Below the pieces are notes generated by a model. That model worked only from the letters and a program-made list of their open reading frames with translations. It had not been told where the DNA came from and searched no databases. The position numbers were made by a program, and so were the translations under genes. Positions 1 through 64,000 of a stretch of 64,000 nucleotides of DNA are shown one piece after another (the stretch's first letter is position 1; each line of letters begins with the position of its first letter). This DNA is from a bacterium. GTDB taxonomy: Bacteria > Hinthialibacterota > Hinthialibacteria > Hinthialibacterales > Hinthialibacteraceae. The stretch lies in NCBI GenBank assembly GCA_963663405.2, contig CAXXSM010000149.1, positions 32,001-96,000 of the forward strand, in the 5' to 3' direction.

Positions 1-2682
1 GCAATGAAGTCAAAAGGATTCAGCGGGGCGATGCTTTTTGACGCGGGGGGCGCTGAGCAACGGGGGAATAGCCAAGTTCCACCCGGACCGACTTTCGGCA
101 GTCCAGAATGGCGTGAACTGTATAAACACGCTCTGAAAGAAGCGGAGCGGTTAGGTTTGGTTTTGGGGCTTTCGATCCAGAGCGGTTGGAATCTGGGGGG
201 GCCGAATGTGACGCCTGATTTTGCGGCTAAACAGTTGACATTTTCTGAAATCGATATTGCGGGACCGGCGAAATACAATAAGAAACTTCCTTTGCCAAAG
301 ACGAGAAACGATTTCTATCAAGATATCCGTGTTTTGGCGTTTCCAAAAAAGGCGTCAGAAAAAGCAGCTCCCATTCGTGATCTACAATTGAAATCCATGT
401 ACCGGGAATTGGGTGGGTCCGCTCCCGACTGCCGGTTTTTGCTTGATGATATACCGGGTACGCCCGGGGAGGCGGATGTCCGTCTCAATGAGATTCGTGA
501 TATTTCGGATTGCTTGAATACAGATGGCGTTCTTACTTGGGATGTTCCACAGGGGGAATGGATTGTGCTGCGTTTCGGCGCCACGCTGACAGGAGCGCAT
601 GTCTCCACGTACAGCGCGGATTGGCATGGAATGGTGATTGACTATTTAAAGAAAGAACCGTTTCAGCGGTATTGGGATGAAGTAGTAGCGCCTTTGATTG
701 AAGACGCCGGTCCTTTGGTTGGGTGTGTGTTGCAGCAGCTGGAAACGGATAGTTGGGAATGTGGGGGGATGAATTGGACGGAGGGATTTGAAGATGAATT
801 TATGCGTTTCCGAGGGTACGATCCAATTCCATACCTGCCGATTTTTGCTGGAAAAATTGTTGAAAGCCGGGAGATCAGCAACTGCTTTCTCGCAGATTTT
901 CGAAAAACGCTGGGGGATTGTGTCGCGGAGAATCATTACGGTCAATTCGCCCATCTAGCTCATCAGCTGAATCTCGAAATCCAGCCGGAATCGGGCGGGC
1001 CTCACGCGGGGCCGTTTGACGCGATGAAAAATCTTGGGAAAAACGATATTGTCATGGGGGAATTCTGGGTTCCTTCCCCCCACCGGCCGAAACCGGAAAA
1101 CCGGTTCTTTATCAAGCAGTCATCTTCTGTCGCGCACATCTATGGGAAGCGGTATGTGGGGGCGGAATCGTTTACTTCTATTGGGCCGCATTGGGATGAC
1201 GTTCTTTGGAAATCGCAGAAACCCAGCGCGGATCATGAATTCTGTTCGGGACTCAATATGATCTTTTTCCATACCTTTACCTGTTCACCAAAAGAGATGG
1301 GGCTTCCTGGGCAGGAGTATTTCGCTGGAACGCATATCAATCCGCAAGTGACGTGGTGGGAATATTCCGGCGCGTTTATTACGTATCTGAACCGGTGTCA
1401 TTATCTATTTCAGCAAGGCCGGTTTGTGGCTGACGTTCTGTATTATTATGGCGATCACGCGCCGAATTTGGTTCGTCTCAAAGAAGACGATCCAGCAGGG
1501 GCGCTGCCCGGTTTTGATTACGATGTGACCAATGAAGAGATTGTTTTGCAGTTAATCGTCGATGATGGTTTGATTGTGGTTCCTGGTGGCGTTCAATATC
1601 AGATACTCGTTCTGCCGGACCACAAAGTTCTTTCGCTGGCGGTTCTTGAAAAAGTGGATGAATTACTCAAAGACGGCGCTGTTGTTGTTGGCCCTAAGCC
1701 AGAACGTCTTGTCAGTTTGGTTGGCGGTGAAGAAAGTCAGAGTAAGTTCAAAAGAATCGCTAACAAACTATGGGGAGTGGATCCGGCTCCGATTGGTGAA
1801 AAGCCGATTGGCAAAGGTCAATTGATCTGGGGAAAGTCAGCGCGTGAAGTGTTATTGGAACTGGATCGATCACCGGATTGCATGGTTGAGAATGCAAAAC
1901 AATGTGTGGATTATGATTACATCCATTATACAATCGATGGCGCTGATGTTTATTATGTGTGTAACCAAACCGAAACGCCACTTGCTATGAATTGTGTGTT
2001 CCGGATTCAAGGCAGGCAGCCGGAATTATGGGATCCCATTTCTGGTGAAATTCGGGTATTGGAGGCTTTTTCACAACGTGATGGGGGGATGGAGATTCCT
2101 CTTCGTTTTACGCCTTATGGATCATGGTTTGTTGTCTTTCGTCAATCGATTCCTCAAAACAAGCAGGGAACTCAAAAGAGTAATTTTAATGAATACAAAA
2201 TGATCCAGCCGATCGATGGTCCTTGGACGCTGCATTTTGATCCAGAGTGGGGAGGGCCGGAAGAAGTTACGTTTAATGACTTGATTAGTTGGACGGATCA
2301 TTCCAATCCGGGAATTAAATATTATTCGGGAAAAGCTACGTATGCGAAACGCTTTGATTTTTTGTATCCCCAAAAAACAACAAAGCGTTTCTGGATTGAT
2401 TTAGGGTTGGTGAAGGATGTCGGAATCGCCGCAGTCCGGTTGAATGGAAAAGAATTAGGGATCGTATGGACGCCACCGTTTCGCATAGAATGCACGGATG
2501 CTTTGCGTGCGGGTGAAAATCAACTTGAAATCGATGTGATCAACTCATGGCGCAACCGGCTGATCGGCGATCGTGAATTGCCGGAAGAGAAACGATTGAC
2601 GAAAACGAATATTACAGTGCGGCCGGATTGGAAATTGATGGATTCGGGATTATTGGGGCCTGTGGTGATTTTATCGGAATGA
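1..2682 (+). CDS. GH106-family glycoside hydrolase (alpha-L-rhamnosidase-like), 5'-truncated by the window edge
   Basis: Motifs typical of GH106: GWNLGGP, TDSWE, MGEFW, AESFT, FFHTF, PELWDP, and a C-terminal sugar-binding domain ending NSWRNRLIGD...SGLLGPV. The frame is open to position 1 and MKSKGFSG looks internal. Confidence 0.85.
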   Translation, partial: AMKSKGFSGAMLFDAGGAEQRGNSQVPPGPTFGSPEWRELYKHALKEAERLGLVLGLSIQSGWNLGGPNVTPDFAAKQLTFSEIDIAGPAKYNKKLPLPKTRNDFYQDIRVLAFPKKASEKAAPIRDLQLKSMYRELGGSAPDCRFLLDDIPGTPGEADVRLNEIRDISDCLNTDGVLTWDVPQGEWIVLRFGATLTGAHVSTYSADWHGMVIDYLKKEPFQRYWDEVVAPLIEDAGPLVGCVLQQLETDSWECGGMNWTEGFEDEFMRFRGYDPIPYLPIFAGKIVESREISNCFLADFRKTLGDCVAENHYGQFAHLAHQLNLEIQPESGGPHAGPFDAMKNLGKNDIVMGEFWVPSPHRPKPENRFFIKQSSSVAHIYGKRYVGAESFTSIGPHWDDVLWKSQKPSADHEFCSGLNMIFFHTFTCSPKEMGLPGQEYFAGTHINPQVTWWEYSGAFITYLNRCHYLFQQGRFVADVLYYYGDHAPNLVRLKEDDPAGALPGFDYDVTNEEIVLQLIVDDGLIVVPGGVQYQILVLPDHKVLSLAVLEKVDELLKDGAVVVGPKPERLVSLVGGEESQSKFKRIANKLWGVDPAPIGEKPIGKGQLIWGKSAREVLLELDRSPDCMVENAKQCVDYDYIHYTIDGADVYYVCNQTETPLAMNCVFRIQGRQPELWDPISGEIRVLEAFSQRDGGMEIPLRFTPYGSWFVVFRQSIPQNKQGTQKSNFNEYKMIQPIDGPWTLHFDPEWGGPEEVTFNDLISWTDHSNPGIKYYSGKATYAKRFDFLYPQKTTKRFWIDLGLVKDVGIAAVRLNGKELGIVWTPPFRIECTDALRAGENQLEIDVINSWRNRLIGDRELPEEKRLTKTNITVRPDWKLMDSGLLGPVVILSE

Positions 2683-2704
2683 TCGAAATGGACGTATTAT
2701 ATGT

Positions 2705-3799
2705 ATGGTGATAGATATGAAAATTGGATGGGTAAATATCAGTTGTCTATTCATCATTATTGTTTGTCTATTTGATATCGTTTTAGGGGATGAATCAACT
2801 GGACTTTCTGCACGTTCAACGAATGACAGTAATCCTATCGATCTTTGGTATGGATCTAAACAGCGTTTTGGCGATCTTGGAAAGCCGCAGCGCTGGATCA
2901 ATGTTCTAGGAAATCTGAAACAGGCTTCGAAATATAACAAACTTACATTTTCACTAAATGGAGGAGGCGAACGTAATCTATCTCTTGGATGTGATCTTCA
3001 CCGCCTTGCGCGGGATGGGGATTTTAATGTTGAACTGAGCTGTGATGAAGTGAAAGTTGGAACGAATCAATTATCTCTTACCGCCTATTCGAATGCAGGT
3101 AAAACATACAAGCGCGCTGTTACACTTCTTGTGAAGAAGAACCAAAAATGGCCGTTGCCATATGAGATTGATTTCAGTAAGGTGGAGAATCTGCCGAGTG
3201 TGGTTCAGATTGTTGATGGAAAGTGGTGTTTAACCCACGCAGGCGTTCGGACGGTTGAACCATATTATGATCGTGTGCTGAGCATGGGAGATCAATTATG
3301 GACAAATTATGAAACCACTGTAAGGTTGACTGTCCATGATTTTACTCCACCAAAGAAAGGGCCTCCTACGTATAATGTCACTCATTTTGGAGTCGCGTTC
3401 CGGTGGCGGGGGCATACACAGGATGGTCTGCAACCGAGCCGGAGATGGTATCCCTTGGGAGCGCAAGGGGAATTTTTAGTGCGGAACAATTTATCGGATT
3501 GTCAGTATCGGATTTTGTTTGGGGGTGGAAAAAATTGGGAGCCGGTCTATTCACCCAAAAGAAATCTCATTCAACTTGACAAACCAATTCTCATCAAAGC
3601 GCAGGTAACGACAATGGATGATGGGCGTTCTCGATATCGATTCAAACAATGGAATGAGCAGGAGTCTGAACCTGAGGTATGGGATGTTGAGGGCTATGAA
3701 GATCCTTCAACCGATTATCCATCAGGTTCGTTATGTTTGGTTCCCCATAATACTGATGTTACGATTCATCATGTGCGGATCGTCTCGCTGAACGATTGA
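2705..3799 (+). CDS. Secreted hypothetical protein, beta-rich (Ig-like plus possible concanavalin-like domain)
   Basis: 364-aa ORF with an N-terminal hydrophobic segment, 22 bp after the GH106 gene. Fold is inferred only. Confidence 0.6.
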   Translation: MVIDMKIGWVNISCLFIIIVCLFDIVLGDESTGLSARSTNDSNPIDLWYGSKQRFGDLGKPQRWINVLGNLKQASKYNKLTFSLNGGGERNLSLGCDLHRLARDGDFNVELSCDEVKVGTNQLSLTAYSNAGKTYKRAVTLLVKKNQKWPLPYEIDFSKVENLPSVVQIVDGKWCLTHAGVRTVEPYYDRVLSMGDQLWTNYETTVRLTVHDFTPPKKGPPTYNVTHFGVAFRWRGHTQDGLQPSRRWYPLGAQGEFLVRNNLSDCQYRILFGGGKNWEPVYSPKRNLIQLDKPILIKAQVTTMDDGRSRYRFKQWNEQESEPEVWDVEGYEDPSTDYPSGSLCLVPHNTDVTIHHVRIVSLND

Positions 3800-3962
3800 T
3801 CCTTCCCGCTTATCTGATTTTCTATTATTTTTTTTCTGCCTAATTTGAAATCCATGATATAGTGAATGGAGGAATCGTGTGGCTCATTTCTGGTGGGTAT
3901 ATTGTTGATCGGAAAGAGCCGGAATTCTTTTTTTATTATTTGACATGTGATTTCAAAATCTT

Positions 3963-6182
3963 ATGAGCTTAGTCATATTCTTTGCAATCAAGGAGTCAAA
4001 AATCGTGAAATGCAATACAGCGATTATTGGAGTTTTACTATTGTTTTCGGCTGTGATTGGCGCCACGTTTCCGTTGCATATCTTTCCGCAGAGCGTCCAG
4101 GGCGAACTCGTTTTTGTGGAGCCGTTTGAAACGAATGTGATGGATAGTGGTTGGGATATCATCGATAATGGGGGAGCGGTTGCGGAGATATTGGGACCCA
4201 TCGCGCCGGGTGTGGATGGTGGTTCAGCCGTTGAAATCAGCGTGAATACGCCGTCAGATGTCTCATTGAATCACGTGCAGTTTTACAATGAATCGATTCC
4301 CCTTCCCGAGAATTCCACACAATACGATTGGCGTGTGACTTTTTGGATTCGGACCGAGACCGCGCCATTCACCATTCGGACAATCTTGGCTATGGGGGAA
4401 AGTCCCTGGAGTGGAGTGGATGTGGACTACATAGTAGAAACGGCGGGGCAATGGGAATTCGTGGATGTCATTTTGGATGCAAGTGATTTTCTTACGACCG
4501 ATCCCCTTTTATTGACGCTGCATATGGGGAATTCTGGAGACTCGAATGGAGATAATGAGATTTGGATAGACGATTTGAAATTGTATCTTCTAAGTCCAAT
4601 GGAAATGCCCACTCCAACACAAGAACCGGCTCCTTCCCCTGTTCAAACGGTTTCAGCGTGTGAACCAGGATATGACTTGGTATATATATTTCATTGTAAG
4701 AGTCAAGATGAGTATATTGAAATTCCAGGGGGTTATGTTGTGGGCGCTCCGGGCGGACTTGTGGAAGTGACAACAATCCCAGATGATCCTGACAGCGCTA
4801 GTGATATGAGGGGTGTCAAAATTACAGCCAGTCCGGGAGAGATATCATTCCTGCAGTTTGACACAGTCGATATTGGAAATGATATGGCGTTCATCCGGGC
4901 GTATGTGCAGTCGGCTGGTTCGGGCGCGCAAGTGGCGCTGGCGTCATTGGACGGTTCGATGGATCGATCGATCGCCACTGTCATTCCGAATGACAGTGCA
5001 ATTTTCAAGGACCGCTATCACTGCATGCCTTTGATCTTTGATCCACCGGGAACATCGGTGGCTCCCGTTTTTCAGGTCGCTAATTCTGGGGTGAACGATG
5101 TAATCCTCTATCTCGATCGGGTGGAAGTGTACCGGATTTTGGAAGATGGCTATGTGCCTAGCGCATTTCTGCGTGGAAACATGCTCGGTCCAATTCCCAC
5201 AAATACTCCGGTTATTGCACCAACCGAGATTCCTACTGTTCCCCCGATCCAAACGCCTACTGATACTATTACGCCAGTTCCACCGGAAGTCGCTGTCAAT
5301 AAGATCGCGGGCTGTCAGATTTTTCCTGCGAATAATATTTGGAATGCGCGTGTCGATCATTTGCCGGTCGATTCCCGATCGGACGCCTATATTGAATCCA
5401 TTGGTCCAAACACCGGATTGCATCCAGATTTCGGGAGTGGAACATGGGCGGACGCGCCGATTGGAATTCCTTATATTGATGTTCCTGGAGATCAACCGCT
5501 CGTTCCGGTTACATTTGAGTATGCTGATGAAAGCGATCCCGGCCCCTATCCCATTCCCGCCGATCCACCGATCGAAGGAGGGCCCGATAGCGCGGGAGAC
5601 CGGCATATTCTCATGATCGATCGTGATAATTGTATATTGTATGAACTCTATTCCACCTATCCGAATAATGATGGAACATGGCGCGCGGGTTCAGGCGCGA
5701 TTTTTGATCTTCAGTCCAACGTACTCCGGCCGGATGGATGGACCTCGGCGGACGCGGCGGGATTGCCCATTTTACCAGGACTCGCGCGGTATGAAGAAGT
5801 GGAAGCGGGTGAGATCACTCACGCTCTTCGTTTTACTTGTGCGCGAACAAGGCGGGATTATGTTTGGCCGGCACGGCATTTCGCTTCGCAACGAACGGAT
5901 CTGTCAATTCCCCCGATGGGACAGCGGTTCCGGTTGAAATCTTCATTTGATGTTTCTTCGTATTCCTATCAAATCCAAGTGATCCTCAACGCATTGAAGA
6001 AATACGGTATGATTTTAGCTGATAATGGAAGCGACTGGTATATCAGCGGCGCGCCCCATGAAGGATGGGATAACGATCAACTGGTGAGTGAATTACGCAC
6101 TGTGCATGGATCGAATTTCGAAGCGGTGGATGTATCCAGTGTGATAGTGGATTATGATTCTGGAGAAGTGGTAGCTCCATGA
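3963..6182 (+). CDS. Secreted multidomain protein: CBM4/9-like domain, Pro/Thr linkers, domain shared with ORF 25564-27237, conserved uncharacterised C-terminal domain
   Basis: Signal-like N-terminus; IWIDDLKLY jelly-roll end; PTPT linkers; C-terminal block NIWN...DESDPGPYPIP...GDRH...WTSADAAGLPILPGL...HALRFT. Confidence 0.7.
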   Translation: MSLVIFFAIKESKIVKCNTAIIGVLLLFSAVIGATFPLHIFPQSVQGELVFVEPFETNVMDSGWDIIDNGGAVAEILGPIAPGVDGGSAVEISVNTPSDVSLNHVQFYNESIPLPENSTQYDWRVTFWIRTETAPFTIRTILAMGESPWSGVDVDYIVETAGQWEFVDVILDASDFLTTDPLLLTLHMGNSGDSNGDNEIWIDDLKLYLLSPMEMPTPTQEPAPSPVQTVSACEPGYDLVYIFHCKSQDEYIEIPGGYVVGAPGGLVEVTTIPDDPDSASDMRGVKITASPGEISFLQFDTVDIGNDMAFIRAYVQSAGSGAQVALASLDGSMDRSIATVIPNDSAIFKDRYHCMPLIFDPPGTSVAPVFQVANSGVNDVILYLDRVEVYRILEDGYVPSAFLRGNMLGPIPTNTPVIAPTEIPTVPPIQTPTDTITPVPPEVAVNKIAGCQIFPANNIWNARVDHLPVDSRSDAYIESIGPNTGLHPDFGSGTWADAPIGIPYIDVPGDQPLVPVTFEYADESDPGPYPIPADPPIEGGPDSAGDRHILMIDRDNCILYELYSTYPNNDGTWRAGSGAIFDLQSNVLRPDGWTSADAAGLPILPGLARYEEVEAGEITHALRFTCARTRRDYVWPARHFASQRTDLSIPPMGQRFRLKSSFDVSSYSYQIQVILNALKKYGMILADNGSDWYISGAPHEGWDNDQLVSELRTVHGSNFEAVDVSSVIVDYDSGEVVAP

Positions 6183-6264
6183 TTATATTTGTGTTGGTTG
6201 AGTTTTGATATTTTATCCTGCCTATGAGTAATCGGCTAGTTGAAAAATGGCAATTCAAAAATAT

Positions 6265-6511
6265 GGTTCATCCGGTAATTGAGTACAAAAATCATTTTGG
6301 AAATTGCGATCTTTGTTCAGGATGGCTTAATCGTCTGAACCCTGATTCTAAGGATTATGAGATTACCATGATTTAAAAATCAAGATAATCATGCAAATCA
6401 AGTAAATCAAGGTTCAGACAATAAGGATCCTGACATAGCAGCACTAGGCTTCAAAATTTCCAGCAAAAGTGAATGGATTGTTATGAAAAGTACTCACTTG
6501 CTGGATGAGCC
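6265..6511 (+). mobile_element. MITE copy 1 (non-coding, 22-bp imperfect TIRs)
   Basis: GGTTCATCCGGTAATTGAGTAC (6265-6286) matches the reverse complement of 6490-6511 at 18/22 positions. Homologous over its whole length to 13116-13381 in inverted orientation. Confidence 0.8.
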
Positions 6512-6554
6512 TTCAACATTTTCTGAATCACATTTCTTATATCATTCATAACTA

Positions 6555-6620
6555 ATGGTAGGGTTTTTACTACCATAAAATGGATACTTTTCCTACTAGA
6601 CATGTAGTGAATATATCCAT
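6555..6620. promoter_or_regulatory. Two palindromic candidate operators upstream of module 1
   Basis: ATGGTAG-N8-CTACCAT (6555-6576) and ATGGATACTTTTCCTAC-N7-GTAGTGAATATATCCAT (6580-6620, 13/17 inverted match). Confidence 0.45.
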
Positions 6621-6660
6621 ACAGTTTCTACACTGCTCTACGAGCAGAGAATCTATTTCT

Positions 6661-8202
6661 ATGAAAGAGAGAAGAATGATGAAAAGAGTTTTGCTAGTTG
6701 TTCTTGTGGGGGTGTTATTTATCACTTCTGTCTATGCAGATCGGAGCCAGTACGATCCAACGAAAACACAGTTCGCCCTGCCTTTGTTGATTGACAATCC
6801 GGCGTTAGGGCCGATTGTTGTGGATGGCATCATCCATACAAGCAGGAATCAAGATGACAGTGAAGCCTGGGAGTCCGCGTACCGCTGGACTGTGTCGCCT
6901 GATTCCTCGTTGGATGACGGTGTCGCTTATGGGCATATGTCGCTAGGGGATCCACCGGAAAGCAGTGATGATCTGAGTTTTACGATCTACATCGGATATG
7001 ACAGCAAAAACCTCTATGTGGGTGTGTCAGTCAGCGATTTCGATAATTATGATGACGACGCGGCGGAAGGATCGTACAACGAAGGAAACACCTGGGACGA
7101 CGACAGTGTGGAGATTTTTGTTGATGGCGATAACAGTAATTATCCCGAACGGGATACAACGGGAAGCAATCCTGACGTTGTCGATACCGGTGGACAGTAT
7201 GTAATCACATTTAATAATGCAAGCCGTGACGCGGAAGCGGGCAGTCCCGGATTCGGGCCGGACGCGGCCTGGTACGCGAGGACGGAATTTACAGATGTTG
7301 GTTACGATGCGGAATTCCGGATTTCGTTAAGCGAGATCGGGAATCCCCAGCCGGGTGATATCATTGGCTTTACCGTCGCAGTCAACGATGATGACGACGG
7401 CGGCGCCAGTGAGCGGCAGATGATTTGGGCGGGTGAAACCCACGTCGAAGCAAGTTATGGGAATCTCGTGTTTGGTGGACGTACGATTGTCGCGCCGAAA
7501 GTCTCGACAGCGCCGACGATTGATGGCGTGATAGATCTAAGTGAATATCCCGGCGCGGTTGAACAGATTGTCAATCAGTATACCGGCAATACTTCTACTG
7601 AAGACGACGCATGGGAAGCCGGTGATTTAGAAATGTCGGCATGGGTCGTACACGATGAGGATTATATCTACGTGGCGGTCGATGTGCTGGACGACGCGAT
7701 TGTAAACGATACGGTTTCCACGCCTGGATCAATGGGGGGAAACACCTGGGATGATGATGGAATCGAAATCTATTTTGATTCGGATGAAACAAACCGGCAT
7801 AACTATTTTGGCCCCGCTCATCTGCCCCGGCATGAAGGCAATTACAACACCACCGCGAATAATTCGATCGGCGCCCCTCCGACAGGCCCTGTTTATGGGG
7901 ATGATCCAGACGCTGATTATTATTCCTTAACGACATTGACGGATGACGGTTATCAGTTGGAATTCCGGATCAAGAAACTGGCGTTGACGATTCCCGGCGA
8001 AGATGTGTTGATGGATACGTTTGGATTCAATTTCAGCGCGAACGATGATGACATCGTAGATCCTGACGGGACCACCGGTGACCGGGACGCGCCTGGCGGA
8101 CAATATCACTGGAACGGTACCGCGAATTCCGAACGGAGCTACGGCTTTTTAACATTGTCACCTGAGGAATTCACCGCCGTTCAGGAATGGGCTCTTTATT
8201 AA
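6661..8202 (+). CDS. Secreted protein with tandem CBM9/DOMON-like sugar-binding domains and C-terminal TAVQEWALY tail
   Basis: Signal peptide MMKRVLLVVLVGVLFITSVYA (start 6661, 6676 or 6679). Two repeats of P-x-[VI]DG...[YH]D...YV.V.V.D...NTWDDD.[VI]EI..D...EFRI...GF....NDDD. Confidence 0.8.
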   Translation: MKERRMMKRVLLVVLVGVLFITSVYADRSQYDPTKTQFALPLLIDNPALGPIVVDGIIHTSRNQDDSEAWESAYRWTVSPDSSLDDGVAYGHMSLGDPPESSDDLSFTIYIGYDSKNLYVGVSVSDFDNYDDDAAEGSYNEGNTWDDDSVEIFVDGDNSNYPERDTTGSNPDVVDTGGQYVITFNNASRDAEAGSPGFGPDAAWYARTEFTDVGYDAEFRISLSEIGNPQPGDIIGFTVAVNDDDDGGASERQMIWAGETHVEASYGNLVFGGRTIVAPKVSTAPTIDGVIDLSEYPGAVEQIVNQYTGNTSTEDDAWEAGDLEMSAWVVHDEDYIYVAVDVLDDAIVNDTVSTPGSMGGNTWDDDGIEIYFDSDETNRHNYFGPAHLPRHEGNYNTTANNSIGAPPTGPVYGDDPDADYYSLTTLTDDGYQLEFRIKKLALTIPGEDVLMDTFGFNFSANDDDIVDPDGTTGDRDAPGGQYHWNGTANSERSYGFLTLSPEEFTAVQEWALY

Positions 8203-8324
8203 TGACCGCATGATTGGATAGCCAAACACGGATCACTCTTGTATTAACATCTCGCGTTTTATGTGTGTAATAAACAAGGGATCCGAGGAGACCGTGATGG
8301 ATCTCCATCATGAGAAAACAAAAT

Positions 8325-8364
8325 GAGGTTCGGGCGATGTCCCTCAGAGGCGCGCCCGAACCTC
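8325..8364. repeat. Intergenic GC-rich hairpin (REP-like or RNA-stabilising)
   Basis: Perfect 12-bp stem GAGGTTCGGGCG / CGCCCGAACCTC between the tailed protein gene and the pilin gene. Confidence 0.55.
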
Positions 8365-8492
8365 CCTCCCCTAACAACCATCAGACTGTTAAACGTGTAC
8401 AACGTAAGGTGAATGAGGACAGTAAGAAAACGCGTATGTTTCAATGGGCGATTCGAAACAACGAAAGGCATGGACGGAACAGAATGGTTTAT

Positions 8493-9143
8493 ATGCGATC
8501 AGCGAAAAAGGGATTTACGTTAATTGAATTATTGATAGTGGTGGCGATTATTGGTATATTAGCCGCGATCGCGGTGCCGAATTTTCTAAATGCGCAGATT
8601 CGCGCGAAGATGGCGCGCTGTTTCGCCGATATGCGTTCGGTTGGAAATGGTATCGAACAGCTGCGGCTAGATAAGGGTGTACTGTTAATCGACTGGTGGG
8701 ATGACGATGCGCAATGGGGGCAGGAACGGTTGACGAATATCTTTAATCTTGTCGGCGCCGGGCCGGATTTTGAAGCCCGTGGAAAAGACGCTGTCATGGC
8801 TCCGTTGACCAGTCCGGTGGCGTATTTGTCTTCCATCCCAACCGATCCATTCCAGACCGGGCCGGAATTCAATTATCCTTATTACTATTATTTAGACAAC
8901 GATCCGGAAGGATCGGGTGAAGATCACGATTTCCCGGTTTACCGTATACAATCCGCCAAGCAGTATGGCACTTCACCTCTTCGCGAAGGGGAATGGGCCT
9001 TGGGTGGAATCGGGCCGGATAAAGCGTGGTACGAGACGGTGGGTGGAGATAATGTAAGTGATTTGCGGGGCGTTCATTACGATCCCTCCAATGGGCTGGT
9101 CAGCCGGGGTGATATCATGCTGACATCGCGAGGGATCAATTGA
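8493..9143 (+). CDS. Prepilin-type N-terminal cleavage/methylation protein (GspG-like paralogue)
   Basis: Class III signal MRSAKKG|FTLIELLIVVAIIGILAAIAVPNF, plus P.DPF and GPD motifs. The ORF-track start at 8310 is over-extended. Confidence 0.9.
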   Translation: MRSAKKGFTLIELLIVVAIIGILAAIAVPNFLNAQIRAKMARCFADMRSVGNGIEQLRLDKGVLLIDWWDDDAQWGQERLTNIFNLVGAGPDFEARGKDAVMAPLTSPVAYLSSIPTDPFQTGPEFNYPYYYYLDNDPEGSGEDHDFPVYRIQSAKQYGTSPLREGEWALGGIGPDKAWYETVGGDNVSDLRGVHYDPSNGLVSRGDIMLTSRGIN

Positions 9144-9256
9144 TGAGAACCACCTGCGTTTAGTATGAATTTATCTCTTCCCGTAGACAGCCCACTCCTT
9201 CAAGTCAATTATCTTTTCCCTTTATTGAAAGTGAATATTGTGTTACGTTTGAACGT

Positions 9257-12200
9257 ATGGGTGCGAATTTGTATACCAATGAATGGCATTCAATCCACAT
9301 GATATTCTACTATTCTATAATTTCTAATCGGAAAAGACTCTTCATCTTCTATTTGATATTTGTTGGTGTTTTATCTTGTCACGCAAATTCTTCTTGGCGG
9401 TATTGGAAAGTCACGGATGGATTGAGCGAATCATACTGTCATAGCGTTTCAATCGGTTACAATGGCAGTGTCTGGGTAAATCATGGGATCACAGGTACCA
9501 TGAGCCATATCACAGGATATCCCCTACGGAAAAAAGACGCCGTTTTTAACTTATCCAGTCCAGGGCCCTATGTGAAAGTGCTCCAAGACCATATTGGAAA
9601 TCTATTTTCTGTCTTCATGGGGAATCCTGGGGGATTTCAGCGATATCAACGTGAAACATGGGTGAAATATCCTGTGCAGGATATCCAACTAGTAAATTGG
9701 CTAGTCGCGGCGGATTTTCCATTTATTTCCACGGGCGCAAATACCATCCTTTATCTTTTACCCAAAAAAGTAATGGAATTCGACGCCGTTTCTTTAGAAA
9801 GTCGTATGGTCCTATCGTCAGAACAGACCGGTCTTGGTTCTTTTATCCATCTTACGGAAACATCCCATTACCCAGTCTGGATCACCGCTGAACGAGGCGT
9901 TGTGCGGTTGGAATCAGGAGAATTAAACCAGCTTCCCTATCAATGGAAGACGTATCCCCTCCCCGAATCGATCCAGGTCAAGCGATTACGGGAACCTTAT
10001 ATCGATCATCACGGCGCTTTGTATATCGTAGGAGACAGCGAAAGCAGCGGCGATCGCGTCTTGTTGGAATTTATGGATGGATGTTGGAAAGAGATCTATC
10101 AGAGCGATCGTCTAGAGCGGGGATGGCGGGATGTGGATGGCGTTTTGTGGATCCAAAAAGGCTATGAACGTTTGATGCGAATTCATGACGGGCGGGAACA
10201 TCTAATTGAGAACAAAAACGCTTTGTCCGGACAAATCTATGATATAAAAACACAACCGGATGGTGTCGCATGGATCGCCACTTCGCATGGACTCGCTCGA
10301 TATTCCCCCAGCGTTTGGCGGACTCCTTCCAGCTTGATTGATGTGAAAGACCTTGCGCTCACCATTTATGAAGATCCTGCAGGACGTCTTTGGTGCGCTT
10401 ATCGAAATATATTAGCGTTGAAGGAAAATGGACAGTGGGAAGTCTATCCGTTTGATTCAAGAATGGGTCCGACTTTTCATTTTCAAACCGATACATTGGG
10501 TATGCTAAGAGATGGCCGGCTCGCGATCGGTGTGTTTTGTCCGGATCGTTGTTACTTTTTACCCGAGCGCCGTCAATTCCAACTTGTCCATGAGGATGAG
10601 CGCAATTCGTATCAATATTTGGCTCCCCATCAGGATGGATTGATTTGGTTGGTTGTGCATGATACGAAGCGGGATATACATAGTCTAATGAGTTTTGATG
10701 GGAAACAATACGAGGAAATTATTCCCGACCTGAATTGTTTACAAGCCAATGATGTTAAAGATATCTATCGAGATCAGAAGAACCGGATTTGGATTGGGAC
10801 GACCGCCGAGTTGGCGCTCTATTCTGATGGGCGCTTCCAGCCGCTGGATGCGATGGAAACGTTTCACAACCAGGGGATATTCTGCATCCATGAGATCGAA
10901 CCGGGGACGCTTTGGTTTGGAGGGCGGAATACAATTGTTCAATATAAGGGAAACGAATGGTCAATCGTGCGGAGTGATATGGACGCTGTCCGATCGATGA
11001 TTACCGCTCAGGATGGCAGCATATGGATCGCGTCGCAAAGTGGTCTGCATCGTTTTTATCAAGGGATTTGGACTGTATATACGGATGAAGACGGATTGCC
11101 TGACATTGCCGTATACAACGTTTTTGAAGATCGTGATGGCGTGATCTGGGCGGGAACGAGCCGGGGAATCAGCCGTTATCATCCGGAATCGGACAGGGAT
11201 TGTCCGGATACAAATATTTTTATAGAAGAAAACTTATCAACAACGCCACCGGATGGCCAAGTGCGAATTGTGTTTTCTGGGGTGGATAAATGGAATCAAA
11301 CCCAGCGGGATCACATTCTCTATTCCTACCGGCTTGACCGGCGGCCTTGGTCCACGTATCGCCCAGCGACCTACGCTTCGTTTTCAAACCTAGCTCCTGG
11401 ATCGCATATGTTTGAAGTGCGGGCCATGGATCGGAACCGGAATGTAGATCCCGTACCCGCCTTGTTTGAATTTACGGTTCTACAACCTTGGTATCAGAAA
11501 CTTTCAGTCCAAATTACGTTCTGTGTCTGTATTGGCGCGATTATTATTCTTGCGCGGCTTCTTATCCATCGCCATCTTTGGCTTGAAAAGTTGGTGCAGG
11601 AACGAACCGTTGATTTGATCGCGGCGAATCAACAGTTGCACAAAGACGCAGAGGAATTGAAACAAGCGGAAACCCAACTCCGTTCCATGGCATCAGAATT
11701 AATTCTTTCAGAGGAACGCGAACGGCGCCGGATCGCTTCTGGACTGCACGACCGGATCGGTCATGCGCTGGCGTTCATCAAGATTAAGATTGGACAGTTT
11801 TTATCGACTTTGACTGATGAAGCGGACAAAGAAAACTTACATTCCATTCAGGGTGTGATTGATCATGCGATCAAAGAGACTCATGTATTGACGTTTGAGT
11901 TAAGCCCACCTATTCTGTACGAGTTGGGATTGGAAAAAGCCATTCATTGGCTGGTGAAAGAGTTTCACAAAATGTCGGGTGTGGCGCCTGTATTTGACGA
12001 TGATGGTCTCCGGGCGCCGTTGGAAGAAAATGTGCGTATTTTTCTATTTCAAGCCGTGCGTGAATTGTTGATGAATACTGCGAAACATGCGAAGGCGAAG
12101 CGGGTTGCGGTATCGATTGTTCATTTACCTGAGACGATCGTTATCACGATTGAAGACGACGGTATAGGATTTAGTCCTAGTTCGAATCAAACGCAGGCTC

Positions 12201-12343
12201 ACAAGGGATTTGGATTGTTCAGTATTTCTCAGCGGCTGCAGCATATTGGGGGGGATTGCCGGGTTGAATCGCATGCGCAACAAGGGACGCGTATCGTTTT
12301 GACCGCTCCTATCCGTAGAACGGGGGATTGTTCCGATGGCTGA
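9257..12343 (+). CDS. Sensor histidine kinase: periplasmic beta-propeller/Y_Y_Y region, TM helix, HisKA_3 and HATPase
   Basis: DGL...EDxxGxxW propeller repeats; YSYRLD...FSNLAPGSHMFEVRA; TM after PWYQ; EERERRRIASGLHDRIG H-box; ELLMNTAKHA, DDGIGF and GFGL ATPase motifs. Confidence 0.9.
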   Translation: MGANLYTNEWHSIHMIFYYSIISNRKRLFIFYLIFVGVLSCHANSSWRYWKVTDGLSESYCHSVSIGYNGSVWVNHGITGTMSHITGYPLRKKDAVFNLSSPGPYVKVLQDHIGNLFSVFMGNPGGFQRYQRETWVKYPVQDIQLVNWLVAADFPFISTGANTILYLLPKKVMEFDAVSLESRMVLSSEQTGLGSFIHLTETSHYPVWITAERGVVRLESGELNQLPYQWKTYPLPESIQVKRLREPYIDHHGALYIVGDSESSGDRVLLEFMDGCWKEIYQSDRLERGWRDVDGVLWIQKGYERLMRIHDGREHLIENKNALSGQIYDIKTQPDGVAWIATSHGLARYSPSVWRTPSSLIDVKDLALTIYEDPAGRLWCAYRNILALKENGQWEVYPFDSRMGPTFHFQTDTLGMLRDGRLAIGVFCPDRCYFLPERRQFQLVHEDERNSYQYLAPHQDGLIWLVVHDTKRDIHSLMSFDGKQYEEIIPDLNCLQANDVKDIYRDQKNRIWIGTTAELALYSDGRFQPLDAMETFHNQGIFCIHEIEPGTLWFGGRNTIVQYKGNEWSIVRSDMDAVRSMITAQDGSIWIASQSGLHRFYQGIWTVYTDEDGLPDIAVYNVFEDRDGVIWAGTSRGISRYHPESDRDCPDTNIFIEENLSTTPPDGQVRIVFSGVDKWNQTQRDHILYSYRLDRRPWSTYRPATYASFSNLAPGSHMFEVRAMDRNRNVDPVPALFEFTVLQPWYQKLSVQITFCVCIGAIIILARLLIHRHLWLEKLVQERTVDLIAANQQLHKDAEELKQAETQLRSMASELILSEERERRRIASGLHDRIGHALAFIKIKIGQFLSTLTDEADKENLHSIQGVIDHAIKETHVLTFELSPPILYELGLEKAIHWLVKEFHKMSGVAPVFDDDGLRAPLEENVRIFLFQAVRELLMNTAKHAKAKRVAVSIVHLPETIVITIEDDGIGFSPSSNQTQAHKGFGLFSISQRLQHIGGDCRVESHAQQGTRIVLTAPIRRTGDCSDG

Positions 12344-12998
12344 AAACTCAGTTCGTATCATTATTGCGGACGACCATGATATCATTCGTCATGGATTAAG
12401 AATCTTGTTGGATCAGATCGAGGAGTACGATGTGGTGGCGGAGGCGGATAATGGACGCCGCATCTTTCAGCTCGCGCGGGAGACGCAGCCGGATATCATC
12501 ACGATGGATATCACCATGCCGGAACTCAATGGGATCGAAGCGACGCGGCAAATTCTGGCCGAATGTCCAAACATCCAAATCATTGGACTGACTATGCATC
12601 CCAACTTTTTTTTCGCGGAGGAGATGTTTCTGGCGGGGGCGAAAGGGTATGTGCTTAAATCGAATGTCATGGAAGAACTCATCCCCGCTATTCAGACTGT
12701 CTTAAAGGGGGAAACGTATGTCAGTCCATTGATCAAAGATATCGAAACTGATTTTTTCTCTTCATCAACGCCACCGTCTGATAAATTGCTGTTTAAAACA
12801 TTGACCGCGAGAGAGCGGGAAGTTTTACAGCTGATCGCAGAAGGAAAATCAACAAAAGAGATTGCTTCATTAATCCATATCACCACGAAGACAGTAGAAA
12901 AACACCGTCATTTTGTTAAAAAGAAACTGAACATTCATGCAACAGCGGATTTTGTTAAATTCGCGTTGCGAATGGGATTGACCTCATTGGAATGCTGA
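12336..12998 (+). CDS. NarL/LuxR-family response regulator
   Basis: IIIADDH, MDITMPELNG, and C-terminal LTAREREVLQLIAEGKSTKEIA HTH. Overlaps the kinase stop codon. Confidence 0.95.
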   Translation: MAENSVRIIIADDHDIIRHGLRILLDQIEEYDVVAEADNGRRIFQLARETQPDIITMDITMPELNGIEATRQILAECPNIQIIGLTMHPNFFFAEEMFLAGAKGYVLKSNVMEELIPAIQTVLKGETYVSPLIKDIETDFFSSSTPPSDKLLFKTLTAREREVLQLIAEGKSTKEIASLIHITTKTVEKHRHFVKKKLNIHATADFVKFALRMGLTSLEC

Positions 12999-13115
12999 GG
13001 AAATCGCTGATATTGGATGATTGTCAGGTATTATCAATGTGGCGAATGAGGAAAGTGGGCGCATTGTGGATGTAATTCTCCTTTTCGATTCTCCCGGTCA
13101 GCGAGTCTTTTTTAA

Positions 13116-13381
13116 GATTCTTCCGACAAGTGAGTACGTTTCTCAACAATCCATTCACTTTTTGAAGGAAATTTAGAAGCCCAGCGCTGCTATACAGGAT
13201 TCTAATTGTCTGAACCTTGATTCGCTTGATTTTCTTGATTTTAAATCATGGTAATCCTATAATCATTTTAAGACAGCGCCAGCTGGCTGGCTTTTAAATC
13301 ATGGTTCAGACAATTAGGCCATCCTGAACAAAGATCGCAATTCCCCAAAATGATTTTTTGTACTCAATTACCGGATGAACC
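13116..13381 (-). mobile_element. MITE copy 2, with 8-bp target-site duplication
   Basis: TIRs at 13116-13137 and 13360-13381 (17/22). TTTTTTAA flanks both sides (13108-13115 and 13382-13389). Confidence 0.85.
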
Positions 13382-13446
13382 TTTTTTAATATGTGAAGGT
13401 TATCAAAGATGGATATCCAGGAATCCTTTTGTTTACCAGGTGATCC

Positions 13447-14064
13447 TTAATTGTCTATAGATTTTTGTTGTTTCTTTGCGAGTATCGAGACAATCCATTT
13501 TGACAGAATCCAAATCCATGCGTAGATCGTCAGTAATGGATCGATAAGATAATCCAACAAATTCTGTGATTCCAACAATTGTACATGATAAGAGACTATC
13601 GATAAAGAAAGGAATACCACTGCGCCGCGCCGATTCGAAAACCATCCCCAAATTGAAAACAAAAGTAAAGGAATCGCGAGATAGACCGGATGAAATCCAA
13701 GACGATACGGATCGTAGATTGTCCATCCTAAAGCCAATGGATAGTAAAACAAACCGAAAAGCGCCGCTCCATACATGATTACACGAAACGATCGGCTATC
13801 GAGGCTCTTCCACTGCCATAAGTGTTTTGAAATAAAACTGACAAGAAGGAGAGTGGTGAGCGTACTTGGATTTCCTATGTGACCAAAGAGATAATACGCT
13901 AGGGGAGCGCGAGAGAGAGGGATGAAGAGCAGCAGAAATAGTAACGTGGATAGAATCGCGCGCAGCCAGATAGGAGTGTTTCTTTCTTTGAAAAAGACCA
14001 CCGCTATGGCAGTGAGAAGAATATACATCTGCAGGAATGCGAACAAGTTTTGCAGTATTGTCAT
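13447..14064 (-). CDS. Integral membrane hypothetical protein
   Basis: Several TM segments with YPLALG..YDPY.LG and SQNLLDYLIDP motifs. The start at 14064 overlaps the upstream stop (ATGA). Confidence 0.7.
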   Translation of the reverse strand: MTILQNLFAFLQMYILLTAIAVVFFKERNTPIWLRAILSTLLFLLLFIPLSRAPLAYYLFGHIGNPSTLTTLLLVSFISKHLWQWKSLDSRSFRVIMYGAALFGLFYYPLALGWTIYDPYRLGFHPVYLAIPLLLFSIWGWFSNRRGAVVFLSLSIVSYHVQLLESQNLLDYLIDPLLTIYAWIWILSKWIVSILAKKQQKSIDN

Positions 14065-15224
14065 GGCAGAGCCTCCAGCCATGACAGATTGAAATGGATA
14101 TGTTTGATCTGCGTCCGTTTCCAGGTATAGACGACGTGAATTGTTCCATCATCCACCTGGATGATGTAAGGATAGGTATGTTTCATATACTCGGAGTTTT
14201 TTACAGGTTGGTGCGGTTCGAATTCGTAGAGGACATCCCATGTGTTTCCTTCATCGTGAGACTGGGCTAAAGACAGATTTTCTCGCCGCCGTTCCGAATT
14301 GTTAAAGACAAGCAGAAGGCGTCCATCCTGCAAACGGATCCCCGAAACGCCTTTATTTGGATTGGGAAGGCTTATATCCACAAGTGGAGACCAATGGAAT
14401 CCCGCATCCTCTGTCCGGCACATTTTGATATGTCGTGGAAAGCCTCCTTCATTCCGGAACAAAGCGATTGAGGTTTGCTCGTTGATGGGAACGCAGGAGG
14501 GTTGAAAGTATGATCGCCCCCATGACATACGGATTTTGTCAACGATTCCACCATGTTCATCCAAGATAAGATACTCGCCAAATTTCCCTACCATTTCGTG
14601 GTAAACTGGAACGCCGATCCATCCGTTTGTATAAAGCAGCGGGGTTCCTTTTACCAGCGTACTGATATTGAAGAATGGAGACGTAACGAGCCGTTTCGCT
14701 GTGGACCAGGTTTCTCCCCCATCCTGGGAACGTACGAAATTGATGGCGCATGTGGACCAACCGCTGATTGAAGTGGTGACGTAAAGCAAGCAGAGATTGT
14801 TTTGCTGATCGTGAAAAAGAAGGGGATTACCGATTTTTTTGATATAACGTTTGACATCGTTTTGAGTTTGCCGCCGGCCGATGAGTGGTTGGGATTCAGA
14901 CCATGCTTGTTGCGATGGATCGTATACCGATGTGTAAAGCGCGACGTCTAAAGCGCCTTCTTCAGTTCCACCATACCAGACGGCGCGGATGGATCCGTTC
15001 TTTGTCTGGGCGATGGACGAACTATGAACCCGTTGAGTTTTTGAATGTTTAGGAAGAAAGGTCTCCAAGTATAGCGGTTTTTCATCCGGCGCGGGATTGC
15101 GTGGTTCATTAATTATAATCCGCAATGGTTCCTGCGATTCATTCCAGGATAAAAGAAAAGGAAGAAAGGTCGTGAGGATGAGTAATGCGAATGCGATATG
15201 TTGATAGTGTCCTCGATTCAGCAT
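14061..15224 (-). CDS. BNR/Asp-box sialidase-like protein
   Basis: Asp boxes SQDGGETWS, TEDAGFHWS and SHDEGNTWD; WYGGTEEG; YPYIIQ..DG.IHVVYTW; N-terminal anchor. Confidence 0.85.
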   Translation of the reverse strand: MLNRGHYQHIAFALLILTTFLPFLLSWNESQEPLRIIINEPRNPAPDEKPLYLETFLPKHSKTQRVHSSSIAQTKNGSIRAVWYGGTEEGALDVALYTSVYDPSQQAWSESQPLIGRRQTQNDVKRYIKKIGNPLLFHDQQNNLCLLYVTTSISGWSTCAINFVRSQDGGETWSTAKRLVTSPFFNISTLVKGTPLLYTNGWIGVPVYHEMVGKFGEYLILDEHGGIVDKIRMSWGRSYFQPSCVPINEQTSIALFRNEGGFPRHIKMCRTEDAGFHWSPLVDISLPNPNKGVSGIRLQDGRLLLVFNNSERRRENLSLAQSHDEGNTWDVLYEFEPHQPVKNSEYMKHTYPYIIQVDDGTIHVVYTWKRTQIKHIHFNLSWLEALP

Positions 15225-15242
15225 AGTTATTGTTGAGACAAT

Positions 15243-15947
15243 CTAGGCGTTCAGCGCTTGGGTAGAATCTGTTTTATCTCGTACTTGAATATCATAGATC
15301 TCTGGATTGAAGGGACAGATCAACACCAACAGGAATAGAAAACTGCCGCAGAATTCCATCAATTCTCCGACCTTTGAATGATCGATCGAATAGACACATC
15401 CAGCGAATACGATCAAGCTGATCGCCTGCCTGAATGTGGGGATGGGGATTCCAAATGAATTAATGAAAGCTTTTATATTATCCCGTCTTTTGTATATAGG
15501 CGGAAGAATGAAAAAATAGACAACGATCAATACCGCGAGGATTTTGCCGAAAACAAGTTTGTTGATTTTTGTTCCTCCCACGACTAAATTGTGAAAGTTC
15601 AATTCCTCCTGGGCGTTATGATCGATGAAAAAATCGGGGCTTTGAATATTGAATAACCGCTGGCCCCAGGATATTTCTTCTCCCATACCGAATAAGAAAA
15701 CGCATCCCGCGAAAGTCAATGTCAACAAGAACCGTTTTGATCGAACCTTGCGTAAATAATAGACTCTCCAAAAGCAGAGGAATGATCCAGCAAGCAACGC
15801 GACCGCTGTCAGATATTCAATGCACCCATCTTCTTGGACGAATGATTCAAACACATTGGGCGATACGAACCTGAGAATGATACCTGTGATTGGAAAGAGT
15901 ACTATACAGGCAAGATAAGCAATTTCAAAAACAGTTCTTCGATACAT
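15243..15947 (-). CDS. Conserved multi-pass membrane protein
   Basis: Several TM helices with EDG..E and GEEISWGQR...HNAQEELNFHN motifs. Confidence 0.7.
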   Translation of the reverse strand: MYRRTVFEIAYLACIVLFPITGIILRFVSPNVFESFVQEDGCIEYLTAVALLAGSFLCFWRVYYLRKVRSKRFLLTLTFAGCVFLFGMGEEISWGQRLFNIQSPDFFIDHNAQEELNFHNLVVGGTKINKLVFGKILAVLIVVYFFILPPIYKRRDNIKAFINSFGIPIPTFRQAISLIVFAGCVYSIDHSKVGELMEFCGSFLFLLVLICPFNPEIYDIQVRDKTDSTQALNA

Positions 15948-16183
15948 TGAGTAAATGCGTTCTCCGAATAAATCCTTTTTTACTGTATTAGAAAAAGGAT
16001 ATCTAAAAAAGAGTGACCTGCGCGAATTATCAAATAGCGCATTATTATCTATTTTTTGTCCTATCAGGATATTCTAAATTGGATAATAATAAAGGTTTAT
16101 TCGGAAAGTATGCGGCTTGAGGATAGAAGGAAGGATATGAATCGTAAAACGCATCGTTTCGTTCTTAAGTATCGATCATCGTT

Positions 16184-17341
16184 TTGAATCTATTAAGGAA
16201 CACTCGTTCACCAAAATTAGATATGAGACTATTAAATCGAATGTTGAAATGGAGACCCGGCAAGACTCTCCTATTTAAATTCTGCGCGATTGCGCTGTCT
16301 GTTCTTTGTGTTTTTGCTGGATTGGAAATCGTGTTGCGTGGTATCGGATACCATCCTTCCTATGTGAATCCACTGCGCTCTTTTCACGAAAACGATCCCG
16401 TTTTGGGGTGGCGGGGGAAGAGAAATTTTACCGGGCGTTTCGTCAAACCTTGGTTTGATGTGGAAATTGCGCACGACGAAAACGGATTCAGAAAACAAGT
16501 TGTACAAAACGAACCCAGCGCTGACGCCAAACGGATTATTTTCTATGGCGACTCTTTTACCTGGGGGTGGGGTGTGGGACAAGGGAAAACAGTAACGGAC
16601 CGTTTACGCGTTCTCCTTCCCGCGTATAAAGTAATCAATCGGGGGATTAACGCGTCGGGAACTGTGATGCAGTATACGTTATTCAATCAAGAATTCTCAG
16701 CGTCACTTTCACCGGGGGATACTGTTATTCTGTTGTTTTTTTATAATGATTACAGCGATAACGTTGATGATTCCGGTGGGCGTCTATCCGCTCGGATCAA
16801 GGATGACGCGGTTGTTCTCGTTCCTCCCAGCCATGTTCTCTCTGAATCCCGATTGTCAACATATTCATATTTATTAAACTTCCTGCATTTTAAAATCAAT
16901 ACACTCAAATTGCATTATAAAACTCTCCGCGCATTGGACCGATCCTATGTGTTGGAACGGATTGGAGAATCCGATCCTTCTGTCGCGATCACAAAGCTTT
17001 TTCTGTCAAAATTCCAAGAAGACTGTCATCACCGCGAAGCGGAATTCCTACTGGCGTATATTCCGGGGCAGGCGGAGATGAATGAATTGAATGCCAATTT
17101 AGATGAGCAACTGCAAGCTGAAGAATCATTCCGGGCAGTGACTTTTAAGATCGCGAAGGACCTGAATCTGAAAACATTGGATTTTCTTCCTGCGTTTTTC
17201 GAATATAAGCGGCAGAATCCATCCACTCTCCTGACGTTCCAGATCGATCAGCATTGGAACGAACACGGACACGAACTCGCCGCGCAAGCGATTTGCCAGT
17301 ATCTGCGAGAAGAATGGAACTATCCGGGTCCATCCTTTTGA
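16184..17341 (+). CDS. Membrane-anchored SGNH/GDSL hydrolase-fold protein
   Basis: GDSFTWG (block I), NRGINASG, FFYND and DQHWNEHGH (DxH). The true start may be downstream. Confidence 0.85.
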   Translation: MNLLRNTRSPKLDMRLLNRMLKWRPGKTLLFKFCAIALSVLCVFAGLEIVLRGIGYHPSYVNPLRSFHENDPVLGWRGKRNFTGRFVKPWFDVEIAHDENGFRKQVVQNEPSADAKRIIFYGDSFTWGWGVGQGKTVTDRLRVLLPAYKVINRGINASGTVMQYTLFNQEFSASLSPGDTVILLFFYNDYSDNVDDSGGRLSARIKDDAVVLVPPSHVLSESRLSTYSYLLNFLHFKINTLKLHYKTLRALDRSYVLERIGESDPSVAITKLFLSKFQEDCHHREAEFLLAYIPGQAEMNELNANLDEQLQAEESFRAVTFKIAKDLNLKTLDFLPAFFEYKRQNPSTLLTFQIDQHWNEHGHELAAQAICQYLREEWNYPGPSF

Positions 17342-17457
17342 GTCCTTTCCCACGCTGTTCCAGCGATTGTATCCATAAAAAGAATTCATTCTATCCGTTC
17401 CCGGATGTTGAAGGGAATGGATGATTTCTTTACAATGGCGAACGGATTTTAATCTTT

Positions 17458-18636
17458 TTGAAAGGAATGTGTATCATGACACAGAAACGAGGATTGGCAC
17501 TACTCATTACCGTCGTCTTTCTCTGCGGGGTATGGGGAGAGACGCAAGCGGACGAATCCGGATTCAATGGTTTAAATGTTAACCTAGGGAACTTATACCG
17601 GCTATCGGACGCAAAAACCCGTTCTATCAGTCCAGAGAATTTCACAGGCGAAAAAGGAAAAGGCGGCATGGCGACGGAGGGAACCGGTGAGAGAGCGGCG
17701 CGTGATCTCGGCCGAGGGTGGAAGGTCTCACCATCTGTCAGCATTGAAGAGAAATCCACATTCGTTATGGCGGAGATTGATGGACCGGGGGCGATTCAAC
17801 ACATCTGGTTGACTCCCACCGGCAATTGGCGATTCTCCATCTTGCGGATTTATTGGGATGGTGAGGAGAATCCATCGGTGGAATGTCCTATCGGCGATTT
17901 TTTCGCGTGTGGATGGGGACAGTATGCGCAGGTCAATTCCCTGGCGGTCTGCGTTAATCCAGGGAGCGCTTTCAACTGCTATTGGTGTATGCCGTTTCGT
18001 CAAAAATGCAAGATCACACTTGAGAACATCGATGAGAACGAAATGCGGCTCTATTATCAGATTGATTACACACTCACAGATGTGCCGGATGACGCCGCGT
18101 ACTTCCATGCCCAGTTCCGCAGAGTCAATCCATTGCCCTATAAAGAGGTGTATACCATTGTGGATGGCATCAAAGGGAAGGGGCAGTATGTGGGAACGTA
18201 TATGTGCTGGGGTGTAAACAACCGTGGTTGGTGGGGGGAAGGCGAAATTAAATTTTATATGGACGGCGATACCGATTTCCCTACGATTTGCGGCACTGGG
18301 ACGGAGGATTATTTCTGTGGATCCTATAATTTTGAGAACAAAGTCGAAAAACGATACCAAGAATTCTCAACTCCTTACACTGGCCTCCCGCAGGTCATTC
18401 GCCCGGATGGGCGCTATGAATCGCAGCAGCGATTCGGCCTGTATCGTTGGCACATTACCGATCCGATCCGTTTTGAAGAGGATCTCCGCGTCACGATTCA
18501 AGCGCTGGGTTGGCGTTCCGGCGGCCGGTACCTGCCTTTACAAGACGATATCGCCTCAACCGCCTTCTGGTACCAAACCGAACCTCACGCCGCATTTCCT
18601 TCCTTGCCAGATAAAGATTATCTAGAAATTAAATAG
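17458..18636 (+). CDS. GH172 (DUF2961) glycoside hydrolase
   Basis: SISPENFTGEKGKGG, GPGAIQHIW, WWGEGE, GTGTEDYF, YRWHI.DPI.F. Confidence 0.92.
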   Translation: MKGMCIMTQKRGLALLITVVFLCGVWGETQADESGFNGLNVNLGNLYRLSDAKTRSISPENFTGEKGKGGMATEGTGERAARDLGRGWKVSPSVSIEEKSTFVMAEIDGPGAIQHIWLTPTGNWRFSILRIYWDGEENPSVECPIGDFFACGWGQYAQVNSLAVCVNPGSAFNCYWCMPFRQKCKITLENIDENEMRLYYQIDYTLTDVPDDAAYFHAQFRRVNPLPYKEVYTIVDGIKGKGQYVGTYMCWGVNNRGWWGEGEIKFYMDGDTDFPTICGTGTEDYFCGSYNFENKVEKRYQEFSTPYTGLPQVIRPDGRYESQQRFGLYRWHITDPIRFEEDLRVTIQALGWRSGGRYLPLQDDIASTAFWYQTEPHAAFPSLPDKDYLEIK

Positions 18637-18669
18637 AAAAACATCAATCAAGTCGATACGATGCAATTG

Positions 18670-18695
18670 GGGACGCGCTCGCGTCCCTTTTTTTT
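18670..18695 (+). terminator. Intrinsic terminator
   Basis: GGGACGC-GCTC-GCGTCCC followed by T8. Confidence 0.85.
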
Positions 18696-19103
18696 ATCTG
18701 TGCGTCAGGCATGGTGCACAGCGTCAAGACGGCGCTAGTTCGACTATGGACAACGGAAGTGGAATTATGAGGTGTACCCCATTGTCAAGACAGGAATCAA
18801 GGAAATTTAAAGTAGGTTTTCAACCTCGATTTCGTTCAACTCAAGTCTCCTTATTTGGGATCCGGAAATCATGATGATTCCAGATTCTCATAAAACTTTC
18901 CGATATTATACACTACCAGGAGAAACGGAGATCGGTTCTGCTGTAGAGCAACCGGTCAAGGGATATCCTGGTGCGTGTGCGACGGATTGCCGTCAGGGAG
19001 ACGTATCAGATCATCCCCTTTTTTCGATCATTTCAAGATAATCCAGAGCATTTGCCAATGCCTTAAAAAACTCAAACGCAAAGTTCTTGGACCGTCAAGT
19101 TTT

Positions 19104-19950
19104 CTAGTGTTCTCTATAAACCTGAAGCGGCGTCTTATATCCCAAGGCTTGGTGTAGACGCTCATTATTGTAGAACTGAAAATAATCCGTTAGTCCGCGC
19201 ACACAATCATTCACCGTTTCGTAACTTTTGATATAGACCTCCTCATATTTCACTGACCGCCATAACCGTTCGACGAAAATATTATCGAACACTCGGCCTC
19301 TTCCATCCATGCTGATGAGAGTCCTCTCTTTCTTCAAGCGACTCGTAAAATCCGTGCTTGTGAATTGAGAGCCTTGGTCACTGTTGAAGATCGTTGGCTT
19401 ATCAATTTCAAAAGCCATCTCCAACGCTTCGAGGCAAAAGTCAACCTCCATCGAAGTGGAGACTTTCCATGACACCACATAACGACTAAACCAGTCTAAG
19501 ATCGCCACCAGGTAAACAAATCCTTGGCGCATACGTATATAGGTGATATCGGTGCTCCACACGTGATTGGGTCTTTCGATTTTCACTCCCTTCAACAGGT
19601 ATGGATATTTCTTATGCTGAACATTTCCGAGGCTCAAACGAGGCTTCGGGTAGATCGTCTCCAAGCCCATCACTCGCATTAAACGACCGATTCGTTTCTT
19701 ATTCACAACCCGTCCTAGAGTTCTCAACCATTTCTGCATTTTCCGAATTCCGTAAAACGGTGTCCGGGTATATTGTTCATCAAGCAGGTTCATCAGCGCT
19801 ACATTTTCGGCTGATTCGCCCACGGGTTGATAATAAAATCCTGAACGAGACAACCCCAGCAATTCACATTGCCTCTTTATTGAAATCTCAGAATTAGTTA
19901 GTTCGATCCAACTTCGTCTTTTCTTAACTGAGCACGTTAGACTTTTTTTT
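19104..19950 (-). CDS. IS3 OrfB (DDE integrase core)
   Basis: WSTDITYI, FNSDQGSQF and DNIFVERLWRSVKYE. The frame is open upstream of 19862 to the A9 run (KRRSWIE...ISIKRQCELLGLSRS). Confidence 0.93.
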
Positions 19951-20223
19951 TACCCAATCAAGTTCGACTTTCATTTGCCCAATCTGGCGGTAAAGTTCCG
20001 ACGTCAGTTCTTCGGCTTCCGCTTGACTCTTTTCTTGCTTGCGTGAAAACAAGCCTGGGATTTCTTCCAACAGGCGCTTTTTCCACTGTCGAATCTGGCT
20101 CACATGAATTTTGTAATCGCTCGCTATCTGGGTTAAGGTCTTCTCTCCTTTGATTGCCTCCAGTGCCACTTTGCCTTTGAACGCTCCATCAAAATTTTTT
20201 CGCATTTTCATCATTTGGTTCAC
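19924..20223 (-). CDS. IS3 OrfA (HTH)
   Basis: FKGKVALEAIKGEKT...WKK...LYRQIGQMKVELDWVKKKS. Confidence 0.92.
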   Translation of the reverse strand: MNQMMKMRKNFDGAFKGKVALEAIKGEKTLTQIASDYKIHVSQIRQWKKRLLEEIPGLFSRKQEKSQAEAEELTSELYRQIGQMKVELDWVKKKSNVLS

Positions 20224-20444
20224 CTCTTCTACCTATTGTCGGCTTCGAGGTAACCTACCTTAGATGGCTGTCCGAATTTTGGGGTACAGTATATTACACC
20301 TAAATTTTCTTGATTTATATCTTGGCGCCTCAGTTTGCTGGTTCAGTAAACCATGTAATGAAATGATGCTTTTTTTATTTTTTTCGCATATTCCACTTGA
20401 AAATCAATACATCATTCTAGATAGTGTAACTCAAAACGCAGTCC

Positions 20445-20523
20445 ATGTGGAAGCATTGAACTGTTTTCCTTTAATTGGTCGCCAATAGGAAAACAGGGAG
20501 CGAGTGGCGAATCCCCTCCAATA
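20445..20523 (+). ncRNA. c-di-GMP-II-like riboswitch aptamer (variant)
   Basis: GGAAGCATTGAA-[CTGTTTTCCT]-TTAATTGGTCGCCAAT-[AGGAAAACAG]-GGAGCGAGTGGCGAATCC: perfect 10-bp stem, kink-turn-like TGA/GA flanks and a TCGCCA/TGGCGA pseudoknot, about 30 nt before the start codon. Compared with the consensus from memory. Confidence 0.7.
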
Positions 20524-20551
20524 ATCTATTCTTTTTTAGGAGAATTTATCT

Positions 20552-23464
20552 ATGTCAATTTCAGTTGGAACACTCCATCAATTCTATTCACGAACGATTT
20601 TTATTGTTGTCTCGCTGGCTCTTTTAAGCGCATTTATAGCCAACAACTCCATCGCGCAGAACATCAACGATTCCGCCCATTTCCCGGATCCGAATTTCCT
20701 AGCCGCTGTTGAGAGTTTCATGGGAGGAGATTTCACCGAGGCCCAAGCGGCGGCGAAGACAGGTGATTTTGGCTGCTCAAATCTATCTATCGGTGATTTG
20801 ACCGGAATAGAATATTTCACCGGTATAGGGGGACTCAACTGCGAGAAAAATCAATTAACCAGCCTGGATATCTCCAATAATACTGCTTTGAATTTTCTCA
20901 GATGCGGTGAAAATCAATTAACTAGCCTGGATGTCTCCCTCAACACCGCTTTGGATTATCTCTGGTGCAATAACAATCAATTAACCAGCCTGGATGTCTC
21001 CTACAACACCGCTTTAACTGAGTTCAGATTTTTTGGCAATGAATTAACCAGCCTGGATATCTCCAATAACACCGCTTTGACTACATTCAGCTGCGGTGAT
21101 AATCAATTAACCAGCCTGGATGTCTCCAACAACACCGCTTTGGCTATACTCTATTGCTATGAAAATCAATTAACCAGCCTGGATGTCTCCAACAACACCG
21201 CTTTGGCTATACTCTATTGCTATGAAAATCAATTAACCAGCCTGGATGTCTCCAACAACACCGCTTTGTCTGTGATCTACTGCTGGAATAATCAATTAAC
21301 CAGCCTGGATGTCTCCCACAACACCGCTTTGATTGAACTCGTGTGCTTTGCCAATCAATTAACCAGCCTGGATATCTCCCACAACACCGCTTTGACTACA
21401 TTCAGCTGCGATAATAATCAATTAACCAGCCTGGATGTCTCCCACAACACCGCTTTGACTATATTCAGCTGCGGTGATAATCAATTAACCAGCCTGGATT
21501 TCTCCAACAACACCGCTTTAGAAGAGTTCTACTGTAATTACAATCAATTAACCAGCCTGGATTTCTCCAACAACACCGCTTTGTATCATCTCCAATGCTA
21601 TGGGAATCAATTAACCAGTCTGGATGTCTCCAACAACACCGCTTTGGCTATACTCTATTGCTATGAAAATCAATTAACCAGCCTGGATGTCTCCAACAAC
21701 ACCGCTTTGTGGCATCTCCACTGCTATGAAAATCAATTAACCAGCCTGGATGTCTCCTACAACACGGCTTTAGAATGGCTCCGCTGCGATAACAATCAAT
21801 TGACAAACATTTCAAGTCTAGTCGTTAACACTGGTCTCGTATCAGGAGATAACGTAAATGTAAGTTACAACAATCTATCCTGCGATGATTGGGCTGATAT
21901 TCAGACATTGATAAGCCGTATTGGCGCTGGTTTTGTCTATTCTCCTCAAAATGGTTTTGATCCATTCTATTGCACCGTCAACATCAATACATCCGCCTAT
22001 TTCCCGGACGCGAATTTCCTCGACGCTGTTAGGAATTTCATGGGCCTCTCCTACCCAGAAGAACCTTTCACCGGCATCGATGCGGAGGCGAAGACGGGTA
22101 CTTTCGACTGCTCCGGTCTAAGTATCAGTGATATGACCGGAATAGAATATTTTACCGGCATAGAAAGACTCGATTGCTGGAACAATCAATTAACCAGCCT
22201 GGACGTCTCCAACAACACCGCTTTGACTGAACTCAATTGCGGTGTTAATCAATTAACCAGCCTGGATGTCTCCAGCAACACCGCTTTGGTTATCTTTTGG
22301 TGCAGTAATAATGAATTAACCAGCCTGGATGTCTCCAATAACACCGCTTTGACAAGACTCGACTGCGGTGTCAATAAATTGACCAGCCTGGATGTCTCCA
22401 GCAACACCGCTTTGACAAGCCTCCTTTGCGGTGTTAATCAATTAACCAGTCTGGATGTCTCTAACAACTCCGCTTTGAATCTCCTTTGGTGCGGTGGTAA
22501 TGAATTAACCAGCCTGGATGTCTCCAACAGCGCCGGTTTGACTGAGTTAAGATGTGATGACAATGAATTAACCAGCCTGGATGTCTCCAACAACACCGCT
22601 TTGACTATCCTCTATTGCGGCGCCAATCAATTAACCAGCCTGGATGTCTCCAACAACACCGCTTTGACTGGTCTCTATTGCGGTTGGTGTCAATTAACGG
22701 ACATTTCAAGTCTAGTCACCAACCTAGGTTTTGGAGCGGGAGATGACGTAGATGTAAGGTGGAACAATCTATCCTGCGATGATTGGGCGGCTATTCTTGT
22801 ACTGCAAAACCGGGGTGTTATTTTAGATTATTCCCCTCAGAATGGTATGAATCCATTTTATTGCGCGTCGATTGACACAAGTTACCTCGTCAATGGCAAT
22901 GGATTTGGCGGTCGATATTGGCCGGGGAGAATAAACGGCAGTTATTTTGACGCGCGGTTTATTCCAGCGACGGCTTTGGGCGGTGAAGAAACATATCCCG
23001 CGTGGTGCGCGGATATGCTTACCAAAATTCAACTGGGCGCGTGGTATAACAATGTTGGGATTTACACTTCTGAGACAGACGTCTGTTCCCTGGTTGGCAA
23101 TCCAGAGAATTTTAAATTTGTGAATTACTTGTTAGTCAATTATCGTTATGGCCTTTATGTAGGCGTTGACCAAAACGTAATCCAAGCGGTGGTCTGGAAA
23201 CTCTTATTCAATGGAAAAGCGCCAAAAATCGGGGGGAATGGGATCAGCAGTGGAGGATTCATTTCATGGGATGATTCGCTAGCCACATCTATTTATAATA
23301 CCGTGAGGACGACCCCGTCTTCCGATTTTCCCGATTATGAAAACAATTCATTTCTCCCCATCGCAATCATCATCGATACAGGTGATCAAGTGAATTTGCT
23401 GGAAATTCCGTATTGGATGTATCTTGAATTCATGGACTTGGGAATTGTTGGGGATTGTTCATGA
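20552..23464 (+). CDS. Secreted LRR protein (21-aa IRREKO-type repeats in two capped modules) with a putative C-terminal thioester domain
   Basis: AGGAG RBS and signal peptide. FPDxNF N-caps; 15 + 8 repeats of xxLxCxxNQLTSLDVSNNTAL; NNLSCDDW...PFYC C-caps; C-terminal AWCAD, IQAVVW and GDQVNLL. Confidence 0.9.
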   Translation: MSISVGTLHQFYSRTIFIVVSLALLSAFIANNSIAQNINDSAHFPDPNFLAAVESFMGGDFTEAQAAAKTGDFGCSNLSIGDLTGIEYFTGIGGLNCEKNQLTSLDISNNTALNFLRCGENQLTSLDVSLNTALDYLWCNNNQLTSLDVSYNTALTEFRFFGNELTSLDISNNTALTTFSCGDNQLTSLDVSNNTALAILYCYENQLTSLDVSNNTALAILYCYENQLTSLDVSNNTALSVIYCWNNQLTSLDVSHNTALIELVCFANQLTSLDISHNTALTTFSCDNNQLTSLDVSHNTALTIFSCGDNQLTSLDFSNNTALEEFYCNYNQLTSLDFSNNTALYHLQCYGNQLTSLDVSNNTALAILYCYENQLTSLDVSNNTALWHLHCYENQLTSLDVSYNTALEWLRCDNNQLTNISSLVVNTGLVSGDNVNVSYNNLSCDDWADIQTLISRIGAGFVYSPQNGFDPFYCTVNINTSAYFPDANFLDAVRNFMGLSYPEEPFTGIDAEAKTGTFDCSGLSISDMTGIEYFTGIERLDCWNNQLTSLDVSNNTALTELNCGVNQLTSLDVSSNTALVIFWCSNNELTSLDVSNNTALTRLDCGVNKLTSLDVSSNTALTSLLCGVNQLTSLDVSNNSALNLLWCGGNELTSLDVSNSAGLTELRCDDNELTSLDVSNNTALTILYCGANQLTSLDVSNNTALTGLYCGWCQLTDISSLVTNLGFGAGDDVDVRWNNLSCDDWAAILVLQNRGVILDYSPQNGMNPFYCASIDTSYLVNGNGFGGRYWPGRINGSYFDARFIPATALGGEETYPAWCADMLTKIQLGAWYNNVGIYTSETDVCSLVGNPENFKFVNYLLVNYRYGLYVGVDQNVIQAVVWKLLFNGKAPKIGGNGISSGGFISWDDSLATSIYNTVRTTPSSDFPDYENNSFLPIAIIIDTGDQVNLLEIPYWMYLEFMDLGIVGDCS
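20849..21793 (+). repeat. 15 x 63-bp coding tandem repeat (42 bp constant + 21 bp variable)
   Basis: Constant part AATCAATTAACCAGCCTGGATGTCTCCAACAACACCGCTTTG recurs at an exact 63-bp period. Confidence 0.97.
22184..22687 (+). repeat. 8 x 63-bp coding tandem repeat (second LRR block)
   Basis: Same constant unit and period as the first block. Confidence 0.96.
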
Positions 23465-23749
23465 TCCCTTTAATTCGATTTACAAAAATCTTAATCCTGC
23501 GCGAATTTAACCCTACTCGCAATCACAGAGTGGGGAAATAGAATCATTCCCCCCTTGTTTTCTATGCGCCTGGCATTACGACCTTCCCCCGATAACTATC
23601 AGAGGAATTGCCGATCTTCGAAGAATGGATATAATTCTCGTTTGGCAATCACCGGCCTCAATAGAGCCCGCCAGACTCATTATTCATACAATCATCACTT
23701 AATTTCCCCGTTTGAATGCGGGGATTTTTCATGAGGAAAAACAAACAGC

Positions 23750-25561
23750 ATGAAAACTCGCAAGCGGAATTCGAATCTGCGGAATATCGCCATCATCGCT
23801 CACGTCGATCATGGAAAAACAACATTGGTGGATGCGATGTTCAAACAAAGCGGTGTGTTCCGAGACAATCAGACTGTTAATGATCGCGTGATGGACAATA
23901 TGGATCTGGAACGCGAGCGGGGGATAACGATCTCCGCTAAAAATTGTTCCGTTTTTTGGAAAGGAGTGAAAATCAACATTCTTGACACTCCCGGTCACGC
24001 TGATTTCGGCGGGGAGGTGGAACGGGCGTTGATGATGGTCGATGGAGCGATTCTTCTCGTTGACGCTTCTGAAGGCCCCTTGCCTCAAACCCGCTTTGTG
24101 TTGCAGAAAGCGTTGAATCTGAATTTAAAAATAATTGTTGTCATTAATAAAATCGATCGTAAAGACGCCCGGCCGGCAGAAGTGTTGAATGAAATCTATG
24201 ATCTTTTCATCGATTTAGACGCCACCGATGAGCAGATTGAATTTCCCGTGTTTTACGCGATTGGGAAAGAGGGAACCGCGCAACGGTCTTTGGAAGAGGA
24301 TGGCCAGAATCTTCAGCCATTATTCGATGCCATTCTCGAAGAAATTCCTGCGCCGACCTATGAGCCATCCGAGCCGTTCCAGATGCTGGTCTCGGATTTG
24401 GATTATTCTGATTTCCTAGGCAGACTGGCCATTGGCCGGATCGCGCATGGCCGCGCCAGACGCAGCCAGGAATTGGTCTGCCTGGGGGAAAGTGGGATTC
24501 CACACCCGTTGCGTATTTCTAAATTGGAAGTGTACGAAGGCATTAAAATGAAAGAGGTGGATTCGGTCGAACCGGGTGATATCACAATACTGGCTGGAAT
24601 CGAAAATGTTCATATCGGCGATACCATCGCCGCGAAAGATACTCCCAAAGCCTTAAAACGAATTACAGTGGATGAACCGACCGTCTCCATGAAATTCGCG
24701 ATTAACACATCTCCTTTTGCCGGTAAAGAAGGCCGATACGTTCAATCCACTAAACTGCGCGAACGGTTGTTGAAAGAGACGCTCAGTAATGTTGCGCTGC
24801 AAGTGGAAGAGACGGATGACGCCAATATATTTCTGGTGAAAGGACGCGGCGAATTCCAAATGGTCATTCTGATCGAAACGCTTCGGCGGGAAGGATACGA
24901 GCTGAGCGCCGGGCGCCCGCATGTGATCTATAAACAGAATAATGGACAGATCCAAGAACCGATCGAGCATCTTTTTGTGGATTGTGACGAGATTTTCATC
25001 GGTATTGTTACAGAGAAACTTGCGGGACGGAAAGGACGTATGGTCAATCTGGTCAATCACGGATCGGGCCGGGCGCGTCTGGAATTTTCCATACCCTCGC
25101 GGGGACTGATCGGGTACCGGAATGAATTCTTAACCGACACGAAGGGGACGGGGATATTAAATTCCTATCTGGAGGGCTATGAAGACTACCGGGGCGATTT
25201 TCGTACCCGGTTGACAGGATCATTGGTAGCCGACCGGCAAGGGTTGGCGGTCGCTTATGCGCTTTATAATCTTGAGCCGCGGGGAACGCTTTTTATCACA
25301 CCGAATACGCCTGTATACGAAGGTATGATCGCTGGAGAACACAACCGGGATAATGATTTAAACGTCAATCCATGTAAAGAAAAGAAACTGACCAACATGC
25401 GGGCCGCTGGGAAAGACGACGCGGTTACACTTACACCAGTTACGCCAATGACCTTGGAAAAGGCGATTGAATTTATTAGAGAAGATGAGATGGTGGAAGT
25501 CACCCCGCGATCCATCCGCCTGCGGAAAACCATTCTTCCAGCGAATCAACGCAAAGGGTAA
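23750..25561 (+). CDS. typA: Translational GTPase TypA/BipA
   Basis: [62 protein letters not shown]. Confidence 0.98.
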
Positions 25562-25563
25562 TT

Positions 25564-27237
25564 CTATTGATCCAGGATTTTCTTCTCATCGGGGAGGCGG
25601 GGGCCTGCGTGCCCGTCGGGAATCTGGGAAAGTGAAATCGAATTTAAATTCGAGGATGCGCCGATCTCAAAGCAATAGGCCCACCAATTCAGAGCCGCGT
25701 TCATAACTTGATCACAATCATAATAACGATTGCGTCCAAACATCGTTCCATCACTATAGATGTCGTATGCCCAAGAGTTTGGATCGTATGTGATAAAATA
25801 CTCTCCATCTTCCGACCAGCCTTTTACAATTAAAAAGTGTCCGCTGTCGTAATTATAAAAGCGGTCGAAATAAGGTTGGCGGCTGTAGTCGATCCATCTC
25901 ATCTCCATGCAAAGCAATACAATGTTTCCTCGTTCAAGAATTTGATCGATATCCGTCCGGGACGAGACAGAATGGATTACGAAGGGAGTATTATATTTTT
26001 TTAAAGCTTTTTGGATATCGGATGTATACCACCAGCCGTTGTTACGGCGGTTGACATCCCGGATCGTATCGACGGGGATATCTTGATTTGAATACCATTT
26101 GATGGCCATATGAGTCGATGTTGGCCCGCAGTTGTTGTCCGACGCTGGGCCTGTGCCCATTTGGGTTTGGTACCACTCATAAGGCCGGGAATTATGTTCT
26201 GAAGCGACCGGATTGACCGTAAGCAGCATCTCTCCGAAAACATCGCCGAATTGCGCGAAAATCCATGAATTTCCACTATTCAATCCACAGACGGTTCCAG
26301 AACCGTCAACCGTGGCGGTCTGGTTGTTACCGGAACTCCATACATAATTGAGATCTTGAATGGTGTTTTCTGAAGGATCGTACGCTACGCCTGTTAAGAC
26401 CGCTCTTTCATCGATGTCTACTTCCAGCCGTGAGGGATCGATCTCGATTTGCTCGATGAGTAAGGGGCTGGGTGTGTTTGTGGGTATTTCCGTAGGAACA
26501 GGTGTGGATGTTTGCGTAGGTTCTGGGGTGGGTGTTGTTGTGGGTATCTCCGTAGGAACAAGTGTGGATGTTGGTGTTGGCTCTGGAGTGGATGTTGGAT
26601 TTTCCTCCAGTGGAGTGAGGCTCACAATCTCTGGATCGTCCACATCACCGTCGAGAAATTCTGTATGATAATACCGTTCCGGATCAAGCAGGTAATATTC
26701 GAAATTGTCAAGATAGACCGTTAATGGTTCTGTATCGCTCGTGTTGATAACTTGAATCAACGGTTGGAAACCGGTCGATGGAGGGATAAAAATATCCGCA
26801 AGGCGCCGGTATTGATTTTCAAAATACGCTTCTCGCGCAGGGGTGAGAGTCGATACGAAACTATTTTCCCCTGCGTCAATTGTCGCGAGGGTGATCGATG
26901 CGTGCGGCGCGTCCGCCCGGACAGAGCAGCGGATCAAGGCCATATTCTCCGTCGTTACAACGGGGCCGAATATCATGACGCCTTCGCCGGGATCGGCCTC
27001 AATGATTAATCCCCATCCATCTGTCGCGCCTTGAAATGTGTTATACTTTGGAAGGACTCCAAGAGAAATTGCTGGTTCCGGGTAGGCGCCAAATCCGGCG
27101 CCCATAAAAGAGACGCCTATTTCGTCCAATGAATCGCCGGAAAAATCAAATTGGACGTGTTCTTCTCCCATGCTTAACGGTACATAGAACAAAGAAATCA
27201 ATACGGCAAGTATGAATCGAACAGCGTCTTTCATCAA
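25564..27237 (-). CDS. Secreted protein: shared N-terminal domain, Pro/Thr linker, Big_2 Ig-like domain, C39-like cysteine peptidase
   Basis: Signal peptide; PTPEPT linker; WSSGN..TATVD.SG.V.G; catalytic-type NCGPTS...GHF.IVKG...YDP. Confidence 0.8.
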   Translation of the reverse strand: MMKDAVRFILAVLISLFYVPLSMGEEHVQFDFSGDSLDEIGVSFMGAGFGAYPEPAISLGVLPKYNTFQGATDGWGLIIEADPGEGVMIFGPVVTTENMALIRCSVRADAPHASITLATIDAGENSFVSTLTPAREAYFENQYRRLADIFIPPSTGFQPLIQVINTSDTEPLTVYLDNFEYYLLDPERYYHTEFLDGDVDDPEIVSLTPLEENPTSTPEPTPTSTLVPTEIPTTTPTPEPTQTSTPVPTEIPTNTPSPLLIEQIEIDPSRLEVDIDERAVLTGVAYDPSENTIQDLNYVWSSGNNQTATVDGSGTVCGLNSGNSWIFAQFGDVFGEMLLTVNPVASEHNSRPYEWYQTQMGTGPASDNNCGPTSTHMAIKWYSNQDIPVDTIRDVNRRNNGWWYTSDIQKALKKYNTPFVIHSVSSRTDIDQILERGNIVLLCMEMRWIDYSRQPYFDRFYNYDSGHFLIVKGWSEDGEYFITYDPNSWAYDIYSDGTMFGRNRYYDCDQVMNAALNWWAYCFEIGASSNLNSISLSQIPDGHAGPRLPDEKKILDQ

Positions 27238-27524
27238 TCGTACCTCCGATAGTCTCTGGAATTTAATATTATATACGAAGAAATTTGGATGGATGTGATT
27301 TCCTTTATTTTTTTCGTTGGATGTAAAGAGAATACAGATTATGTGGAGAATGAGAAGAATTCATTTAAATTGGAAGAATAATACCTTTTTCTTGCCTTCA
27401 TACGTTATAGGAATAGAATCTATTGAATTTATGGTTGGCAAACGAGTAGAAAAACACTATACTCCCTATCATATGCTATGCGCTCTATAGGGGAGCGGGG
27501 ATTTATGGACGAGGAATACACTTC

Positions 27525-27764
27525 ATGAAAAACCTGGTTTTATTCTGTTGCCTGGTTCTACTCTGTACGTCTTGTACGCATATGTCGTTACCCGTCGGGC
27601 AGTTGCTTCCGTTTTTATTGGTTGAAAATAACAGTGATTCTTGTGATCTCCCGCGATACAATCCGGCTGTTTCTTATGGAACGTTATGCGCCGCCCTTCC
27701 TACGGACAAAGTGGATGTCGCAATGGAGAATCTCTTTGGAGAGCAGGAGCGTTTGTCTCTTTAA
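27525..27764 (+). CDS. Small putative lipoprotein
   Basis: GAGGA RBS and MKNLVLFCCLVLLCTS|C lipobox-like signal. Short, with no recognisable family. Confidence 0.45.
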   Translation: MKNLVLFCCLVLLCTSCTHMSLPVGQLLPFLLVENNSDSCDLPRYNPAVSYGTLCAALPTDKVDVAMENLFGEQERLSL

Positions 27765-27843
27765 CCGTGTAATTCGATAAGGGGTATAGAGTTTTATGCT
27801 ATAAGTCTCATTACAATTTGCCGCTGATGCGAAATCCCTTGTT

Positions 27844-28903
27844 TTATAAACACGAATAGTGTTTCCCAGGAATCATGGCGTGTCCCCAGCCGAGTATTTC
27901 TTCATTCTTGAGATCGTCCCGCATTTTTAGAAAGCCCGCCTGCGCCAATCCTCCCGCTTGAAAATATACCGCGTCGATGTCGGAAGTGTATTTAGGGAAG
28001 TGACCGAAACCGCCATCTTCGTTCCGGCATGAGAGAATCCACTGCACGGCTTTTTTATAACAGGCGGCAATCCGTGGATCTTCTGGATTTCCCAATTGAC
28101 GAAGAATAAAGAGCGCGTCAAAAGCCGCATGCACATCCCAACTGGGAGGATGAATTCCGGTCCAGGAGCCGTCTTTTTGTTGGAGTTCTAAGGTTCGTTC
28201 GATCATGGGTTTCGCCTTGGGTGTGGGAGCCCCGACGAGGCGGTAATAATGCGCGGCGTGGAACGTGGATGCGACATGATTACCCAGGTAGCCGTCTTCT
28301 TTCTGTTCTCGTTTTAAATACGCCCGCAGTTTTTCATCGAATTCTTTGGGCATGCGTTTTCCAATCGCCGTATAGAAATAGGGGAAGAAACTGGTCGTGT
28401 ACAATGGGAGATTCTCGAATTCTTTCGGTTCAAAGAAATATTCAACGACCGGCATAGGATCGTATTTTGGTTTTTCACCCAATACCCGGAGCGCGACAAG
28501 GCTTTGGGCGGTGTTGTACAGTTTGGCGAGGGGGGAATTCGGATCCATTTCCCCGGTTTTGTGATAGAAGGCGCCGTCGGGTTTCTGGCTCGAATAGAAA
28601 AATTCCTTTGTCGCTTCCGGATAGGGAAGCGGCCATCCAAAGGTTTCGCTCAGCAGCGTCACATACGTTGGCGCGGCGATCCCGGAAAGCTGTGTGTCAG
28701 AGTAACCTTTATAAGCTGGATCGATTCCCGGTTGAAAGGAACCGTCTTTAAGCGCCGTTTGTTGAAGAAAACGTCTGAATTCCTTTGAGAATCGTATCCG
28801 GCTTCGTTTCTGTATCAGCGTTAGAACGCGTGATTCCAAAGAGTCCCAATCCGGCGCACATAGCAGTCAGTTTGATGAAATTCCGTCGATTGTTTGTTAT
28901 CAT
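27844..28903 (-). CDS. Tat-exported prenyltransferase/squalene-oxidase-repeat protein (one frameshift near 28770)
   Basis: Repeats QKPDGAF, QKEDGYL, QQKDGSW and RNEDGGF. The ATG at 28903 gives MITNNRRNFIK (Tat) in another frame, which joins the main ORF if one base is removed at 28768-28771. Confidence 0.8.
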
Positions 28904-29131
28904 GATTCGAATCCCCCTAACAGCAGTATCTATCTTCTCTTTTTGAAAATATACGAAAAAAGGGAATAAATCCAGAGCGCATTCCGGATTAGATTGAAAT
29001 CGAATCTATCTATTATAGGATTCATCGAAAATAATCCTGTAAATAAATCCTCAAATTGCTGTTGAATCGGGAGATTCGGATGTATGTGAACCATGAAAAG
29101 TCTCTATTAATTTTATTTTCTCATTCTTTTT

Positions 29132-29520
29132 CTTAATCTGATTCTAACTAATATCTAACACATATCTAACAAAATTAATTTTTTCTTAACATAACCTCTT
29201 CATTAATAATCATCCAACCGGAGAATTTTATTGATAATTCATGATTCAATCGATTGAAAATATGATCTGTAAACCTATGATTATTAGGAATTTACTGAAA
29301 TCAGAGGCAGCAAGTTCAATTCTTGTATTTAATAATTTTCTAACATAATCATCACTTTTAGTTAAATATTTTCCATACTATATATATAAACAACCATTCT
29401 TTTTATCTAAAAATCCTTTACTATTAAGCTGATTTTAGAAAGAGCATTCGATACTGGCCGTTTAGGGTATCGAGAAAGGATTTATGTGGAGCGGCCAAAG
29501 AATGTTAGGATTTTGTTAGG
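29132..29520. promoter_or_regulatory. 11-bp-period YYTAAY direct repeats (Pho-box/OmpR-type sites)
   Basis: CTTAAT 29132; TCTAAC 29143, 29154, 29165; TTTAAT 29328 + TCTAAC 29339; inverted GTTAGG 29504 and 29515. Confidence 0.6.
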
Positions 29521-29665
29521 GAGGAGGTGAAATCAGGTATAAAGGAGTACTTCTCGTTTTAGTGATCCCTATAAACAGTCTTAGGAATAGAAGAGGGATT
29601 AGAATCTTTGAGAAAAACACGAATCAATAAGATGAGGCTTTATTTTAAAAAAGGAGAAAGTATCA

Positions 29666-31129
29666 ATGAAAAATAAGTTTTTTTTCATCTTTGCAGTAGC
29701 TTCTGTAATTTCTTTATCACTGATGGTCAATGCGGGGTACGCCCAAGTTTTCTTTGAGGATGACTTCAACGATGGCGGAACTGCGGGCGCTGTAGAAAGA
29801 GGTTGGGAATTTATTGAAAATGAATTCGTGACCGAAGTGGGCAGTTTTTTCGTCATTGCGCCGGAATGGCCCGTAAGAGAACCTAGCTCCGACACAGGTA
29901 TCCTCAATCCTCCTACAGCGGATGGCACGGCATCTGACGGTGGTTTTTTGATTGCCGACTCCGATGCGGGAGACGGTTCCGATGACATTGGTTCCCAGTC
30001 TGATATTTACGCTATTTCTCCTGTTTTCAGCACTGAAGGCGCCAGCGAAGTCTGGTTCCACGCCGACACGGAAATTGAAATCAATAATAATGGGGAATGT
30101 GTGATGGAATTCATGGTCACCGCAGACGGTGGAGAAACTTGGATTCCCGTCTTTCAAGGAATTGAACCAGAACGAGTCATTGACTCATTCAACGGTGGCG
30201 GTGTCGGCCGGGACCGGACGGATGGATGGCCGGTATTAGGCAGCGCGTCTCACACAAAATCCTTTGGAGGAATTCATGGGCGTTGGCATTTACAATTGCC
30301 TGATGAAGTTGTGAACAAACCTGAAGTTCGATTTCGGATAGGATATTATGAACCGGCGGACGCTTGGTGGATCACAATGGATAACGTTGTTGTCGACGCT
30401 TCACCTCCCCCCATGGGATCGGAAGTGATTCTGACTGAAGATTTCGAAAATGGCATTCCCGAAACTTGGTCCAACACGACGGCGAAAGAAACTCCAACTG
30501 GTGAGGATCAGCTCTGGGACACAAAGCCGATCTGGGACGAAGATTTCGATGAACCTTACAAGTTCAGTGAAAGTATGGGATTAGCTGTTAATATCGACAT
30601 TGTCCGCCAAGCGGAATCTTTTGATCTTGTTCTCGATCTTGACAATCCCGATGAATATTTTAATCCAAAAGGCGTCTTGGATGGCCGTTGGGTTCTTATG
30701 TTGGCCGGTCAAGGCTATGCGATGTGGCAGGAAGGCGATTTAGACCAGCTGAATGGTGTCAGTGAAGGAGCGAATTTAGATACGCCGGTTCTGGATTGCA
30801 GCAATTACACAGGAGTTTATCTCGCTTTTGATTCAGAATTGCTCGTAGGAAACAGCTCGGCGCGATATGAAGTGTATGTCAGCGCTGATGGCGGCGCCTC
30901 CTTTGATCGATTATTCACTTACACCGAAGCCTTAATGAACTATGAAGAAGCCCCTTACTTCGACCGTCACTATCTCGAAGCGCCCCAGGCGGCCGGTCAG
31001 AGTGAAGTTATTTTCCGTTTTCAAGCCATCGGGGAAGATCCTGGTGAAATGGAAGGATTTTGGGTTATTGATAACGTCAGCATAACCGCTGATTCCGGCA
31101 CACCCGTTACCGATTGGGTCTTATATTAA
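29666..31129 (+). CDS. Secreted acidic protein, two MAM/cleaved-adhesin-like jelly-roll domains, C-terminal TPVTDWVLY tail
   Basis: AAGGAG RBS; signal peptide ending AGYA; two repeats of E.F...[ST]PV...V[TS]ADGG..[WF]...EV.FR...W..DNV. Confidence 0.8.
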   Translation: MKNKFFFIFAVASVISLSLMVNAGYAQVFFEDDFNDGGTAGAVERGWEFIENEFVTEVGSFFVIAPEWPVREPSSDTGILNPPTADGTASDGGFLIADSDAGDGSDDIGSQSDIYAISPVFSTEGASEVWFHADTEIEINNNGECVMEFMVTADGGETWIPVFQGIEPERVIDSFNGGGVGRDRTDGWPVLGSASHTKSFGGIHGRWHLQLPDEVVNKPEVRFRIGYYEPADAWWITMDNVVVDASPPPMGSEVILTEDFENGIPETWSNTTAKETPTGEDQLWDTKPIWDEDFDEPYKFSESMGLAVNIDIVRQAESFDLVLDLDNPDEYFNPKGVLDGRWVLMLAGQGYAMWQEGDLDQLNGVSEGANLDTPVLDCSNYTGVYLAFDSELLVGNSSARYEVYVSADGGASFDRLFTYTEALMNYEEAPYFDRHYLEAPQAAGQSEVIFRFQAIGEDPGEMEGFWVIDNVSITADSGTPVTDWVLY

Positions 31130-31166
31130 TTAGATCGTTGCGGTGTGAAAAGTTTTGAGTGTTTAG

Positions 31167-31201
31167 AAAGGGATGCGCCGTTGATCTGGCGCATCCCTTT
31201 T
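31167..31201 (+). terminator. Intrinsic terminator between tailed protein and pilin genes
   Basis: 13-bp perfect stem AAAGGGATGCGCC / GGCGCATCCCTTT ending in a T run. Confidence 0.75.
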
Positions 31202-31330
31202 GACGAGAATCAAGCGGTTCCTCTTTTATTAAGATTATTGTGGACATTTCTATTAACATTTTTGTTTAGTATATTTAGAAAATTAAATAGATTGCCGTTT
31301 AATCCTTTTTATTCATACAGGAGACCGAGA

Positions 31331-31966
31331 ATGAAAAACAAAGTAGTTAAAAGGGGATTTACTCTCATTGAACTTCTCATCGTGGTCGCCATTATCGGAA
31401 TTTTGGCGGCGATCGCCGTGCCCAATTTTTTGAACGCCCAGATCCGGGCGAAGATCTCCCGGTGTGTGGCGGATATCCGGATGCTGAATCAGCAAGTCAC
31501 GATTTTTCATATGGATAAAAACCGGTGGCTGATCGACGGCAACGATTGTGATGGCTCATCAGAATGTTGTTTCGAAGGTGAATATATCGGGAAACATCCA
31601 AATACATCGAATGTTTCTGTCCTGCAGGGCGCCAATCATTTTGATGGGCGTATTTATCAACCTTTAACTACTCCCATCGCGTACATCAGCAGTATTCCCA
31701 TTGATCCATTCAGCGATGGTTTGTTCTATTCCTATGAAGATTGGGATTGCTCGAATAATGGAGGTTTCTTCGGGCTTTTAGCGGCGACCGGTCCGGATGC
31801 GGATAATGGCGATTGGCATCCCGATCAGCGGTCCATTGTATACTATGGGACAAACGGTCTTGCAAGCAACGGCGACATCTGGTACATCTGGCTGTTCAAA
31901 CCTGGTTATACCAATACCCAATATGAAACCTACTTTAAAAAATCCGGTTGGAGCGCTCAATATTAA
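31331..31966 (+). CDS. Prepilin-type N-terminal cleavage/methylation protein (GspG-like paralogue)
   Basis: AGGAG RBS; MKNKVVKRG|FTLIELLIVVAIIGILAAIAVPNFLNAQIRAK; LTTPIAYISSIPIDPF; TGPD; TNGLASNGDI. Confidence 0.92.
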   Translation: MKNKVVKRGFTLIELLIVVAIIGILAAIAVPNFLNAQIRAKISRCVADIRMLNQQVTIFHMDKNRWLIDGNDCDGSSECCFEGEYIGKHPNTSNVSVLQGANHFDGRIYQPLTTPIAYISSIPIDPFSDGLFYSYEDWDCSNNGGFFGLLAATGPDADNGDWHPDQRSIVYYGTNGLASNGDIWYIWLFKPGYTNTQYETYFKKSGWSAQY

Positions 31967-32100
31967 GCCGGTCTTATCTCTTCTATCTGCCGCTAGACCG
32001 AAAATGGTCTCCATAAATCGAAGCGCCGCTATTTTACTTTCTAACGTTTCTATAATCATTCATATTCTGTTATATACGCTTTTGGAAAAGAGAGAATTCG

Positions 32101-33213
32101 ATGAAGGCGGAAATCAAATGTTTTGCTTCTAGTATTGGTTTCGACGCTGTGGGGGTAGCGCGGCCTGCGCCCACGACGTGGGAGCGATATAGAGATTGGG
32201 TGTCGAGGGGGTATCATGGTGAAATGGGGTATCTTGAAACTCGTTCGCTTGCCCGGCGCGATCTCTCCCGGTTCGCCAATCCACCCGGCAGTGTCATTGT
32301 TTTCGCCAAACAATATTTCCCTCTTGAATACTCTCCAGTGGATCGAGATGGACCGTTTGATGGGTTTGTTTCCCAGTACGCATGGGGGGATGATTATCAT
32401 GATATCGTCGCGGATGGTTTAAAGAAAATCTGTGAATTCATACACCAGCGGACGGATGGACGGGAGCGAGCGCGGTGGCTTGTGGACACGGCGCCGATCT
32501 TGGAGCGGGATTTCGCCGCGCAGGCGGGAATTGGTTGGTTTGGGAAACACACTCATATACTTAGCCGAACCTTGGGAAACTGGTTTTTCTTGGGGGAGAT
32601 CGTCACGACGTTACAGTTGGAGCCGGACGCTCCCGTCTCCTCGCGGTGTGGGACCTGTACGCGTTGTCTGGATGTTTGTCCCACTGGGGCGTTTGCCGCT
32701 CCTTATGTTCTTGACGCCCGGCGATGTATCTCTTATCTCACGATTGAACATAAAGGCCCGATTCCCCGTGAACTGCGGCCAAAACTCGGCCGCCGGATTT
32801 ATGGATGTGATGAATGCCTCTCTGTATGTCCATGGAACCGTTTCACCACGCCCATCAAGGACACAAGATTGCAGCCCCGCCAGGAATGGATGACACTGGA
32901 TTTAATCGAATTGATGGGATTGACCGATGATGAATTCCGCCAACGCTTCAAAGGGAGTCCGATAAAACGGATCAAGCGCCGCGGCTTGCTGCGCAACGCG
33001 GCGGTCGCGCTGGGAAACACAAAAGATCCCCGTGCGGTTTCGGCGCTGATCAAATCCTTGGGAGATGGTGAACCATTGATCCGGAGTCACGCGGCGTGGG
33101 CGCTGGGCGCAATCAGGGGGGAGGAGGCGAGACGGGCGCTGCGAAGAGCGTTGGTCGATGAAACGGATCCGATGGTTCTAAGAGAAGTTGAATACGCATT
33201 GAAAATTGATTGA
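32101..33213 (+). CDS. queG: tRNA epoxyqueuosine reductase QueG
   Basis: YAWGDDYH, VDTAPILER, CGTCTRCLDVCPTGA, RRCISYLTIE, IYGCDECLSVCPWN, and a HEAT-repeat tail. Confidence 0.97.
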   Translation: MKAEIKCFASSIGFDAVGVARPAPTTWERYRDWVSRGYHGEMGYLETRSLARRDLSRFANPPGSVIVFAKQYFPLEYSPVDRDGPFDGFVSQYAWGDDYHDIVADGLKKICEFIHQRTDGRERARWLVDTAPILERDFAAQAGIGWFGKHTHILSRTLGNWFFLGEIVTTLQLEPDAPVSSRCGTCTRCLDVCPTGAFAAPYVLDARRCISYLTIEHKGPIPRELRPKLGRRIYGCDECLSVCPWNRFTTPIKDTRLQPRQEWMTLDLIELMGLTDDEFRQRFKGSPIKRIKRRGLLRNAAVALGNTKDPRAVSALIKSLGDGEPLIRSHAAWALGAIRGEEARRALRRALVDETDPMVLREVEYALKID

Positions 33214-33238
33214 CAAATTAATTGGGGTATAAGATAAT
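33210..33238 (+). promoter_or_regulatory. Sigma70-type promoter of the TA operon
   Basis: TTGACA (33210-33215), 17-bp spacer, GATAAT (33233-33238), about 22 bp before the start codon. Confidence 0.65.
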
Positions 33239-33260
33239 CTGATTCCGAAAGGAAGTTATT

Positions 33261-33629
33261 ATGCCGGAAACCAAAGTTTATTTTTATAGAGAAAATGATA
33301 AAGTTGTTCCGGTATTTGATTGGTTGAAAGGGATTTACAAGAAAGACTTTAAGGCTTATACATATTGTATTGAACGTATTGATCTGTTGAAGGAATTTGG
33401 GCATCAATTGAGAAGGCCACATGCGGATTACCTACAAGATGGAATTTATGAACTAAGGATTAAGAGCCGAAGAACACAATACCGGATTCTATATTTTTTC
33501 CATGGGCAGAATGCTATAATATTGGCGCATGGTTTGATAAAAGAAGATAAAATACTTCTAGTAGATATCGAGCGAGCTAAAAGACGAAAAGCCATCTACG
33601 AAAGTAACCCGGATAATCACCGGTATTAG
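33261..33629 (+). CDS. RelE/ParE-superfamily toxin (Gp49/HigB-like)
   Basis: G..LRRPHADYL.DGIYELR...YRILYFF....IILAHG..K. Confidence 0.88.
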   Translation: MPETKVYFYRENDKVVPVFDWLKGIYKKDFKAYTYCIERIDLLKEFGHQLRRPHADYLQDGIYELRIKSRRTQYRILYFFHGQNAIILAHGLIKEDKILLVDIERAKRRKAIYESNPDNHRY

Positions 33630-33637
33630 GATAAAAA

Positions 33638-33946
33638 ATGATCGATCAAGGAAAAGACGCCGTTCAGGTTTTGAAAGAGTTCGCTGGGGATCATCCCGAT
33701 TTTGAACGGTTCTATCAGGAAGCGCGTATCAATTCCATTGTCGCGCAGATCGTGTATGATGCGCGAATGGACGCCGGTGTCACACAAGTGGAACTCGCCA
33801 GTCTTGCAGGAACATCTCCACAAGTAATATCCCAATTGGAGGACGCTGATTATGAAGGGGATACTTTCTATATGATCCAGAAAATCGCCACCGTGTTGAA
33901 TCGGCGAATCGATATGCGGTTAGTCCCAATTGATTCAAACGATTAA
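33638..33946 (+). CDS. XRE-family HTH antitoxin (HigA-like)
   Basis: AR..AGVTQ.ELA..AGTS.QVISQLEDADYEG, immediately downstream of the toxin. Confidence 0.88.
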   Translation: MIDQGKDAVQVLKEFAGDHPDFERFYQEARINSIVAQIVYDARMDAGVTQVELASLAGTSPQVISQLEDADYEGDTFYMIQKIATVLNRRIDMRLVPIDSND

Positions 33947-34234
33947 GTTGTATTTATCTACTGCTGATTTCCTTTTACTTTTATCTACCGATTATTATTT
34001 CAATTTTCATCTCCACAATAAGCCTTTCCTTAAAGTCATTAAGATGCTCCAAGTTAGAATTGTTTTCTTCATTTACGCATTTTGATTTCAAATCATGATG
34101 GCTTTTATAAAAAGAGAATTGTTTGATTTCTTGTGGGTATCCAATCCATCCGAGTATAATCTCATCTTAAGAAGTCATCTAAAATCGTGTGATACGCAAT
34201 CAAACTGGAATGAATTTTCTTAAAGGAAAATAGT

Positions 34235-36457
34235 ATGAGTGGTCATATAACTCTGACCTATCAACAGCGTTTGGAGAGTTTACGGTCAATTAAACTGGAG
34301 CAAACGAGAGAAAAACAACGCCTCAAAGGCGCGATGGATATGGACGATCAGGGACAAGTTCTCCCACCGATGGATCAAGCGGAGATGATTGAGATTATCA
34401 GCGGTTCGGGCGTCAAAGTGAAAGAATTTGTATTAAAGGATTTTCGCGCACAAACAGATCATCCCAGTGGCGGCATCTTCGGTCCCAAATCATGTGGCGT
34501 CAATTTTAAGGCGTTGTTGGATGTTCATCCAACGTATATCCAACCACTCAACTCGATGGCGGGTGTATACCGGGTCTATTTTATCAGCCATCGTGATCCC
34601 GCTTGGAATCCAGAATTCGATTGTTTGCCCATCACGAAACGGTTGGAGCAATACGGCGTAATCGATCATGGGATCGGCGGCGTACAGCATTTTTGCCCGG
34701 ATCTGACTATCGGCTTGGAACTCGGTTGGGAAGGCTTGAAAAACAAAGTACAACATTACCACAAGTTAAATCCGGATAAGTCTGATTTTTATGATGGACT
34801 GGAGGCTATCCTGACCGGCGTTCAGCATTGGATCCAGCGTCATTCGGACGACGCGCGGCGGATGGCGGAAGAGGAAGAACACCCCCAACTTATCGAAAAC
34901 TTGTTGACGATCGCGGATATCTGCGAGCGGCTCGTTTATCTTCCCCCCAATTCCTTCCGGGAAGCATGCCAGTGGCTGGTGTTCTTCCAAGCTGTGGCCA
35001 AGATGTACAATGGAAGCGGTGAATGGGGTCAATTGGATGAATTGCTAAGACCGTATTATGAAAAAGATATGCGGCGGGGTGTCCTGACTGATGAAGAGGC
35101 TGTTTTTCATATCGCCTGTCTGCTCCTCAGCGAGACCGCTTACATTCAATTGGGGGGGCCGGACGCCCAGGGGAACGACCTGACCAGCCATGTATCGTTT
35201 CTGATCTTGGAAGCGATTCATCAATTGAAAATACCCGCGAATATCGCCTTGCGCGTCAGCGATGATATGAATCCTGATCTCTTCCGGCGCGGATTGGAAA
35301 TCCTCTGTGAGGACAAAATGGGATTCCCGAAATTCATTGGAGACAAGCCACTGATCGAGGGATGCTTAAAAAGCGGTTTTACAGTTGATGAAGCCCGGCG
35401 CCGTATTTATGCGGGTTGTCATTGGATGGCTGTTCCCGGACGGGAATACGGCTTGATGGATATGATCAAGCTGGATTTCGCATGGTTGTTTGATCGCGCT
35501 TTGAAAGAGATGATGGCTGATAATTCGATTGCGCCAAGTGTGGAGGAATTATGGAACCGGTTTGAGAAATTGATCCGGGGCGCCGTGGTTGCGATCGCCT
35601 TGGGGATTGATTTTCATATGGAACATATGCATCAAGTGTTCCCCGAATTGTTCCTGGATCTATTTTGTCACGGCCCTGTTGAAAAGGGAGAAGACATCAG
35701 TCATGGGGGAGTGGATATTTATAAAATCGGAGTCGACGGCGCGTCACTCGCCACAGTCGCCGACTCGTTCGCGGCGATAGAACAGCGTGTTGAAAAGGAC
35801 AGCCGGTTGACGTGGGAAGAATTGATGAACCATATCGAATCCGATTGGCAGGGAAAGGAAGGGGAACAAGCGCGGCGCCTAATGAAGACGATCCCCCGGT
35901 TTGGAAGAGGAGGCTCGTCCGCCGATGAATGGGCCGTTCGGATATCGAAAACCTTCAGCCGTATCGTGATTGAAAAGAAAACCCCCAATGGTTTTTCAAT
36001 GATTCCAGGACTGTTCTCCTGGGCGCGTGTAATTGATTATGGAAAACGATTAGGCGCAACGCCAGACGGACGGAAAGCGGGAGAGCCGGTTTCACATGGT
36101 CCCAATCCAGCGCCTGGCTTCAATTGTGGAAAACCGGGCACTCCAACCCAACTCTCCACGGCCGTCGCCTCGGTCCAACCGGGTTATGGGAATTCCGCTC
36201 CATTACAACTTGACTTGGATCCCTCCATTGCGGAAGATGACGAAGGAATTGAAAAAACCGGCGCTTTGATCCGCGCTCATTTTGACTTGGGTGGGACGAT
36301 GATTAATATCAATGTTATGAATAAGAAGCAGATTCTTGAAGCGTATGAAGAACCATCCCGCTATCCCGATTTGATAGTGCGTGTGACGGGATTCAGCGCC
36401 TATTTTGCCAGTTTATCGGATGAAATGCGGAAATATATTGTCGATCGGCTTGTTTAG
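34235..36457 (+). CDS. Glycyl radical enzyme (PFL superfamily, unknown substrate)
   Basis: C-terminal YPDLIVRVTGFSAYF (Gly719), GATPDGRKAGEP, and a single-Cys loop YAGCHW (Cys395). Confidence 0.92.
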   Translation: MSGHITLTYQQRLESLRSIKLEQTREKQRLKGAMDMDDQGQVLPPMDQAEMIEIISGSGVKVKEFVLKDFRAQTDHPSGGIFGPKSCGVNFKALLDVHPTYIQPLNSMAGVYRVYFISHRDPAWNPEFDCLPITKRLEQYGVIDHGIGGVQHFCPDLTIGLELGWEGLKNKVQHYHKLNPDKSDFYDGLEAILTGVQHWIQRHSDDARRMAEEEEHPQLIENLLTIADICERLVYLPPNSFREACQWLVFFQAVAKMYNGSGEWGQLDELLRPYYEKDMRRGVLTDEEAVFHIACLLLSETAYIQLGGPDAQGNDLTSHVSFLILEAIHQLKIPANIALRVSDDMNPDLFRRGLEILCEDKMGFPKFIGDKPLIEGCLKSGFTVDEARRRIYAGCHWMAVPGREYGLMDMIKLDFAWLFDRALKEMMADNSIAPSVEELWNRFEKLIRGAVVAIALGIDFHMEHMHQVFPELFLDLFCHGPVEKGEDISHGGVDIYKIGVDGASLATVADSFAAIEQRVEKDSRLTWEELMNHIESDWQGKEGEQARRLMKTIPRFGRGGSSADEWAVRISKTFSRIVIEKKTPNGFSMIPGLFSWARVIDYGKRLGATPDGRKAGEPVSHGPNPAPGFNCGKPGTPTQLSTAVASVQPGYGNSAPLQLDLDPSIAEDDEGIEKTGALIRAHFDLGGTMININVMNKKQILEAYEEPSRYPDLIVRVTGFSAYFASLSDEMRKYIVDRLV

Positions 36458-36466
36458 CGAATTGGA

Positions 36467-37387
36467 TTGCGCAAAGGATTGGATGTGAAAGGTCTTGTTT
36501 TTGATATTGAGCGATTTGCCGTTCATGACGGCCCGGGGATTCGGACGACGGTGTTTTTGAAAGGATGTCCTCTTCGATGTAAGTGGTGTCATAATCCTGA
36601 ATCGATCTCATTTGATCCCGAATTACTGCTGACAACGGAGTTATGCGTATCCTGTGGAGCGTGTGTTGAAATCTGCGGGCAAAACGCGCATGTCTTTGTT
36701 GACAACCGCCATATGATGAATCGGGAACGCTGTATTCTCTGCGGTGAATGCGTTCAACATTGTATAACCGGGGCGTTGGAGATTGCGGGAAATGAAAGGT
36801 CTGTTGAGGATGTTTTGGGTGAAATTCTTTGTGACCGGCCCTACTATCAACGATCGGGCGGTGGATTGACTGTGTCCGGGGGAGAACCGCTGGCGCATCA
36901 TGCGTTCACTATTGCCTTGTTGGAGGCCGCCCGTAAGGAGAGAATCCATTGCGCGCTGGATACGTCCGGCTTGGCTCCCTGGCCGATTTTCAAAGAGGTC
37001 TCAGAGCGTGCGGATTTGATACTCTATGATTTAAAGCACATCGATCGTGAACGGCATAAACAACTGACAGGCGTGTATAACGATATCATTTTGGAAAACT
37101 TGGAAAGATTGGATCAAGCAGATATTCCAATCTGGATTCGGATTCCATTAGTTCCCGGTCAAAACAATGATGATATTACTTTTCACGAACTCGGCGCTTT
37201 TCTCGCTCGCAGGAACAACATCCGGCGGGTGGAGATTGTGCGTTACAACCGCCTGGCGGAATCCAAGTACGAACGGTTGAATCAATCGTATTCTTTTCGT
37301 GGATTACGCATACCCTTGATGGAAGAGGCGGAATCGAGGAAAGAGATATTAATGCGATATGGGCTGAAATCAGTTGTATGCCGGTGA
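36467..37387 (+). CDS. Glycyl-radical activating enzyme (radical SAM with ferredoxin insert)
   Basis: HDGPGIRTTVFLKGCPLRCKWCHNPES, two CxxCxxCxxxC motifs, SGGEP. An alternative GTG start lies at 36485. Confidence 0.95.
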   Translation: MRKGLDVKGLVFDIERFAVHDGPGIRTTVFLKGCPLRCKWCHNPESISFDPELLLTTELCVSCGACVEICGQNAHVFVDNRHMMNRERCILCGECVQHCITGALEIAGNERSVEDVLGEILCDRPYYQRSGGGLTVSGGEPLAHHAFTIALLEAARKERIHCALDTSGLAPWPIFKEVSERADLILYDLKHIDRERHKQLTGVYNDIILENLERLDQADIPIWIRIPLVPGQNNDDITFHELGAFLARRNNIRRVEIVRYNRLAESKYERLNQSYSFRGLRIPLMEEAESRKEILMRYGLKSVVCR

Positions 37388-37614
37388 ATAAACGTTGAAT
37401 CATAAACATGTAAAAATATATGTATGGGTGTTATAACCTGATAGTCCATGAGTCCATTTTTTATAGAAAACTTGTAGTCTTTTTTATTAAGGTGGAGGTA
37501 AAAAAAAGCCTTGTAAGACGATTCTTTTGCCTGTCTTGATTATGCTTATTCTTACATTTACATTATTCTCAAAACTCATTATATTGTCTTTCTATAGACT
37601 TTGTGGAGGGAAAT

Positions 37615-38664
37615 ATGTTACAGCATAATTTGACTCGGCGGAAATTTATACGTACTGTGACTCTGAGCGCTGCGATGGCGAATTCAATTAATTCAAAAGC
37701 AGTATCGCAATCGGTACATGAATTGTTTTGGGGATGTTTATTGCATTTGAGTTTCAACATGTGGGAGAGTTTTATCTCGCCTCATCGTCCTTTTCGTGGT
37801 TATCGGCCGGACCTGGAACTCAGCGAGAGACTCTGGAACGATGCGTTGGATCGTATGGCTGAATGTGGTGTTAATACACTCGTTATCGATCTCGGTGACG
37901 CAGTGAAATATAAAAGTCATCCAGAAATAGCCGTCAATAACGCTTGGTCTGTAGAACGTTTAAAACAGGAATTATCCAGGATTCGCAGCATGGGGATGAA
38001 TCCAATCCCTAAACTGAACTTTTCAGCGACACATGATACTTGGCTTGGACCTTATGCCCGCATGGTTTCCACCAAACCATATTATGCTGTTTGCCGTGAT
38101 ATCATTATAGAAGTGGCGGAAATATTTGACGGGCCTTCGTTGTTTCACTTAGGTATGGATGAAGAGACTGCTGAACACCAACAGTATTATAAATATGTTG
38201 TAGTGCGCCAAGGTGAACAATGGTGGAATGACTTACATTTCTTGATTGATGAAGTCGTAAAAAACGGTTCCCGGCCTTGGGTATGGTCAGATTATGAATG
38301 GAACCATCCAGATGAATTTTTCAAGAATATGCCAAAATCAGTTCTGCAGAGCAATTGGTATTACGGTGAGAAATTTGACATAAAACATGAACATGTAAAA
38401 GCTTATCTTGATTTAGAAAAACATGGTTACGATCAAGTCCCTACGGCGAGCTTTCATACGACTAATTCGAAGAGTATCGAAAACACAGTTCAATTTTGCT
38501 CTCAATGCATAACTGAACAGCATTTAAAGGGATTTCTACAAACCATTTGGAAACCTGCGATTGAAGAGTATCGAGACCGTTATCTTGAAGGAATTGAGTT
38601 ATTAGGGAGGGCGAAGAAAGAGTATGAAAGACGAACTAAGTATGACAATGAATCGAAGGGATGA
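37615..38664 (+). CDS. Tat-exported TIM-barrel protein, GH20-like
   Basis: LTRRKFIR Tat motif; Y.SHPEI, IPKLNFS..H and FHLGMDE resemble the hexosaminidase H.G.DE motif. Confidence 0.65.
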   Translation: MLQHNLTRRKFIRTVTLSAAMANSINSKAVSQSVHELFWGCLLHLSFNMWESFISPHRPFRGYRPDLELSERLWNDALDRMAECGVNTLVIDLGDAVKYKSHPEIAVNNAWSVERLKQELSRIRSMGMNPIPKLNFSATHDTWLGPYARMVSTKPYYAVCRDIIIEVAEIFDGPSLFHLGMDEETAEHQQYYKYVVVRQGEQWWNDLHFLIDEVVKNGSRPWVWSDYEWNHPDEFFKNMPKSVLQSNWYYGEKFDIKHEHVKAYLDLEKHGYDQVPTASFHTTNSKSIENTVQFCSQCITEQHLKGFLQTIWKPAIEEYRDRYLEGIELLGRAKKEYERRTKYDNESKG

Positions 38665-38839
38665 AACACATAATATATCTTTCGAACTGTGTTTATTTAA
38701 ATATTTTATCACAAAATTAATTGAGTAATAATTTTTTACAGAATAATTTGTCTGTTTAATTTCCTTTGTTTGTATTTGAAAAACTGGAATCAATGGATTT
38801 GCGAGATCGGAGTTAAGAATGTCGTGAAAGGATAAAACA

Positions 38840-40840
38840 ATGAATTCTACTCTACGATTAAATGCTTTATTATTCTTTGTATTGATTGTTTTCGTTGAAA
38901 CCGCTTTTACTACGGATGATGATTTCATCCCTGGAATCGATTCATTGTACCGGCTTGATCGGTTGGGCGTGATGAAACAATCCATCCATGTGGCTTCTAT
39001 ATCGAGTTATGACCGTACAGGAGGCAACAATGATGGATTTGGTGGACAGTATTCCTTCGTACGCAAGGAAGAAGGAGGATTAGTTTTAGCGGACTTGAAA
39101 GGCCCTGGCGTTGTTTACCGGATATGGACTCCAACACCGACTGATGATGTGATGGAATTTTACTTTGATGGAGAAGAGATACCACGTATCACAGTAAAAT
39201 TCCGTGAACTTTTTTTGGGGAATCATCCCGCATTTCCACGTCCACTGGCTGGGCATGGAGCCGGTGGTTTCTACAGTTATGTACCATTGAGTTATGAAAA
39301 ATCCTGCAAAGTCTTTATTCGAGCAGAGAGAATCCAATTCTATCAAATCAATTACGCCACTTATCCTCCTGATATTGGGATTCAAACGTATACACAAAAT
39401 ACTGACGCCGAAGAGATCCAAAAAATTGAGAAGGCGAAAGGACTGTTTAATTCAGTGGGAAAAGATATCAGTTCTTATACTACCCCAAAAGAAGGAAGGA
39501 TCGAAACAAGTACAAGGAAAATAACACTGAAGCCAGGAAAAACAGAAACGGTTTTCAACATGGGACGGCCGGGTCGAATCGTTGGGATTCGAATGCGTCC
39601 AGCGAATACGTTTGTTGGAAAGGATCGCGCTATTATTCTTCGAGTGTTCTGGGATGAAAATAGTCAGCCCGCGATCAATTGTCCTGTGGGTGATTTCTTC
39701 GGCTATGCATGGGGGGAGCCTGCGATGAAATCACTGATGATCGGCACTACCGGTGACCTTAATTATTGTTACTTTCCCATGCCGTTCGATCAATCCGCTA
39801 AAATCGAATTAGAAGCCGAAACTGAATTGAACAAAGATGTCTCTTTTGAAGTGGACATTCTTTTTACTCCCATTGCCCGTAAGGAAAATGAAGGAAAATT
39901 CTATACTTTGTGGCGGAGAGAAAATCCAACGGTGAAAGGAATGCCATTTACTTTCATTAAGACAAAAGGGCGAGGGCATCTCGTTGGAGTTATACAGCAA
40001 TCACAGGGATTCGTGTCCGGCGTAACGCCATTCTTTGAGGGTGACGATCAGACTACGATTGACAATGAACTGGTAATTCATGGAACCGGATCCGAGGATT
40101 TTTATAACGGGGGGTGGTATGATGTGCCGGGCCGGTGGGAAACACAGCGGTCTTTTCCTCTCAGTGGCTGCCTGGGATACAAGAAACATCTCGGGAGAAC
40201 GGGGGGCTATCGTATTATGCTGGGAGACGCTTATGCGTACAACGAAAGTATATTGCAAACCATCGAGCACGCTCCAACCAATAACGATATCTTGAATGAC
40301 TACTGCGGTGTGACGTTTCTTTATTCATTGGAACGCCCCACATGCGATTTCAAACTCCCACCGGTCGAAGAAAGAAAAGTGTTGGATCCGGAAAAGATCG
40401 TTTTCGCTATTTGGTGGAACACACCCATTTATTCGTTCTCACTCAAAAATGCGATTCTGACGAAAGAGACCTGCCAAGATATCCATCAGAAAGAAACCCG
40501 GTATCTATCAATGAAAGCAAAGGATGAAGCGGTCTTTGGTCCTCATTCCATCAGTTTTACTTGTGAACTGCCTGCGGCGGGAACGTATAAAATCAGCCTT
40601 GACGCCGTGAAAGGACCGGATCAGGGAATCGTGCAACTATTTATGGATGAAGCGCCCATAGGTCCTGAACTGGATTTCTATAGCGATGAGATTCAAACCG
40701 CTCTTGGAGAATATGCGGGATTGCTTCAATTGGATCAAGGTCCGAACAATTTGATGTTCAAACTGATTGGCAAGAATGAAAAATCAGAAGGACTTGGTTT
40801 TAAACTAACCAATATTATTTGTGAAAAAGTAGAAAAATAG
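38840..40840 (+). CDS. Secreted GH172/DUF2961-family protein with a C-terminal beta-sandwich
   Basis: SSYDRTGGNNDG, GPGVVYRIW, FPMPF, FFEGD, HGTGSEDFYNGGWY. Confidence 0.85.
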   Translation: MNSTLRLNALLFFVLIVFVETAFTTDDDFIPGIDSLYRLDRLGVMKQSIHVASISSYDRTGGNNDGFGGQYSFVRKEEGGLVLADLKGPGVVYRIWTPTPTDDVMEFYFDGEEIPRITVKFRELFLGNHPAFPRPLAGHGAGGFYSYVPLSYEKSCKVFIRAERIQFYQINYATYPPDIGIQTYTQNTDAEEIQKIEKAKGLFNSVGKDISSYTTPKEGRIETSTRKITLKPGKTETVFNMGRPGRIVGIRMRPANTFVGKDRAIILRVFWDENSQPAINCPVGDFFGYAWGEPAMKSLMIGTTGDLNYCYFPMPFDQSAKIELEAETELNKDVSFEVDILFTPIARKENEGKFYTLWRRENPTVKGMPFTFIKTKGRGHLVGVIQQSQGFVSGVTPFFEGDDQTTIDNELVIHGTGSEDFYNGGWYDVPGRWETQRSFPLSGCLGYKKHLGRTGGYRIMLGDAYAYNESILQTIEHAPTNNDILNDYCGVTFLYSLERPTCDFKLPPVEERKVLDPEKIVFAIWWNTPIYSFSLKNAILTKETCQDIHQKETRYLSMKAKDEAVFGPHSISFTCELPAAGTYKISLDAVKGPDQGIVQLFMDEAPIGPELDFYSDEIQTALGEYAGLLQLDQGPNNLMFKLIGKNEKSEGLGFKLTNIICEKVEK

Positions 40841-40876
40841 ATTACAAAAAAAAACAAGAATCTCTGAAATCGTAGG

Positions 40877-42367
40877 TTATTGTACAGAAATGGGGAATTC
40901 ACGAATCGACTCGTTGAGTGTCCATCGTATACGATAGTCTCCAACAGGTACTGCGCTCGAATCCCATTCAAAAATTAAGATTCCACTATCATCTTCGGTG
41001 ATACTATCGGATTTTTGTTTGCGAATATCCAAAACTTTTTTCTGCCCGTCTCGAGAGTACAAGGCAATATCCACATTCCCTTTAACACGTGATTGGCTAA
41101 TCAAAAATGATTTTTTATCTTGCATAATATTGCTCGGAATTGCCGCCACCATAGATAAATAGCAATTGCTGTTAAAAGGGCGTTGCAATTCAGTGACCGG
41201 TAGCTGTTCATAATGACGATTGAATGTAATCGGAGTTTGATCATTTATATTAGCGAGTTCACGAATCGTAACGTCAAAATCAGCTAAGCCTCTCCATATT
41301 GTTCCAGCCAGTTTGGGAAATTCGCCTCCAGGCGCTTTCGTAATAGGGATTTTTCCTAACGACGCCATTTGGACAGCGTAATTGGAATTACGCCATTTAG
41401 GATTCTCTCGATCTCCATTCCACATGACCTTGAGATTTGTATTAATGATTCGTTGGATATCTTCCTTTGTAAATGTAAGTCCGGAATGATAGGCTTCGAC
41501 GATTTCATAAATCTCTCCCGCTTGATAATTGCGGTAGGGATGAACATTCACCCAATGGCGAAGCGTATTTGGAGAGGAAAAATCGATGTCCCAAACGCCA
41601 AATGGTTCCCAATAATTCCATACATAATGATCCTGATACAAACACATGCGGCTCTTCATAAAATTAAAAATCTTTAAAGCTCGTTCACGATATTTATCGA
41701 TTTTCGTGATTCGATAAATCCGCAGACAAGCGATGGCCATTGAATTTTGCTTATTGAATGGAAGCGTAAGATTTGATTTTATTGCAGGAAGAACTCGCCA
41801 TGCGCTAAGGTTATCTTTCGTCAAATAGTGATCCCACGAACGATATGCGCCGTATGGACCATCTTCATACCATGTTCCTCGCTGATCCCATTTTTCGATC
41901 AAGTGCTTTTGGGCAAATTTCAAATATGCTTTCGCTTTGGATGAGTAGGATTGCTGGATTGCAGGATCCTCATGGTTTAGAACCGTTTCACAAAATTCCA
42001 ACATGGGATTAATCAAGATTGCGTCGCCTATATGCGCGTCACAGATATAATTTTCATCATAAATATAAGGACCGACCCATCCTTTATATCCATCCGGCGC
42101 TTGACGCGTCTTTGCGAGCAGGGCGTCATAGTAACGAATCGCGGAGTCAAGAAAAGAGCGATCTAGAGTCGAGTTATACTCATCCATGAAAGCGTTCATG
42201 TTATAGGCCGCATGCCAACATAATCCCTCGCCGGTCAACGATCCATCAACCTTCAGTAAGGGAGTTCTCATCCGGCTCTGGAGTAATTCATCCGCATTTC
42301 TATTCGACCAACAAATCGATGAAAAACACAAGATGATGAGAAATGACAAGAGTAAAATTTGTTTCAC
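40877..42367 (-). CDS. Secreted hypothetical protein (probable alpha/alpha toroid)
   Basis: 496-aa ORF with a signal peptide and an aromatic-rich helical pattern. Family not recognised. Confidence 0.65.
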   Translation of the reverse strand: MKQILLLSFLIILCFSSICWSNRNADELLQSRMRTPLLKVDGSLTGEGLCWHAAYNMNAFMDEYNSTLDRSFLDSAIRYYDALLAKTRQAPDGYKGWVGPYIYDENYICDAHIGDAILINPMLEFCETVLNHEDPAIQQSYSSKAKAYLKFAQKHLIEKWDQRGTWYEDGPYGAYRSWDHYLTKDNLSAWRVLPAIKSNLTLPFNKQNSMAIACLRIYRITKIDKYRERALKIFNFMKSRMCLYQDHYVWNYWEPFGVWDIDFSSPNTLRHWVNVHPYRNYQAGEIYEIVEAYHSGLTFTKEDIQRIINTNLKVMWNGDRENPKWRNSNYAVQMASLGKIPITKAPGGEFPKLAGTIWRGLADFDVTIRELANINDQTPITFNRHYEQLPVTELQRPFNSNCYLSMVAAIPSNIMQDKKSFLISQSRVKGNVDIALYSRDGQKKVLDIRKQKSDSITEDDSGILIFEWDSSAVPVGDYRIRWTLNESIREFPISVQ

Positions 42368-42698
42368 GATTTTTCCTTTCGATTAGAGTCAATCGCTTGA
42401 TTGTAGATAAGAATCCAAATAGTGATCTTGGTTATTGATTGTTTAAATATCCATTGAAGCGATTCCCGTATTTGTTGAAATCCTTCTTTATTTTACTAAT
42501 CGACTATGGTGTTATGAAGTGTACACGTATTTATCCTCTCTGGTTACTTACTTGTTTTAGCCTTTTTCAATCGTTTTCTCAATATTTCATACGATCATAT
42601 GCCTAAGTGTTTATACGAATCACATCCTTGACAATTTTTCTGAAGACACGCATTATGATAATACGAAATAGAAATACGTAACACTTCCAGGATCGAAA

Positions 42699-43409
42699 AT
42701 GTTATGCCTCCAAAAAGGATTCACTCTAATAGAACTTCTTGTCGTTGTGGCCATCATCGGGATTTTAGCCGGAATTGTTGGCGCTAATATGATCGACGCA
42801 TTGCGCCGCGCCGATGACGCCGCCTGTAAAGAGAATCTTCATTCCCTCTTCACCGCTATGCAGGCGTACCGTCTGGATTACGGCCGTTTTCCGCTTGTGG
42901 ATGGTGTGGCGGATACGGTATCCCGTCCTGAAACAACGGCGTGGGGATGCGGCCCGGCGGCGAACGGTTATTGGACCGGCGTCCCCATGTCCTTAGTCGA
43001 ATTAGGGTATTGTTCTGAGTCCTGCCTTTATTGTCCCGCTCTTAAGCGGCAGAACAGCCATACTATCGAAGCGTATTCAAATTGTGGGAATTCTTCCTTT
43101 TCGGGCAAGGAAGTCCCACAGTGGCGTTATTTGCGTTACGCGTACGATCGGGCTGCGATTGATTCCGGCGGGCCAGACAGCGAAAGCGAGGCGATTGGTC
43201 TCTTCAACATCGATCGAAACACCAATGACGTCTGGCTGGCGCGATGTATGCATGTCAATGTAGGGAAATACTACCGGGATCGCGACATCCGCTTTCCTCA
43301 TCGTATCGAAATTGACGAAGAAAGGCCCGATCTCGCCCATTTCGGCGAATACGAAGTCACCATCAACGGCAATATCCGCGAACATGCGGTTCAATTAAAA
43401 AGGAGATAA
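42699..43409 (+). CDS. Prepilin-type N-terminal cleavage/methylation protein (divergent, Cys-rich)
   Basis: MLCLQKG|FTLIELLVVVAIIGILAGI...ACKENLHSL..AMQAYRLDYG.FP, with LYCPA. Confidence 0.9.
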   Translation: MLCLQKGFTLIELLVVVAIIGILAGIVGANMIDALRRADDAACKENLHSLFTAMQAYRLDYGRFPLVDGVADTVSRPETTAWGCGPAANGYWTGVPMSLVELGYCSESCLYCPALKRQNSHTIEAYSNCGNSSFSGKEVPQWRYLRYAYDRAAIDSGGPDSESEAIGLFNIDRNTNDVWLARCMHVNVGKYYRDRDIRFPHRIEIDEERPDLAHFGEYEVTINGNIREHAVQLKRR

Positions 43410-43414
43410 GAAGA

Positions 43415-44737
43415 ATGAGACGATTTTGTGTTGGACTGTTTTCCGTTTTGATATTGATTTGTGCGATGCTCCAAAGCGCTTGGCCGCAACTGGCCGTTCC
43501 AGAATTTGGAGACGCCGTACAGATCACGGATACAGATCTTGCCTCCCTATTAGCGCGAAGTCCTGAAGGTTCTTTCATGTTCGACAGTCATGGAAGGTTG
43601 CATCTGGTTTACACGGAGAAAAATGCGGAGGGCACCAGTTTAGGGAATCCGGGTTTAATGCTGTATTGTAATTTTTTGGATGGGGAATGGTCCGAACCGT
43701 TAGCCATCCGTTCGGATGCAGGAGAAGGAATTCCATTCTGCAATGGAGGAGAACCAGCGCTTTGGGTTCAGGACGATCAAACCGTTCATTTTGTTTTTCA
43801 TGATTACCGGTACAGCACTAGCAGCAGCGGGACGAATCAAGTTGAAGTCTATTACCGTAAGTTACTTCCCTCAGGTGAATTCGAGTCCGATGAAATGCGA
43901 ATCACCGATAATGAGAAGAATTCATGGCGGCCCAAAATCGCGCTCAATCAAGACAACCAAATCGCTCTTGTATGGTATGATTATTCTCAAAGTTCCCTAG
44001 GCGATTTGATGCTTGCTTTGTCCGATTCGAATCAGCAATTTCCAACAGCCACGGATTATGCCAGCCAAGTCGTCGCGAACGCCAATCCAAATGGTGAGGG
44101 AGTTCAAATGACGAATGCTGTGTTTGATCATGAAGGTCGCCTTCATGTAGTGTGGACCGCGGCGGAACTGGATGGTTTTACGTATGTGAATGAACGCTTG
44201 ATATACGGCGTTTTAAACGATCCAGCGAGCCGAACTTTAGACCAAAGGATCGAAGTCAGTTCTCGCGGAACCCTTTCCACTGATCCGGCAAAGATTCAGG
44301 TCGACGATGATACCGTATGGATTGTATGGACAGATATGAAAACACAAATACCCAATATTTTTCTGGCTTCGAAAAAAATTGATCAATCAGAATTCAGCGA
44401 TCCTATACAGATCTCAAACAATGACCTTCCTGATGAGGTTGGTTTTGCTGATTTAGCCATCTCTCCGGATGGAATAATCTATACGGTCTGGACCGATTTC
44501 AGAACCGGTGAAGGTGATATCTATCTTCGAATGTATGATCCCGTTTCCATGATCCTTTCAGAGATCACTCAGATCACGACCGATGATTTCAATGTAGATG
44601 AAAAACCTGGAATCGCCATCAGTCCTAATGGACAGATCGCGATTCTTTGGGAGAGCAATGTGGAGGGGAGAACCAATTTGATGATGCTCCTAATGGAGTC
44701 CGATACTTCCGTCGGGGATTGGATGCGGTTCGATTAG
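43415..44737 (+). CDS. Secreted acidic protein, probable 7-bladed beta-propeller, C-terminal TSVGDWMRFD tail
   Basis: Signal peptide; seven blade-like repeats (LHLVY, VHFVF, IALVW, LHVVW, VWIVW, IYTVW, IAILW); starts 5 bp after the pilin stop. Confidence 0.75.
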   Translation: MRRFCVGLFSVLILICAMLQSAWPQLAVPEFGDAVQITDTDLASLLARSPEGSFMFDSHGRLHLVYTEKNAEGTSLGNPGLMLYCNFLDGEWSEPLAIRSDAGEGIPFCNGGEPALWVQDDQTVHFVFHDYRYSTSSSGTNQVEVYYRKLLPSGEFESDEMRITDNEKNSWRPKIALNQDNQIALVWYDYSQSSLGDLMLALSDSNQQFPTATDYASQVVANANPNGEGVQMTNAVFDHEGRLHVVWTAAELDGFTYVNERLIYGVLNDPASRTLDQRIEVSSRGTLSTDPAKIQVDDDTVWIVWTDMKTQIPNIFLASKKIDQSEFSDPIQISNNDLPDEVGFADLAISPDGIIYTVWTDFRTGEGDIYLRMYDPVSMILSEITQITTDDFNVDEKPGIAISPNGQIAILWESNVEGRTNLMMLLMESDTSVGDWMRFD

Positions 44738-44762
44738 TGTGATATAGTACTGAAACTATGGA

Positions 44763-44791
44763 GGGCGGGTTATCTAAAACCCGCCCATTTT
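44763..44791 (+). terminator. Hairpin or weak terminator after the tailed protein gene
   Basis: GGGCGGGTT-N6-AACCCGCCC-ATTTT. Confidence 0.55.
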
Positions 44792-44798
44792 ATGAAAA

Positions 44799-45347
44799 AT
44801 GATTGAACAATTACAACAAACGGTTTATATCCTCACCAATTCATTATTATGGCCCGTAGTGATTGCGTTGCTGTTCGGTATGGCGCACACTTTGTATTTG
44901 CTGGGCAATCTGTGCGCCGAAGCCTTTCAGCGGCGCGGAAAAGCGGTCGCCGTTGTGAATCCTGATGAGCCGGCGGATCAAATGAAACGGCGCCAGGGAT
45001 TTCTCGAATGGAAAAAACTTTCGACCCTTGATCCGTCCGCGAATCGCTGGCTTTTGCTGGATCGAACGGAAGCGGAACTCAGCCGCCGGGTCGATACCGC
45101 GAGAATCTGGGTGCGTCTCGGTCCCGCTTTGGGATTGGCTGGTACCCTGATCCCGCTGGGAAGCGCGTTGACCGCATTAGCGGCCAATGATTTGCAAATA
45201 CTCTCGCAACGGTTGATTCTAGCGTTTGGAACCACCGTGTTGGGATTGGTCGCAGGAAGTATCGCGTGGATTGTCTCTACGACGCTGGAACGTTGGTACC
45301 GCCTCGATCTGGCGGAAATTCGTCACAGTTTGGAGTCCGAAGAATGA
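44799..45347 (+). CDS. MotA/TolQ/ExbB proton-channel family protein (HmuU-like)
   Basis: RLGPALGLAGTLIPLG.AL..L......LS..LILAF.TTV.GL...RWY..DL. Confidence 0.88.
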   Translation: MIEQLQQTVYILTNSLLWPVVIALLFGMAHTLYLLGNLCAEAFQRRGKAVAVVNPDEPADQMKRRQGFLEWKKLSTLDPSANRWLLLDRTEAELSRRVDTARIWVRLGPALGLAGTLIPLGSALTALAANDLQILSQRLILAFGTTVLGLVAGSIAWIVSTTLERWYRLDLAEIRHSLESEE

Positions 45348-45701
45348 AATCGAAGCCTACGCATTCCGGTCTTGGTTTGTTGAGCGGCAACTCGCCGCGA
45401 TGACGATCCACTTTCCGGTTTGGCCAATCTATTTGACATCGGCATCGTGTTCGCGTTGGGATTCATGGTTTCGTTGATCAGCGCCTTGAATCTGCTCGAA
45501 ATGTTTAATCCTGACTCGAAAGTTACGATTACCACTGAACGGGAAGATGGATTGGAGATCACTGTGCGTGAAGGAAAAAAAACAACCGTGCGCCGATTGA
45601 CGAAGCAAGTCGGCAGCGGTGACGGTATCCGTTTGGGGACGGCGTACCGCTTGGAAGACGGTACGGTTGTGTATGTGCCTGATGGCGAAGAGATCCAATG
45701 A
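45344..45701 (+). CDS. DUF2149 protein (HmuV-like), apparent frameshift near 45385
   Basis: DDDPLSGLANLFD...GDGIRLGTAYRLEDGTVVYVP. The DDDP motif lies upstream of the TTG start, and the coupled ATG at 45344 is in another frame. Confidence 0.85.
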
Positions 45702-48700
45702 AACGGTCTATTATCGGCTTCTTTTTTGTTTCTCTCTTCTTTCTTGTATTCCTCATACTCCTGTTTCAAGATAAAGAGATTCCTGGAGAGCGGATTCGAC
45801 TCTTGTTTCTGGTTTCTGATCCGGGAGCGGAACTCATCACGAAAGCCGTCGATTTGCTCTACCAAGAGTATCCACAATTCGCAAACAGCATCGATGTGCG
45901 TGTTCGCGCTCCCTCTACTACAGCGTTGGATCAACCTCTTCTTCCACACGACATGTTGATCGCCGAGGTGAAAGCCTCTCCCTGGATTATGGATCATGAA
46001 AGCGCTTTATCCGCATATCGTCCTTCTGACTCCTTATCCTCATTTCCCTATAAACGAATCGCTTTGGGACGTCTGGGCCCAGGATTAAGTGAAGAAATGC
46101 TGCCTTCATATGGAATGCGGCGAGATGACCTTTTGGATCGGTATTGGGATAATGGAGCGCCAAGCCAGGTAAAAGAAATGATCACTTATATTATGCGGTC
46201 CTACTTTGGTTATTCTCAACTTCAGGTGGATTCTCCGTCAGACATCATTAAACAGGGATTAATTGTCTTACAGGATCGAGGATATCGAATAGTGCAAAGT
46301 TGGAAGGAGTGGGAAGAAAGATCGAAGCCCAAGAATGATATCCCCAAAGTCGCTGTGTTGGAATACGCCACCCGTGTCCGGCGCGAGACCATTCAGATCC
46401 CACTTTCTATTGCAGCGGAAATTAGAAAACAAGGTATGCAGCCGGCGCTGGTGTTCGCCACAGAAGGCAGTCAAGCTGTTCGAGATTATTTGATTGATGA
46501 AAATGGGAATCCCCGAGTCGACGCTGTCATCTCCATGCATTTTAAATTCACAGACGAGAAGGCGGTCGAAGCGTTAAGCGCTCTCAATGTACCGGTCATC
46601 AACGCTATTCAAGTTTATGGACGAACGGTGGAAGAATGGCGGAATTCAACGCAGGGACTCAGTACGTCAGAAGTCGCATGGCAACTGGCTGTTCCGGAAT
46701 TGGCTGGGCTTTCTCCTCCAAACGTGGTTGGCGGAGTCGATAACAGTCGCAGCAGCATCTCCTACCAGGCGATTCCCGAACGTGTGACGCGAGCGGTTGG
46801 CCGCGCCCGGCAATGGATTGAACTGCAGCGCGCTCCTCCAGAAAAACGCCGAATCGCCATACTGTATTGGAACTATCCACCCGGAAAACAAAATGTCGGC
46901 GCCAGCTACTTGAATGTTGTCCGCAGCATCCCCGTCATGCTTCGTCATCTGCGTGAAGAAGGTTACGATACAGGAATTGTAGATTTAGACGATCCTCGCG
47001 AGATTGAACGGATGATTCTTCAGCGAGGCCGCAATATTGGGAATTGGGCTCCCGGTGAGCTCGATCGCTTGATTGATTCACAAAAAATCGATCTTGTCTC
47101 TGTCACTCAATACAAAAAATGGTTTACTGAACTCCCGCGTGATTTTCAGAAAACAATCATAGACTATTGGGGACCGCCAGAAGACGCTGAAATCATGGCG
47201 AAGACCATCGATGAGGAACAATATTTTATTCTTTCAACCATCCACGTAGGAAATATCGTCTTAATGCCACAACCTGACCGGGCGCGAACGCAAAACCTTG
47301 AGATGCTCTATCAATCGCAGGAACTGCCTCCTCACCATCAATATCTGGCGGCTTATTTATGGCTGCAACATGAATTTAAAGCCCAGGCTGTCGTTCACAC
47401 CGGAACGCATGGCACTCATGAATGGATGTCGGGGAAAGAATCCGGTTTATCCGGAAGCGATCCGGGGGAAGTTCTCGCAGGGACTTTGCCTATTTTGTAT
47501 CCATACATTGTGGATGATGTGGGGGAGGGGATTGTCGCTAAGCGGAGGGGGATGTCCACTGTCATCGACCATCTGACTCCAGCGTTAGGGGAAGGCGGAT
47601 TGTCTCCTGAATTACAAAAATTACTGACTTTGATTCAGGAATGGAGAAGCGCGCAAGGGAAGGATCCTGAATCCGCAAATCAATTCGCCGATGAAATCGA
47701 TCTTGATGTGAAGAAAAGAGGAATACACTTGGACTTGAAAGATCGGGGATGGTCTGAAGATGAAATGTCGAATGTGTCTTCATTTCCAAACCGGGCGTCA
47801 ACATTAGAAGATTATATCAACCAGATTCGAATTCAATCTATTCCTTATGGGTTGCATACATTTGGCGTCTCTCCCGATGGGGAAAAACTGGACAAGTTTA
47901 CTGACCTTATTGTGAAAGGGAACGGAGATGAATATCGAGAAACATATAGAAATAATTTAATTCAATGCGGAACGCAGGAGTTGGTAAGTTTGACAAAAGG
48001 TTTGAACGGCCAATATGTCCGTCCGGGACCGGGAAACGATCCCGTCCGGGATACTTTATCAATCCCGACAGGAAAAAACTTTTATACTTTCGATCCACGA
48101 ATCATTCCCACAGAACAATCGGACGAACTCGGAAAAAAAACTGGCGGAGGAGCTCGTCTCAAACCATCACGCGCAGCATGGAAAATACCCTGAAAAAATC
48201 GCCTTGCAGCTTTGGGGAGTGGAAACCATTCGGCACATGGGTGTGCAGGAAGCGCAAGGATTGGCTTTGATCGGCGTTGAGGTAGAGCGGGATGACCGAG
48301 GCCGGATCAAGGATTTGCATTTGATTCCACGAGAACAGTTAGGCCGCCCCCGCGTCGATGTCGTGTTTCATGCGACGAGTTTGTATAGGGATACATTCCC
48401 CGTGCTTTTCGAACTGATCGATAAAGCCGTCAACTTGGCCGCGTCGGCGCCGGAAGAAGATAATCCTATCCGAAACCACGCTCAAACTTTGGATGAACAA
48501 TTGATTGCGCAAGGCGTTCCTCCAGAACAGGCGCGAATCCGCAGTTTGGTTCGCATCTTTGCGGAACCGACCGGAAAGCACGACAGTAAAATTCACGCGA
48601 TGACCGCTTCCAGCGGAAGTTGGGATCAAGAAGAACAGGTCGGTAATAATTATATTCGACGCATGGGGCATGGTTATGGCGGTGGCGTCTGGGGGCAGCC

Positions 48701-49684
48701 CATGGAGCGTGAGTTTCGCAGCGCCTTGAGTGGAACGGAAGCGATCGTTCATACGCGCGCTTCGAAAATCTATTCGACCTTGGATAACGATGATTATTTT
48801 TCCTATGGTGGAAGTATCGCGTTGGGAGTGAGGACCGTCGACGGTGGTTCCAGCCCTCCATTTTTCGTTACGGATCTGCGAACGCCGGGCCAGGAAAAAC
48901 ACGAAACTCTCGAACGGTTTCTCGGTCAGGAATTCCGTTCGCGCTACCTCAATCCTGAATTCGCCAAAGCGATGATGGAGGAAGGATACGCCGGCGGCCG
49001 TCATGTGTGGAAAGCGGCGGAATATTTATGGGGGTGGCAAGTCGTCTATCCCGAAACTGTTGATGGCGCCAAATGGACAGAATTGTATGAAGTGTGGATG
49101 AAAGATCGCTACGATTTAAAGATGGGTAAATTCTTCGAAGAACACAATCCATACGCCAAACAAGGAATATCCGCCCGCATGTTGGAAACGATCCGAAAGG
49201 CTATTGGGACGCGCCGCAGGAGATCATTGATGATTTAACGAAAATCTATATTGAACAAGTCGCCAAACACGATGTGGCGTGCGATCATCTAACCTGCGAC
49301 AATCCTGATCTTCAAGATTTCATCCGCGAAAAAGCGGAAAAAATACCCTCTCTCGATCCCGCCACTATCGCCGCTTGGATTAAGAATGTGGAAACGGCGA
49401 CTGGAAAAACAATGGATGAAGCGTTGAAAAAACGAATCGCAGACCGGCAAAAGTGGCACAAGCCTCAAGAGATTCAAGAAATGGATCAACCAAAAGAAAA
49501 TGAAGCCAATGCTAACACACCCCAACCAGTGGAAGGATATGTTATGGAAGAAGAGGAATGCACAGCGTCTAAGGACAGCCCATCTCAGAACGATTCGTTT
49601 CGCTTGCTGGATGCTCTTGTTTGTTTCTGTTTGGTCTCTAGTTGGATTGCTGGCGCTTGCAAGTCTTACATACAAATGAAATAA
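45698..49684 (+). CDS. cobN: CobN/Mg-chelatase-H-family protein, membrane-anchored (HmuS/BtuS-like), split by two frameshifts
   Basis: NYPPGK.NVGASYLNV, PPHHQY.A.Y.W, H.GTHGTHEW..GKE, YPYIVDDVGEG, PTGKNFY, LGRPRVDV, LDNDD, RYLNP, RK/GYW and C..LTCDNP. Frame breaks at A8 48133-48140 and A3 49196-49198. Hydrophobic N- and C-terminal helices. Confidence 0.9.
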
Positions 49685-49730
49685 TCAATTGACTGCGTTT
49701 TTTATATAATGATCAATACCTAACAATAAA

Positions 49731-50161
49731 TTATGATTTTGATATATTACTTAGATAGTTCCATGCCATAACATATTTTTTAATGCGGGCGATCTCTTTA
49801 TCGCCGAACTCATTCAGCCTTGAAATATCCATGTTGTCCAACAGATCGGCGCATTTGACTTTGTGTGCAACCGCATTCGTTTTCGTCCGCTCGATAAAAT
49901 TCTCATAAGACTCGTTTTCCGTCTTGTCACACAATCAAGCGCTTCCATAATTACATCTGAAAAGCCCATGGCTTTCAAATCTTGAAATGAGTATTCCGTA
50001 TCTTCGATCACATCATGTAGAACGGCCACCGTCATTTCGATTTCATTGGCTAGGCGAAACATAACGCGGAGAGGATGAAGAATATAGGGCTGACCAACTT
50101 TATCTACTTGGCCTGAATGGGCTTTGACTGCGAGTTGAATCGCTTTTTCAAGTAGTGACAT
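49731..50161 (-). CDS. Small HD-domain protein (RelA/SpoT hydrolase-like), frameshift near 49918
   Basis: AHSGQVDKVGQPYILHPLRV and AVLHDVIED, continuing in a second frame as ESYENFI.R....A..VKCADLLDN. Confidence 0.85.
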
Positions 50162-50357
50162 AATCGTTTTCTCCTTTTGACATTGGTTGACTGATTATTT
50201 TTTTTTACTTCCACTACCATCGTATCCGGCCTTTGCTGGAACATGCGAGACAATGGCTAATATACAAATCCGGTTAGACATTGAATTACTGCCAAAAAAT
50301 GCTATTAGTAGTCAGTTGTCTAGGATAGAATATCACTTTGTCAGGAGTCGTAAACAG

Positions 50358-51304
50358 ATGGTCATCTCAAAGATTACATCGAATTCACCTTTACCTCAGC
50401 AATGCATTTCTCGCCGTACTCTCCTGAAGAATTCTGCAGCCGCGGCAGTAGTGATAGGGATAGCGGAATCGCCATCAGTGTGTACGGCCACTGAAAAATC
50501 TGAATCTGACACAACCACCCCCCAGTTTCCCTTCGGCAAGGTTATCGACTGTCATGCGCACTTGAATCATCGAAGCCGTTCAACCTGGAAGGAGGATGAC
50601 CGCAAGCTCATTGAGGCGGCGGACAAACTCGGAATCGATCAATTGTGTTGCTCGATCTTAACGCCAATAAGGCCGGCCACCGCTGACGGTTTTCGACAGT
50701 GCAACCAGTGGATGGCTGAAGACATGAAACGGTTCCGGGGCCGGGTGCTCGGGTATTGCTACGTCAATCCCGGTTATGGAAAGGAGGCGTTGGAGGAAAT
50801 CCGCCGCTGCGTGGAAGATCGAGGATTTATTGGTATTAAGCTCTACAACGAATATAACTGCGCTGAACCGGTGGTTTTTCCTATCGTGGAGCTGGCGATT
50901 GAGCTGGGTGTGCCAATCCTACACCACGCATTGCGTTTCCACTATACTTCCCTGAGGACCAACCGCGTTTAACCGATGGTGGACACCTCGCGGAACTGGC
51001 TGGCCGCTATCCCGAAGCTATGCTCATCTGCGCCCACATCTCCGGCGGTGGGGATTGGGAATGGACGGCCAAGGCCCTGCGTCACGCGCCTAACGTTATG
51101 CTTGATATGAGCGGCAGCGCTACAGACTATGGTTCGGTGGATATGGCGGTCGACGTGGCTGGTGTGGAGCGAATTGTGTTTGGCACGGATTCGTCCATGA
51201 CGGCTTGTGTGGGGAAGATTCGCGGAGCAAACCTGAGCCCACAGGACAAAGAGATGATTATGGGAGGGAATATGAAGAGACTCTTGCAAAGGAGGAAATC
51301 ATGA
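50358..51304 (+). CDS. Tat-exported amidohydrolase_2-family protein, frameshift near 50945
   Basis: AGGAG RBS; ISRRTLLK Tat motif; IDCHAH, GIKL and ILHH, then ICAH and FGTD in the second frame. Confidence 0.85.
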
Positions 51305-52074
51305 TCATTGATGTGAATGCTTATCTAGGTCATTTTGCGTTCAGCCGGTTGTGTCACAACACAGCCGCGTCGCTGTTGGCGTTGATGGACACCAAGAAGA
51401 TAGACAAGGCGGTTGTTTCCAGCGCTAGCGCCATTACCTACCGCAACGCGCACGCTGGCAATGAAGAGGTGGCGGAAGAAGTCCGCAGCCATCGTGATCG
51501 ACTGATCCCATTCGCCGTGATAAATCCGTTCTATGCAGGATGGCAAGACGATCTGAAAATCTGTCACGAAGAATTTGGCATGAAGGGCCTGCGCCTTTAT
51601 CCCAACTGGCACAATTATCGGCTCTCCGATTCCTGCTGCCGGGAACTTGTTGACGCAGCGGCGCAGCGCGGCATGATCATCTCTATTCCAATACGTGTGG
51701 AGGATAATCGCGAGCGGAGCTGGCTGCTGAATGTGCTCGATGCGCCGCTGGAGGAGATTGTCGAATTGGTGAAAGCGCATCCGAACGCGCGTTTTATTCT
51801 GCTCAATGGCAGTGGCTATACAAGAAGTCCGCTGGGGCGAGAGAATAACGGCCTGCCGAACAATTATGCTATCGAACTATCCCGTTTGAGCGCTGTTTTG
51901 AGGAACGAGATTGGACAGCTCATCACAACGCTGGGTATGGAGCGGGTAATGTTTGGGACAGGAATGCCATTCAACTATCCGGATCCTGCTTTGGTGAAAC
52001 TCGAGGTGTTGGACATAAGCGAAGCGGATAAAGAAAAAATCCGCTCACAAAATGTGATGAACTGGCTGCGGTAG
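51301..52074 (+). CDS. Amidohydrolase_2-fold protein lacking the metal ligands
   Basis: IIDVNAY, GLRLYP, ILLNG and FGTG. ATGA overlap with the previous gene. Confidence 0.8.
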   Translation: MIIDVNAYLGHFAFSRLCHNTAASLLALMDTKKIDKAVVSSASAITYRNAHAGNEEVAEEVRSHRDRLIPFAVINPFYAGWQDDLKICHEEFGMKGLRLYPNWHNYRLSDSCCRELVDAAAQRGMIISIPIRVEDNRERSWLLNVLDAPLEEIVELVKAHPNARFILLNGSGYTRSPLGRENNGLPNNYAIELSRLSAVLRNEIGQLITTLGMERVMFGTGMPFNYPDPALVKLEVLDISEADKEKIRSQNVMNWLR

Positions 52075-52122
52075 TGACATAGATGAGATCAAACAGTGTA
52101 AGGTAAGGAGGATTCTTCAGTC

Positions 52123-53055
52123 ATGCGATTTATATTGATTGTTTCTCTGATGATGTCGATGTGTGCAGCGGGGCCGGCAGTTGGGGCTGATAAGCCGCTG
52201 GTTGTCGAGATATGGCCTGGGACAGCGCCGGATGAGATCGGCAATATCGGTGAGGAGATGATCCGTATGTCGCCAAAACTGGACCGCAAAAGGGTCGAGG
52301 TCACCGAGTCAACCAGGTTGGTGACCAATGTAACCAAGCCAACCCTTACCATCTATCGGCCGGCAAAAGACAAGGACACAGGGACTGCGGTACTGATCTG
52401 CCCCGGAGGAGGATACTGGGATCTCTATTGGCAACTCGAAGGCGAGGAAGTCGCGCAATGGCTGAACTCGATCGGTGTTACCGGTATTATCCTCAAATAC
52501 CGTGTGCCGCGGCGTCCTGATGAGCCCAAGAGCGAACCTGCCCGGCGCCCGCTTCAGGATGCGCAGCGGGCCGTAAGCCTAGTACGAAGCAAAGCCGGTC
52601 AGTGGGGTATTAATCCAAAACAAATCGGCATAGTAGGATTCTCCGCAGGCGGTCATTTGGCCATTGCGGCGGCGCTGAACTTTGAAAATCGAACTTACGA
52701 GCCTGTCGATGACGTTGACAAAATCAGTTGCCGGCCCGACTTCGCCATAGGGATTTATTCGGGCTTCTTGAAAGCGAAGGATAAAGACCAGATCGCTCCC
52801 GGCCTGCCTATTCCGGCTGGAGCCCCGCCGATCTTTCTCGCACATGGTGGAGACGACATTGTCAGTTCGCCGGAGAACAGCGTATTGATGTACCTAGCCC
52901 TGAAGAAAGCCAACATCCCAGCGGAACTGCACATTTACGCTACAGCCGCTCATGATTTCGGTGTACGCCCGAGTGAAAATCCATGCTCCACATGGATACA
53001 GGCGTGCGCCGCCTGGTTACGTTACCAGGGATTTCTAAAATCCCAGACACAATGA
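52123..53055 (+). CDS. Secreted alpha/beta hydrolase (carbohydrate esterase-like)
   Basis: ICPGGGY, LKYRVP, QDAQRA, GFSAGGHL, HGGDD, HDFG. Confidence 0.9.
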   Translation: MRFILIVSLMMSMCAAGPAVGADKPLVVEIWPGTAPDEIGNIGEEMIRMSPKLDRKRVEVTESTRLVTNVTKPTLTIYRPAKDKDTGTAVLICPGGGYWDLYWQLEGEEVAQWLNSIGVTGIILKYRVPRRPDEPKSEPARRPLQDAQRAVSLVRSKAGQWGINPKQIGIVGFSAGGHLAIAAALNFENRTYEPVDDVDKISCRPDFAIGIYSGFLKAKDKDQIAPGLPIPAGAPPIFLAHGGDDIVSSPENSVLMYLALKKANIPAELHIYATAAHDFGVRPSENPCSTWIQACAAWLRYQGFLKSQTQ

Positions 53056-53235
53056 GTTAGAGGATTCTCTAAATCTGTGATCTCGTCCGATCCTTTTCAT
53101 TCACAATCTGACGTATACTGAAATGAAAAAAATGGATTGGAAATTTTAATAAAGGTCATATTTCCTAGATTAAATGGGTAATCTCGATTAAGATGCATCC
53201 ATAATTTCTAGATCAATAAGGAGAGACAACGAACA

Positions 53236-54102
53236 ATGAATAAAACAGGATCGATGAAACGCAGACATTTTTTAACAGCCATGGGAACGGCTGGTTTGGT
53301 TCAAATGGGTATTTCTTCGCGCGCATATGGCAGTGAATCCACTTCAAAACCAAAAAGCGCGCATGAGTTGAAAATAGGCTTGGCGTCCTATTCAACACGT
53401 AAATTTACACTGGATCAGACCATCGAAATGATGAAAGAACTGGATATTCAGTATGTCACATTAAAAAGTTTTCATTTGGAATTGAATTCTACGACGCAAG
53501 AACGAAAAGCCGTTGCGAAGAAACTTAAAGAGAATGGAATACATCTCATGGGTGGGGGGGTTATATACCTTAAGAATGATGAGGAACAAATTCTGAATGC
53601 GTTTCAATACGCTCGAGACGCTGGGATGCCCGTCATCGTCGGTTCACCTGATATTGACGCTCTGCCCATCGTTGACAAAATGGTGAAAGAATTTGACATC
53701 AAAGTTGCCATCCACAACCATGGACCAGGTGATAGCAAGTACCCCTCTCCTTTGGACGCTTATAAATATGTGAAAGATTATGATAAACGAATTGGACTAT
53801 GTATCGATATTGGTCATTCCGTTCGCTGGGGAGATGATGAGATCGAAGTGATCCACGCGGTGAAAGACCGGTTGTATGATTTTCATATCAAAGATACTAC
53901 CGCACGGAATAAAAATGGATCAACGATTGAACTGGGCCGGGGAATTATCAATATACCAGGCGTCATAAAAGCACTAATGGATATCCAATTTGAGGGTCAC
54001 GTAGCGCTCGAATACGAGAAAGACGCTGACAATCCCTTACCGGGTATGCGAGAATGTTTTGGGTATATCCGGGGTGTTATCGATACATTAAACATGAGTT
54101 AA
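53236..54102 (+). CDS. Tat-exported sugar-phosphate isomerase/epimerase (xylose-isomerase-like TIM barrel)
   Basis: KRRHFL Tat motif; AIHNHGP, CIDIGH, FHIKD, ALEYE. Confidence 0.9.
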   Translation: MNKTGSMKRRHFLTAMGTAGLVQMGISSRAYGSESTSKPKSAHELKIGLASYSTRKFTLDQTIEMMKELDIQYVTLKSFHLELNSTTQERKAVAKKLKENGIHLMGGGVIYLKNDEEQILNAFQYARDAGMPVIVGSPDIDALPIVDKMVKEFDIKVAIHNHGPGDSKYPSPLDAYKYVKDYDKRIGLCIDIGHSVRWGDDEIEVIHAVKDRLYDFHIKDTTARNKNGSTIELGRGIINIPGVIKALMDIQFEGHVALEYEKDADNPLPGMRECFGYIRGVIDTLNMS

Positions 54103-54127
54103 TAGATAAGCCAGTGGAAGTGATCAA

Positions 54128-54258
54128 TTCCTCCCCCAAGAACCAGCGCAAGCGCCGGGCTGTTTGGGGAGTAGGAGGGGGTTGACCCTTCAATGTTCAA
54201 CCCCCTTCTAAATCCTCCCAATAACCGGCGCTCGCGCAGGAGCATTAAGGAGGGGGAA
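54128..54258. repeat. Long intergenic palindrome (REPIN/MITE-like)
   Basis: Nested stems 54172-54185/54197-54210 (14 bp, one G-U) and 54146-54158/54225-54237 (12/13), with C-rich and G-rich ends. Confidence 0.65.
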
Positions 54259-54489
54259 AATAATTTTTTTCATTCCTTTTATTGATAATTATTACTACAT
54301 CACTTTATATGGCTGGTATGATACAAAATGAGTTAATAGGATTTGCGTTTTTGAGTTCAATGAATTTCAATCGTTTCCATATACAATTTCATTGAAAGAA
54401 ACTTAATGATAAGAAATTCAAAAACAACTTTCGACTGAAATTCATTGCTATTCTGGTACATTTTTAAGGTAAATAATGGAGTACTAAAA

Positions 54490-56058
54490 ATGTATAAAAA
54501 ATATATCGTATTACTATTACTCATAGGTTCAACCATGAATGCAAATCCGGGGTTTTCACAAAATAGCAATCTTGGTGATTTTGGCGGGCATAATGATGTC
54601 GGAAAAGTCAAGAGTCCAGGATCCGTACAATATGATCCTTATACTCAAGAATACACGATTCAAGCATCCGGTACGAACATGTGGTTCGATCAGGATGAGT
54701 TTCATTTTATATGGAAACACATGCAAGGTGATTTTATTCTACGCGCAAGAATGAAATTTGTTGGACAAGGTGTTGATGCGCATAGAAAAATGGGTTGGAT
54801 CATTCGTAACTCTCTGGATACTGATTCCGCTCATGTCAACGCATCCATTCATGGTGATGGTTTAACTTCACTGCAATTCCGTAAGTCAAAGGGAGGAGAA
54901 ACAGAAGAAACAAAATTCAAGGTGATCGCGCCGGATATTGTTCAACTAGAGCGGCAAAGCAACACCTATATTATGTCCGTTGCTAAATTCGGTGAACCAT
55001 TCATTTCAAATCATATTACACTTGATTTGAATGATGATGTCTATATCGGATTATACGTTTGTTCTCACAATCCCGATGTATCTGAGAAAGCATTATTCAA
55101 GAATGTTCGATTGATTGTTCCCGCCAAGAAAGACTTTCAACCATATAGAGATTATATCGGTAGCCGGGTAGAGGTGATGGAGATCCAGTCAGGCTATCGT
55201 AAAGTTTTGTATACAAATTCCAAATCTATCCAAGCGCCAAATTGGACGCTTGATGGAAAATCCCTTATCTACAACAGTGAAGGGCTTCTTTATCAATTTG
55301 ATCTCGCAACGAAAATACCTACAGTGATAAATACCGGATTTGCGAATATAATTAATAACGATCATGTTCTATCATTTGACGGTAAATATCTTGGTATTAG
55401 TCATCATACCAGTGATGCGGATGGTCCCTCCATCAGTTATACAATGCCCATGCAAGACGGAAAACTCGAGCGTGTAATTATTGGCCCCTCTATCATTTAT
55501 ACAATGCCCGTACAAGGCGGAAAACTCAAGCGTGTAACTGATATTGGCCCCTCCTATCTTCACGGATGGTCTCCTGATGGGAAACATTTGATCTATACAG
55601 GAAATCGGGATGGGCAATACGATATTTACAGAATTCCTGTTGAAGGTGGTAAAGAGATTCAACTGACAAATACGATTGGGCTTGATGACGGTTCGGAATA
55701 TTCTCCGGATGGTAAATTCATCTATTTTAATTCAAACCGGACTGGCGCTATGCAAATTTGGCGTATGAAACCGGATGGATCTGAACCAACCCAAATCACC
55801 TTTGATGAATATAATGATTGGTTTCCGCATATTTCTCCTAATGGTAAATGGATCGTATTCTTATCATTTCCCAAAGATATAAGATCGGACGATCATCCAT
55901 TTTATAAACATGTGTATCTGCGTTTGATCCCCATTTCGGGAGGAAGACCAAAAATTATCGCTTACATTTACGGAGGGCAAGGGACAATCAACGTACCCAG
56001 CTGGTCACCGGATAGTACACATGTTTCATTCGTTAGCAATACAATGATTGTAGAATAA
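54490..56058 (+). CDS. TolB-like PD40 beta-propeller protein with an N-terminal lectin-like domain
   Basis: APNWT.DGK, WSPDGK, YSPDGK, ISPNGK, GGQGTINVPSWSPD. GGAG precedes the ATG at 54490. Confidence 0.85.
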   Translation: MYKKYIVLLLLIGSTMNANPGFSQNSNLGDFGGHNDVGKVKSPGSVQYDPYTQEYTIQASGTNMWFDQDEFHFIWKHMQGDFILRARMKFVGQGVDAHRKMGWIIRNSLDTDSAHVNASIHGDGLTSLQFRKSKGGETEETKFKVIAPDIVQLERQSNTYIMSVAKFGEPFISNHITLDLNDDVYIGLYVCSHNPDVSEKALFKNVRLIVPAKKDFQPYRDYIGSRVEVMEIQSGYRKVLYTNSKSIQAPNWTLDGKSLIYNSEGLLYQFDLATKIPTVINTGFANIINNDHVLSFDGKYLGISHHTSDADGPSISYTMPMQDGKLERVIIGPSIIYTMPVQGGKLKRVTDIGPSYLHGWSPDGKHLIYTGNRDGQYDIYRIPVEGGKEIQLTNTIGLDDGSEYSPDGKFIYFNSNRTGAMQIWRMKPDGSEPTQITFDEYNDWFPHISPNGKWIVFLSFPKDIRSDDHPFYKHVYLRLIPISGGRPKIIAYIYGGQGTINVPSWSPDSTHVSFVSNTMIVE

Positions 56059-56202
56059 TCAAGAATGAAATTAAAACAATTTGTTGTAAACAACGGTTAG
56101 TATTTGTTGAGAATGTATTCTTATCTTTCATGACACAATCAAGACAATATGGCGCAAAGTCCTATAACATTTAAATAACTTGTTCGGTCCCAGTATTCAA
56201 AG

Positions 56203-57147
56203 ATGAAAAAAAATAACGAGAAATCAAAGCCACACTATACAAGAATAGTCCGCATCATTGCCGTTATTGCTGTTGCTCTTTTTCTCGTTCTTTATGGAGA
56301 TTCGATGAGCTTCTTTAAGAGAATGTTTGGTATTCAAACATCAAAAAGTTTAAGTTCTGCACTAGAGGATATTAATCGCCTGCGGAAGCCTGCGATTCAC
56401 CTGGTACCGTCAGGCAATGAATCTTTATCAAAGCTGGGAGGACTTCCGTTAATATCGACTTCATTTGTATGGCCAATTTGGAACAATCAACCTCTTGCCT
56501 TTCTTGGGCAAATAGACCTATCAAGTGTTCCTCGTAATATCGAACTATCAAAATTGCTTCCCCCTAATGGCCTCCTATATATTTTCTATGACAAAGAACA
56601 AGGGACTTGGGGATTCGATCCAAACGATAAAGGCAGTTGGAAGGTTCTATATGAATCCAATACAACGGATTTAAAAGCGTCCACCTTGCCAGATGGTTTA
56701 AGCAATGAAGACCTGTATCCAGAAAAACACCTTTCTTTTAAGGACATTCTCACCTATCCAGATGGCCTTGATGATGAAATCAATGATCTAAATCTTAGTG
56801 AATCAGATTTTGATAAATATGTAGATCTCCAATCAGAGCCATTTGCTGGCATGCCTACTCATCAGCTATTTGGTCATCCTTTACCTATTCAAAGTAATGA
56901 TATGGACCTTGAAGCCCAACTCGTGTCAAATGGAATCTACTGCGGTGGCCCCGAAGGTTACAACAGTGAAAAAGCAAAAAAACTGGAGAGTGGCCGCAGC
57001 CAATGGATTATGCTTTTACAGATTGATTCTGATGATGATATTGGAATGATGTGGGGGGATGCCGGTAAATTATATTTTTGGATCAAGAAGTCAGATCTTA
57101 TTGAAGGAGTGTTTGATAATGTTTGGATGGTCCTTCAATGTGGATGA
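56203..57147 (+). CDS. YwqG/DUF1963-family protein, probable integron cassette gene
   Basis: SKLGGLP, PLAFLGQIDL, G.LYIFYD, LLQIDSD...MMWGDAG.LYFWI...DL....FD.VW.VLQC. Alternative start at 56305. Followed by an attC site. Confidence 0.88.
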   Translation: MKKNNEKSKPHYTRIVRIIAVIAVALFLVLYGDSMSFFKRMFGIQTSKSLSSALEDINRLRKPAIHLVPSGNESLSKLGGLPLISTSFVWPIWNNQPLAFLGQIDLSSVPRNIELSKLLPPNGLLYIFYDKEQGTWGFDPNDKGSWKVLYESNTTDLKASTLPDGLSNEDLYPEKHLSFKDILTYPDGLDDEINDLNLSESDFDKYVDLQSEPFAGMPTHQLFGHPLPIQSNDMDLEAQLVSNGIYCGGPEGYNSEKAKKLESGRSQWIMLLQIDSDDDIGMMWGDAGKLYFWIKKSDLIEGVFDNVWMVLQCG

Positions 57148-57171
57148 ACTTATATCCTGATAAGTAAATGG

Positions 57172-57233
57172 GCCTAACCAGCCGCTTCTTGGGACCACTC
57201 GAACGCTCGCGGTCCCAGAGCTTATTGTTAGCC
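57172..57233 (+). mobile_element. Integron attC site (solitary)
   Basis: R'' GCCTAAC, 5 nt, GCTTCTTGGGACC ... GGTCCCAGAGC, 5 nt, R' GTTAGCC. The left arm pairs with the right arm leaving two unpaired bases. 62 bp long, 24 bp after the stop codon. Confidence 0.8.
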
Positions 57234-57260
57234 ACGTAGTATCATCTCCAAGGAGATGCT

Positions 57261-58826
57261 GTGGATCTTAGGAATGTCATTGAAAGAGACGCTTGGTCAG
57301 GTAACAAAAGGATACTAGAGATGAACCACAGGCTGGATCTACTTTGTCTAACTCTGTTTCTTGGAATGTCTGCCTCGGTTTGCCATGCGGAAGCGGAGCC
57401 TGTGCAGCCGGCCCATATTGTTTCTCTCAGTCAGGCGCACAAAGGCAATTTGGTGATTGATATCCTTCTCCTGGACAGCTATGGACGCCTGCCGGAAGAG
57501 AGGCGCGCATTCTACCTGAGTGCACGGGAAATCCTCGATGGTTCTCCTGCCGTCACACTCACCGATCCCAAAATCATCGATGCAGCCAAGAAGGCCGGAC
57601 TTCCTTTGATCAGCGGACCGATGCTGGGTGATGTATCGGAGAGAGGCGTCACGGTCTGGTTTCGTCCGGTCCATGCTGAAAGATTGACCGTGCAAGTCAC
57701 TGACATGGAAGGAAATAAAAAGAAGGATTTCCGTGTCGATGGCGCCCGGCCTGGAGCGGCTGTCCGAGTCAGGCTTACCGGTTTGCCAGCAAACACCCAA
57801 CACACCTACCGAATCGTAAACAACACAGGCGATGTTTTGGGCAGCGGATCTTTTCGTACTGCCCCAAGACCGAATACCAATGAGACGATCCGCATCGCCT
57901 TCGGCTCCTGCTTCCATAAGATCGGCGTTCACAACCCGAACTTAATGCGGTTGATTACAAAGCGCGGCAATCAAGCCATGCTTCTTCTTGGTGACATAGC
58001 GGCGGACGATCGGGAGGCCCAAACCAATCTGCATTACGCCGATTACCTTCTGCGGGATGTTTCAAAACCGTGGCGGATGTTTTCAGCCAACATTCCCGTC
58101 TATGCCTGCTGGGACGATCATGACTACCTGAATAATGACAAATCAGGGCTTCAGCATGGTGAGATTACAGACAAGGAGCGAAATACGCTGCGTCAGCTCT
58201 GGCAGGAAAACTGGAACAATCCGAGCACGGTTGAAGAAGACCGCGGGATCTATTTCAACACTGTCATTGGCGATGTTGAAATTATCATGCTCGATACCCG
58301 CTCCTGCCGGAATTGGCGGATACGCGGGCAGCACGATTCCTACCTTGGCGATGCGCAAATGCAATGGCTCCTCAAAACTCTCAAGGCGTCCAACGCCCGG
58401 TTCATCATACTGACTAGCGGTACTATGTGGAGTGATTTCATGTCCAAAGCAAAGGATTCATGGGGCACCTGGGACATTCCGGGGCGTGAGGAGATCTACA
58501 ACTTTATCGAAGAGAACCAGATTAGCGGTGTGTTGCTTCTCAGTGGGGACCGTCACGGCGCGCGCGGTTTCAAAATTGAACGCCCATCCGGTTTTACACT
58601 GTATGAGTTCGAAGCCGCCACCCTCGGCGGCGTCCCCGGACCGGGCCCCTTTGCCCCGGACAAATCGGCGCAGTTGTTCGGATACGGCGGCGGTTTGATC
58701 GCCTTTGGTGAGTTCACCTTCGACATGAGCAAACCTGATCCTGAAGTGACATTCCGCCTAATTAATGAGGAAGAAAAGGAACTCGAGAAGCATACCTTTT
58801 ACTATTCTGAGCTTAAACCTCGATAA
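57261..58826 (+). CDS. phoD: Alkaline phosphatase D (PhoD)-family metallophosphatase
   Basis: IAFGSC, LLLGD, WDDHDY..N, MLDTRS.R, LG.AQ.QW, DSW, LLSGDRH. The likely start is the ATG at 57321. Confidence 0.85.
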   Translation: MDLRNVIERDAWSGNKRILEMNHRLDLLCLTLFLGMSASVCHAEAEPVQPAHIVSLSQAHKGNLVIDILLLDSYGRLPEERRAFYLSAREILDGSPAVTLTDPKIIDAAKKAGLPLISGPMLGDVSERGVTVWFRPVHAERLTVQVTDMEGNKKKDFRVDGARPGAAVRVRLTGLPANTQHTYRIVNNTGDVLGSGSFRTAPRPNTNETIRIAFGSCFHKIGVHNPNLMRLITKRGNQAMLLLGDIAADDREAQTNLHYADYLLRDVSKPWRMFSANIPVYACWDDHDYLNNDKSGLQHGEITDKERNTLRQLWQENWNNPSTVEEDRGIYFNTVIGDVEIIMLDTRSCRNWRIRGQHDSYLGDAQMQWLLKTLKASNARFIILTSGTMWSDFMSKAKDSWGTWDIPGREEIYNFIEENQISGVLLLSGDRHGARGFKIERPSGFTLYEFEAATLGGVPGPGPFAPDKSAQLFGYGGGLIAFGEFTFDMSKPDPEVTFRLINEEEKELEKHTFYYSELKPR

Positions 58827-59010
58827 GAGAAAAGAAAATGACTTACCTGAAATTAAGCTCATTACACTGCATCGCGATAATAATATCAAAACCTGCCACT
58901 GAGACGCTCGCGAGTTTTAATCTCACCTGAAATTCGGCTGATTTCATCACTGGGATCTATGATGTGGTTGTTCAGTTGGGAACTGGCTGCGTAGCGCGGA
59001 GCACGATATA

Positions 59011-59868
59011 CTACAAAGAGCATTCCGTTACTGGATATCCACATATTCCTGGACGGCAGACAAATAGACTGCCGGCTAAAGGATAGATATCAACATCTTC
59101 CTGGATAGATGCGGTTGTAATGTAAAGATGGTCATAGTTTTTCCCCCCAAACCAACAAGCGGTTGTTTTGGGGACAGGCAAAGTAATTTTTTCCAATGAT
59201 TGGCCTGTGTCTGGATCAATGCAATGTACACAGGAACCATTAAAAACAGCGACCCAGAGATGTCCCTGCCGGTCGATCGTCATTCCGTCCGGGACACCTG
59301 GTTCTCCCTCAGGCAGACGGGCGATTTGCCGGCGGTGGCTAATCGCCGCCAAATCTGGATCCCAATCAAACGCGTCGATGGCGCCGGCAGGAGAGTCGAT
59401 ATAATAAAAAAGCCCTTTGTTTTCATCCCAACACAAACCATTCGATACTCGTATTCCTGTTAACATTTCAGTGACTTCAAAACTGGAATCAATTCGATAT
59501 AAACTTGCTATGGGTTTGTCTCGGCCGATCGTTCCTACCCATAGCCGTCCTTGCGGATCGCATTTTCCATCATTAAAACGATTGACAATGGGCCTATTCG
59601 AGGGCCAAGGAAGTGGTTCAGTTACTTCAGTCATAGGATCAAAAACGCAAAGCCCAGTTTCTTGAGCAAGAATAAAGCCACCTTTGGCTCGAGGGACGAC
59701 TGTCCCCGTCTTTTCATGCAAAATGAATGATTGCTTATTATCGATTTCTGGTGTGTAGATGTGCAATCGTGGAGCGTTGATATCAAGCCAATACAAACTC
59801 TTTTTCCACCAAATCGGCCCCTCGCCCAATTCGGATCGGATATTCCACACAAGTTCTGCTTGAATCAC
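59011..59868 (-). CDS. SMP-30/gluconolactonase family sugar lactonase
   Basis: LGEGPIW, RFNDGKCDP.GRLW.GT, SNGL.W, PDGMTID..G.LWVA, FGG. Confidence 0.93.
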   Translation of the reverse strand: MIQAELVWNIRSELGEGPIWWKKSLYWLDINAPRLHIYTPEIDNKQSFILHEKTGTVVPRAKGGFILAQETGLCVFDPMTEVTEPLPWPSNRPIVNRFNDGKCDPQGRLWVGTIGRDKPIASLYRIDSSFEVTEMLTGIRVSNGLCWDENKGLFYYIDSPAGAIDAFDWDPDLAAISHRRQIARLPEGEPGVPDGMTIDRQGHLWVAVFNGSCVHCIDPDTGQSLEKITLPVPKTTACWFGGKNYDHLYITTASIQEDVDIYPLAGSLFVCRPGICGYPVTECSL

Positions 59869-59904
59869 TATTCCAAGTTCCTTTCGATTTATTAAACTAT
59901 AGTT

Positions 59905-60690
59905 TTATACTGCGCAGTCGGGCGGGAGCAACTGACTATCAATCCCTCCTGAAACAAGAATTGATGAACCTGTTATATTTCCGGCTTTTCCAGAGGCCAG
60001 AAAGGCTGCAGTTTCTCCAATATCTTCTTGGCTGGATTCTTTACCCAAGGGAACATTTTTCCGCCGTCGTCGTTTAATCTCTTCCGATAGCGCATCCCAT
60101 CGTTCTGTATAAATATATCCAGGCATTACACAGTTGACTCGAATATTGTATTCCGCTAATTCGATTGCGATTGCTCTTGTTAAACTTTCGACTCCACCTT
60201 TCGACGCGATGTAGGCGGCGCGATCACTCAATGCGCGCTTAGAGGTATTTGAACCGATATTGACGATTGCGCCTCCGCCCCGAGGGATCATTTGCCGGGC
60301 GGCGTGCTGAGCGCACAGAGCATACCCTCGAAGATTAACCGCAAGCACTTCGTCAAAAAAAGTCATTGGCATATCCAGAAAGCGATAGCCTAATCCAAGA
60401 TGACAGGCGTTATTCACTAGCACATCTAAACCCCCTACTTGATCCTCTATGTATGAAAACGCCTTTGATACCTCTTGATCGCTTGTTACATTGGCTGGGG
60501 CGGGCAAATATCGTTCACCTTCGGTGTTTGCGTTATGGTTTAGTGTGTTTACAACTTGCGTAATTCTTTCATTGGATAGACCGTTGATAAAGACCGTCGC
60601 CCCATATTTCCCAAAGACTTTTGCAATGCCTAGGCCGGTGTTGAGTTCAGAACCTGTTATCAAAACATTCTTATTTTTAAACATAATCAT
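59905..60690 (-). CDS. SDR-family oxidoreductase
   Basis: ITGSELNTGLGIA, LVNNA, YIASK, IRVN...PG. Confidence 0.93.
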   Translation of the reverse strand: MIMFKNKNVLITGSELNTGLGIAKVFGKYGATVFINGLSNERITQVVNTLNHNANTEGERYLPAPANVTSDQEVSKAFSYIEDQVGGLDVLVNNACHLGLGYRFLDMPMTFFDEVLAVNLRGYALCAQHAARQMIPRGGGAIVNIGSNTSKRALSDRAAYIASKGGVESLTRAIAIELAEYNIRVNCVMPGYIYTERWDALSEEIKRRRRKNVPLGKESSQEDIGETAAFLASGKAGNITGSSILVSGGIDSQLLPPDCAV

Positions 60691-60786
60691 CTCACTTTAT
60701 GAATACATATCTTTACGTTTTTTTTCTTTACAGAAAAGTAATTCATCTTTCAAAAGGAATTGCGAGTTGCGTAATGTGCAGTTTCC

Positions 60787-62034
60787 TTATTCTGTTTCCT
60801 CTGCGATACGATCCTTATTAAAGAAGAAAACTAATCCGATAAGAACAGCCAGACCGCCAATTATGTAGGATGCGGAATAGTAAGCAAATCCATAGGATAA
60901 TCCTTTTCCCGGTTCAAGGATTTCGCGAAGAGAACCCATCAGCCATGGTGAGAATGATCCTAGCAAAAATGCCAACATGACCATGACTCCTACCGCTGAG
61001 CCACGGTATTTCGGTTCGATCACATCAAACAATGAAGCGTGTGTGTTTGATTCATAAAGCCCTCGGAACAATCCAAACACCGCCATTGCGGCATAACAGG
61101 TGAAAGCCGATTGCGCTAATCCCATATATAAAATAGCCGGGGCGCCAAGAATCATGGCCATAGTTTGCATTGTCATTCGGGCGCCTGGGTATTTTTTGAC
61201 CCAAGAGTCTGACATTACACCACCGATCAAAACACCCACAAGAGCGGTAATATGATGAAAAAACATGGAGTATCCCCCCGCTTCAACAAGGGAAAGTTCA
61301 AACTTTTCACGCAGATACTCTGGAGCCCATACGACGTATGCGTTATTAACAAACACGATCGCTGTGAATCCAACAGTTAACAAGATCGCCGTTGGTTTTT
61401 GAAATAGCAGCCCTAGCATAGTGAATGGATTCTGCCATTCGTTAGGCGCTTCTAGCTGTTTCATCTCACTCCCATCTTTCAATCGGAAAATGAAAATAAG
61501 ACCAAGTAGTATGCCCGCTGCGCCATACACATAGAACGAAGAACGCCATCCCCACTGATCGGCGATATATCCACCGAGGAAACCACTCACCATTACTCCA
61601 ATGTACAAGGCCGCTTGGTGGATGGACATCGCTAATGCGCGTGTGGTCTTATGGAAAGCAGCCATAAGAGCATAGGCCGCTGGAGCGTAGAACGATTCTC
61701 CGCCTGCGGTTGCTACACTTCTGAGCGCAGTTAAACTTACAATACCCCGGCTAAGCCCTGTTAACAGGGTGGATGTACTCCAGAAAATCAACGCTCCGGT
61801 TATGACCCACTTCTTCCGTAGCATATCGCTTAAATAACCGGCAATTGGCATTAACACAGCCAACGTGAAGAAGAGTACAGTTCCCACGAAACCAAGCTGT
61901 GAGTCGCTAAGATTCAACTCGGTACGAATTTGAGGTAACACTACTCCATATATGGCGCGATCGCCTTGATGAAAAAAGAACGCCAAGCAAAGCAACGCGA
62001 GAAGTTCCCACTTATAATTTCGATTTGTCACCAT
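60787..62034 (-). CDS. MFS transporter
   Basis: About 12 TM helices; DR motif in TM1; G.LSD..RK; GWR..F. Confidence 0.92.
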   Translation of the reverse strand: MVTNRNYKWELLALLCLAFFFHQGDRAIYGVVLPQIRTELNLSDSQLGFVGTVLFFTLAVLMPIAGYLSDMLRKKWVITGALIFWSTSTLLTGLSRGIVSLTALRSVATAGGESFYAPAAYALMAAFHKTTRALAMSIHQAALYIGVMVSGFLGGYIADQWGWRSSFYVYGAAGILLGLIFIFRLKDGSEMKQLEAPNEWQNPFTMLGLLFQKPTAILLTVGFTAIVFVNNAYVVWAPEYLREKFELSLVEAGGYSMFFHHITALVGVLIGGVMSDSWVKKYPGARMTMQTMAMILGAPAILYMGLAQSAFTCYAAMAVFGLFRGLYESNTHASLFDVIEPKYRGSAVGVMVMLAFLLGSFSPWLMGSLREILEPGKGLSYGFAYYSASYIIGGLAVLIGLVFFFNKDRIAEETE

Positions 62035-62154
62035 AACTCCTTTTCGCGCGCCATAAATAAGGACGTGATATTAACATATCAATAAAGAGAGTTAATCCTT
62101 GTTTCTCCTCACATTGAATTGATGGTATAACGAGTTGACATACAGCGTCAATGC

Positions 62155-64000
62155 CTAATAAAATCCACATGAAATTTTCGACTGTTTTGTATTCCAAGAA
62201 GCAAGAATGATTTCCACTTTATGCTGATTTTCTTCACGCCAATGGATATCTATATCGATCGTTTTAACTTCCCCAGGATCCAACCAGAAATAATTATCCG
62301 TCGCGTAAAAACACCTTTTCGAATGAATCACATCAATTGTTGTATTGAAAGATGGATATTCCCCTGTATTTACAATTTGAATCCTGGCGCGGCTTCTTGT
62401 TGGAGATTGCCGCTCAAATTCTATTAATTTTAACGATAGCGTTGTTTGCGTGTTCGCTATATCTCGTTTCAACCATGGGCCATTTTCTAAAATAGGCCAA
62501 TCCTTGGGAGATTGACGAAAGGATTTTCGAGTTTGCTCATTATCCAACATGGATAAACTGCGAGGCCAGTATACCGAGCGTGATATTAATTTGTTATCCG
62601 AATCATGTAACTCCGCTTTGATCAAAAAGAATTCATCCACCATCGTATCCGGAATCTGGAATGATCCGGTTTCTATTAAATTCAAAACTGATGGCCCTGC
62701 CGATATTTTCTTAATTGATTGCTTACATTGCCATAAGGTTTCAAATTGAATATTCATAACATCTAGCGATACTGTTAGATTCTCAAGAGTTTGATCAATG
62801 GAATGCGTTATACTGATTGGCATTGGCACCTTTTCCCCTTTGGCCCAAAGCAGATGGGGGAATTTCACGATTATATGGATTGGTTCGTAAGTTCGCTTCA
62901 AAAAGTAATAAGGAGCAGAGGGTTGCCCATACCCATCCACCAAATGAATTCCCGCAACCACAGGCCAGGGACGTTTGAATACCCAAGGCATCAATCCAGT
63001 TGTTATCGGAAAATTCGCTTGCATGCGATCCGACAACACTTGGTAGAACTCTCCCGCGCCGATCTGAGAGGCTTCGGCGATCTGCTCTAGCTCGGGATGG
63101 GTCATATCATCGATATGAGAAGCTCGGCTCAGCATTCTTGGGACACGCGCCGGGTTGAATTCCACAAAATGGTGAATGAATTCCGGATGCGACTCTTTGA
63201 ATTCATCGCTGTACATATTACCCAAATCATTGAGTTCAGAATTATTGATGATGTCACGAAGACTCCTCGCCTCCGTGATACTATGCATTCCTGTTTCCGC
63301 AATGTAGGGAACAAATCTGTATAGTCGCTCATACCAGGTGGGATCCATATCGGGGTACGTGTGAATACTGCCTTTATCTGGGCTGGTACGCCGAAATGGC
63401 CGGGTTGGATCAAAATCGGCTAAAGAACGTTCTAATATACCGATACTTGCCGCATTTCCTTTTGAATAGGGATTAAACTCGTTCCCACCACAATAAAGCG
63501 CTAACGAAGGATGATTGCGTAATCGAAAGATATTCCACATGACTTGGGCTTCCCATACATCTTGGGGATAGTCAGGGGAATCCCAATTGGCGATGGGGAA
63601 ATCCTGCCACACCATGATTCCATTGCGATTACATAGTTCGTAAAATTCTTGCGTTTCCAGCAAACCGGCCCCCCAGATACGGAACATTTGAATTCCTGCA
63701 TTTTTAGCTACGTCGATCAGCCATTCATATCGTTCCCTGGGAAGATCGAGTAAAACATCGGCGGGCATCCAATTCATCCCTTTGACAAACAGCGATTTGC
63801 CATTGATTACAAATTGCCAATCCGCCCAACGGTCTTCAGTTTGTGGACCTGCGCTAGGCTTCATTTCCAATGTGCGAACGCCATAGTCAAAATGTAGGTG
63901 GTCAATTGATTTTTGATTTTGCCATAATGTCAATTCAACACAATATAGATTTTGTTGTCCCATACCGTTGGGCCACCAGAGTTTGGGCGCTGTAAGAGTA
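62155..64000 (-). CDS. GH2 beta-mannosidase-like glycoside hydrolase, 5'-truncated by the window edge
   Basis: LWWPNGMGQQNLY, FVKGMNW.PAD, RIWG.G..E, WQDF, LRNHPSLALYCGGNE, AETG. Confidence 0.9.
   Translation of the reverse strand, partial: TLTAPKLWWPNGMGQQNLYCVELTLWQNQKSIDHLHFDYGVRTLEMKPSAGPQTEDRWADWQFVINGKSLFVKGMNWMPADVLLDLPRERYEWLIDVAKNAGIQMFRIWGAGLLETQEFYELCNRNGIMVWQDFPIANWDSPDYPQDVWEAQVMWNIFRLRNHPSLALYCGGNEFNPYSKGNAASIGILERSLADFDPTRPFRRTSPDKGSIHTYPDMDPTWYERLYRFVPYIAETGMHSITEARSLRDIINNSELNDLGNMYSDEFKESHPEFIHHFVEFNPARVPRMLSRASHIDDMTHPELEQIAEASQIGAGEFYQVLSDRMQANFPITTGLMPWVFKRPWPVVAGIHLVDGYGQPSAPYYFLKRTYEPIHIIVKFPHLLWAKGEKVPMPISITHSIDQTLENLTVSLDVMNIQFETLWQCKQSIKKISAGPSVLNLIETGSFQIPDTMVDEFFLIKAELHDSDNKLISRSVYWPRSLSMLDNEQTRKSFRQSPKDWPILENGPWLKRDIANTQTTLSLKLIEFERQSPTRSRARIQIVNTGEYPSFNTTIDVIHSKRCFYATDNYFWLDPGEVKTIDIDIHWREENQHKVEIILASWNTKQSKISCGFY

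Follow-up and report, generated by a model that had tools for sequence, protein, structure and literature searches.

About 190 exoproteins per genome, across a whole phylum of uncultured polymer degraders, end in one short C-terminal tag, referred to here as the tail. In the genome under study, its consensus, [TSV]-x-[VI]-x-[DN]-W-x-[LIV]-[YFH] followed by 0-2 further residues, was found in 189 of the 8156 called genes (about 2%). The evidence supports a real recognition-type tag that is distinct from the known tripartite signals. With slightly less than even confidence, it is proposed to be a docking tag that is read across the phylum by a type IV filament system and resembles the tails of PilC/PilY1.

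The window, namely the whole stretch of 64,000 nucleotides that was analyzed, contains three pilin-like genes and three tail-scoring genes (Table 1). Translation bore out the three protein ends given in the initial annotation. Its further statements, that each tailed protein is the immediate neighbour of a prepilin gene, that the three cargos are unrelated and that no other secreted protein of the window is tailed, also held: each cargo directly adjoins a co-oriented prepilin gene, the cargos fell into three separate BLAST clusters, and the tail was absent from the other 17 signal-peptide-like genes in the window. With the long ORF calls, the gaps of pairs 1 and 2 were 107 nt and 15 nt, or 290 nt and 201 nt when counted from the starts at 8493 and 31331; pilin 3 lies 5 nt upstream of cargo 3.

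Table 1. Positions of the cargo genes, their tails and the adjoining pilin genes in the window
Feature	Position	Strand	Evidence
Cargo 1, secreted tandem CBM9 protein with tail	6661..8202	+	PF06452, E = 1.4e-31, two stretches
Tail 1, TAVQEWALY	8173..8199	+	Translation; PSSM score 23 bits
Pilin 1, GspG-like prepilin of a roughly 125-member paralogue family	8493..9143	+	PF07963, TIGR02532 above cut-off
Cargo 2, secreted two-domain jelly-roll-like protein with tail	29666..31129	+	Choice-of-anchor J, 26 bits (cut-off 30)
Tail 2, TPVTDWVLY	31100..31126	+	Translation
Pilin 2, cognate pilin of cargo 2	31331..31966	+	PF07963, TIGR02532
Pilin 3, atypical prepilin without SNG..GDI motif	42699..43409	+	PF07963, TIGR02532; weak T2SSG match
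Cargo 3, secreted GH145/PL42-like beta-propeller with tail	43415..44737	+	AF2 pLDDT 84.9; Foldseek
Tail 3, TSVGDWMRFD, one residue past the aromatic position	44705..44734	+	Translation

The prepilin N-terminal cleavage/methylation motif was detected above cut-off in all three window pilins with both PF07963 and TIGR02532. Against TIGR01710 (GspG equivalog, cut-off 88.85 bits), the pilins scored only 46.6 (pilin 1), 50.9 and 56.5 bits. Pilin 1 has the N-terminus and the SNGL.S.GDI motif that are common to its paralogue family.

Regarding the cargos, the tandem CBM9 and propeller labels of the initial annotation were upheld by PF06452 and by AF2 and Foldseek, respectively, but the MAM label of cargo 2 was not confirmed; this protein gave a weak Reelin_subrepeat-B match, and its below-cut-off choice-of-anchor J match covered residues 373-473. 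The best Foldseek matches of cargo 3 were GH145/PL42-type beta-propellers (TM 0.65-0.71; TM 0.61-0.71 for 5mvh, 5muk and 7esl). A pilin-propeller fusion was not seen among three longer cargo 3 homologues (range searched 771-2200 aa, with a fusion of ~680 aa falling below it), none of which has a pilin domain. In the AF2 model of cargo 1 (pLDDT 86.4), no secondary structure was present past residue 503, and residues 508-513 fell below a pLDDT of 50, as did residues 431-440 of cargo 3. The tail is thus modelled in both proteins, with pLDDT < 50, as a flexible appendage with a free end outside the folded domain.

Tails were called with a position matrix at a threshold of 8 bits or more, which was scored at the C-termini and at two internal control positions; the control positions gave no tail, against 189 at the C-termini. 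Among the 189 tails, the tryptophan was found in 179, L/I/V at position -2 in 170 and Y/F/H at position -1 in 179. The aromatic residue ends the protein in 151 cases, with one extra residue in 35 and two in 3. The tail proteins form 73 sequence clusters. At the Val, Leu and Thr positions of the tail, every synonymous codon was in use; what is under selection is therefore the peptide, and a DNA repeat or mobile element as the source of the tail was ruled out. No Pfam or NCBIfam model covered the tail, either in the window proteins or in 40 cluster representatives searched over their final 60 residues. A description of the tail was not found in the papers searched, and a full-text search with tail pentapeptides returned, among the matches listed, only unrelated ones. 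The accessible portion of the Ca. Hinthialibacter description (PMC9324843) does not contain 'C-terminal', 'sorting' or 'secret'.

A crude signal-peptide test was passed by 147 of the 189 tail proteins. All 147 had a pI below 5.5 (median 4.1 vs 5.9 for other secreted-type genes), and a lipobox-like motif was seen in 2 of them, compared with 160 of the 1964 other secreted-type genes. The carriers include glycan binders, glycan-active enzymes, proteases, LRR, LamG and CotH proteins, and many proteins of unknown fold. Of the 120 best CBM9 homologues, 43 had the tail at the end, 6 a PEP-CTERM and 65 another C-terminal extension. TIGR02595 matched a homologue of the PEP-CTERM form (P0006) and none of the tail proteins, and a choice-of-anchor Q domain (43.6 bits, cut-off 25) stands immediately before one tail. 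The tail thus takes the position held by the PEP-CTERM anchor in homologues from other phyla. In this genome, only two regex matches to PEP-CTERM proteins were obtained, neither of them convincing.

To follow the tag among genomes, its DNA pattern was counted together with control matches. This genome gave 62 matches vs 2 control matches, and all 19 genomes of the same family gave 10-55 vs 0-3; outside the phylum, 0-4 matches were obtained (51 Verrucomicrobiota, 5 genomes of other phyla and 6 outgroup genomes). The tag was enriched in most of the 35 genomes sampled within the phylum, probably Hinthialibacterota/OLB16, and not in the 62 outside it. Pilin and tag numbers were uncoupled: genome G023 has 166 pilin motifs and 6 tag matches, and G021 has 206 and 17.

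The adjacency of tail genes to pilin genes is real but partial. A pilin gene was touched by 22 of the 189 tail genes, against 6.4 expected (sd 2.4, maximum 18 in 1000 shuffles) and against 76 of the 1964 other secreted-type genes (3.9%; odds ratio 3.3, Fisher p = 2e-5), so that adjacency exceeds chance. The regular expression put forward in the initial annotation matched 25 of the 8156 genes, 8 of which touched a pilin gene, with 0.82 expected and a maximum of 5 in 2000 shuffles. Within two genes of tail genes, pilins were the most enriched family (32/138, p = 1.6e-8) and the sole large one, the other enriched families being small local duplications; no candidate for a receptor or processing enzyme emerged from this neighbour enrichment. 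In eleven tail-pilin pairs, both genes run in one direction and the pilin follows after 7-228 nt, and in the genome G010, 6 of 53 tail stops were followed by a co-oriented pilin within 46-274 nt (random mean 0.10, maximum 2 in 2000). The adjacency to pilins noted in the initial annotation is supported by this excess and by the conservation of two pairs, but the picture of a cognate pilin for every cargo does not hold across the genome: 167 of the 189 tail genes (88%) have no pilin neighbour, 157 have none within two genes, and 121 of the 143 pilins have no tail neighbour.

Cargo 2 orthologues (E <= 1e-120) were found at 9 loci in 8 relative genomes, with the identical tail or a variant such as ..SVPDWAQL at the end. 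Pair 2 was kept at 6 of these 9 close orthologue loci, 5 of them with orthologous pilins; the pilins downstream of the cargo 2 orthologues in 5 other genomes share 69-76% identity with pilin 2 in the variable domain, compared with 55% or less for its best paralogue in this genome. Pair 3 was kept at 7 of 8 close orthologue loci, with the pilin 0-15 nt upstream of the propeller gene. Pairs 2 and 3 are thus cargo-pilin units conserved across genera with orthologous pilins. Speaking against a pilin link, among 17 W-tailed CBM9 homologues elsewhere (<=49% identity, possibly paralogues), a pilin lies within 700 nt downstream in only one case and upstream in one.

The genome encodes two complete T2SS operons, with 7 GspE/PilB-family ATPase matches and 8 secretin matches. 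The operon-encoded GspG proteins match PF08334 over their full length, and a PDZ-type GspC was not seen in either operon. The initial annotation suggested a role analogous to that of SusC/SusD pairs; for this hypothetical comparison, only 2 TonB-receptor plug-domain matches were found in the genome. Charge complementarity between cargo and pilin was ruled out, as the pilin globular domains are acidic too (median pI 5.0). The tail is absent from three large minor-pilin-like genes on C143 and from the proteins that follow them. The GspK homologues matched PDB sequences at E = 0.015-0.93, too divergent to judge a cis terminal strand. A PF05567 (PilY1) profile search gave no match in this genome, but none in the control genomes either. 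A complex prediction of pilin 2 (31-211) with the C-terminal domain and tail of cargo 2 (240-487) from orthologue alignments, run without controls, gave a score of 0.01 (mark 0.32), which weighs on neither side of the question of binding. The titles and opening parts of abstracts in the DUF1559/pseudopilin literature hold nothing on pilin expansions or tails.

The near-invariance of the tail on 73 clusters argues for one shared reader and not for pair-specific docking. We infer that such a reader would belong to a type IV filament (T2SS-like pseudopilus) system. Docking would most probably work by beta-strand addition to a pilin-type subunit, for which the ~10 C-terminal residues of PilC/PilY1, with their Trp, offer a model in their contact with the minor pilins PilK/PilX; filaments made of >100 GspG-like pilin paralogues would then be loaded with the tagged proteins, display them or push them out. 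Depending on how it is measured, 6-17% of the tail genes would form two-gene units with a dedicated pilin. In its most far-reaching form, which we hold to be doubtful, the tail would be a universal in-trans beta-strand that plugs ~190 acidic exoproteins into >100 pseudopilins and turns the T2SS-type filament into a programmable scaffold by which glycan binders and enzymes are displayed or exported, a 'pilus cellulosome'; if true, a type II secretion-type machine would for the first time be known to have a linear targeting signal. By analogy with the PilY1 strand, cargo binding could license filament assembly.

A general surface-sorting or anchoring signal would account for several of these observations without pilins: an outer-membrane or surface receptor, or a processing enzyme, would read the tail in the manner of PEP-CTERM/exosortase or the T9SS C-terminal domain, and adjacency would reflect co-regulation in polymer-utilisation loci. 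The replacement of PEP-CTERM by the tail in homologues, the choice-of-anchor domains immediately before tails (Q above cut-off, J below it), the genome without convincing PEP-CTERM proteins, the 88% of tail genes that have no pilin neighbour and the uncoupled counts in G021 and G023 all speak for it. Nevertheless, this explanation is considered rather unlikely, given that pilins are the only large family enriched beside tail genes, that cargo-pilin units with orthologous pilins persist across genera and that no receptor or processing-enzyme candidate was found near tail genes.

Less probable still is a linear T2SS export signal, for which the reader would be the secretin, the pseudopilus tip or the inner-membrane platform; the tail would then serve only to bring the proteins through the outer membrane, after which they would be released. 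It would fit the two full T2SS operons and further secretins, the cargo of typical exoenzymes and binders, the Sec-type signal peptides (147/189 by the crude test) of proteins with hardly any lipoproteins among them, and the statistical association with GspG-like genes. However, linear T2SS signals are not known from any organism, PDZ-type GspC was unseen in both operons, and the tail position is that of retention anchors in relatives and not of export signals. The free hydrophobic/aromatic C-terminus would also suit a ligand for a periplasmic PDZ or tail-specific protease, i.e. a quality-control, processing or stress-sensing tag in the Prc/CtpA or DegS manner. This is very improbable: extra C-terminal residues are poorly tolerated by carboxylate-anchored PDZ sites, whereas 38 of the 189 tails have one or two, conservation reaches 9 residues upstream, and neither the pilin linkage nor the PEP-CTERM replacement would be accounted for.

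Short linear C-terminal tags that address a large share of an exoproteome are rare, and the known ones each led to a new machine (sortase, exosortase, T9SS). The statistical and evolutionary tie to a huge pilin family offers testable ideas on the purpose of the massive pseudopilin expansions in PVC-like bacteria and on a possible ability of type IV filament machines to recognise linear signals. A 9-residue filament-loading tag could also be tried as a display handle.

Like the PEP-CTERM/exosortase, LPXTG/sortase and GlyGly-CTERM/rhombosortase signals, the tail occupies the extreme C-terminus of many unrelated secreted proteins in one lineage, and it is interchangeable with PEP-CTERM among homologues. 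Unlike these tripartite signals, and in line with the initial annotation, it lacks both a transmembrane helix and a basic cluster, at most two residues follow the motif, and no sortase-like partner was identified. The T9SS C-terminal domain is likewise a lineage-wide tag on exoproteins, many of them glycan-active, but it is a folded domain of roughly 70-100 residues, whereas the tail, 9-12 residues long, comes out disordered in the models and is matched by no HMM; TIGR04183/PF18962 gave no match in the last 60 residues of the 40 cluster representatives. The cellulosome, with its dockerin-cohesin pairs, follows a similar idea: numerous enzymes and binders have one small C-terminal docking element in common and share a scaffold. 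The dockerin is a calcium-binding module of roughly 70 residues, while the tag here is a 9-residue peptide and the proposed scaffold a pilin filament; no dockerin family was found in Pfam scans of the tail proteins. An outer-membrane beta-signal, in which a terminal aromatic residue closes the last beta-barrel strand, was rejected: the terminal aromatic is present, yet the carriers are soluble folds (CBM9, propeller) with the tail outside the fold. The WxL domain of Bacillota, which is folded, C-terminal and at least about 160 residues long and has two WxL motifs, was also rejected, with no such Pfam match either in the three window proteins or in the 40 representatives, whether whole or over their last 60 residues.

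The closest comparison is with PilC/PilY1. Differences are that the tail is found on ~190 unrelated proteins per genome and not on one adhesin family, that the neighbouring pilins are GspG-like paralogues, unlike PilK/PilX, and retain a C-terminal motif of their own, and that cargo 3 is a GH145/PL42-like propeller and no PilY1 homologue, docking being a proposal here. PilC/PilY1 genes often lie beside pilin genes; of the 189 tail genes here, 22 touch one (6.4 expected) and 167 have no such neighbour. Two papers describe a Trp-containing tail by which PilC/PilY1, itself not a pilin, docks through beta-strand addition on a pilin (PMC13533445; PMC13711793). These tails comprise ~10 residues with a conserved Trp, then one or two residues and then hydrophobic residues, as described in the available part of PMC13711793. 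The tails found here likewise comprise the ~10 terminal residues of non-pilin secreted proteins, project from the folded domain and show the same order of Trp, one or two residues and hydrophobic residues.

Translation of three open reading frames in the window gave the C-terminal endings that the initial annotation had claimed, and each of these secreted proteins (cargo 1 to 3) directly adjoins a co-oriented prepilin gene (pilin 1 to 3), all three pilins passing both models listed in the table. As claimed, the three pilin genes and the three genes with the tryptophan-containing tail are the only ones of their kinds in the window, where 17 further signal-peptide-like genes were found to be without the tail. 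The three cargo proteins belong to three separate BLAST clusters. The tandem CBM9 assignment of cargo 1 was confirmed by Pfam, and the AF2 model of cargo 3 is a propeller, as proposed (pLDDT 84.9), for which the closest solved structures were GH145 and PL42-type enzymes (TM 0.61-0.71). The description of cargo 2 as MAM-like was unconfirmed in its MAM identity, because only weak jelly-roll-type matches were obtained, namely Reelin_subrepeat-B and choice-of-anchor J (26 bits, cut-off 30).

Secreted tail-bearing proteins and prepilin genes of the window
Feature	Position	Strand	Description
Cargo 1	6661..8202	+	ends TAVQEWALY; tandem CBM9 protein
Pilin 1	8493..9143	+	PF07963 and TIGR02532 above cut-off
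Cargo 2	29666..31129	+	ends TPVTDWVLY; weak jelly-roll-type matches
Pilin 2	31331..31966	+	PF07963 and TIGR02532 above cut-off
Pilin 3	42699..43409	+	PF07963 and TIGR02532 above cut-off; atypical pilin
Cargo 3	43415..44737	+	ends TSVGDWMRFD; beta-propeller fold

The tail is a real tag and far wider than these three proteins. Among 8156 greedy, non-overlapping ORF calls from the assembly of the window's genome (8.44 Mb, 170 contigs), 25 matched the regular expression of the initial annotation, and a position matrix iterated from these 25 called 189 tail genes at ≥10 bits. When the same matrix was shifted inward from the C-terminus of the 8156 genes by 30 or 60 residues, zero matches were found at ≥8 bits. 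The consensus of the 189 tails was [T90/S46/V46]-x-[V140/I29]-x-[D62/N43]-W179-x-[L116/I29/V25]-[Y104/F41/H34], followed by no further residue in 151, one in 35 and two in 3. Val is encoded by all four of its codons and Leu by all six; the constraint therefore acts on the peptide, and a DNA element as the source of the tail was ruled out by this codon diversity. By single-linkage BLAST, the 189 proteins fell into 73 clusters. In the three window proteins and in 40 cluster representatives, no Pfam or NCBIfam model extends to the C-terminal end, and the tail is undescribed in the databases and literature searched.

A signal peptide was detected by a crude test in 147 of the 189 tail proteins, those failing it being mostly fragment-like or having a weaker yet visible signal peptide; frameshifts are known from this assembly. 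The 147 positive proteins form a coherent class: every one has a pI below 5.5 (median 4.1, compared with 5.9 for other signal-peptide-like genes), and a lipobox-like motif occurs in 2 of them versus 160 of 1964 other signal-peptide-like genes. When one representative from each of the 40 largest clusters was scanned, a Pfam family was matched at E ≤ 1e-4 in 18 and none in 22, the families being CotH/LTD, LRR, LamG, WD40, PD40, beta-helix/pectinesterase, FGE-sulfatase, esterase, papain, CBM9, FG-GAP and cohesin-like.

In the AF2 models, the tail is predicted to be a free appendage: the final strand of cargo 1 (pLDDT 86.4) stops at residue 503, with residues 508-513 at pLDDT <50, and residues 431-440 of cargo 3 are likewise at pLDDT <50. 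The tail occupies the place of known anchors. Sorted by ending, the best 120 database homologues of cargo 1 comprised 43 with the W tail (median length 489 aa), 6 with PEP-CTERM (median 581 aa; one, P0006, recognised by TIGR02595), 65, mostly labelled Verrucomicrobia, with a longer C-terminal extension of 50-60 residues or more and an F-Y-R-V-like finish, and 6 with other endings. The F-Y-R-V-like extension, seen among P0011-P0120, lies where other homologues have PEP-CTERM or the W tail, and may likewise be a C-terminal module specific to a lineage. In another tagged protein, the tail is immediately preceded by a choice-of-anchor Q domain (43.6 bits, cut-off 25), a family which NCBI defines through its use with varied sorting signals. 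No convincing PEP-CTERM proteins were found in the window's genome.

To follow the tag at the DNA level, a degenerate pattern for V-x-[DN]-W-x-[LIVM]-[YFH]-stop was searched together with a control pattern. It gave 62 matches against 2 for the control in the window's genome, 10-55 against 0-3 in 19 of 19 same-family genomes, 6 to 36 in six same-order genomes (the minimum in G023, just 77% complete) and 5 to 22 in f5, a family of the same class. Two same-class genomes were near background (G026, 3; G028, 1), and G033 ranks with them and G023 among the low-tag genomes; the cargo 3 homologue of G028 ends in ..VPARAWEALR, and diverged tails may be a partial cause of low counts. Outside the phylum, enrichment was not found in the genomes searched, that is, six outgroup genomes (0-2 matches), five from other phyla (0-4, control 0-2) and 51 of Verrucomicrobiota (0-4, control 0-3). 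Named MAGs with W-tailed CBM9 homologues, labelled Candidatus Omnitrophota, gave 23-36 matches; one of them, isolate SURF_12, is assigned by PMC9324843 to phylum OLB16, that is, Candidatus Hinthialibacterota, and the window's genome therefore probably belongs there too.

The window's genome has 143 pilin-like genes, of which ~125 are GspG-like paralogues of 175-220 residues that have in common 33 nearly identical N-terminal residues (FTLIELLIVVAIIGILAAIAVPNFLNAQ.RAK) and the motif SNGL.S.GDI at the C-terminus; most of these paralogues stand alone next to unrelated genes. The expansion is phylum-wide, with 28-206 motif matches per genome in all 35 genomes sampled. The proposed adjacency of tails and pilins held above chance: a pilin gene is the immediate neighbour of 22 of the 189 tail genes, as opposed to 6.4 with shuffled labels (sd 2.4, maximum 18 in 1000 runs), and a pilin lies within two genes of 32, as opposed to 11.8 expected. 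With the fairer baseline of other signal-peptide-like genes (76 of 1964 touching a pilin), the odds ratio was 3.3 (p = 2e-5). In 11 touching pairs, the most frequent layout, the tail gene is followed after 7-228 nt by a co-oriented pilin; the pilin is upstream in 6 pairs and opposite in 5. Pilins were the most enriched family within two genes of tail genes (32/138, p = 1.6e-8), followed by small local duplications. These next families are the small conserved neighbours of a 477-aa tail-like protein (..VENWK[NI]H) in a cassette present in three copies (contigs C4, at 78-83 kb, C86 and C110), the C4 copy also having a divergent pilin gene.

In G010, a genome of another genus (8 contigs; 100 of 107 pilin motifs used), 6 of 53 tail stops were followed by a co-oriented pilin motif at 46-274 nt (random mean 0.10, maximum 2 in 2000), and in G012 and G015 two tails among 30 loci had a co-oriented downstream pilin. 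For pair 2, nine close orthologue loci of cargo 2 (E ≤ 1e-120) were found in eight genomes, with a co-oriented pilin just downstream in six; in five cases this pilin is an orthologue of pilin 2 (69-76% variable-domain identity, the best paralogue in the window's genome reaching ≤55%). Of the other three loci, two lack a pilin within 1.5 kb, and the third is a tandem duplicate's second copy. For pair 3, the atypical pilin lies 0-15 nt upstream in 7 of 8 close orthologue loci across two families, and six more distant cargo 3 homologues in f5 keep the tail with no pilin nearby. For pair 1, the genome collection offers only cargo 1 homologues of ≤49% identity, and the 17 W-tailed ones have a pilin within 700 nt downstream in one case and upstream in one. 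The pilin connection is supported statistically and evolutionarily, but it covers a minority of tagged genes.

Glycan-active genes are plentiful around the pairs, among them GH106, BNR_2, a GDSL esterase and two DUF2961 genes. Directly after pair 1 (9257-12998) come a LuxR-type response regulator and a 1028-aa sensor kinase, which has Reg_prop/Y_Y_Y propeller repeats and is of the sensor type known from Bacteroides hybrid two-component PUL regulators; this suggests that the CBM9-pilin pair is under glycan-responsive control. An rve-family integrase/transposase gene (IS element; 19104-19862, minus strand) separates the gene of a 970-aa LRR protein from the glycan-active genes, and a glycyl-radical enzyme (PFL-like + Gly_radical) with its radical-SAM activase (34235-37387) stands between pairs 2 and 3. 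Just past cargo 3 is a MotA/ExbB-family gene (44799..45347). CobN/Mg-chelatase (45698-49238) is split between two ORFs that overlap (45698..48193 and 48015..49238); each matches PF02514, and a frameshift of this assembly is the probable cause.

One cognate pilin per cargo, as envisaged initially, was not borne out: 167 of 189 tail genes have no pilin neighbour and 121 of 143 pilins no tail neighbour, and the nearly invariant tail is carried by 73 clusters, which argues for one shared reader rather than a reader per cargo. Pilin and tag numbers are also uncoupled in G021 and G023. The machines needed for filament reading are present in the window's genome, with two full T2SS operons (contigs C29 and C118, each with a GspK-I-J-H set) and with 7 matches to GspE/PilB-family ATPases and 8 to secretins; TonB-receptor plug-domain matches numbered only 2. 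In rival readings, the tail would be a surface anchor independent of pilins, a pure T2SS export signal or a protease ligand. Docking by strand addition is favoured, because the tail resembles that of the PilC/PilY1 adhesins, is modelled as a free end, and belongs to genes that associate with pilin genes.

The analysis established the tag itself, its carrier class, position and distribution, its over-representation close to pilin genes, and the conservation of pairs. As a hypothesis with good precedent, we put forward that the tail docks onto a subunit of a type IV filament by beta-strand addition. The tag would be recognised by a type IV filament system, some cargo being served by dedicated pilins and the remainder by a shared pilin pool. 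In PMC13533445 (published 2026), the last ~10 residues of PilC/PilY1 are described as completing the beta-sheet of the minor pilin PilK/PilX in trans, the same strand being supplied in cis by T2SS GspK. Such a cis strand occurs in GspK of E. coli and XcpX of P. aeruginosa. The PilC/PilY1 strand addition is the closest known mechanism, and the two tails are alike in length, in lying at the extreme C-terminus, in the conserved Trp and in the hydrophobic residues downstream of it.

Follow-up and report, generated by a model that had tools for sequence, protein, structure and literature searches.

The window analyzed here, the whole 64,000-nucleotide stretch of bacterial DNA, contains a gene with two LRR arrays in which most of each repeat unit is nearly invariant, even at synonymous sites, and a short segment changes radically from unit to unit. 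This raises the question of how a uniform scaffold and a hypervariable face are produced within the same 63-bp units, and of what kind of protein carries them.

Gene organization and repeat class

The gene (20552 to 23464, on the forward strand as are all features below) is complete in the ORF list (970 aa; the coordinates include the stop codon) and codes for an LRR-TED protein predicted to be secreted; TED denotes a thioester domain. A predicted Sec signal peptide (20552 to 20656, approximately aa 1 to 35) was read from the translation as a hydrophobic IFIVVSLALLSAFIA followed by SIA/QN, and the paralogues on contigs C138 and C82 start with a region resembling it, consistent with secretion. 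An N-terminal cap (20657 to 20827) precedes LRR array 1 (20828 to 21772; 15 units of 63 bp, each xxLxCxx followed by NQLTSLDVSNNTAL) and a C-terminal cap (21773 to 21973), which consists of a degenerate 16th unit and then a segment with NNLSCDDW and PFYC motifs. Cap alignment delimits a second module, with its own N-terminal cap (21974 to 22162), LRR array 2 (22163 to 22666; 8 units of 63 bp, whose arm consensus is that of array 1), and a C-terminal cap (22667 to 22864) that is also present in the paralogues. The caps align between modules, with 39 of 56 aligned residues identical in the N-terminal caps and 44 of 76 in the C-terminal caps, in agreement with the preliminary description of a duplicated cap-LRR-cap module. 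Both arrays lie inside the single ORF. Pfam LRR_4 matches the protein at an E value of 1.2e-46 over 12 stretches, and a Pfam scan of the 970 aa finds neither NACHT nor NB-ARC; all that it returns is LRR-type matches and spurious beta-propeller ones. In a collection of 15 billion proteins, the window protein is a singleton at the 90% identity level.

Tandem Repeats Finder reports two period-63 arrays (20833 to 21771, 14.9 copies; 22184 to 22684, 8.0 copies), which in the register xxLxCxx plus NQLTSLDVSNNTAL resolve into 15 units from 20828 and 8 from 22163, 23 in total. The unit reads L-xx-L-x-C-xx-N-Q-L-T-S-L-D-V-S-N-N-T-A, with N8 and D14 in 23/23 units, Cys in 22/23, and V, I, or F at position 15. 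By sequence, the units belong to a known LRR class, the 21-residue Cys-ladder type (Listeria InlJ or "IRREKO" subtype 2): they have the period and consensus of that class, and residues 197 to 423 are homologous to residues 129 to 357 of internalin-J (3bz5_A; E value of 5.3e-60). The variable residues are positions 2, 3, 5, 7, and 8 of the LxxLxLxxN core, and the x positions of an LRR core line the concave face. The placement of the variable residues on that face, as had been suggested, draws on the InlJ homology together with general LRR knowledge, and these residues probably have a role in ligand binding. They are also rich in aromatic residues and His, as was noted previously (W, Y, F, and H together account for 23% of the 115 x residues, versus 12.5% of residues in 11 other window ORFs).

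The IRREKO subtype-2 consensus, as given in the available text of PMC2946307, is LxxLxCxxNxLxxLDLxx(N/L/x)xx, position 16 often being V or I, and the window units share with InlJ and this subtype the pattern LxxLxCxxNxLxxLD(V/I)xxNxx over 21 residues, with Cys at core position 6. Members of the InlJ-type class are very numerous (an E value of ≤1e-20 is reached by 7,876 of 8,000 scored candidates), and the portion of PMC9210967 available puts the homologues at over 170,000. The window protein differs from InlJ in that its units are far more uniform in DNA, it has two tandem cap-LRR-cap modules, it lacks LPXTG and MucBP, and it ends in a TED.

The C-terminal domain (194 aa; 22880 to 23461) is assigned from an AF2 model, fold matches, invariant residues, and motifs, and as modeled it has a TED fold with Cys and Gln motifs, a new finding here. 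The model has a pLDDT of 89.4 and a pTM of 0.88, and in a VIA-align comparison with 48,161 PDB representative chains, ranks 1 to 8 are all TEDs (2xi9, 5a0g, 5a0l, 5dcq, 6fwv, 5a0n, 6fwy, and 6fx6) with Z scores of 9.3 to 7.0, and rank 9 falls to 3.2; Foldseek finds 5a0g at an E value of 4.4e-4, with a TM score of only 0.43 to 0.47. Residues C43, Q102, W106, and Q170, in domain numbering, show no variation among 14 paralogues and conservation of at least 90% across 56 sequences. They lie in the motifs AWCAD, which holds the candidate thioester Cys819 (23006 to 23008), IQAVVW, a helix motif (23180 to 23197), and DQVNLLE, which holds the candidate Gln946 (23387 to 23389); compared with the motifs in the available part of PMC4450167, the first has Trp for Y/F/L, Ile stands in place of Thr, and the Gln motif (DQVNL) is a loose fit. 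Pfam TED (PF08341) misses the domain, with no match at an E value of ≤1 in the window protein or ≤10 in the 14 paralogues. A transitive link exists, as 14 of 60 profile-search relatives carry TED at an E value of ≤0.01, and in three of 10 re-scanned relatives the TED match overlaps the aligned region, at 18.2 to 19.3 bits and below the cutoff of 22. Cys819 and Gln946 may form a thioester, as the modeled fold and motifs suggest.

Homogenized arms and hypervariable codons

Mean diversity over the 23 units is 0.610 at the five x codons, 0.085 at all other codons, and only 0.089 at third positions across the 14 arm codons, bearing out the earlier view of a 42-bp scaffold that is near-invariant even synonymously beside hypervariable x codons. 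The three arm leucines use fixed codons (TTA in 22/23 units, CTG in 23/23, and TTG in 20/23), and in the 11 other window ORFs these codons account for 15%, 18%, and 31% of Leu, respectively; the arm codons are thus fixed by position and not by amino acid, which points to descent or homogenization rather than codon bias. A nonsynonymous excess across units, anticipated in the preliminary description, is present, with a pN of 0.62 at x codons versus a pS of 0.16 at the other 16 codons, and a ratio of 3.9 (2.9 to 6.0 by bootstrap over units) or 7.4 after Jukes-Cantor correction, although such an excess cannot tell selection from locally raised mutation, and saturation of the x codons makes the ratio to background dS a minimum estimate. 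The closest trio of units differs by five nonsynonymous changes and one synonymous change.

Some units are recent copies. The three AILYCYE units (21143, 21206, and 21647) match one another at all 63 nt, as the recurrence of this cassette had implied, and exact copies occur in two further genes (TSLECWN three times in the C138 gene and EYLWCYE twice in the C55 gene). The AILYCYE units account for all of the exact repeats of ≥55 bp within the array, of which there are only three (105, 91, and 90 bp).

The arms are homogenized both between modules and between loci. Arm dS is 0.142 between the modules and 0.143 and 0.142 within them, whereas the caps differ between modules with a dS of 0.33 for the N-terminal caps (10.0 synonymous differences over 37.2 sites) and 0.78 for the C-terminal caps (24.2 over 50.2 sites), noisy values, given cap lengths of only 56 and 76 codons. 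The family comprises at least 32 genes with 248 units in this 8.4-Mb genome, and the window-type arm is present in at least seven unlinked paralogues; a genome search with the 42-mer arm, suggested earlier as a way to find other loci, gives 56 occurrences at ≤3 mismatches versus none for a reversed control. The 213 unit hits from nhmmer and the 248 motif units all fall within signal-cap-LRR-cap genes, one of which is split. Relative to the window gene, the flanks of the C138 gene are synonymously saturated (pS of 0.78 to 0.83) and its arms have a dS of 0.15; the corresponding values are a pS of 0.68 to 0.81 and 0.24 for the C92 gene and a dS of 0.59 to 0.69 and 0.27 for the C27 gene. Between-gene arm distance is approximately the mean of the within-gene values (0.082 for the window gene on C149 and the C138 gene, versus 0.072 and 0.087). 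With arms this similar across unlinked genes whose nonrepeat flanks are saturated, the arms evolve in concert. Searches found no orthologue of the window gene, and among other metagenome proteins, 27 of 119 have a scaffold identity of approximately 0.80 or more and the same scaffold and variable-face pattern at the protein level.

Origin of the unit diversity

These features are probably the outcome of birth and exchange of whole units, combined with strong diversifying selection on the concave face of a secreted LRR-TED binding protein. Unequal crossing-over or ectopic conversion via the 42-bp arms would duplicate, delete, and exchange whole 63-bp units, both inside arrays and from one unlinked paralogue to another, and this turnover would keep the arms and structural codons near-identical; strong diversifying selection would replace the amino acids at five solvent-exposed codons per unit. 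We infer that selection and not targeted mutagenesis is the driver and, from one genome, that unit shuffling is ongoing. The LRR concave faces may choose the target, and the TED would then fix the protein to it covalently, if the Cys819-Gln946 thioester forms.

The preliminary description had recombination through the arms shuffling binding cassettes; in the form considered here, old, independent 21-bp cassettes are kept while arm-confined gene conversion homogenizes the scaffold and arm recombination alters cassette order. The scaffold part of this proposal stands, since the arms are homogenized within and between loci; one cassette does recur nonadjacently, at 21647, and heterologous cassettes would plausibly halt heteroduplex extension. 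However, an arm-only process would leave the in-cassette Leu and Cys codons as diverged as the flanks, and these codons are homogeneous, so that change is limited to the x codons: L3 is CTC in 14/16 Leu and C5 is TGC in 20/22 Cys, the same two codons are used in the C138, C92, and C27 genes, and the old arrays of the same genome have CTC in 31/88 and TGC in 52/91 (genome usage, 13% and 34%), where they are nonetheless also the commonest at L3 and C5 and some position-specific codon preference is possible. Moreover, the loci share no cassette, with 238 of the family's 248 being distinct and the 23 cassettes of the window having no copy in other loci (the nearest foreign one differs at 3 to 7 of 21 nt). 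The supposed mosaics TTFSCGD, TTFSCDN, and TIFSCGD are single-nucleotide steps apart (ACA>ATA, GGT>GAT, and GAT>AAT), so point mutation suffices and mosaicism is not needed. Shuffling of old cassettes is therefore unlikely. Programmed diversification, with DGR-type retrohoming, deaminase-driven hypermutation, or VLR- or pilin-like donor copying writing the x codons, would fit an excess there of at least 3.9 to 7.4 times the background synonymous change and its sharp codon boundaries. DGRs use a reverse transcriptase and a nearby template repeat and change only positions that are adenines in the template, but variation here affects each of the 15 nucleotide positions in the x codons (diversity of 0.31 to 0.76), and the genome's only two RVT_1 matches are on contigs without a unit copy (C77 and C100). 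Neither a reverse transcriptase near the array nor a template copy was found, and the assembled 8.44 Mb contains no bare, donor, or silent cassettes (with genome completeness at 82%, this falls short of proof of absence); with the window gene itself intact, programmed diversification is very improbable.

Two further explanations concern the arrays as such. The array could be an assembly artifact, a chimeric path through the repeats of paralogues in which unit number, order, and locus assignment are unreal, and this is a metagenome-assembled genome with 42-bp arms identical across loci, for which the sole public holder of reads is a set of Logan contigs at a depth of approximately 4 to 5; the Logan k=31 contigs break within the array, and since none spans all of it, the order and number of units depend on the original metagenome assembly. 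Seven independent Logan pieces nevertheless match with 0 differences and cover the junctions and some unit pairs, including 21736 to 22285 (module 1 to module 2) and 22638 to 22963 (array 2 to the TED). The few long exact repeats mean that ordinary paired reads or a large k can order the array, and the contrast between arms and x codons is independent of unit order, so an artifact is improbable, slightly more so than the shuffling of old cassettes. Least plausible of all is that nucleotide-level selection (a codon, mRNA, or DNA constraint) keeps old arms identical without recombination. The overrepresentation of CTC at L3 and TGC at C5 relative to genome usage, even in old arrays, could be read this way, but other arrays of the family in the same genome have an arm third-position diversity of 0.5 to 0.7 (approximately 0.6 in relatives), showing that there is no general constraint; the three arm leucines carry three different fixed codons, and the 42-mer is in none of the 60 related genomes searched.

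Relation to known systems and significance

The gene had been likened to a VLR. Lamprey VLRs have an incomplete germline gene, which is completed by somatic assembly of flanking donor cassettes. The window protein shares with them an LRR scaffold and concave-face diversity, and has weak matches to VLR chains (E values of 6e-5 to 5e-4). In contrast to the lamprey germline gene, the window ORF is complete, so nothing indicates VLR-type assembly, and donor cassettes were looked for and not found in the assembled sequence, nor any shared with the window gene.

The best reading is that the regime matches that of the highly internally conserved (HIC) repeats of fungal NLR/HET genes, described in the available portions of the fungal literature for WD40 repeats of Podospora anserina NWD/HNWD genes and for ANK and TPR repeats, and explained there by concerted evolution, unit exchange, and positive diversifying selection (PMC1805685; PMC4986451; bioRxiv 10.1101/2020.01.06.895854). 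In both systems, as far as those portions describe them, units are near-identical in DNA within and between unlinked members with the remainder diverged, and each repeat has a few hypervariable codons at the binding surface; in the window family, the repeats are more alike than the rest of the genes and the x codons have a nonsynonymous excess. There are also differences. The window repeat is an LRR and not a WD40, ANK, or TPR repeat, the host is bacterial and RIP therefore cannot contribute, and repeat-number polymorphism has been shown in Podospora, whereas the window array is known from one genome. The fungal NLR literature, in the text available, states that prokaryotic NLRs "do not display LRR repeats" (PMC4986451 / bioRxiv 10.1101/2020.01.06.895854); the window protein, predicted to be secreted and adhesin-like, lacks NACHT and NB-ARC and behaves in a HIC-like manner but is not an NLR.

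The candidate TED resembles those of Gram-positive adhesins (SfbI, Cpa, CpTIE, and TIE proteins), as far as the available text of PMC4450167 describes them, in modeled fold, in how its candidate Cys motif, QxxPhiW helix, and Gln strand are ordered and spaced, and in occurring in a secreted protein (predicted for the window protein) with an additional binding or stalk part. TEDs are almost always N-terminal and in LPXTG-anchored proteins according to the same text, whereas this one is at the extreme C terminus, after LRRs, without LPXTG, and is missed by the Pfam model. The closest matches to TypA of this organism, at 80% or less, come from uncultured bacteria. In mosquitoes, LRIM1/APL1C and TEP1 similarly pair LRR proteins with a thioester-containing partner that marks targets by covalent attachment, as outlined in the sources available; these are separate proteins of eukaryotic immunity with an unrelated alpha-2-macroglobulin-type thioester protein, and the likeness is an analogy only.

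Among the papers listed by literature searches, none described a HIC-like regime in bacterial LRRs or an LRR-TED fusion, which is not proof of absence in print. The family extends the HIC-repeat regime of fungal NLRs to bacterial secreted LRR proteins, and the TED, a Gram-positive feature in the available text of PMC4450167, would now extend to an uncultured lineage, within an architecture that is new, with the modeled fusion suggesting that recognition is coupled to covalent capture. A broader and tentative possibility is a genome-wide germline "repertoire" of LRR-guided covalent adhesins, in which the 42-bp arms would allow continual reshuffling of approximately 250 interchangeable units, both inside and among more than 30 loci, selection or an unseen local mutator would rewrite five binding codons per unit, and some arrays would carry a thioester warhead that attaches firmly to any target bound by the LRR face. 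Such a repertoire would be the extracellular equivalent, in bacteria, of the HIC-NLR diversification of fungi and of immune LRR-plus-thioester recognition in insects. InlJ-type LRRs are among the commonest predicted bacterial adhesive domains, with mostly unknown ligands, and the same regime may operate in many such proteins of other bacteria. The window protein appears to belong to a family of binding proteins that diversifies rapidly, in which arrays evolve in concert across unlinked genes while concave-face codons turn over several-fold faster than synonymous sites, giving a concrete and testable account of how new binding specificities may arise in bacteria.

Organization and class of the LRR protein

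The LRR gene of the window is a single forward-strand ORF of 970 aa (window 20552..23464, from the ORF listing) in which Tandem Repeats Finder detects two arrays of period 63 on the same strand, one of 14.9 copies (window 20833-21771) and one of 8.0 copies (window 22184-22684). In the register xxLxCxx plus NQLTSLDVSNNTAL, these correspond to 15 units starting at 20828 (module 1) and 8 units starting at 22163 (module 2), with each 63-bp unit composed of a 21-bp cassette encoding xxLxCxx, including five variable (x) codons, and a 42-bp arm. The protein is organized as a hydrophobic, signal-like segment (judged by eye), an N-cap, 15 LRRs, a C-cap, a second N-cap, 8 LRRs, a second C-cap, and a 194-aa C-terminal domain.

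Pfam identifies LRR_4 in the protein (E 1.2e-46), and the closest solved relative of its LRRs is Listeria Internalin-J (3bz5, E 5.3e-60), whose repeats reportedly form a 21-residue Cys-ladder, going by the title of a 2008 article by Bublitz et al. Judged by its sequence, the unit belongs to an already known LRR class, the second IRREKO subtype, for which PMC2946307 gives the consensus LxxLxCxxNxLxxLDLxxNxx with V/I at position 16. The class is very large: 7,876 of 8,000 scored candidates have E values of 1e-20 or below, and PMC9210967 gives more than 170,000 homologues in MGnify.

Directly upstream of the gene is a reverse-strand IS3-family transposase pair (window 19104-20223, from Pfam and the ORF listing) in the usual two-frame layout, the first ORF (19924-20223) matching HTH_28/HTH_Tnp_1 and the second (19104-19862) matching rve/HTH_21; TypA/BipA lies at window 23750-25561, and its closest relatives, from metagenome-assembled genomes, reach no more than 80% identity; the bacterium itself is uncultured. 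Neighbors at window 14061-18636 and 25564-27237 encode, among others, a BNR_2 sialidase-like protein, an SGNH/GDSL hydrolase, a protein with DUF2961, and one secreted protein combining Big_2 with a Peptidase_C39-like domain, which suggests a glycan-degrading or surface-acting setting.

A predicted thioester-domain fold at the C terminus

The C-terminal domain (window 22880..23461) has no match in a Pfam scan, and a sequence-profile search of the PDB gives a best E value of only 0.38, but a language-model look-up points to clusters with the PF08341 thioester domain (TED) in 11% of their members. An AlphaFold2 model from a 14-sequence alignment was set aside (pLDDT 53); one from a 56-sequence alignment has a pLDDT of 89.4 and a pTM of 0.88. 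With this model, Foldseek at E ≤ 0.001 returns only chains of 5a0g, a Clostridium perfringens thioester domain, and in an exhaustive alignment against 48,161 PDB representatives ranks 1 to 8 are all thioester domains (Z 9.3-7.0), with the next chain at Z 3.2. The domain is thus predicted to be a thioester-domain fold with a putative thioester between Cys819 and Gln946, a spacing of 127 residues compared with 129-153 in the TED structures of PMC4450167. Four residues (C43, Q102, W106, and Q170) are invariant in 14 of 14 aligned paralogues. When 1.84 billion representatives are searched with a profile, 198 match at E ≤ 1e-3; a Pfam TED is present at E ≤ 0.01 in 14 of the 60 that were scanned, and it overlaps the aligned region in 3 of 10 that were re-scanned, with scores under the Pfam cut-off.

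Within the genome that contains the window, the domain has 33 matches, of which 15 or more are long; 40 relatives give weak matches only. The module is C-terminal on at least 15 proteins whose N-terminal parts are very different (262 to 2,904 aa), and it is found on contigs C27, C55, C111, C110, C132, C36, C6, C4, C87, C130, C21, and C85 of this genome as well as in the window. The TED-fold proteins are putative covalent adhesins that seem to have undergone a lineage-specific expansion. A related-locus search with the domain gives no hit in the genome-contig or metagenome-contig collections. PMC4450167 places TEDs "almost always" at the N terminus of Gram-positive LPXTG proteins, whereas the predicted one of the window protein is C-terminal, behind the LRRs. 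No LRR-TED fusion was described in the literature searched; a second such protein, P0011 (640 aa), is present on a contig from another metagenome.

Constant scaffold and variable cassettes

The preliminary description of a constant scaffold carrying hypervariable cassettes holds quantitatively: over the 23 units, per-column diversity averages 0.610 for the five x codons, with variation at all 15 of their nucleotide positions, compared with 0.085 for the remaining codons and 0.089 for third positions in the 14 codons of the arm. In the LxxLxLxxN core the variable positions are x2, x3, x5, x7, and x8. These line the concave sheet in LRR structures and presumably do so here, and their residues are enriched for aromatics and His, as had been noted (23%, compared with a 12.5% background). 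Arm leucine codons are position specific (TTA in 22/23, CTG in 23/23, and TTG in 20/23 units), unlike Leu usage in 11 other window ORFs, where all six codons are in use, which argues for identity by descent or homogenization and not codon bias. The recurrence of the AILYCYE cassette is also borne out, with three units matching over all 63 nt and accounting for the array's only exact repeats of at least 55 bp (105, 91, and 90 bp).

Background synonymous divergence is low (pS 0.16) relative to nonsynonymous divergence at x codons (pN 0.62), a ratio of 3.9 (bootstrap 2.9-6.0) that rises to 7.4 with Jukes-Cantor correction, a lower bound because the x codons are saturated. The sole unsaturated comparison is the trio of TTFSC cassettes, which were proposed to be mosaics but are separated by single-base steps, with five nonsynonymous changes and one synonymous change. 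By these sequence comparisons, change at the five x codons has greatly outpaced that at synonymous sites.

The genome (8.44 Mb in 170 contigs, 82% complete) contains an extended family of these repeats. A genome-wide search for the 42-base arm, of the kind that the preliminary description had suggested, finds 56 copies at ≤3 mismatches (none with a reversed control); a unit profile search finds 213 copies on 19 contigs, and a protein-motif census finds 248 units in 32 ORFs. A search of 60 further genomes, from members of the same family out to members of the same domain, does not find the arm. X-codon diversity is 0.47-0.72 across all arrays, old and young, whereas arm third-position diversity is 0.5-0.7 in old arrays and much lower in young ones, at 0.22 in C27, 0.16 in C92, 0.10 in C138, and 0.089, the lowest, in the window gene. 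Contig C138 (8408-10194) carries two small, complete signal-cap-LRR-cap genes in tandem, the second with three exact tandem TSLECWN-plus-arm units, which indicate a very recent unit duplication. A family gene on C82 (16382-17342) falls into two overlapping reading frames, with the break at ∼16845-16858, through either a pseudogenizing frameshift or a misassembly, and the genes on C47 and C99 (965- and 967-aa ORFs) share five identical cassettes and one near-identical cassette at matching positions, so that the whole gene was duplicated recently or the bin contains one contig twice.

A similar scaffold pattern is seen at the protein level beyond this genome. Among the best 120 database relatives, 119 have at least eight chained units, and ∼27 of these combine scaffold identity of ≥0.80 with an x identity between 0.13 and 0.44; the window protein (0.86 and 0.13) ranks 14th and the median scaffold identity is 0.67, although this protein-level list leans toward consensus-like arrays because it is ranked by similarity to the window protein. 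Even so, the window gene is probably one case of a wider regime. Three proteins from other metagenomes (P0155, P0211, and P0182) have several cap-LRR-cap modules with a near-constant NQLT(S/A)LDVSKNTAL scaffold and variable xxLxCxx, and their C termini resemble Bacteroidota secretion tails. No highly internally conserved (HIC) bacterial LRR array was described in the literature searched; the supplementary IRREKO protein table of PMC2946307 might list similar arrays.

In 90% protein clusters, the window protein and three further members of its family have few or no companions, and in an orthologue search of 40 relatives the matches are all weak and confined to cap or TED-like sequence (best E 2.9e-10), the LRR arrays of these relatives having diverged arms (third-position diversity ∼0.6). 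An exact arm 24-mer is present on two metagenome contigs, both in unrelated LRR genes and with no further blastn match to the window's genome at E 1e-10, and may reflect shared codon choice for NQLTSLDVS or an old transfer. One public run contains the stretch (share 0.92), as Logan contigs at a depth of ∼4-5 that break in the arms, and no RNA run containing it is listed. Seven Logan pieces match exactly, including the junctions between modules 1 and 2 and between array 2 and the TED, but none spans an array, so unit order and number rest on the original assembly.

Probable concerted evolution of whole units

The caps provide an internal clock against which the arms can be compared. Between modules 1 and 2, dS is 0.33 for the N-caps and 0.78 for the C-caps, but only 0.142 for the arms, no different from within modules (0.143 and 0.142). 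Similarly, between the window gene and its paralogues arm dS is 0.15 for C138 (flanks saturated at pS 0.78-0.83), 0.24 for C92 (flanks pS 0.68-0.81), and 0.27 for C27 (flanks dS 0.59-0.69); the contrast is absent with the old paralogue on C111 (arms 1.57, flanks 1.27-1.30). These values bear out the proposed homogenization of the scaffold. Mean arm distance between genes approximates the average of within-gene values, so units of at least seven loci act as one pool, the signature reported for fungal WD40 repeats, for which Paoletti et al. [quoted passage not shown]"

The preliminary description proposed that recombination or gene conversion through the constant arms shuffles the binding cassettes, likened the array to VLRs, and suggested looking for silent cassettes. 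However, the cassette's internal conserved codons are as homogeneous as the arms (Leu CTC 14/16 and Cys TGC 20/22, and likewise in C138, C92, and C27), compared with 31/88 and 52/91 in old arrays and genome usage of 13% and 34%. If only the arms were homogenized and ancient cassettes retained, divergence at these codons should match that of the flanks; their homogeneity argues for recent common ancestry of whole units. Cassette sharing is also rare: 238 of 248 are distinct at the DNA level, and those that repeat do so within a gene (three in the window gene, three in C138, and two in C55) or in the duplicated C47/C99 pair. In this 248-cassette census no window cassette has a copy at any other locus, the nearest differing at 3-7 of 21 nt, and every unit found in the 82%-complete genome belongs to a signal-cap-LRR-cap gene, leaving no candidate donors. 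Mutagenesis by a DGR fares no better, as the genome has just two reverse-transcriptase matches, both on unit-free contigs, and every x-codon position is variable. In this 82%-complete genome, both VLR-like assembly and DGR mutagenesis are therefore unsupported.

The explanation that fits best joins two processes: whole 63-bp units would be born and exchanged within and between loci, homogenizing the scaffold by recombination-type processes, and diversifying selection would act on five codons per unit. The earlier interpretation thus stands for scaffold homogenization and a hypervariable predicted binding face, but not for ancient shuffled cassettes, donors, or VLR-like assembly. An HIC-repeat regime is known from fungal NLRs and has been noted for WD and TPR repeats of bacterial NLRs; here, it would be operating in a family of secreted bacterial proteins with InlJ-type LRRs, several of them ending in a predicted TED fold.

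Follow-up and report, generated by a model that had tools for sequence, protein, structure and literature searches.

Thioester domains (TEDs) are presented in excerpted accounts as a Gram-positive device that sits on the tips of sortase-anchored stalks and attacks host proteins (PMC4450167; PMC13685950). According to excerpts of the first of these, only two residues are fully conserved in known TEDs, a Cys and a distal Gln. The Cys stands in a beta-strand motif, [YFL]-C-hydrophobic-hydrophilic; a helix motif, TQxx-hydrophobic-W, is shared by the majority of TEDs but missing from some; and the distal Gln lies in a beta strand within a weak motif, hydrophobic-Q-hydrophilic-hydrophobic-hydrophobic (PMC4450167). 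One TED protein, CD3246 of Clostridioides difficile, is directly under a class II c-di-GMP riboswitch, and in this organism the class turns expression on at high c-di-GMP (excerpts of PMC11477304). Complement C3, insect TEP1 and bacterial alpha-2-macroglobulin also use a Cys-Gln thioester to transfer the protein onto a target nucleophile. Their thioester belongs to a different fold and is formed within a contiguous CGEQ-type motif. For proteins of this type the motif is quoted as GCGEQ in an excerpt of PMC12692319. Dockerin-cohesin display is a further likeness, in use only and without homology, as it too places a conserved C-terminal module on many secreted cargoes; dockerins differ in that they bind non-covalently, comprise about 60 residues and have another fold.

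Our literature search on thioester domains found no bacterial diderm, C-terminal or LRR-fused TED. The window analysed here (the whole stretch of 64,000 nucleotides) encodes a protein in which LRR blocks are followed by a C-terminal domain related to TEDs. The reading that we favour, with modest confidence, is that this divergent TED, placed at the C-terminus, is a general device for tethering c-di-GMP-induced exoproteins covalently, with a thioester predicted between Cys819 and Gln946.

The features of the locus are collected in Table 1. The N-terminus of the ORF, MSISVGTLHQFYSRTIFIVVSLALLSAFIANNSIAQ, resembles a Sec signal when judged by eye, with charged residues first, hydrophobic ones next and small ones last. 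Pfam LRR_4 matches the ORF with an E value of 1.2e-46. A Pfam search identified no stalk domains, and the protein outside the TED-like tail is LRR. The initial annotation began the domain at 22870, at most two codons from the start used here, and the three motifs on which it relied are present as described: YPAWCAD from residue 815, VIQAVVWKL from 876 and GDQVNLLEI from 944.

Table 1. Features of the LRR-TED gene and its upstream region, in window coordinates.
Feature	Coordinates	Strand	Basis or remarks
c-di-GMP-II-like riboswitch aptamer (RF01786)	20440..20527	+	42 bits, E 1.3e-7, model positions 1-84 of 84
AGGAG, probable ribosome-binding site	20538..20542	+	9 nt before ATG; read from sequence
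ORF, 970 aa	20552..23464	+	Order: signal-peptide-like N-terminus, two LRR blocks, C-terminal TED-like domain
LRR block 1	20833..21771	+	14.9 copies, period 63 nt; Tandem Repeats Finder; Pfam LRR_4
LRR block 2	22184..22684	+	8 copies, period 63 nt; Tandem Repeats Finder
TED-like C-terminal domain, residues 772-970 (P0002)	22865..23461	+	199 residues; AF2 model, Foldseek, VIA-align
Cys819, proposed thioester cysteine	23006..23008	+	Motif W-C-A-D; conservation among aligned domains
Cys845, probable disulfide partner of Cys969	23084..23086	+	Co-occurrence with Cys969 suggests the pairing
Gln878 to Trp882 (IQAVVW), counterpart of the TED TQxx-hydrophobic-W helix motif	23183..23197	+	Gln878 at 23183-23185, Trp882 at 23195-23197
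Gln946, proposed thioester glutamine and acyl donor to a target amine	23387..23389	+	Invariant in 21/21 aligned domains
Cys969, penultimate residue	23456..23458	+	Conserved tail GIVxDC; own-genome copies

An AF2 model of the C-terminal domain has a pLDDT of 83.1 and a pTM of 0.84. In domain numbering, strands are formed by residues 7-9, 28-32, 43-48, 65-68, 165-171 and 176-182, and helices by residues 80-94, 103-114 and 137-148; the arrangement of three helices between beta regions is the published TED topology. Foldseek gave seven PDB matches at E <= 0.001, every one of them a TED (Cpa, 4c0z; CpTIE, 5a0g). An independent VIA search of 48,161 PDB chains placed TEDs at ranks 1-8 (Z 9.7-6.7), with rank 9 at Z 3.4. 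Upon a second look with VIA, 29 of 934 chains reached Z >= 2, every one of them at Z >= 5, and the 12 entries listed are all TEDs. The best VIA-align match is 5a0g_A (Z 9.7, 146 residues aligned), and across the class I TEDs of Gram-positive TIE adhesins (5a0g; Cpa, 2xi9/4c0z; SfbI, 5a0l; FNE, 5dcq) the common fold extends over 146-163 aligned residues with Z of 8.4-9.7. TM-scores against solved TEDs are moderate (0.38-0.49), with an rmsd of 3.5-4.2 Å. Proteins of the C3/TEP1/alpha-2-macroglobulin type are absent from the structural matches (Foldseek against the PDB; VIA, 48,161 chains).

The positions of the key residues in the model also agree with those of TEDs. Cys819 is at the end of strand 43-48, Gln878 and Trp882 are within helix 103-114, and Gln946 directly precedes or opens strand 176-182, so that the motif order (strand Cys, Q..W helix, late-strand Gln) is that of class I TEDs. 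The structural alignment continues for 8 residues past Gln946, an offset equal to that of Gln267 of CpTIE-TED and Gln247 of PnTIE-TED, and the offsets of Cys and Gln inside the aligned ranges are within 0-7 residues of those in CpTIE, PnTIE, SfbI and Cpa. On the basis of the model, residues 772-970 adopt the thioester-domain fold of Gram-positive adhesins. This fold had been suggested from the letters of the DNA, with the advice to compare an AlphaFold model with TED structures by Foldseek. The suggestion is borne out, as the top structural matches are TEDs and the three motifs occur in the right order and in the secondary structures that had been guessed for them. A Cys-His peptidase or transglutaminase was considered and rejected, as there is no His among the invariant or near-invariant columns of the family and no such fold among the structural matches.

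The window domain gave no match to Pfam TED (PF08341) even at E <= 10. Nothing was found in NCBIfam, or among PDB sequences when the single domain sequence was used as the query. The family profile gave seven chance-level matches to PDB sequences (E 0.34-1.5), none of them a TED, and a phmmer search of the PDB with the relative P0021 found no TED. Alignment of the family profile with the first 310 residues of the pLS20 TIE adhesin (hhalign) recovered 16 columns near the Q..W helix, at a non-significant probability of 0.8%. A sequence bridge is provided by P0021, which is matched by the window domain (E 3.9e-9) and scores 22.5 bits against Pfam TED, for which the gathering score is 22; a second relative, P0023, scores 18.1 bits. 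The P0021 match has its start precisely on the AWCVD motif of that protein (residue 209) and extends through IQAAIW. Pfam TED is matched by two of the 21 family members, and PF08341 occurs in 11% of the members of the nearest ESM Atlas cluster. A word-based second search from P0021 added one further protein only. A PF08341 search of the genome itself found no match, a result that is uninformative because the same search was also negative in all 14 control genomes. A pattern derived from the family alignment matched 42 stretches in a collection of genome contigs, none of which was confirmed as a relative. The tail is best read as a divergent TED, and this copy is undetected by Pfam.

The alignment of the domain contains 21 sequences with 25-83% identity to the window copy. 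Ten of these rows, and 12 of 30 database representatives, come from the same genome, so conservation is partly paralogue redundancy. Trp882 is invariant, as is Gln946, and Cys819, Asp821 and Gln878 are retained in at least 90% of the rows. In own-genome copies the Cys, Gln, Trp and Gln are kept in every row covering the column. In the relative P0016 the Cys is replaced by Arg, and all else is retained. In the tandem protein P0028 the first copy is degenerate: the Cys and the distal Gln are gone, along with the Gln and Trp of the helix. Cys845 and Cys969 are either both present or both absent across own-genome copies, and probably form a disulfide. In comparison with the published patterns, the W before Cys819 is aromatic but outside the Y/F/L set (W, Y or F occupies this position in relatives), and the Thr of the helix motif is replaced by Ile or Val (here I-Q-A-V-V-W). 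The sequence around Gln946, D-Q-V-N-L, departs from the weak motif, to which I-Q-T-T-V and R-Q-T-V-L of distant relatives are closer.

Such departures from the published motifs could indicate a TED fold that lacks the thioester and serves in binding or assembly without a covalent bond, perhaps by dockerin-like docking on a surface scaffold, with the conserved Cys and Gln serving folding or ligand contacts. The Arg of P0016 and a divergence too great for Pfam TED are consistent with this, and dockerins and cohesins (18 and 11 matches) already give the genome a modular C-terminal system that works non-covalently. A common fold is, moreover, no proof of common chemistry. We nevertheless consider this alternative unlikely. 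The Cys and distal Gln, which are the sole fully conserved pair in known TEDs (excerpts of PMC4450167), are retained here at 23-32% identity. The single clearly degenerate copy lost both residues together, and with the co-occurring Cys845/Cys969 pair discounted, Cys819 is the cysteine left over.

The 8.4 Mb genome contains 24 matches to the domain, which fall in 23 ORF rows and represent about 22 genes; in every one the domain ends at most 23 residues from the stop. The passengers include LRRs (in six of the TED-tailed genes), a subtilase, PD40, GEVED, PKD and an FGE-sulfatase/caspase giant. Fourteen full-length copies of the main clade have a mean identity of 58%, with 40 of 195 columns invariant. 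In the relatives from outside this genome, P0021, P0023, P0026 and P0033, the domain is internal rather than terminal. Neighbour-gene analysis of 17 loci identified no recurrent gene for a dedicated partner or processing enzyme; two recurrent neighbour groups were inspected and found to consist of LRR/dockerin-tailed paralogues and chained partial similarities. The dockerin-cohesin system of the same genome includes LRR proteins that end in dockerins.

As the domain ends about 22 genes with unrelated passengers, the TED is a general module and the LRR one cargo among many. The proposal in the initial annotation of an LRR-specific device that recognises and then tags, on the model of the LRIM1/APL1C-TEP1 pairing, is thus not upheld. 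TEP1 and its LRR partners are also separate proteins, whereas in the window the LRR and TED-like domain are in one ORF. A reading in which the variable LRRs recognise a foreign target, be it host, prey or phage, and the TED then marks its surface covalently seems to us quite improbable. Known TEDs do attack lysines of host proteins (excerpts of PMC4450167), six TED-tailed genes have LRR passengers, and there is no evident self-anchor. However, adhesin TEDs are extremely divergent, with pairwise identity down to 12% (PMC4450167, as excerpted), versus the 58% mean among the paralogues. Furthermore, the same tail is attached to all of the non-LRR passengers listed above, for which a shared acceptor is the better fit. 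Very improbable is a sorting or secretion signal for an outer-membrane machine, comparable to a type IX CTD or PEP-CTERM and processed after export: the invariably extreme C-terminal position in own-genome copies, the many paralogous genes with diverse cargo in one genome (typical of sorting tags) and the conserved GIVxDC tail, no more than a few residues from the stop, would suit it, but the known sorting domains of this kind are typically short beta-sandwiches or a transmembrane helix, unlike this 199-residue alpha/beta TED fold, no dedicated processing-enzyme gene recurs beside the 17 loci, and the domain is internal in the four outside relatives.

The riboswitch aptamer upstream of the window gene scores below the Rfam gathering score for RF01786 (53.5 bits) and is unreported at that threshold. 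It contains the core stretches GAAGC..UGAA and GGAGC.AGUGG, and ends 24 nt upstream of the start codon. CCUCC in its 3' arm (20515-20519) could pair with the AGGAG of the probable ribosome-binding site, and the pairing may have a regulatory role. Altogether, the genome has 20 RF01786-like matches, all under the gathering score (best 52.8 bits), and nine of these are directly upstream of nine TED-tailed genes, the window gene included. The repeated placement of the matches just before related genes suggests that they are genuine. The c-di-GMP control anticipated by the initial annotation is supported by this aptamer, albeit sub-threshold. We infer that the riboswitch switches these exoproteins on at high c-di-GMP. 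The window gene and CD3246 are alike in that a TED protein follows a c-di-GMP-II or c-di-GMP-II-like riboswitch. They differ in that CD3246 is, according to the excerpted source, one Gram-positive adhesin, anchored by sortase and set free by the protease PPEP-1, whereas here at least nine genes of a diderm are preceded by riboswitches, with sub-threshold aptamers.

Genes for Omp85 and LpxC were identified in the genome, which implies that the host is a diderm, as had been thought probable. The best hits in a TypA scan carried mixed labels (uncultured bacterium, KSB1, Bdellovibrionales, Desulfobacteraceae). No sortase was found in the genome, which is 82% complete, in keeping with the earlier remark that the protein has no obvious anchor. 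The isopeptide or ester stalk and the LPXTG motif of the TIE architecture are absent from this protein. Class I TEDs and the window domain are both compact domains of secreted proteins; in TIE adhesins, however, the TED is at the N-terminal tip, whereas here it is at the extreme C-terminus. The window family is further distinguished from class I TEDs by its set of about 22 paralogues with unrelated passengers, by the added Cys845/Cys969 pair, and by a window copy undetected by PF08341.

The same tail ends about 22 secreted proteins whose passengers are unrelated, and c-di-GMP-II-like riboswitches precede at least nine of their genes, which suggests a general covalent tethering tag. Following Sec export, an internal thioester would form between Cys819 and Gln946, buried against the IQAVVW helix, in a domain stapled by the Cys845-Cys969 disulfide. 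A primary amine of an acceptor would then attack the thioester, and the resulting isopeptide bond at Gln946 would join the protein to the acceptor. Exoproteins of the sessile, high-c-di-GMP state may in this way be fixed on an acceptor that they have in common. The cell envelope or biofilm matrix is the likeliest candidate, with a host or prey surface less probable. In the window protein, the LRR blocks would be the displayed binding part.

More tentatively, the tail may be a sortase-free, covalent self-anchoring tag of a diderm: c-di-GMP-induced exoproteins would cross the envelope and then, through the Cys819-Gln946 thioester, acylate an amine of the surface or matrix of the producing cell. 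We hold this more specific possibility with low confidence. Candidate acceptors are a lysine of an outer-membrane or S-layer protein, an amino sugar, or phosphoethanolamine. Were self-anchoring to occur, the cell surface would be covalently decorated with LRR binders, proteases and other cargo, and what is a warhead for attack on hosts in Gram-positive bacteria would here be turned to general display and would supply a new self-ligating protein tag.

This case is set apart by a TED family undetected by Pfam, its LPS-bearing host, the attachment of the domain as a module to the C-terminus of about 22 cargoes, and the tie to c-di-GMP riboswitches. Other self-ligating protein tags have uses in biotechnology. 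If the thioester forms, the domain would be a compact, naturally modular and self-reacting tag for such purposes, and the sessile programme of a diderm would include the covalent tethering of proteins. If it does not, the family still documents the spread of the TED fold beyond current profiles. The phylum to which the host belongs is small and uncultured, and is represented by only 35 species genomes.

The initial annotation had proposed that the LRR protein of the window ends in a Cys-Gln thioester domain (TED), making it a protein that recognises a target and then tags it covalently. The encoded 970-aa protein starts with what looks, by eye, like a signal peptide. Two arrays of 21-residue LRRs follow, corresponding to 63-nt tandem repeats (14.9 and 8 copies; Pfam LRR_4, E 1.2e-46). 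Cys742 and Cys771 lie within the LRR C-terminal cap, and the cap is repeated after the first LRR block. In nearly all repeats a cysteine occupies the same position (xxLxCxxNQLTSLDVSNNTAL), and three are identical at the protein level. The match to the NCBIfam internalin J model is partial and falls short of threshold (462.8 bits vs a cut-off of 1700). The last 199 residues (P0002) have zero matches to Pfam (E <= 10), NCBIfam models or PDB chain sequences. In the translated ORF, the motifs are where they had been placed: YPAWCAD contains Cys819, VIQAVVWKL contains Gln878 and Trp882, and GDQVNLLEI contains Gln946.

Coordinates of the features discussed, in the window unless a contig of the same genome is given
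Feature	Coordinates	Strand	Basis
Consecutive ORFs (99 and 252 aa)	19104-20223	-	resemble IS3-type transposase frames, by eye
Full-length c-di-GMP-II aptamer-like element	20440-20527	+	RF01786, 42 bits vs gathering 53.5, E 1.3e-7
Long ORF, 970 aa	20552-23464	+	ORF call on window
LRRs	20833-22684
TED-like tail P0002, residues 772-970, 199 aa	22865-23461	+	cut from ORF
Secreted-looking protein, 557 aa	25564-27237	-	Big_2, Peptidase_C39_2
Head-to-tail aptamers, 3 copies	C38:19821-20076		RF01786, sub-threshold
Head-to-tail aptamers, 3 copies	C106:58402-58659		RF01786, sub-threshold
Head-to-tail aptamers, 2 copies	C18:33777-33950		RF01786, sub-threshold
Frame-split TED-tailed gene	C39:1119-2008		overlapping frames
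Frame-split TED-tailed gene	C87:15973-16609		overlapping frames
Dockerin/cohesin match (example)	C55:6522-6704	-
Row of LRR and PD40 genes	C6:27055-35131

The AlphaFold2 model of the domain, built from an alignment of 21 excised domains (25-83% identical to the window copy), is confident (mean pLDDT 83.1, pTM 0.84), with low-confidence loops at domain residues 14-22 and 120-129. Foldseek gave seven PDB matches at E <= 0.001, all of them TEDs (the Cpa N-terminal TED, 4c0z, and the C. perfringens TIE-TED, 5a0g), with more TEDs lower in the list (2xi9, 4bug, 5dcq, 6fwy, 6fwv and 5a0n); TM-scores to TEDs are moderate (0.38-0.49). On re-examination with VIA-align, 29 of 934 chains had Z >= 2, every one with Z >= 5, and the 12 entries listed are all TEDs. 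The top match, 5a0g_A, aligned over 146 of 175 residues (Z 9.7, rmsd 3.7 A). In an independent run of VIA-align over 48,161 representative chains, TEDs took ranks 1-8 (Z 9.7-6.7) and a cyclin rank 9 (Z 3.4). This gap, with the coverage of the full domain, makes the assignment of the predicted structure to the TED fold clear. The fold claimed for the C-terminus is thus borne out by three structure searches, all of which rank TEDs top.

As described by Walden et al. 2015 (PMC4450167), TEDs have a Cys in a [YFL]C-hydrophobic-hydrophilic motif in a beta context, a helical TQxx-hydrophobic-W motif, with three core helices between beta regions, and a distal Gln, also in a beta context, in a weak hydrophobic-Q-hydrophilic-hydrophobic-hydrophobic motif. 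In the model, W-C-A-D is at the end of strand 43-48, I-Q-A-V-V-W is in helix 103-114 and Gln946 starts strand 176-182. The Cys-to-Gln spacing is 127 residues, vs 129 in the adhesin TED CpTIE (Cys138-Gln267, PMC4450167). As modelled, motif order, secondary-structure context and spacing all fit a TED. In the structural alignment of model residues 4..183 to CpTIE 101..275, Gln946 and Gln267 are each 8 residues before the range end; Gln247 of PnTIE, another adhesin TED, has the same offset (chain range 53..255), and for the Cys the offsets differ by no more than 4-7 residues. The motifs deviate in having W rather than Y, F or L before the Cys and I or V rather than T before the helix Gln, and D-Q-V-N-L around Gln946 does not match the weak Gln pattern.

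A distant relative, P0021 (E 3.9e-9 to P0002), scores 22.5 bits on Pfam TED (gathering score 22), and its match begins exactly at an AWCVD motif and covers IQAAIW. A second, P0023, scores 18.1 bits; in total 2 of 21 family members match Pfam TED. A language-model search offers a lead only, with PF08341 on 11% of members of the nearest ESM Atlas cluster. Comparing the family profile with a class II TED (pLS20 TIE) gave no significant result.

Only 30 proteins at E <= 0.001 (17 at <= 1e-10 and 9 at <= 1e-30) were recovered when 1.84 billion cluster representatives were searched exhaustively with phmmer; a word-based search found nine. The domain's partners in these relatives are mutually unrelated and include LRRs, subtilase, GEVED, PD40 repeats, PKD/cadherin-like domains, beta-helix with IgGFc-binding, and Laminin_G. 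Trp882, Leu884, Trp906 and Gln946 are invariant in the 21-domain alignment, and at least 90% of rows keep Cys819, Asp821, Gln878 and Ala879, with the caveat, for all domain conservation, that the window's own genome supplies 10 of the 21 aligned sequences and 12 of the 30 cluster representatives. We excluded P0030, an external 371-aa protein with low-complexity repeats, as a probably spurious match (only domain positions 1-40/50 matched, five times). The only substitution among the key residues of P0016 is Cys to Arg. P0028, an external metagenome protein of 578 aa, has tandem TED-like domains; copy 1 is without the Cys, the helix Gln and Trp, and the distal Gln, and copy 2 retains them, which looks like a natural 'dead' copy beside a 'live' one. 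As an alternative reading, a TED fold without thioester chemistry is unlikely, though not negligible.

There are three cysteines in the domain. Main-clade copies carry both Cys845 and the penultimate Cys969, and six diverged copies lack both. This fits, weakly as the co-occurrence follows clades, a clade-specific disulfide that would leave Cys819 unpaired.

The window's genome (8.44 Mb, 170 contigs, 82% complete) yields 24 domain matches, or 23 ORF rows in a six-frame scan. These represent about 22 genes, two of which are frame-split, spread over 17 loci. In every copy, no more than 23 residues separate the end of the domain from the stop, and mostly no more than 4. LRR proteins account for six of the passengers; others are a subtilase, one protein with GEVED, one with PD40 and several without a Pfam match, and one 2904-aa protein combines FGE-sulfatase, fn3, caspase and PKD domains. 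Most have signal-like N-termini, judged by eye. The 14 full-length main-clade tails share a mean pairwise identity of 58% (44-91%), with 40 of 195 columns invariant, and their passengers are unrelated. This copy number and passenger diversity change the reading: a recognise-then-tag function matched to the LRRs fits less well with the same tail on so many unrelated cargoes, enzymes included. The domain occurs in only 4 of 19 same-family genomes (single copies, inside ORFs of 1544-1950 aa) and in 0 of 15 other genomes of the phylum. Scanning 185,579 species genomes by sequence pattern yielded no confirmed relative. By this distribution, a rare domain has undergone a lineage-specific expansion.

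The aptamer-like element has conserved core stretches and ends 24 nt before the ATG, with AGGAG in the gap. At the gathering threshold the match goes unreported. The genome contains 20 matches of this kind, every one sub-threshold (best 52.8 bits). Nine are directly upstream of nine TED-tailed genes, where about 0.004 would be expected by chance by our own arithmetic. The other 11 are at six loci, three with tandem double or triple aptamers upstream of short ORFs without a TED tail; tandem class II aptamers would make switching cooperative. In C. difficile, a class II c-di-GMP riboswitch also governs the TED protein CD3246; riboswitches of this class there mostly turn genes on when c-di-GMP is high (PMC11477304). 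For the TED-tailed genes, we infer the direction of control.

Genes for Omp85 (two matches) and LpxC were identified, indicating a diderm, as had been suspected, with lipid A synthesis. No sortase was found in the 82%-complete genome, in keeping with the earlier remark that an anchor is not obvious. Dockerins (18 matches) and cohesins (11 matches) also occur in the genome, and in some of the LRR paralogues a dockerin stands at the C-terminus where the window protein has its TED-like tail; C-terminal display modules are thus a habit of this organism. In one gene row, LRR and PD40 proteins end in near-identical dockerin-like tails of ~70 aa, and the last gene has a TED-like tail.

We propose that the tail is a divergent TED in which a Cys819-Gln946 thioester would form after export. 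Attack by an acceptor amine would then join the protein via Gln946. The tail is best read as a general tethering tag whose acceptor, shared by the cargoes, would probably be the envelope or biofilm matrix of the producing cell. Three features favour this: many cargoes, enzymes among them, carry one conserved tail, a signal of sessile life controls the genes jointly, and no other anchor is evident. A warhead matched to its cargo and aimed at foreign targets, the original proposal, fits these three features more poorly and is quite improbable. That the tail is a secretion or sorting signal is more doubtful still.

In the sources consulted (PMC4450167, PMC8092201, PMC13685950), TEDs belong to Gram-positive bacteria, where they lie close to the N-terminus of proteins anchored by sortase. 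The paper library searched gave no bacterial TED that is from a diderm, C-terminal or fused to LRRs; supplements could list such architectures. The ESM Atlas result hints at TED-like clusters in Pseudomonadota, so occurrence in diderms may not be unique. The chemistry would be that of known TEDs; what is new lies in the architecture, in how widely the module is reused, in the regulon and in the host.

Just upstream of the riboswitch are the two ORFs resembling transposase frames. On the other side of the LRR gene, the 557-aa protein has a Thr/Pro-rich linker, and its N-terminal domain shares 48% identity with an ORF on contig C4 that lies close to another TED-tailed gene.

Follow-up and report, generated by a model that had tools for sequence, protein, structure and literature searches.

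Which proteins would bring a ligand to a CobN-like enzyme whose operon holds no TonB-dependent receptor (TBDR)? The question arises from a 64,000-nucleotide stretch of DNA, hereafter the window, of contig CAXXSM010000149.1 (C149; assembly GCA_963663405.2) from a member of the Hinthialibacterota whose genome is an 82% complete MAG. A sequence-only reading had proposed that the window carries an hmu-like tetrapyrrole/metal operon in which a pilin and a tailed propeller replace the TBDR.

Organization and conservation of the operon

Open reading frames (ORFs) and profile searches located a five-gene operon on the + strand at 42699-49684, encoding in order a pilin-like protein, a propeller, an ExbB-like protein, a DUF2149 protein and a CobN-like protein (Table 1). 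All five gene types were as proposed, and so was their tight packing: 5 nt separate the pilin and propeller genes, 61 nt separate the propeller and ExbB genes, and ATGA overlaps join ExbB to DUF2149 and DUF2149 to CobN. The 61-nt gap contains a conserved hairpin, which folds at the same place in 7 of 7 regions (the window and six orthologs), with the stem GGGCGG(G/A)T...CCCGCC common to five of them. That the operon has no TBDR was also confirmed, contig C149 being without a TBDR or Plug match.

Table 1. Features of the operon in the window
Feature	Position	Strand	Basis or remark
Sigma-70-like promoter (TTGACA, 17 nt, CATTAT)	42628..42656	+	10/12 matches
Operator-like block, 27 nt, two GTAAYAC-like half sites ~20 nt apart	42658..42684	+	directly after −10 box; aligned in 8/8 orthologs
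Prepilin-type (pseudopilin-like) protein, 236 aa, Cys-rich family-specific globular part	42699..43409	+	N_methyl PF07963 E 1e-8; TIGR02532 over cut-off
Sec-exported 7-bladed beta-propeller (predicted), 440 aa, C-terminal tail ...TSVGDWMRFD	43415..44737	+	AlphaFold model, signal peptide
GC-rich hairpin, then T-rich tract, propeller/ExbB intergenic	44763..44786	+	folding
ExbB/MotA/TolQ-type proton-channel protein, 182 aa, HmuU-like	44799..45347	+	PF01618 E 1e-10
DUF2149 protein, HmuV-like, with 1-nt insertion	45344..45701	+	PF09919 E 7e-24
CobN/HmuS-superfamily class I chelatase-like protein, two 1-nt indels	45698..49684	+	PF02514

The pair was missing from no orthologous locus in the 35 genomes sampled from this small candidate phylum. 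Eight of them have DUF2149, and all eight carry the pilin-propeller-ExbB-DUF2149-CobN cassette in the same order within differing flanks. The promoter/operator block is kept ahead of the pilin gene in the cassette orthologs, and CTTGA of the −35 box does not vary among the 8 orthologous upstream regions. When the operator blocks of the eight orthologs were turned into a weight matrix, its next-best sites stood ahead of further pilin/tail operons in the same genome, and an Rfam search of 42300-42760 gave no family match at E ≤ 1. These comparisons support the view that the pilin and propeller belong to the ExbB/DUF2149/CobN cassette as members of its operon and are conserved with it.

The CobN-like enzyme and its partners

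The ExbB-like protein is 81-92% identical to its orthologs, and DUF2149 showed, in a 26-sequence alignment, a single TM helix, in which ANLF(D/E) is conserved, and a small periplasmic domain. Two large fragments of the CobN-like protein matched PF02514 with E values of 3.9e-174 (profile 2-611) and 8.2e-109 (profile 725-1081). A hydrophobic segment lies at the N-terminus and another at the C-terminus, in agreement with the membrane anchoring assigned to this protein before; its body is predicted to face the periplasm, with a helix anchor at each end. Neither the CobN nor the BchH equivalog of NCBIfam reached its cut-off on the protein. It shares the catalytic-subunit superfamily PF02514 with the class I chelatases CobNST and ChlHID, and its DNDDYF-type motif is closer to CobN than to HmuS. 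Unlike those chelatases, it is membrane-anchored and predicted to be periplasm-facing, and its cassette contains ExbB and DUF2149 instead of AAA+ partner genes.

The best solved relative was the HmuS haem dechelatase (9d26, E 1.7e-177), and CobN (7c6o) matched with E 6.3e-148. In the available text of PMC12583661, HmuS is a proven haem dechelatase and the sole characterised member of this kind of core; it is defined by a Met-rich insertion of 22-120 residues in domain IV (residues 780-898 in B. theta), and its head/neck haem ligands are Met-79 and His-254 (His-Gly-Arg). The sequence HTGTHG, invariant in 10 CobN-like sequences, aligns to FGTHG of HmuS, in which His-538 lies in GTHG. HmuS His-254 aligns with an invariant Phe, an invariant His standing one residue earlier (S-x-H-F-K-F), and His-1209 aligns with an Asp; the Met-79 region is unaligned. 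The Met-rich insertion was not found, profile positions 734 and 735 being contiguous where HmuS residues 693-907 are unaligned, and no Met-rich stretch was seen at the corresponding place of the window protein. Identification as a bona fide HmuS was rejected: the alignment leaves no space for the Met-rich insertion, and the haem ligands of head and neck were not recovered.

For the Bacteroidota hmu operon, the available text of PMC11681262 has hmuU annotated as MotA/ExbB-type and hmuV as DUF2149-type, and HmuS is described there and in the available text of PMC12583661 as CobN-like with a TM segment at each end. As far as these texts go, the cassette resembles hmuYRSTUV of Porphyromonas gingivalis and Bacteroides thetaiotaomicron in uniting CobN-like, MotA/ExbB-type and DUF2149 genes in one operon, and it likewise encodes the putative capture module first and the enzyme last. 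It differs in having no HmuY, HmuR (the TBDR) or HmuT, with the pilin-like protein and propeller in front instead. The description hmu-like therefore stands for the ExbB, DUF2149 and CobN core, but not in the strict sense, since HmuY, HmuR and the HmuS-defining Met-rich insertion are missing.

Frameshifts in DUF2149 and the CobN-like gene

In the window, three ORFs (45698-48193, 48015-49238 and 49274-49684) make up the CobN-like gene, which is broken by two 1-nt indels, an extra A in the A8 run at 48133-48140 and a base missing at ~49195. A third indel, a 1-nt insertion, lies in the 5′ part of DUF2149 at ~45388-45399. These frameshifts had escaped the sequence-only reading. Seven relatives have an uninterrupted CobN-like ORF of 1326-1329 aa, and DUF2149 reads through in 4 of 4 orthologs checked. 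In a 98%-identical strain contig (public run X1), which has a depth of only 3.4, two of the three sites are in frame and an extra A in the run 48073-48078 breaks the frame.

The back half of the locus in this genome may thus be inactivated by the three frameshifts, or the assembly may be wrong there. We give serious weight, somewhat short of even, to a decaying pseudogene cluster in which the frameshifts of DUF2149 and the CobN-like gene are real and no back half is made. Three 1-nt indels within 4.3 kb, downstream of three intact genes, would fit such decay, as would the different break in the strain contig, but that contig is shallow, two of the three indel sites are A-runs, and the genes are intact in the seven relatives. 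Moreover, other genes of the MAG are split, namely an ExbB gene beside the TBDR on contig C18 and two truncated pilin genes, which makes assembly indel errors a live alternative.

The pilin-like protein

The pilin-like protein has a GspG-like N-terminus with both a G-F-T-L-I-E cleavage/methylation motif and a long hydrophobic helix, and it is 75-91% identical to its cassette orthologs. Its model (pLDDT 64.8) has an N-terminal helix at residues 10-61 and a C-terminal sheet, with low confidence across the conserved Cys-rich part, and a structure search found no confident match for the globular domain. The family is marked by the motifs CGPAANGYW and WRFLRYAYN. A partial likeness may exist to the DUF1559 (PF07596, SBP_bac_10) pilin-like proteins expanded in Planctomycetota, which gave weak matches in 12 of 20 family members (best E 1.3e-5) and nothing at E ≤ 0.01 with the window pilin. 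By hhalign, only residues 3-67 aligned to DUF1559, and beyond these first 65 residues the protein appears unrelated to it.

As in type IV pili and type II secretion pseudopilins, a prepilin motif is combined with a long N-terminal helix, and the genome encodes possible fibre machinery (nine secretin matches and seven T2SSE-type ATPase matches of the PilB/PilT family). What sets the protein apart from such systems is its Cys-rich family-specific globular domain and the location of its gene within nutrient operons, not in a pilus cluster. The prepilin motif itself occurs in ~138 of 6626 ORFs of the genome.

The propeller and its Trp tail

The AlphaFold model of the propeller (pLDDT 85, pTM 0.85) has seven blades, with residues 430-440 disordered. 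W436, which lies in this tail, is invariant among 19 propeller homologs. The best structural matches listed were CylK (Z 35), PLL lectins (Z 30) and GH145 (Z 29), all of them 7-bladed, and a BNR_4 match fell below the family cut-off. BtuG is reportedly a 7-bladed surface binder of B12, and the propeller had been likened to it. The 7-blade fold was recovered, but no BtuG chain was among the matches listed by Foldseek or VIA-align, and the likeness seen is one of the generic 7-bladed class. Unlike BtuG, the cassette propeller carries no lipoprotein signal; it is marked by a Sec signal and by its tail at the C-terminus, and it has a pilin partner.

That the tail as such marks pilin partners was not borne out. 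It ends ~125-167 ORFs of the genome, mostly bearing signal peptides, compared with 25 in a truncated control. Of 167 tail-bearing ORFs, 25 adjoin a pilin gene (265 of 6626 among all ORFs) and 142 do not. Judged from these ORFs, the Trp tail is a genome-wide putative C-terminal signal and is not specific to pilin partners. Within the window, tail-bearing proteins include CBM9 and choice-of-anchor-J-like proteins.

Paralogs behind cobalamin riboswitches

Both front genes belong to families spread through the phylum. At E ≤ 1e-20, the pilin family gave 45 matches, spread over 34 of the 35 genomes, and the cassette copies account for eight of these. Among the 37 others, 34 lie behind RF00174 on the same strand, 25 of them at distances of up to 200 nt and the other 9 at 1.3-3.4 kb. 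The propeller family had 51 matches in 33 of 35 genomes: 8 in cassettes, 31 of the remaining 43 downstream of a cobalamin riboswitch, and 12 others mostly at contig ends. The riboswitch-linked pairs are accompanied by btuFCD-like and corrinoid-salvage genes. In L025, for example, the operon runs from a riboswitch through a 278-aa tailed protein, a propeller, an aminotransferase (PF00155) and CbiB to a second riboswitch, pilin, propeller, BtuR/CobO, CobQ, Peripla_BP_2, FecCD and an ABC ATPase. The MAG itself has the same kind of locus on contig C50, with CobT and CobS.

In a tree, the seven cassette pilins clustered together with 100/100 support, and their cluster lies inside the riboswitch-linked pilins. 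The closest paralogs of the cassette pair stand directly before btuR-cobQ-btuFCD (pilin 60-62% and propeller 39-43% identity). By this evidence, the cassette pilin and propeller are duplicates of the phylum-wide pair. The paralogous propellers recall BtuB/BtuG plus BtuFCD, in that a cobalamin riboswitch controls a 7-bladed propeller gene along with genes for B12 transport; unlike that system, they come with no TBDR, and the propeller gave no sequence-family match. No cobalamin riboswitch stands in the 5 kb ahead of any of the eight cassette pilins, and the window gave no Rfam hit; the cassette therefore answers to another signal, and its ligand need not be a corrinoid.

TBDRs and the core in other lineages

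The MAG has two TBDRs over the Pfam cut-off, in unrelated contexts, and one weak match, all on contigs other than C149; TonB_C had no match in this 82% complete genome. Across the phylum there were 66 TBDR matches in 23 of 35 genomes and none in 12. A cognate receptor elsewhere in the regulon was looked for near the 77 riboswitches; none lay within 44 kb, the nearest being 44.6 kb away. With btuFCD-like neighbours and no TBDR, the riboswitch-regulon paralogs make a stronger case for a tetrapyrrole link than was available to the sequence-only reading.

Outside the phylum, 52 metagenome loci carrying the ExbB/DUF2149/CobN core were surveyed. A TBDR lies in the same-strand run with the core in 26 of them, whereas within the phylum the pilin pair adjoins it in 8 of 8. 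A true DUF1559 pilin was found directly upstream of the core in one locus (L058), and one locus (L056) has a Kelch propeller; other partners were a BtuF-CbiZ fusion (11), CbiK (6) and HupE/UreJ (6). The closest non-phylum cores, L055 and L057 (DUF2149 73-76% identical), have hypA-hypB-hypF on one side and hypC-hypD-hypE on the other, together with a TBDR and a NicO-like permease, surroundings that point to nickel rather than to a tetrapyrrole. The positional substitution proposed earlier thus holds in that the pilin and propeller occupy the place of the TBDR, and that the pair would be an outer-envelope uptake device rests on comparison.

Proposed role and alternatives

From the observed gene content, order and conservation, the riboswitch linkage and the lack of nearby TBDRs, we favour, by a modest degree, a reading in which the pilin and tailed propeller serve this phylum as a module of the cell envelope that captures tetrapyrroles and delivers them, in this operon to a periplasmic (de)chelatase linked to the proton-motive force. 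Replacement at the TBDR position, together with duplication from a riboswitch-controlled pair that has no BtuB-like receptor near it, leads to this reading. The front half comprises a Cys-rich prepilin-type protein and a Sec-exported propeller, standing where others have a TBDR with or without a surface binder, and the pilin may contact the tail. The back half comprises an ExbB-like proton channel, the single-pass DUF2149 as an ExbD-like partner, and an enzyme whose terminal helices are predicted to fix it in the inner membrane while most of it projects into the periplasm. This enzyme may be a metal (de)chelatase for a tetrapyrrole-type chelate, coupled to ExbB/DUF2149 and driven or gated by the proton-motive force, not by the AAA+ ATPases that serve cytoplasmic chelatases. 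Riboswitch-linked copies would hand corrinoids to BtuF/BtuCD, and the cassette copy would pass a metallated tetrapyrrole, corrinoid or haem, to the chelatase-like enzyme for its metal to be removed or exchanged. If true, this would be a receptor-free capture route for B12-like molecules. Points that count against it are the cassette's lack of a cobalamin riboswitch, the nickel-like surroundings of L055 and L057, the absence of HmuS-defining features from the enzyme, the generic matches of the propeller, the low-confidence Cys-rich part of the pilin model, the 142 of 167 tail-bearing ORFs that do not adjoin a pilin gene, and the three frameshifts in this copy; the support is comparative throughout.

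A bolder version, which we regard as unlikely, has the phylum importing B12-sized tetrapyrroles without TBDRs by a pilin-based machine with tail docking and secretin passage. Competence pili offer a precedent, their retractile fibre bringing bound DNA through a secretin. A specialised pilin, either displayed on a retractile type IV-like fibre or pseudopilus or forming its tip, would dock the binders that are secreted, namely propellers and the two-repeat protein of 278 aa, via the T-x-V-x-[DN]-W-x-L-[YFH] tail, and the loaded binder would be drawn through the secretin into the periplasm, its cargo passing to BtuFCD or to a proton-motive-force-driven dechelatase. ExbB/DUF2149 would then act as a motor for the extracytoplasmic chelatase itself, and this would account for the presence of the same trio in archaea that lack an outer membrane. 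If so, the tail would be a new general sorting/docking signal in >100 proteins per genome.

The pilin-like protein could instead take no part in a fibre and not cross the outer membrane, but tether the propeller in the periplasm through a single pass of the inner membrane. The pair would then replace a periplasmic binding protein or hemophore-type shuttle and not the receptor in the outer membrane, which the ligand would cross via another pore. Its only pilin features are the N-terminal prepilin motif and helix, prepilin-motif ORFs far exceed the needs of any fibre, and the propeller signal peptide is plain Sec. Yet a binding protein of the BtuF type for the periplasm is present in the riboswitch operons as it is, so that a second is not obviously needed, general porins do not pass B12-sized ligands, and no TBDR lies near any riboswitch. 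We consider this anchor rather doubtful.

Acquisition of Ni or Co from a non-tetrapyrrole chelate, with the pilin and propeller binding a metallophore and the enzyme stripping the metal in the periplasm, appears improbable. The hyp surroundings of L055/L057, the HupE/UreJ permeases in 6 of 52 loci and the cassette's lack of a B12 riboswitch agree with it, but pilin and propeller are paralogous to cobalamin-regulon proteins, BtuF-CbiZ (11/52) and CbiK (6/52) accompany the core, and the sole characterised member of this core type acts on haem, according to the available text of PMC12583661.

A further proposal, also with little probability in our estimate, concerns secretion and not uptake: a dedicated type II secretion-like pseudopilin, with the Trp tail as an export or surface-anchoring signal and the propeller as an extracellular binder ('corrinophore' or hemophore) whose cargo enters otherwise. 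A tail on so many signal-peptide ORFs is what a sorting signal would give, CBM9 and choice-of-anchor-J-like proteins share it, and the genome has nine secretin matches. This proposal leaves the passage of the ligand across the outer membrane without a TBDR unexplained, however, and overlaps the capture-module reading instead of excluding it.

Finally, that pilin and propeller are functionally unlinked chance neighbours of an ordinary ExbB/DUF2149/CobN cluster is extremely improbable, for although pilin-motif genes are very common, this is already contradicted by the gene order conserved in all eight genomes despite variable flanks, and the short gaps and the promoter conserved upstream of the pilin gene stand against it too.

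Gene content and conservation of the cassette

The five cassette genes show operon-type packing, a 5-nt gap being followed by a 61-nt gap and then by two ATGA overlaps, and a scan of contig C149, which carries the window, revealed no TonB-dependent receptor (TBDR). The sequence-only reading had reported five tightly packed gene types without such a receptor, and this observation stands. The source genome (G000; 8.4 Mb, 82% complete) has two TBDRs, both on other contigs. DUF3450 and a further ExbB gene adjoin one of them, a YfiR-like gene and a histidine kinase the other.

Eight cysteines of the pilin lie in the globular part specific to its family; its low-confidence model gave nothing at E≤0.001 in Foldseek, just weak helix-mediated matches to pilins. 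The propeller sequence contains seven '..VW.D' strands, and its 440-aa model has none but 7-bladed proteins as top structural matches: the C-terminal domain of CylK (Z 35), PLL/PHL lectins of Photorhabdus (Z 30) and GH145 (Z 29). No BtuG chain was among the 50 matches listed for the propeller by Foldseek or VIA-align; a relationship may nonetheless exist. A complex prediction for pilin residues 28-236 and propeller residues 25-440, each with an alignment, scored 0.02 against a mark of 0.32 and speaks neither for nor against binding.

The GTDB phylum of the source genome comprises only 35 species genomes, some filed publicly as Candidatus Omnitrophota or 'uncultured bacterium'. DUF2149 was detected in eight of the 35, with five of 19 others of the same family, two of six of the same order and none of nine in the rest of the class. 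In all eight, the pilin, propeller, ExbB, DUF2149 and CobN genes follow in identical order amid varying flanking genes; the pilin pair, which the sequence-only reading had made part of the operon, is thus present at every orthologous locus found in the scan of 35 genomes. Identities to the window proteins are 75-91% (pilin), 55-79% (propeller), 81-92% (ExbB), 91-95% (DUF2149) and 71-88% (CobN).

Coordinates of features in the window and in related loci (L, fetched loci; C, contigs of the source genome G000)
Feature	Position	Strand	Remarks
Sigma-70-like promoter	42628-42656	+	good sequence match
27-nt block	42658-42684	+	two GTAAYAC-like half sites
Prepilin-type protein, 236 aa	42699-43409	+	N_methyl PF07963, E 1e-8; GspG-like N-terminus
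Propeller, 440 aa	43415-44737	+	Sec-type signal peptide; model pLDDT 85, pTM 0.85
ExbB/MotA-type protein, 182 aa	44799-45347	+	PF01618
DUF2149 protein	from ATG 45344	+	overlaps ExbB stop codon; PF09919, E 7e-24
CobN/Mg-chelatase-superfamily protein	to 49684	+	PF02514; hydrophobic segment at both ends
Tail-coding ends	8158-8202, 31085-31129, 44705-44737
CBM9-domain tailed protein, 540 aa	6580-8202		ends ...TAVQEWALY; then prepilin-type gene 8310-9143
Choice-of-anchor-J-like tailed protein, 487 aa	29666-31129		ends ...TPVTDWVLY; then prepilin-type gene 31145-31966
DUF2149 gene, 1-nt insertion	about 45388-45399
CobN-like gene, extra A (A8)	48133-48140
CobN-like gene, missing base	about 49195
Extra A in run X1 contig	48073-48078
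278-aa protein	L025:954-1790, L033:7800-8636		relatives in L026, L027, L034, L035, L038
Third G000 cobalamin riboswitch and 400-aa ORF	C53:68705-70263 (L046:8706-9908)	-
Core between hyp genes	L055:2681-16977, L057:186-14122
Pilin-fronted core	L058:1495-5104
Kelch-fronted core	L056:5-6249
Split MotA/ExbB domain beside TBDR	C18:80169-82084 (L047:10170-12085)		two overlapping ORFs
Truncated prepilin-type genes	C112:2019-2354, C60:40931-41308
Best other matches of 27-nt block	C21:119829, C112:1966, C60:41341

The pilin/propeller pair in the cobalamin regulon

Relatives of the two proteins are few, with 22-25 matches each for pilin and propeller in a collection of 5.8 billion proteins. A pilin-motif scan of the species genomes gave 23 loci, seven of them cassettes; at the other 16, and in a second copy in locus L022, the pilins are 51-62% identical to that of the window and do not adjoin ExbB, DUF2149 or CobN genes. 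All nine non-cassette pilin loci given to Rfam have a cobalamin riboswitch (RF00174, 86-123 bits) directly upstream. Across the phylum, RF00174 gave 77 matches and the pilin family 45, each in 34 of 35 genomes. A same-strand riboswitch lies upstream of 34 of the 37 non-cassette pilins, within 200 nt for 25 and at 1.3-3.4 kb, behind other genes, for nine. Two of the three exceptions abut a contig end, and the third belongs to G017, the sole genome of the phylum without any riboswitch match. The propeller family (51 matches, 33/35 genomes) consists of eight cassette copies, 31 copies that follow a riboswitch within 2.5 kb, and 12 more, mostly at contig starts.

The genes that accompany the pair are seen in locus L025, where one cobalamin riboswitch is followed by a 278-aa tailed protein, a propeller (24% identical), a class I/II aminotransferase and CbiB, and a second by a pilin, a propeller (39% identical), BtuR/CobO, CobQ, a BtuF-like Peripla_BP_2 protein, a FecCD permease and an ABC ATPase. 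Loci L029 and L030 have the order riboswitch, pilin, FecCD permease, and the riboswitch pilin/propeller locus of the source genome itself, on contig C50, continues with CobT and CobS.

TBDR matches numbered 66, in 23 of the 35 genomes (none in 12). The idea that a cognate TBDR lies elsewhere in the regulon found no footing, since the TBDR closest to any of the 77 riboswitches is 44.6 kb off, on the side away from the downstream genes of that riboswitch. A TonB C-terminal domain gave no match in the source genome, as far as this is complete (82%).

None of the eight cassettes has a cobalamin riboswitch within 5 kb upstream. A tree was built of 24 pilins, without the partial rows L040 and L041 and without L012-L018, which are duplicate loci. 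It unites the seven cassette copies in a single group (support 100/100) that, under the midpoint root, the only one used, is nested among riboswitch-linked pilins, next to those preceding btuR-cobQ-btuFCD. The simplest history would be that the B12-regulon pair was copied and that the copy was joined once to the ExbB/DUF2149/CobN core.

Two further products of riboswitch loci were observed. The 278-aa protein, exported, tailed and built of two similar repeats of ~125 aa, is the first gene after a cobalamin riboswitch in seven loci; it had no Pfam match at E≤1, and its weak leads were SCO2322 (NCBIfam E 1e-6, below cut-off; Atlas 0.88) and DUF4430 (Atlas rank 10, 0.82), which is presumably transcobalamin-like. 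A third cobalamin riboswitch of the source genome precedes a 400-aa ORF, likewise without a Pfam match at E≤1.

The ExbB/DUF2149/CobN core in other lineages

Records under the names Runella, Flavitalea and Schlesneria contain DUF2149 proteins with 65-80% identity, among them one of Schlesneria paludicola (Planctomycetota) at 73%, and DUF2149 and CobN also matched in the control genome of Methanosarcina acetivorans, which has no outer membrane. For a metagenome survey, the best 80 of 496 confirmed loci were analysed with crude ORF calls, BLAST clusters and one Pfam-scanned representative per cluster. In 52 of them CobN shares a same-strand run with ExbB, DUF2149 or both; the other 28 were left out for lack of such a run. 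Because many contigs are cut, the counts are lower bounds.

A TBDR was present in at least 26 of the 52 core loci, DUF2162 in at least 13, a BtuF-CbiZ (Peripla_BP_2-CbiZ) fusion between DUF2149 and CobN in at least 11, a CbiK-type chelatase and HupE/UreJ in at least six each, and a NicO-like permease in at least two (L055 and L057). Since the CbiZ fusion and CbiK recur in these operons (among them L067, L085, L088, L102, L108, L109, L114, L116, L119 and L133), the core is linked to corrinoid salvage outside the hmu context. At L055 and L057, a TBDR, the NicO-like permease, ExbB, DUF2149 and the CobN-like gene are inserted between hypA-hypB-hypF and hypC-hypD-hypE (HypF by Pfam, the others by sequence starts only), which suggests that the core supplies nickel in these organisms. 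The accessory genes thus point to cobalt, nickel and corrinoids no less than to haem.

The TBDR being the usual front end of the core, the pilin and propeller stand in its place, and the positional substitution proposed by the sequence-only reading is borne out: the pair occupies the front end where at least half of the surveyed core loci hold a TBDR. Front ends of the pilin type also occur outside this phylum. One of the 52 loci (L058) has a true DUF1559 prepilin-type protein directly upstream of ExbB-DUF2149-CobN, and another (L056) a Kelch-repeat propeller in the same position, both with no TBDR in view. Taken together, the loci suggest that ExbB/DUF2149/CobN is a modular metal-extraction core with a lineage-dependent front end, be it a TBDR, a DUF1559 pilin, a Kelch propeller, or pilin plus propeller.

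The CobN-like enzyme and its partners

A ten-sequence profile of the window enzyme matched HmuS best among solved structures (9d26, E 1.7e-177), followed by CobN (7c6o, 6.3e-148) and ChlH (about 1e-134). HmuS is a membrane-bound haem dechelatase with protoporphyrin IX and Fe(II) as its products; a Met-rich insertion, together with Met-79 and His-254 at the head/neck haem site, defines its family (PMC12583661, in part). Like HmuS, the window enzyme family has two terminal transmembrane (TM) segments and the GTHG histidine. In contrast to HmuS, it leaves no room for the Met-rich insertion (profile positions 734/735 correspond to HmuS 693/907), aligns a Phe with His-254, its own His coming one residue earlier, and aligns an Asp, inside a CobN-like DNDDYF motif, with His-1209; around Met-79 it is not aligned. 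The NCBIfam CobN and BchH models did not reach cut-off on the window enzyme. Because it differs from HmuS in these points and neither model reaches cut-off, the enzyme is, by sequence criteria, a separate clade of the CobN/chelatase superfamily. It may work like HmuS, but it falls outside the HmuS family in the defined sense. The description of the cassette as an hmu-like operon therefore holds for the core and for HmuS as the best solved relative, but not for HmuS-family membership.

The DUF2149 protein combines a single TM helix, in which an A-N-x-F is invariant and precedes Asp/Glu, with a small conserved C-terminal domain, a layout that we take to be that of ExbD/TolR. Because the trio occurs without a TonB- or TolA-like third protein, often without a TBDR, and in an archaeon, we infer that ExbB/DUF2149 would act on the enzyme itself and so stand in for the AAA+ motor that cytoplasmic class I chelatases use.

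A C-terminal tail and pilin-type machinery

The propeller of the window ends in ...TSVGDWMRFD, a motif common to its paralogs, the 278-aa family and two other window proteins adjoining pilin genes; the final ten residues, the invariant Trp among them, are disordered in the model. The consensus T-[SPA]-V-x-[DN]-W-x-L-[YFH] was found directly at the C-terminus in 167 (loose) or 125 (strict) of 6626 crude ORFs of the source genome, and the same expression 10 residues inward in 25. A signal-peptide-like N-terminus precedes it in 114 of the 167 loose-motif ORFs. Next to one of the about 138 pilin-motif ORFs lie 25 of the 167 tailed ORFs, against 265 of 6626 overall, a ~3.7-fold enrichment. The pairing of pilins with tails put forward from the sequence is therefore real as an enrichment but not specific: as just 25 tailed ORFs adjoin pilin-motif ORFs, the tail is a general C-terminal signal of exported proteins in this genome. 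No NCBIfam model recognises the tail, which has the look of a sorting or docking signal not yet described.

With nine secretin matches (PF00263), seven matches to T2SSE-family ATPases (two in open frames of 365-378 aa), the many prepilin-motif ORFs and no TonB_C match, the genome shows an unusually heavy investment in pilin-type machinery. Because it has secretins and T2SSE-family ATPases, a retractile 'fishing' mechanism is conceivable.

A possible role for the pair

Diderm bacteria take up cobalamin and haem across the outer membrane by TonB-dependent transport. The whole candidate phylum keeps cobalamin riboswitches, btuFCD-like and corrinoid salvage genes, yet a TBDR never stands behind those riboswitches; a pilin-like protein and a tailed propeller are found there instead, and a copy of the pair is reused before an HmuS-like enzyme. 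We lean, if only slightly, towards the pair being the envelope tetrapyrrole module of the phylum. Pilin and tailed propeller would capture tetrapyrroles at the envelope and deliver them, and the pair of the cassette would hand a tetrapyrrole with its metal to a periplasmic (de)chelatase linked to the proton-motive force. Alternatively, the pair may be a periplasmic scaffold that does not serve the outer membrane, or the propeller a secreted binder. If the pair is a capture or import device, it would provide a new route for large-nutrient uptake, a first concrete function for a member of the pilin-like families, very large and so far without explanation, that PVC-type and candidate phyla have, and the definition of a new C-terminal signal. 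We see a small but realistic chance that the locus gives a first glimpse of a nutrient import route that is based on pilins and differs in category from those known.

As the ligand of the cassette, we tentatively place corrinoid/cobalt first, haem/iron as a less likely choice, and a nickel chelate or something else, equally, as more doubtful again. The paralogy of the pilins and propellers speaks for corrinoids. Another metal signal is suggested by the lack of a riboswitch at the cassettes and by the relatives that are linked to hyp genes.

Searches of the published literature returned no description of the pilin/propeller front end or of its cobalamin-regulon link, and published work on DUF2149, judged by title and abstract start, included none on pilins. 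The core is known from hmu; the front end and the regulon link are, as far as these searches show, undescribed. The survey of the modular core bears on the roles of the many non-hmu HmuS/CobN homologs, an open question raised in PMC12583661, whose datasets EV3 and EV4, a chelatase-superfamily map, may already delineate the clade.

Reading frames and non-coding elements

Compared with six orthologs, the CobN-like gene of the window has an extra A, whose removal restores the frame, and lacks one base further on, for which reason it is seen as three ORFs; in relatives it is one ORF of 1326-1329 aa. The locus was found in two public runs, X1 and X2, as contigs only, and no RNA run was listed. The X1 contig, from a 98%-identical strain at a depth of only 3.4, is in frame at both CobN indel sites and, at the same low depth, carries a different extra A that would likewise break the frame. 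The X2 contig (≥99% identical, possibly the source sample) bridges none of the indel sites. Other split genes were met by chance in this genome, so that we regard true decay of the back half of the cassette and assembly error as nearly equally probable. The MotA/ExbB domain beside one TBDR is apparently split, and two prepilin-type genes are apparently truncated after the N-terminal helix.

The 27-nt block lies directly after the −10 box and, with the −35 box, is kept in 8/8 cassettes. Rfam gave no match at E≤1 in 42300-42760, and the block is therefore not a known RNA element; a Fur box was rejected for poor resemblance. The best other matches of the block in the source genome, by weight-matrix scan, lie just upstream of pilin/tail-protein genes. 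Since similar sites are thus placed before other pilin/tail operons, the block may be a general pilin-operon operator of a common regulator rather than a metal sensor.

Between the propeller and ExbB genes, a hairpin rich in GC and ending in a T-rich tail is conserved. The hairpin suggests that pilin and propeller would be produced in excess over the three downstream genes. The hmu operon of P. gingivalis likewise favours its front gene, the hmuY transcript exceeding that of the whole operon (PMC11681262, in part).
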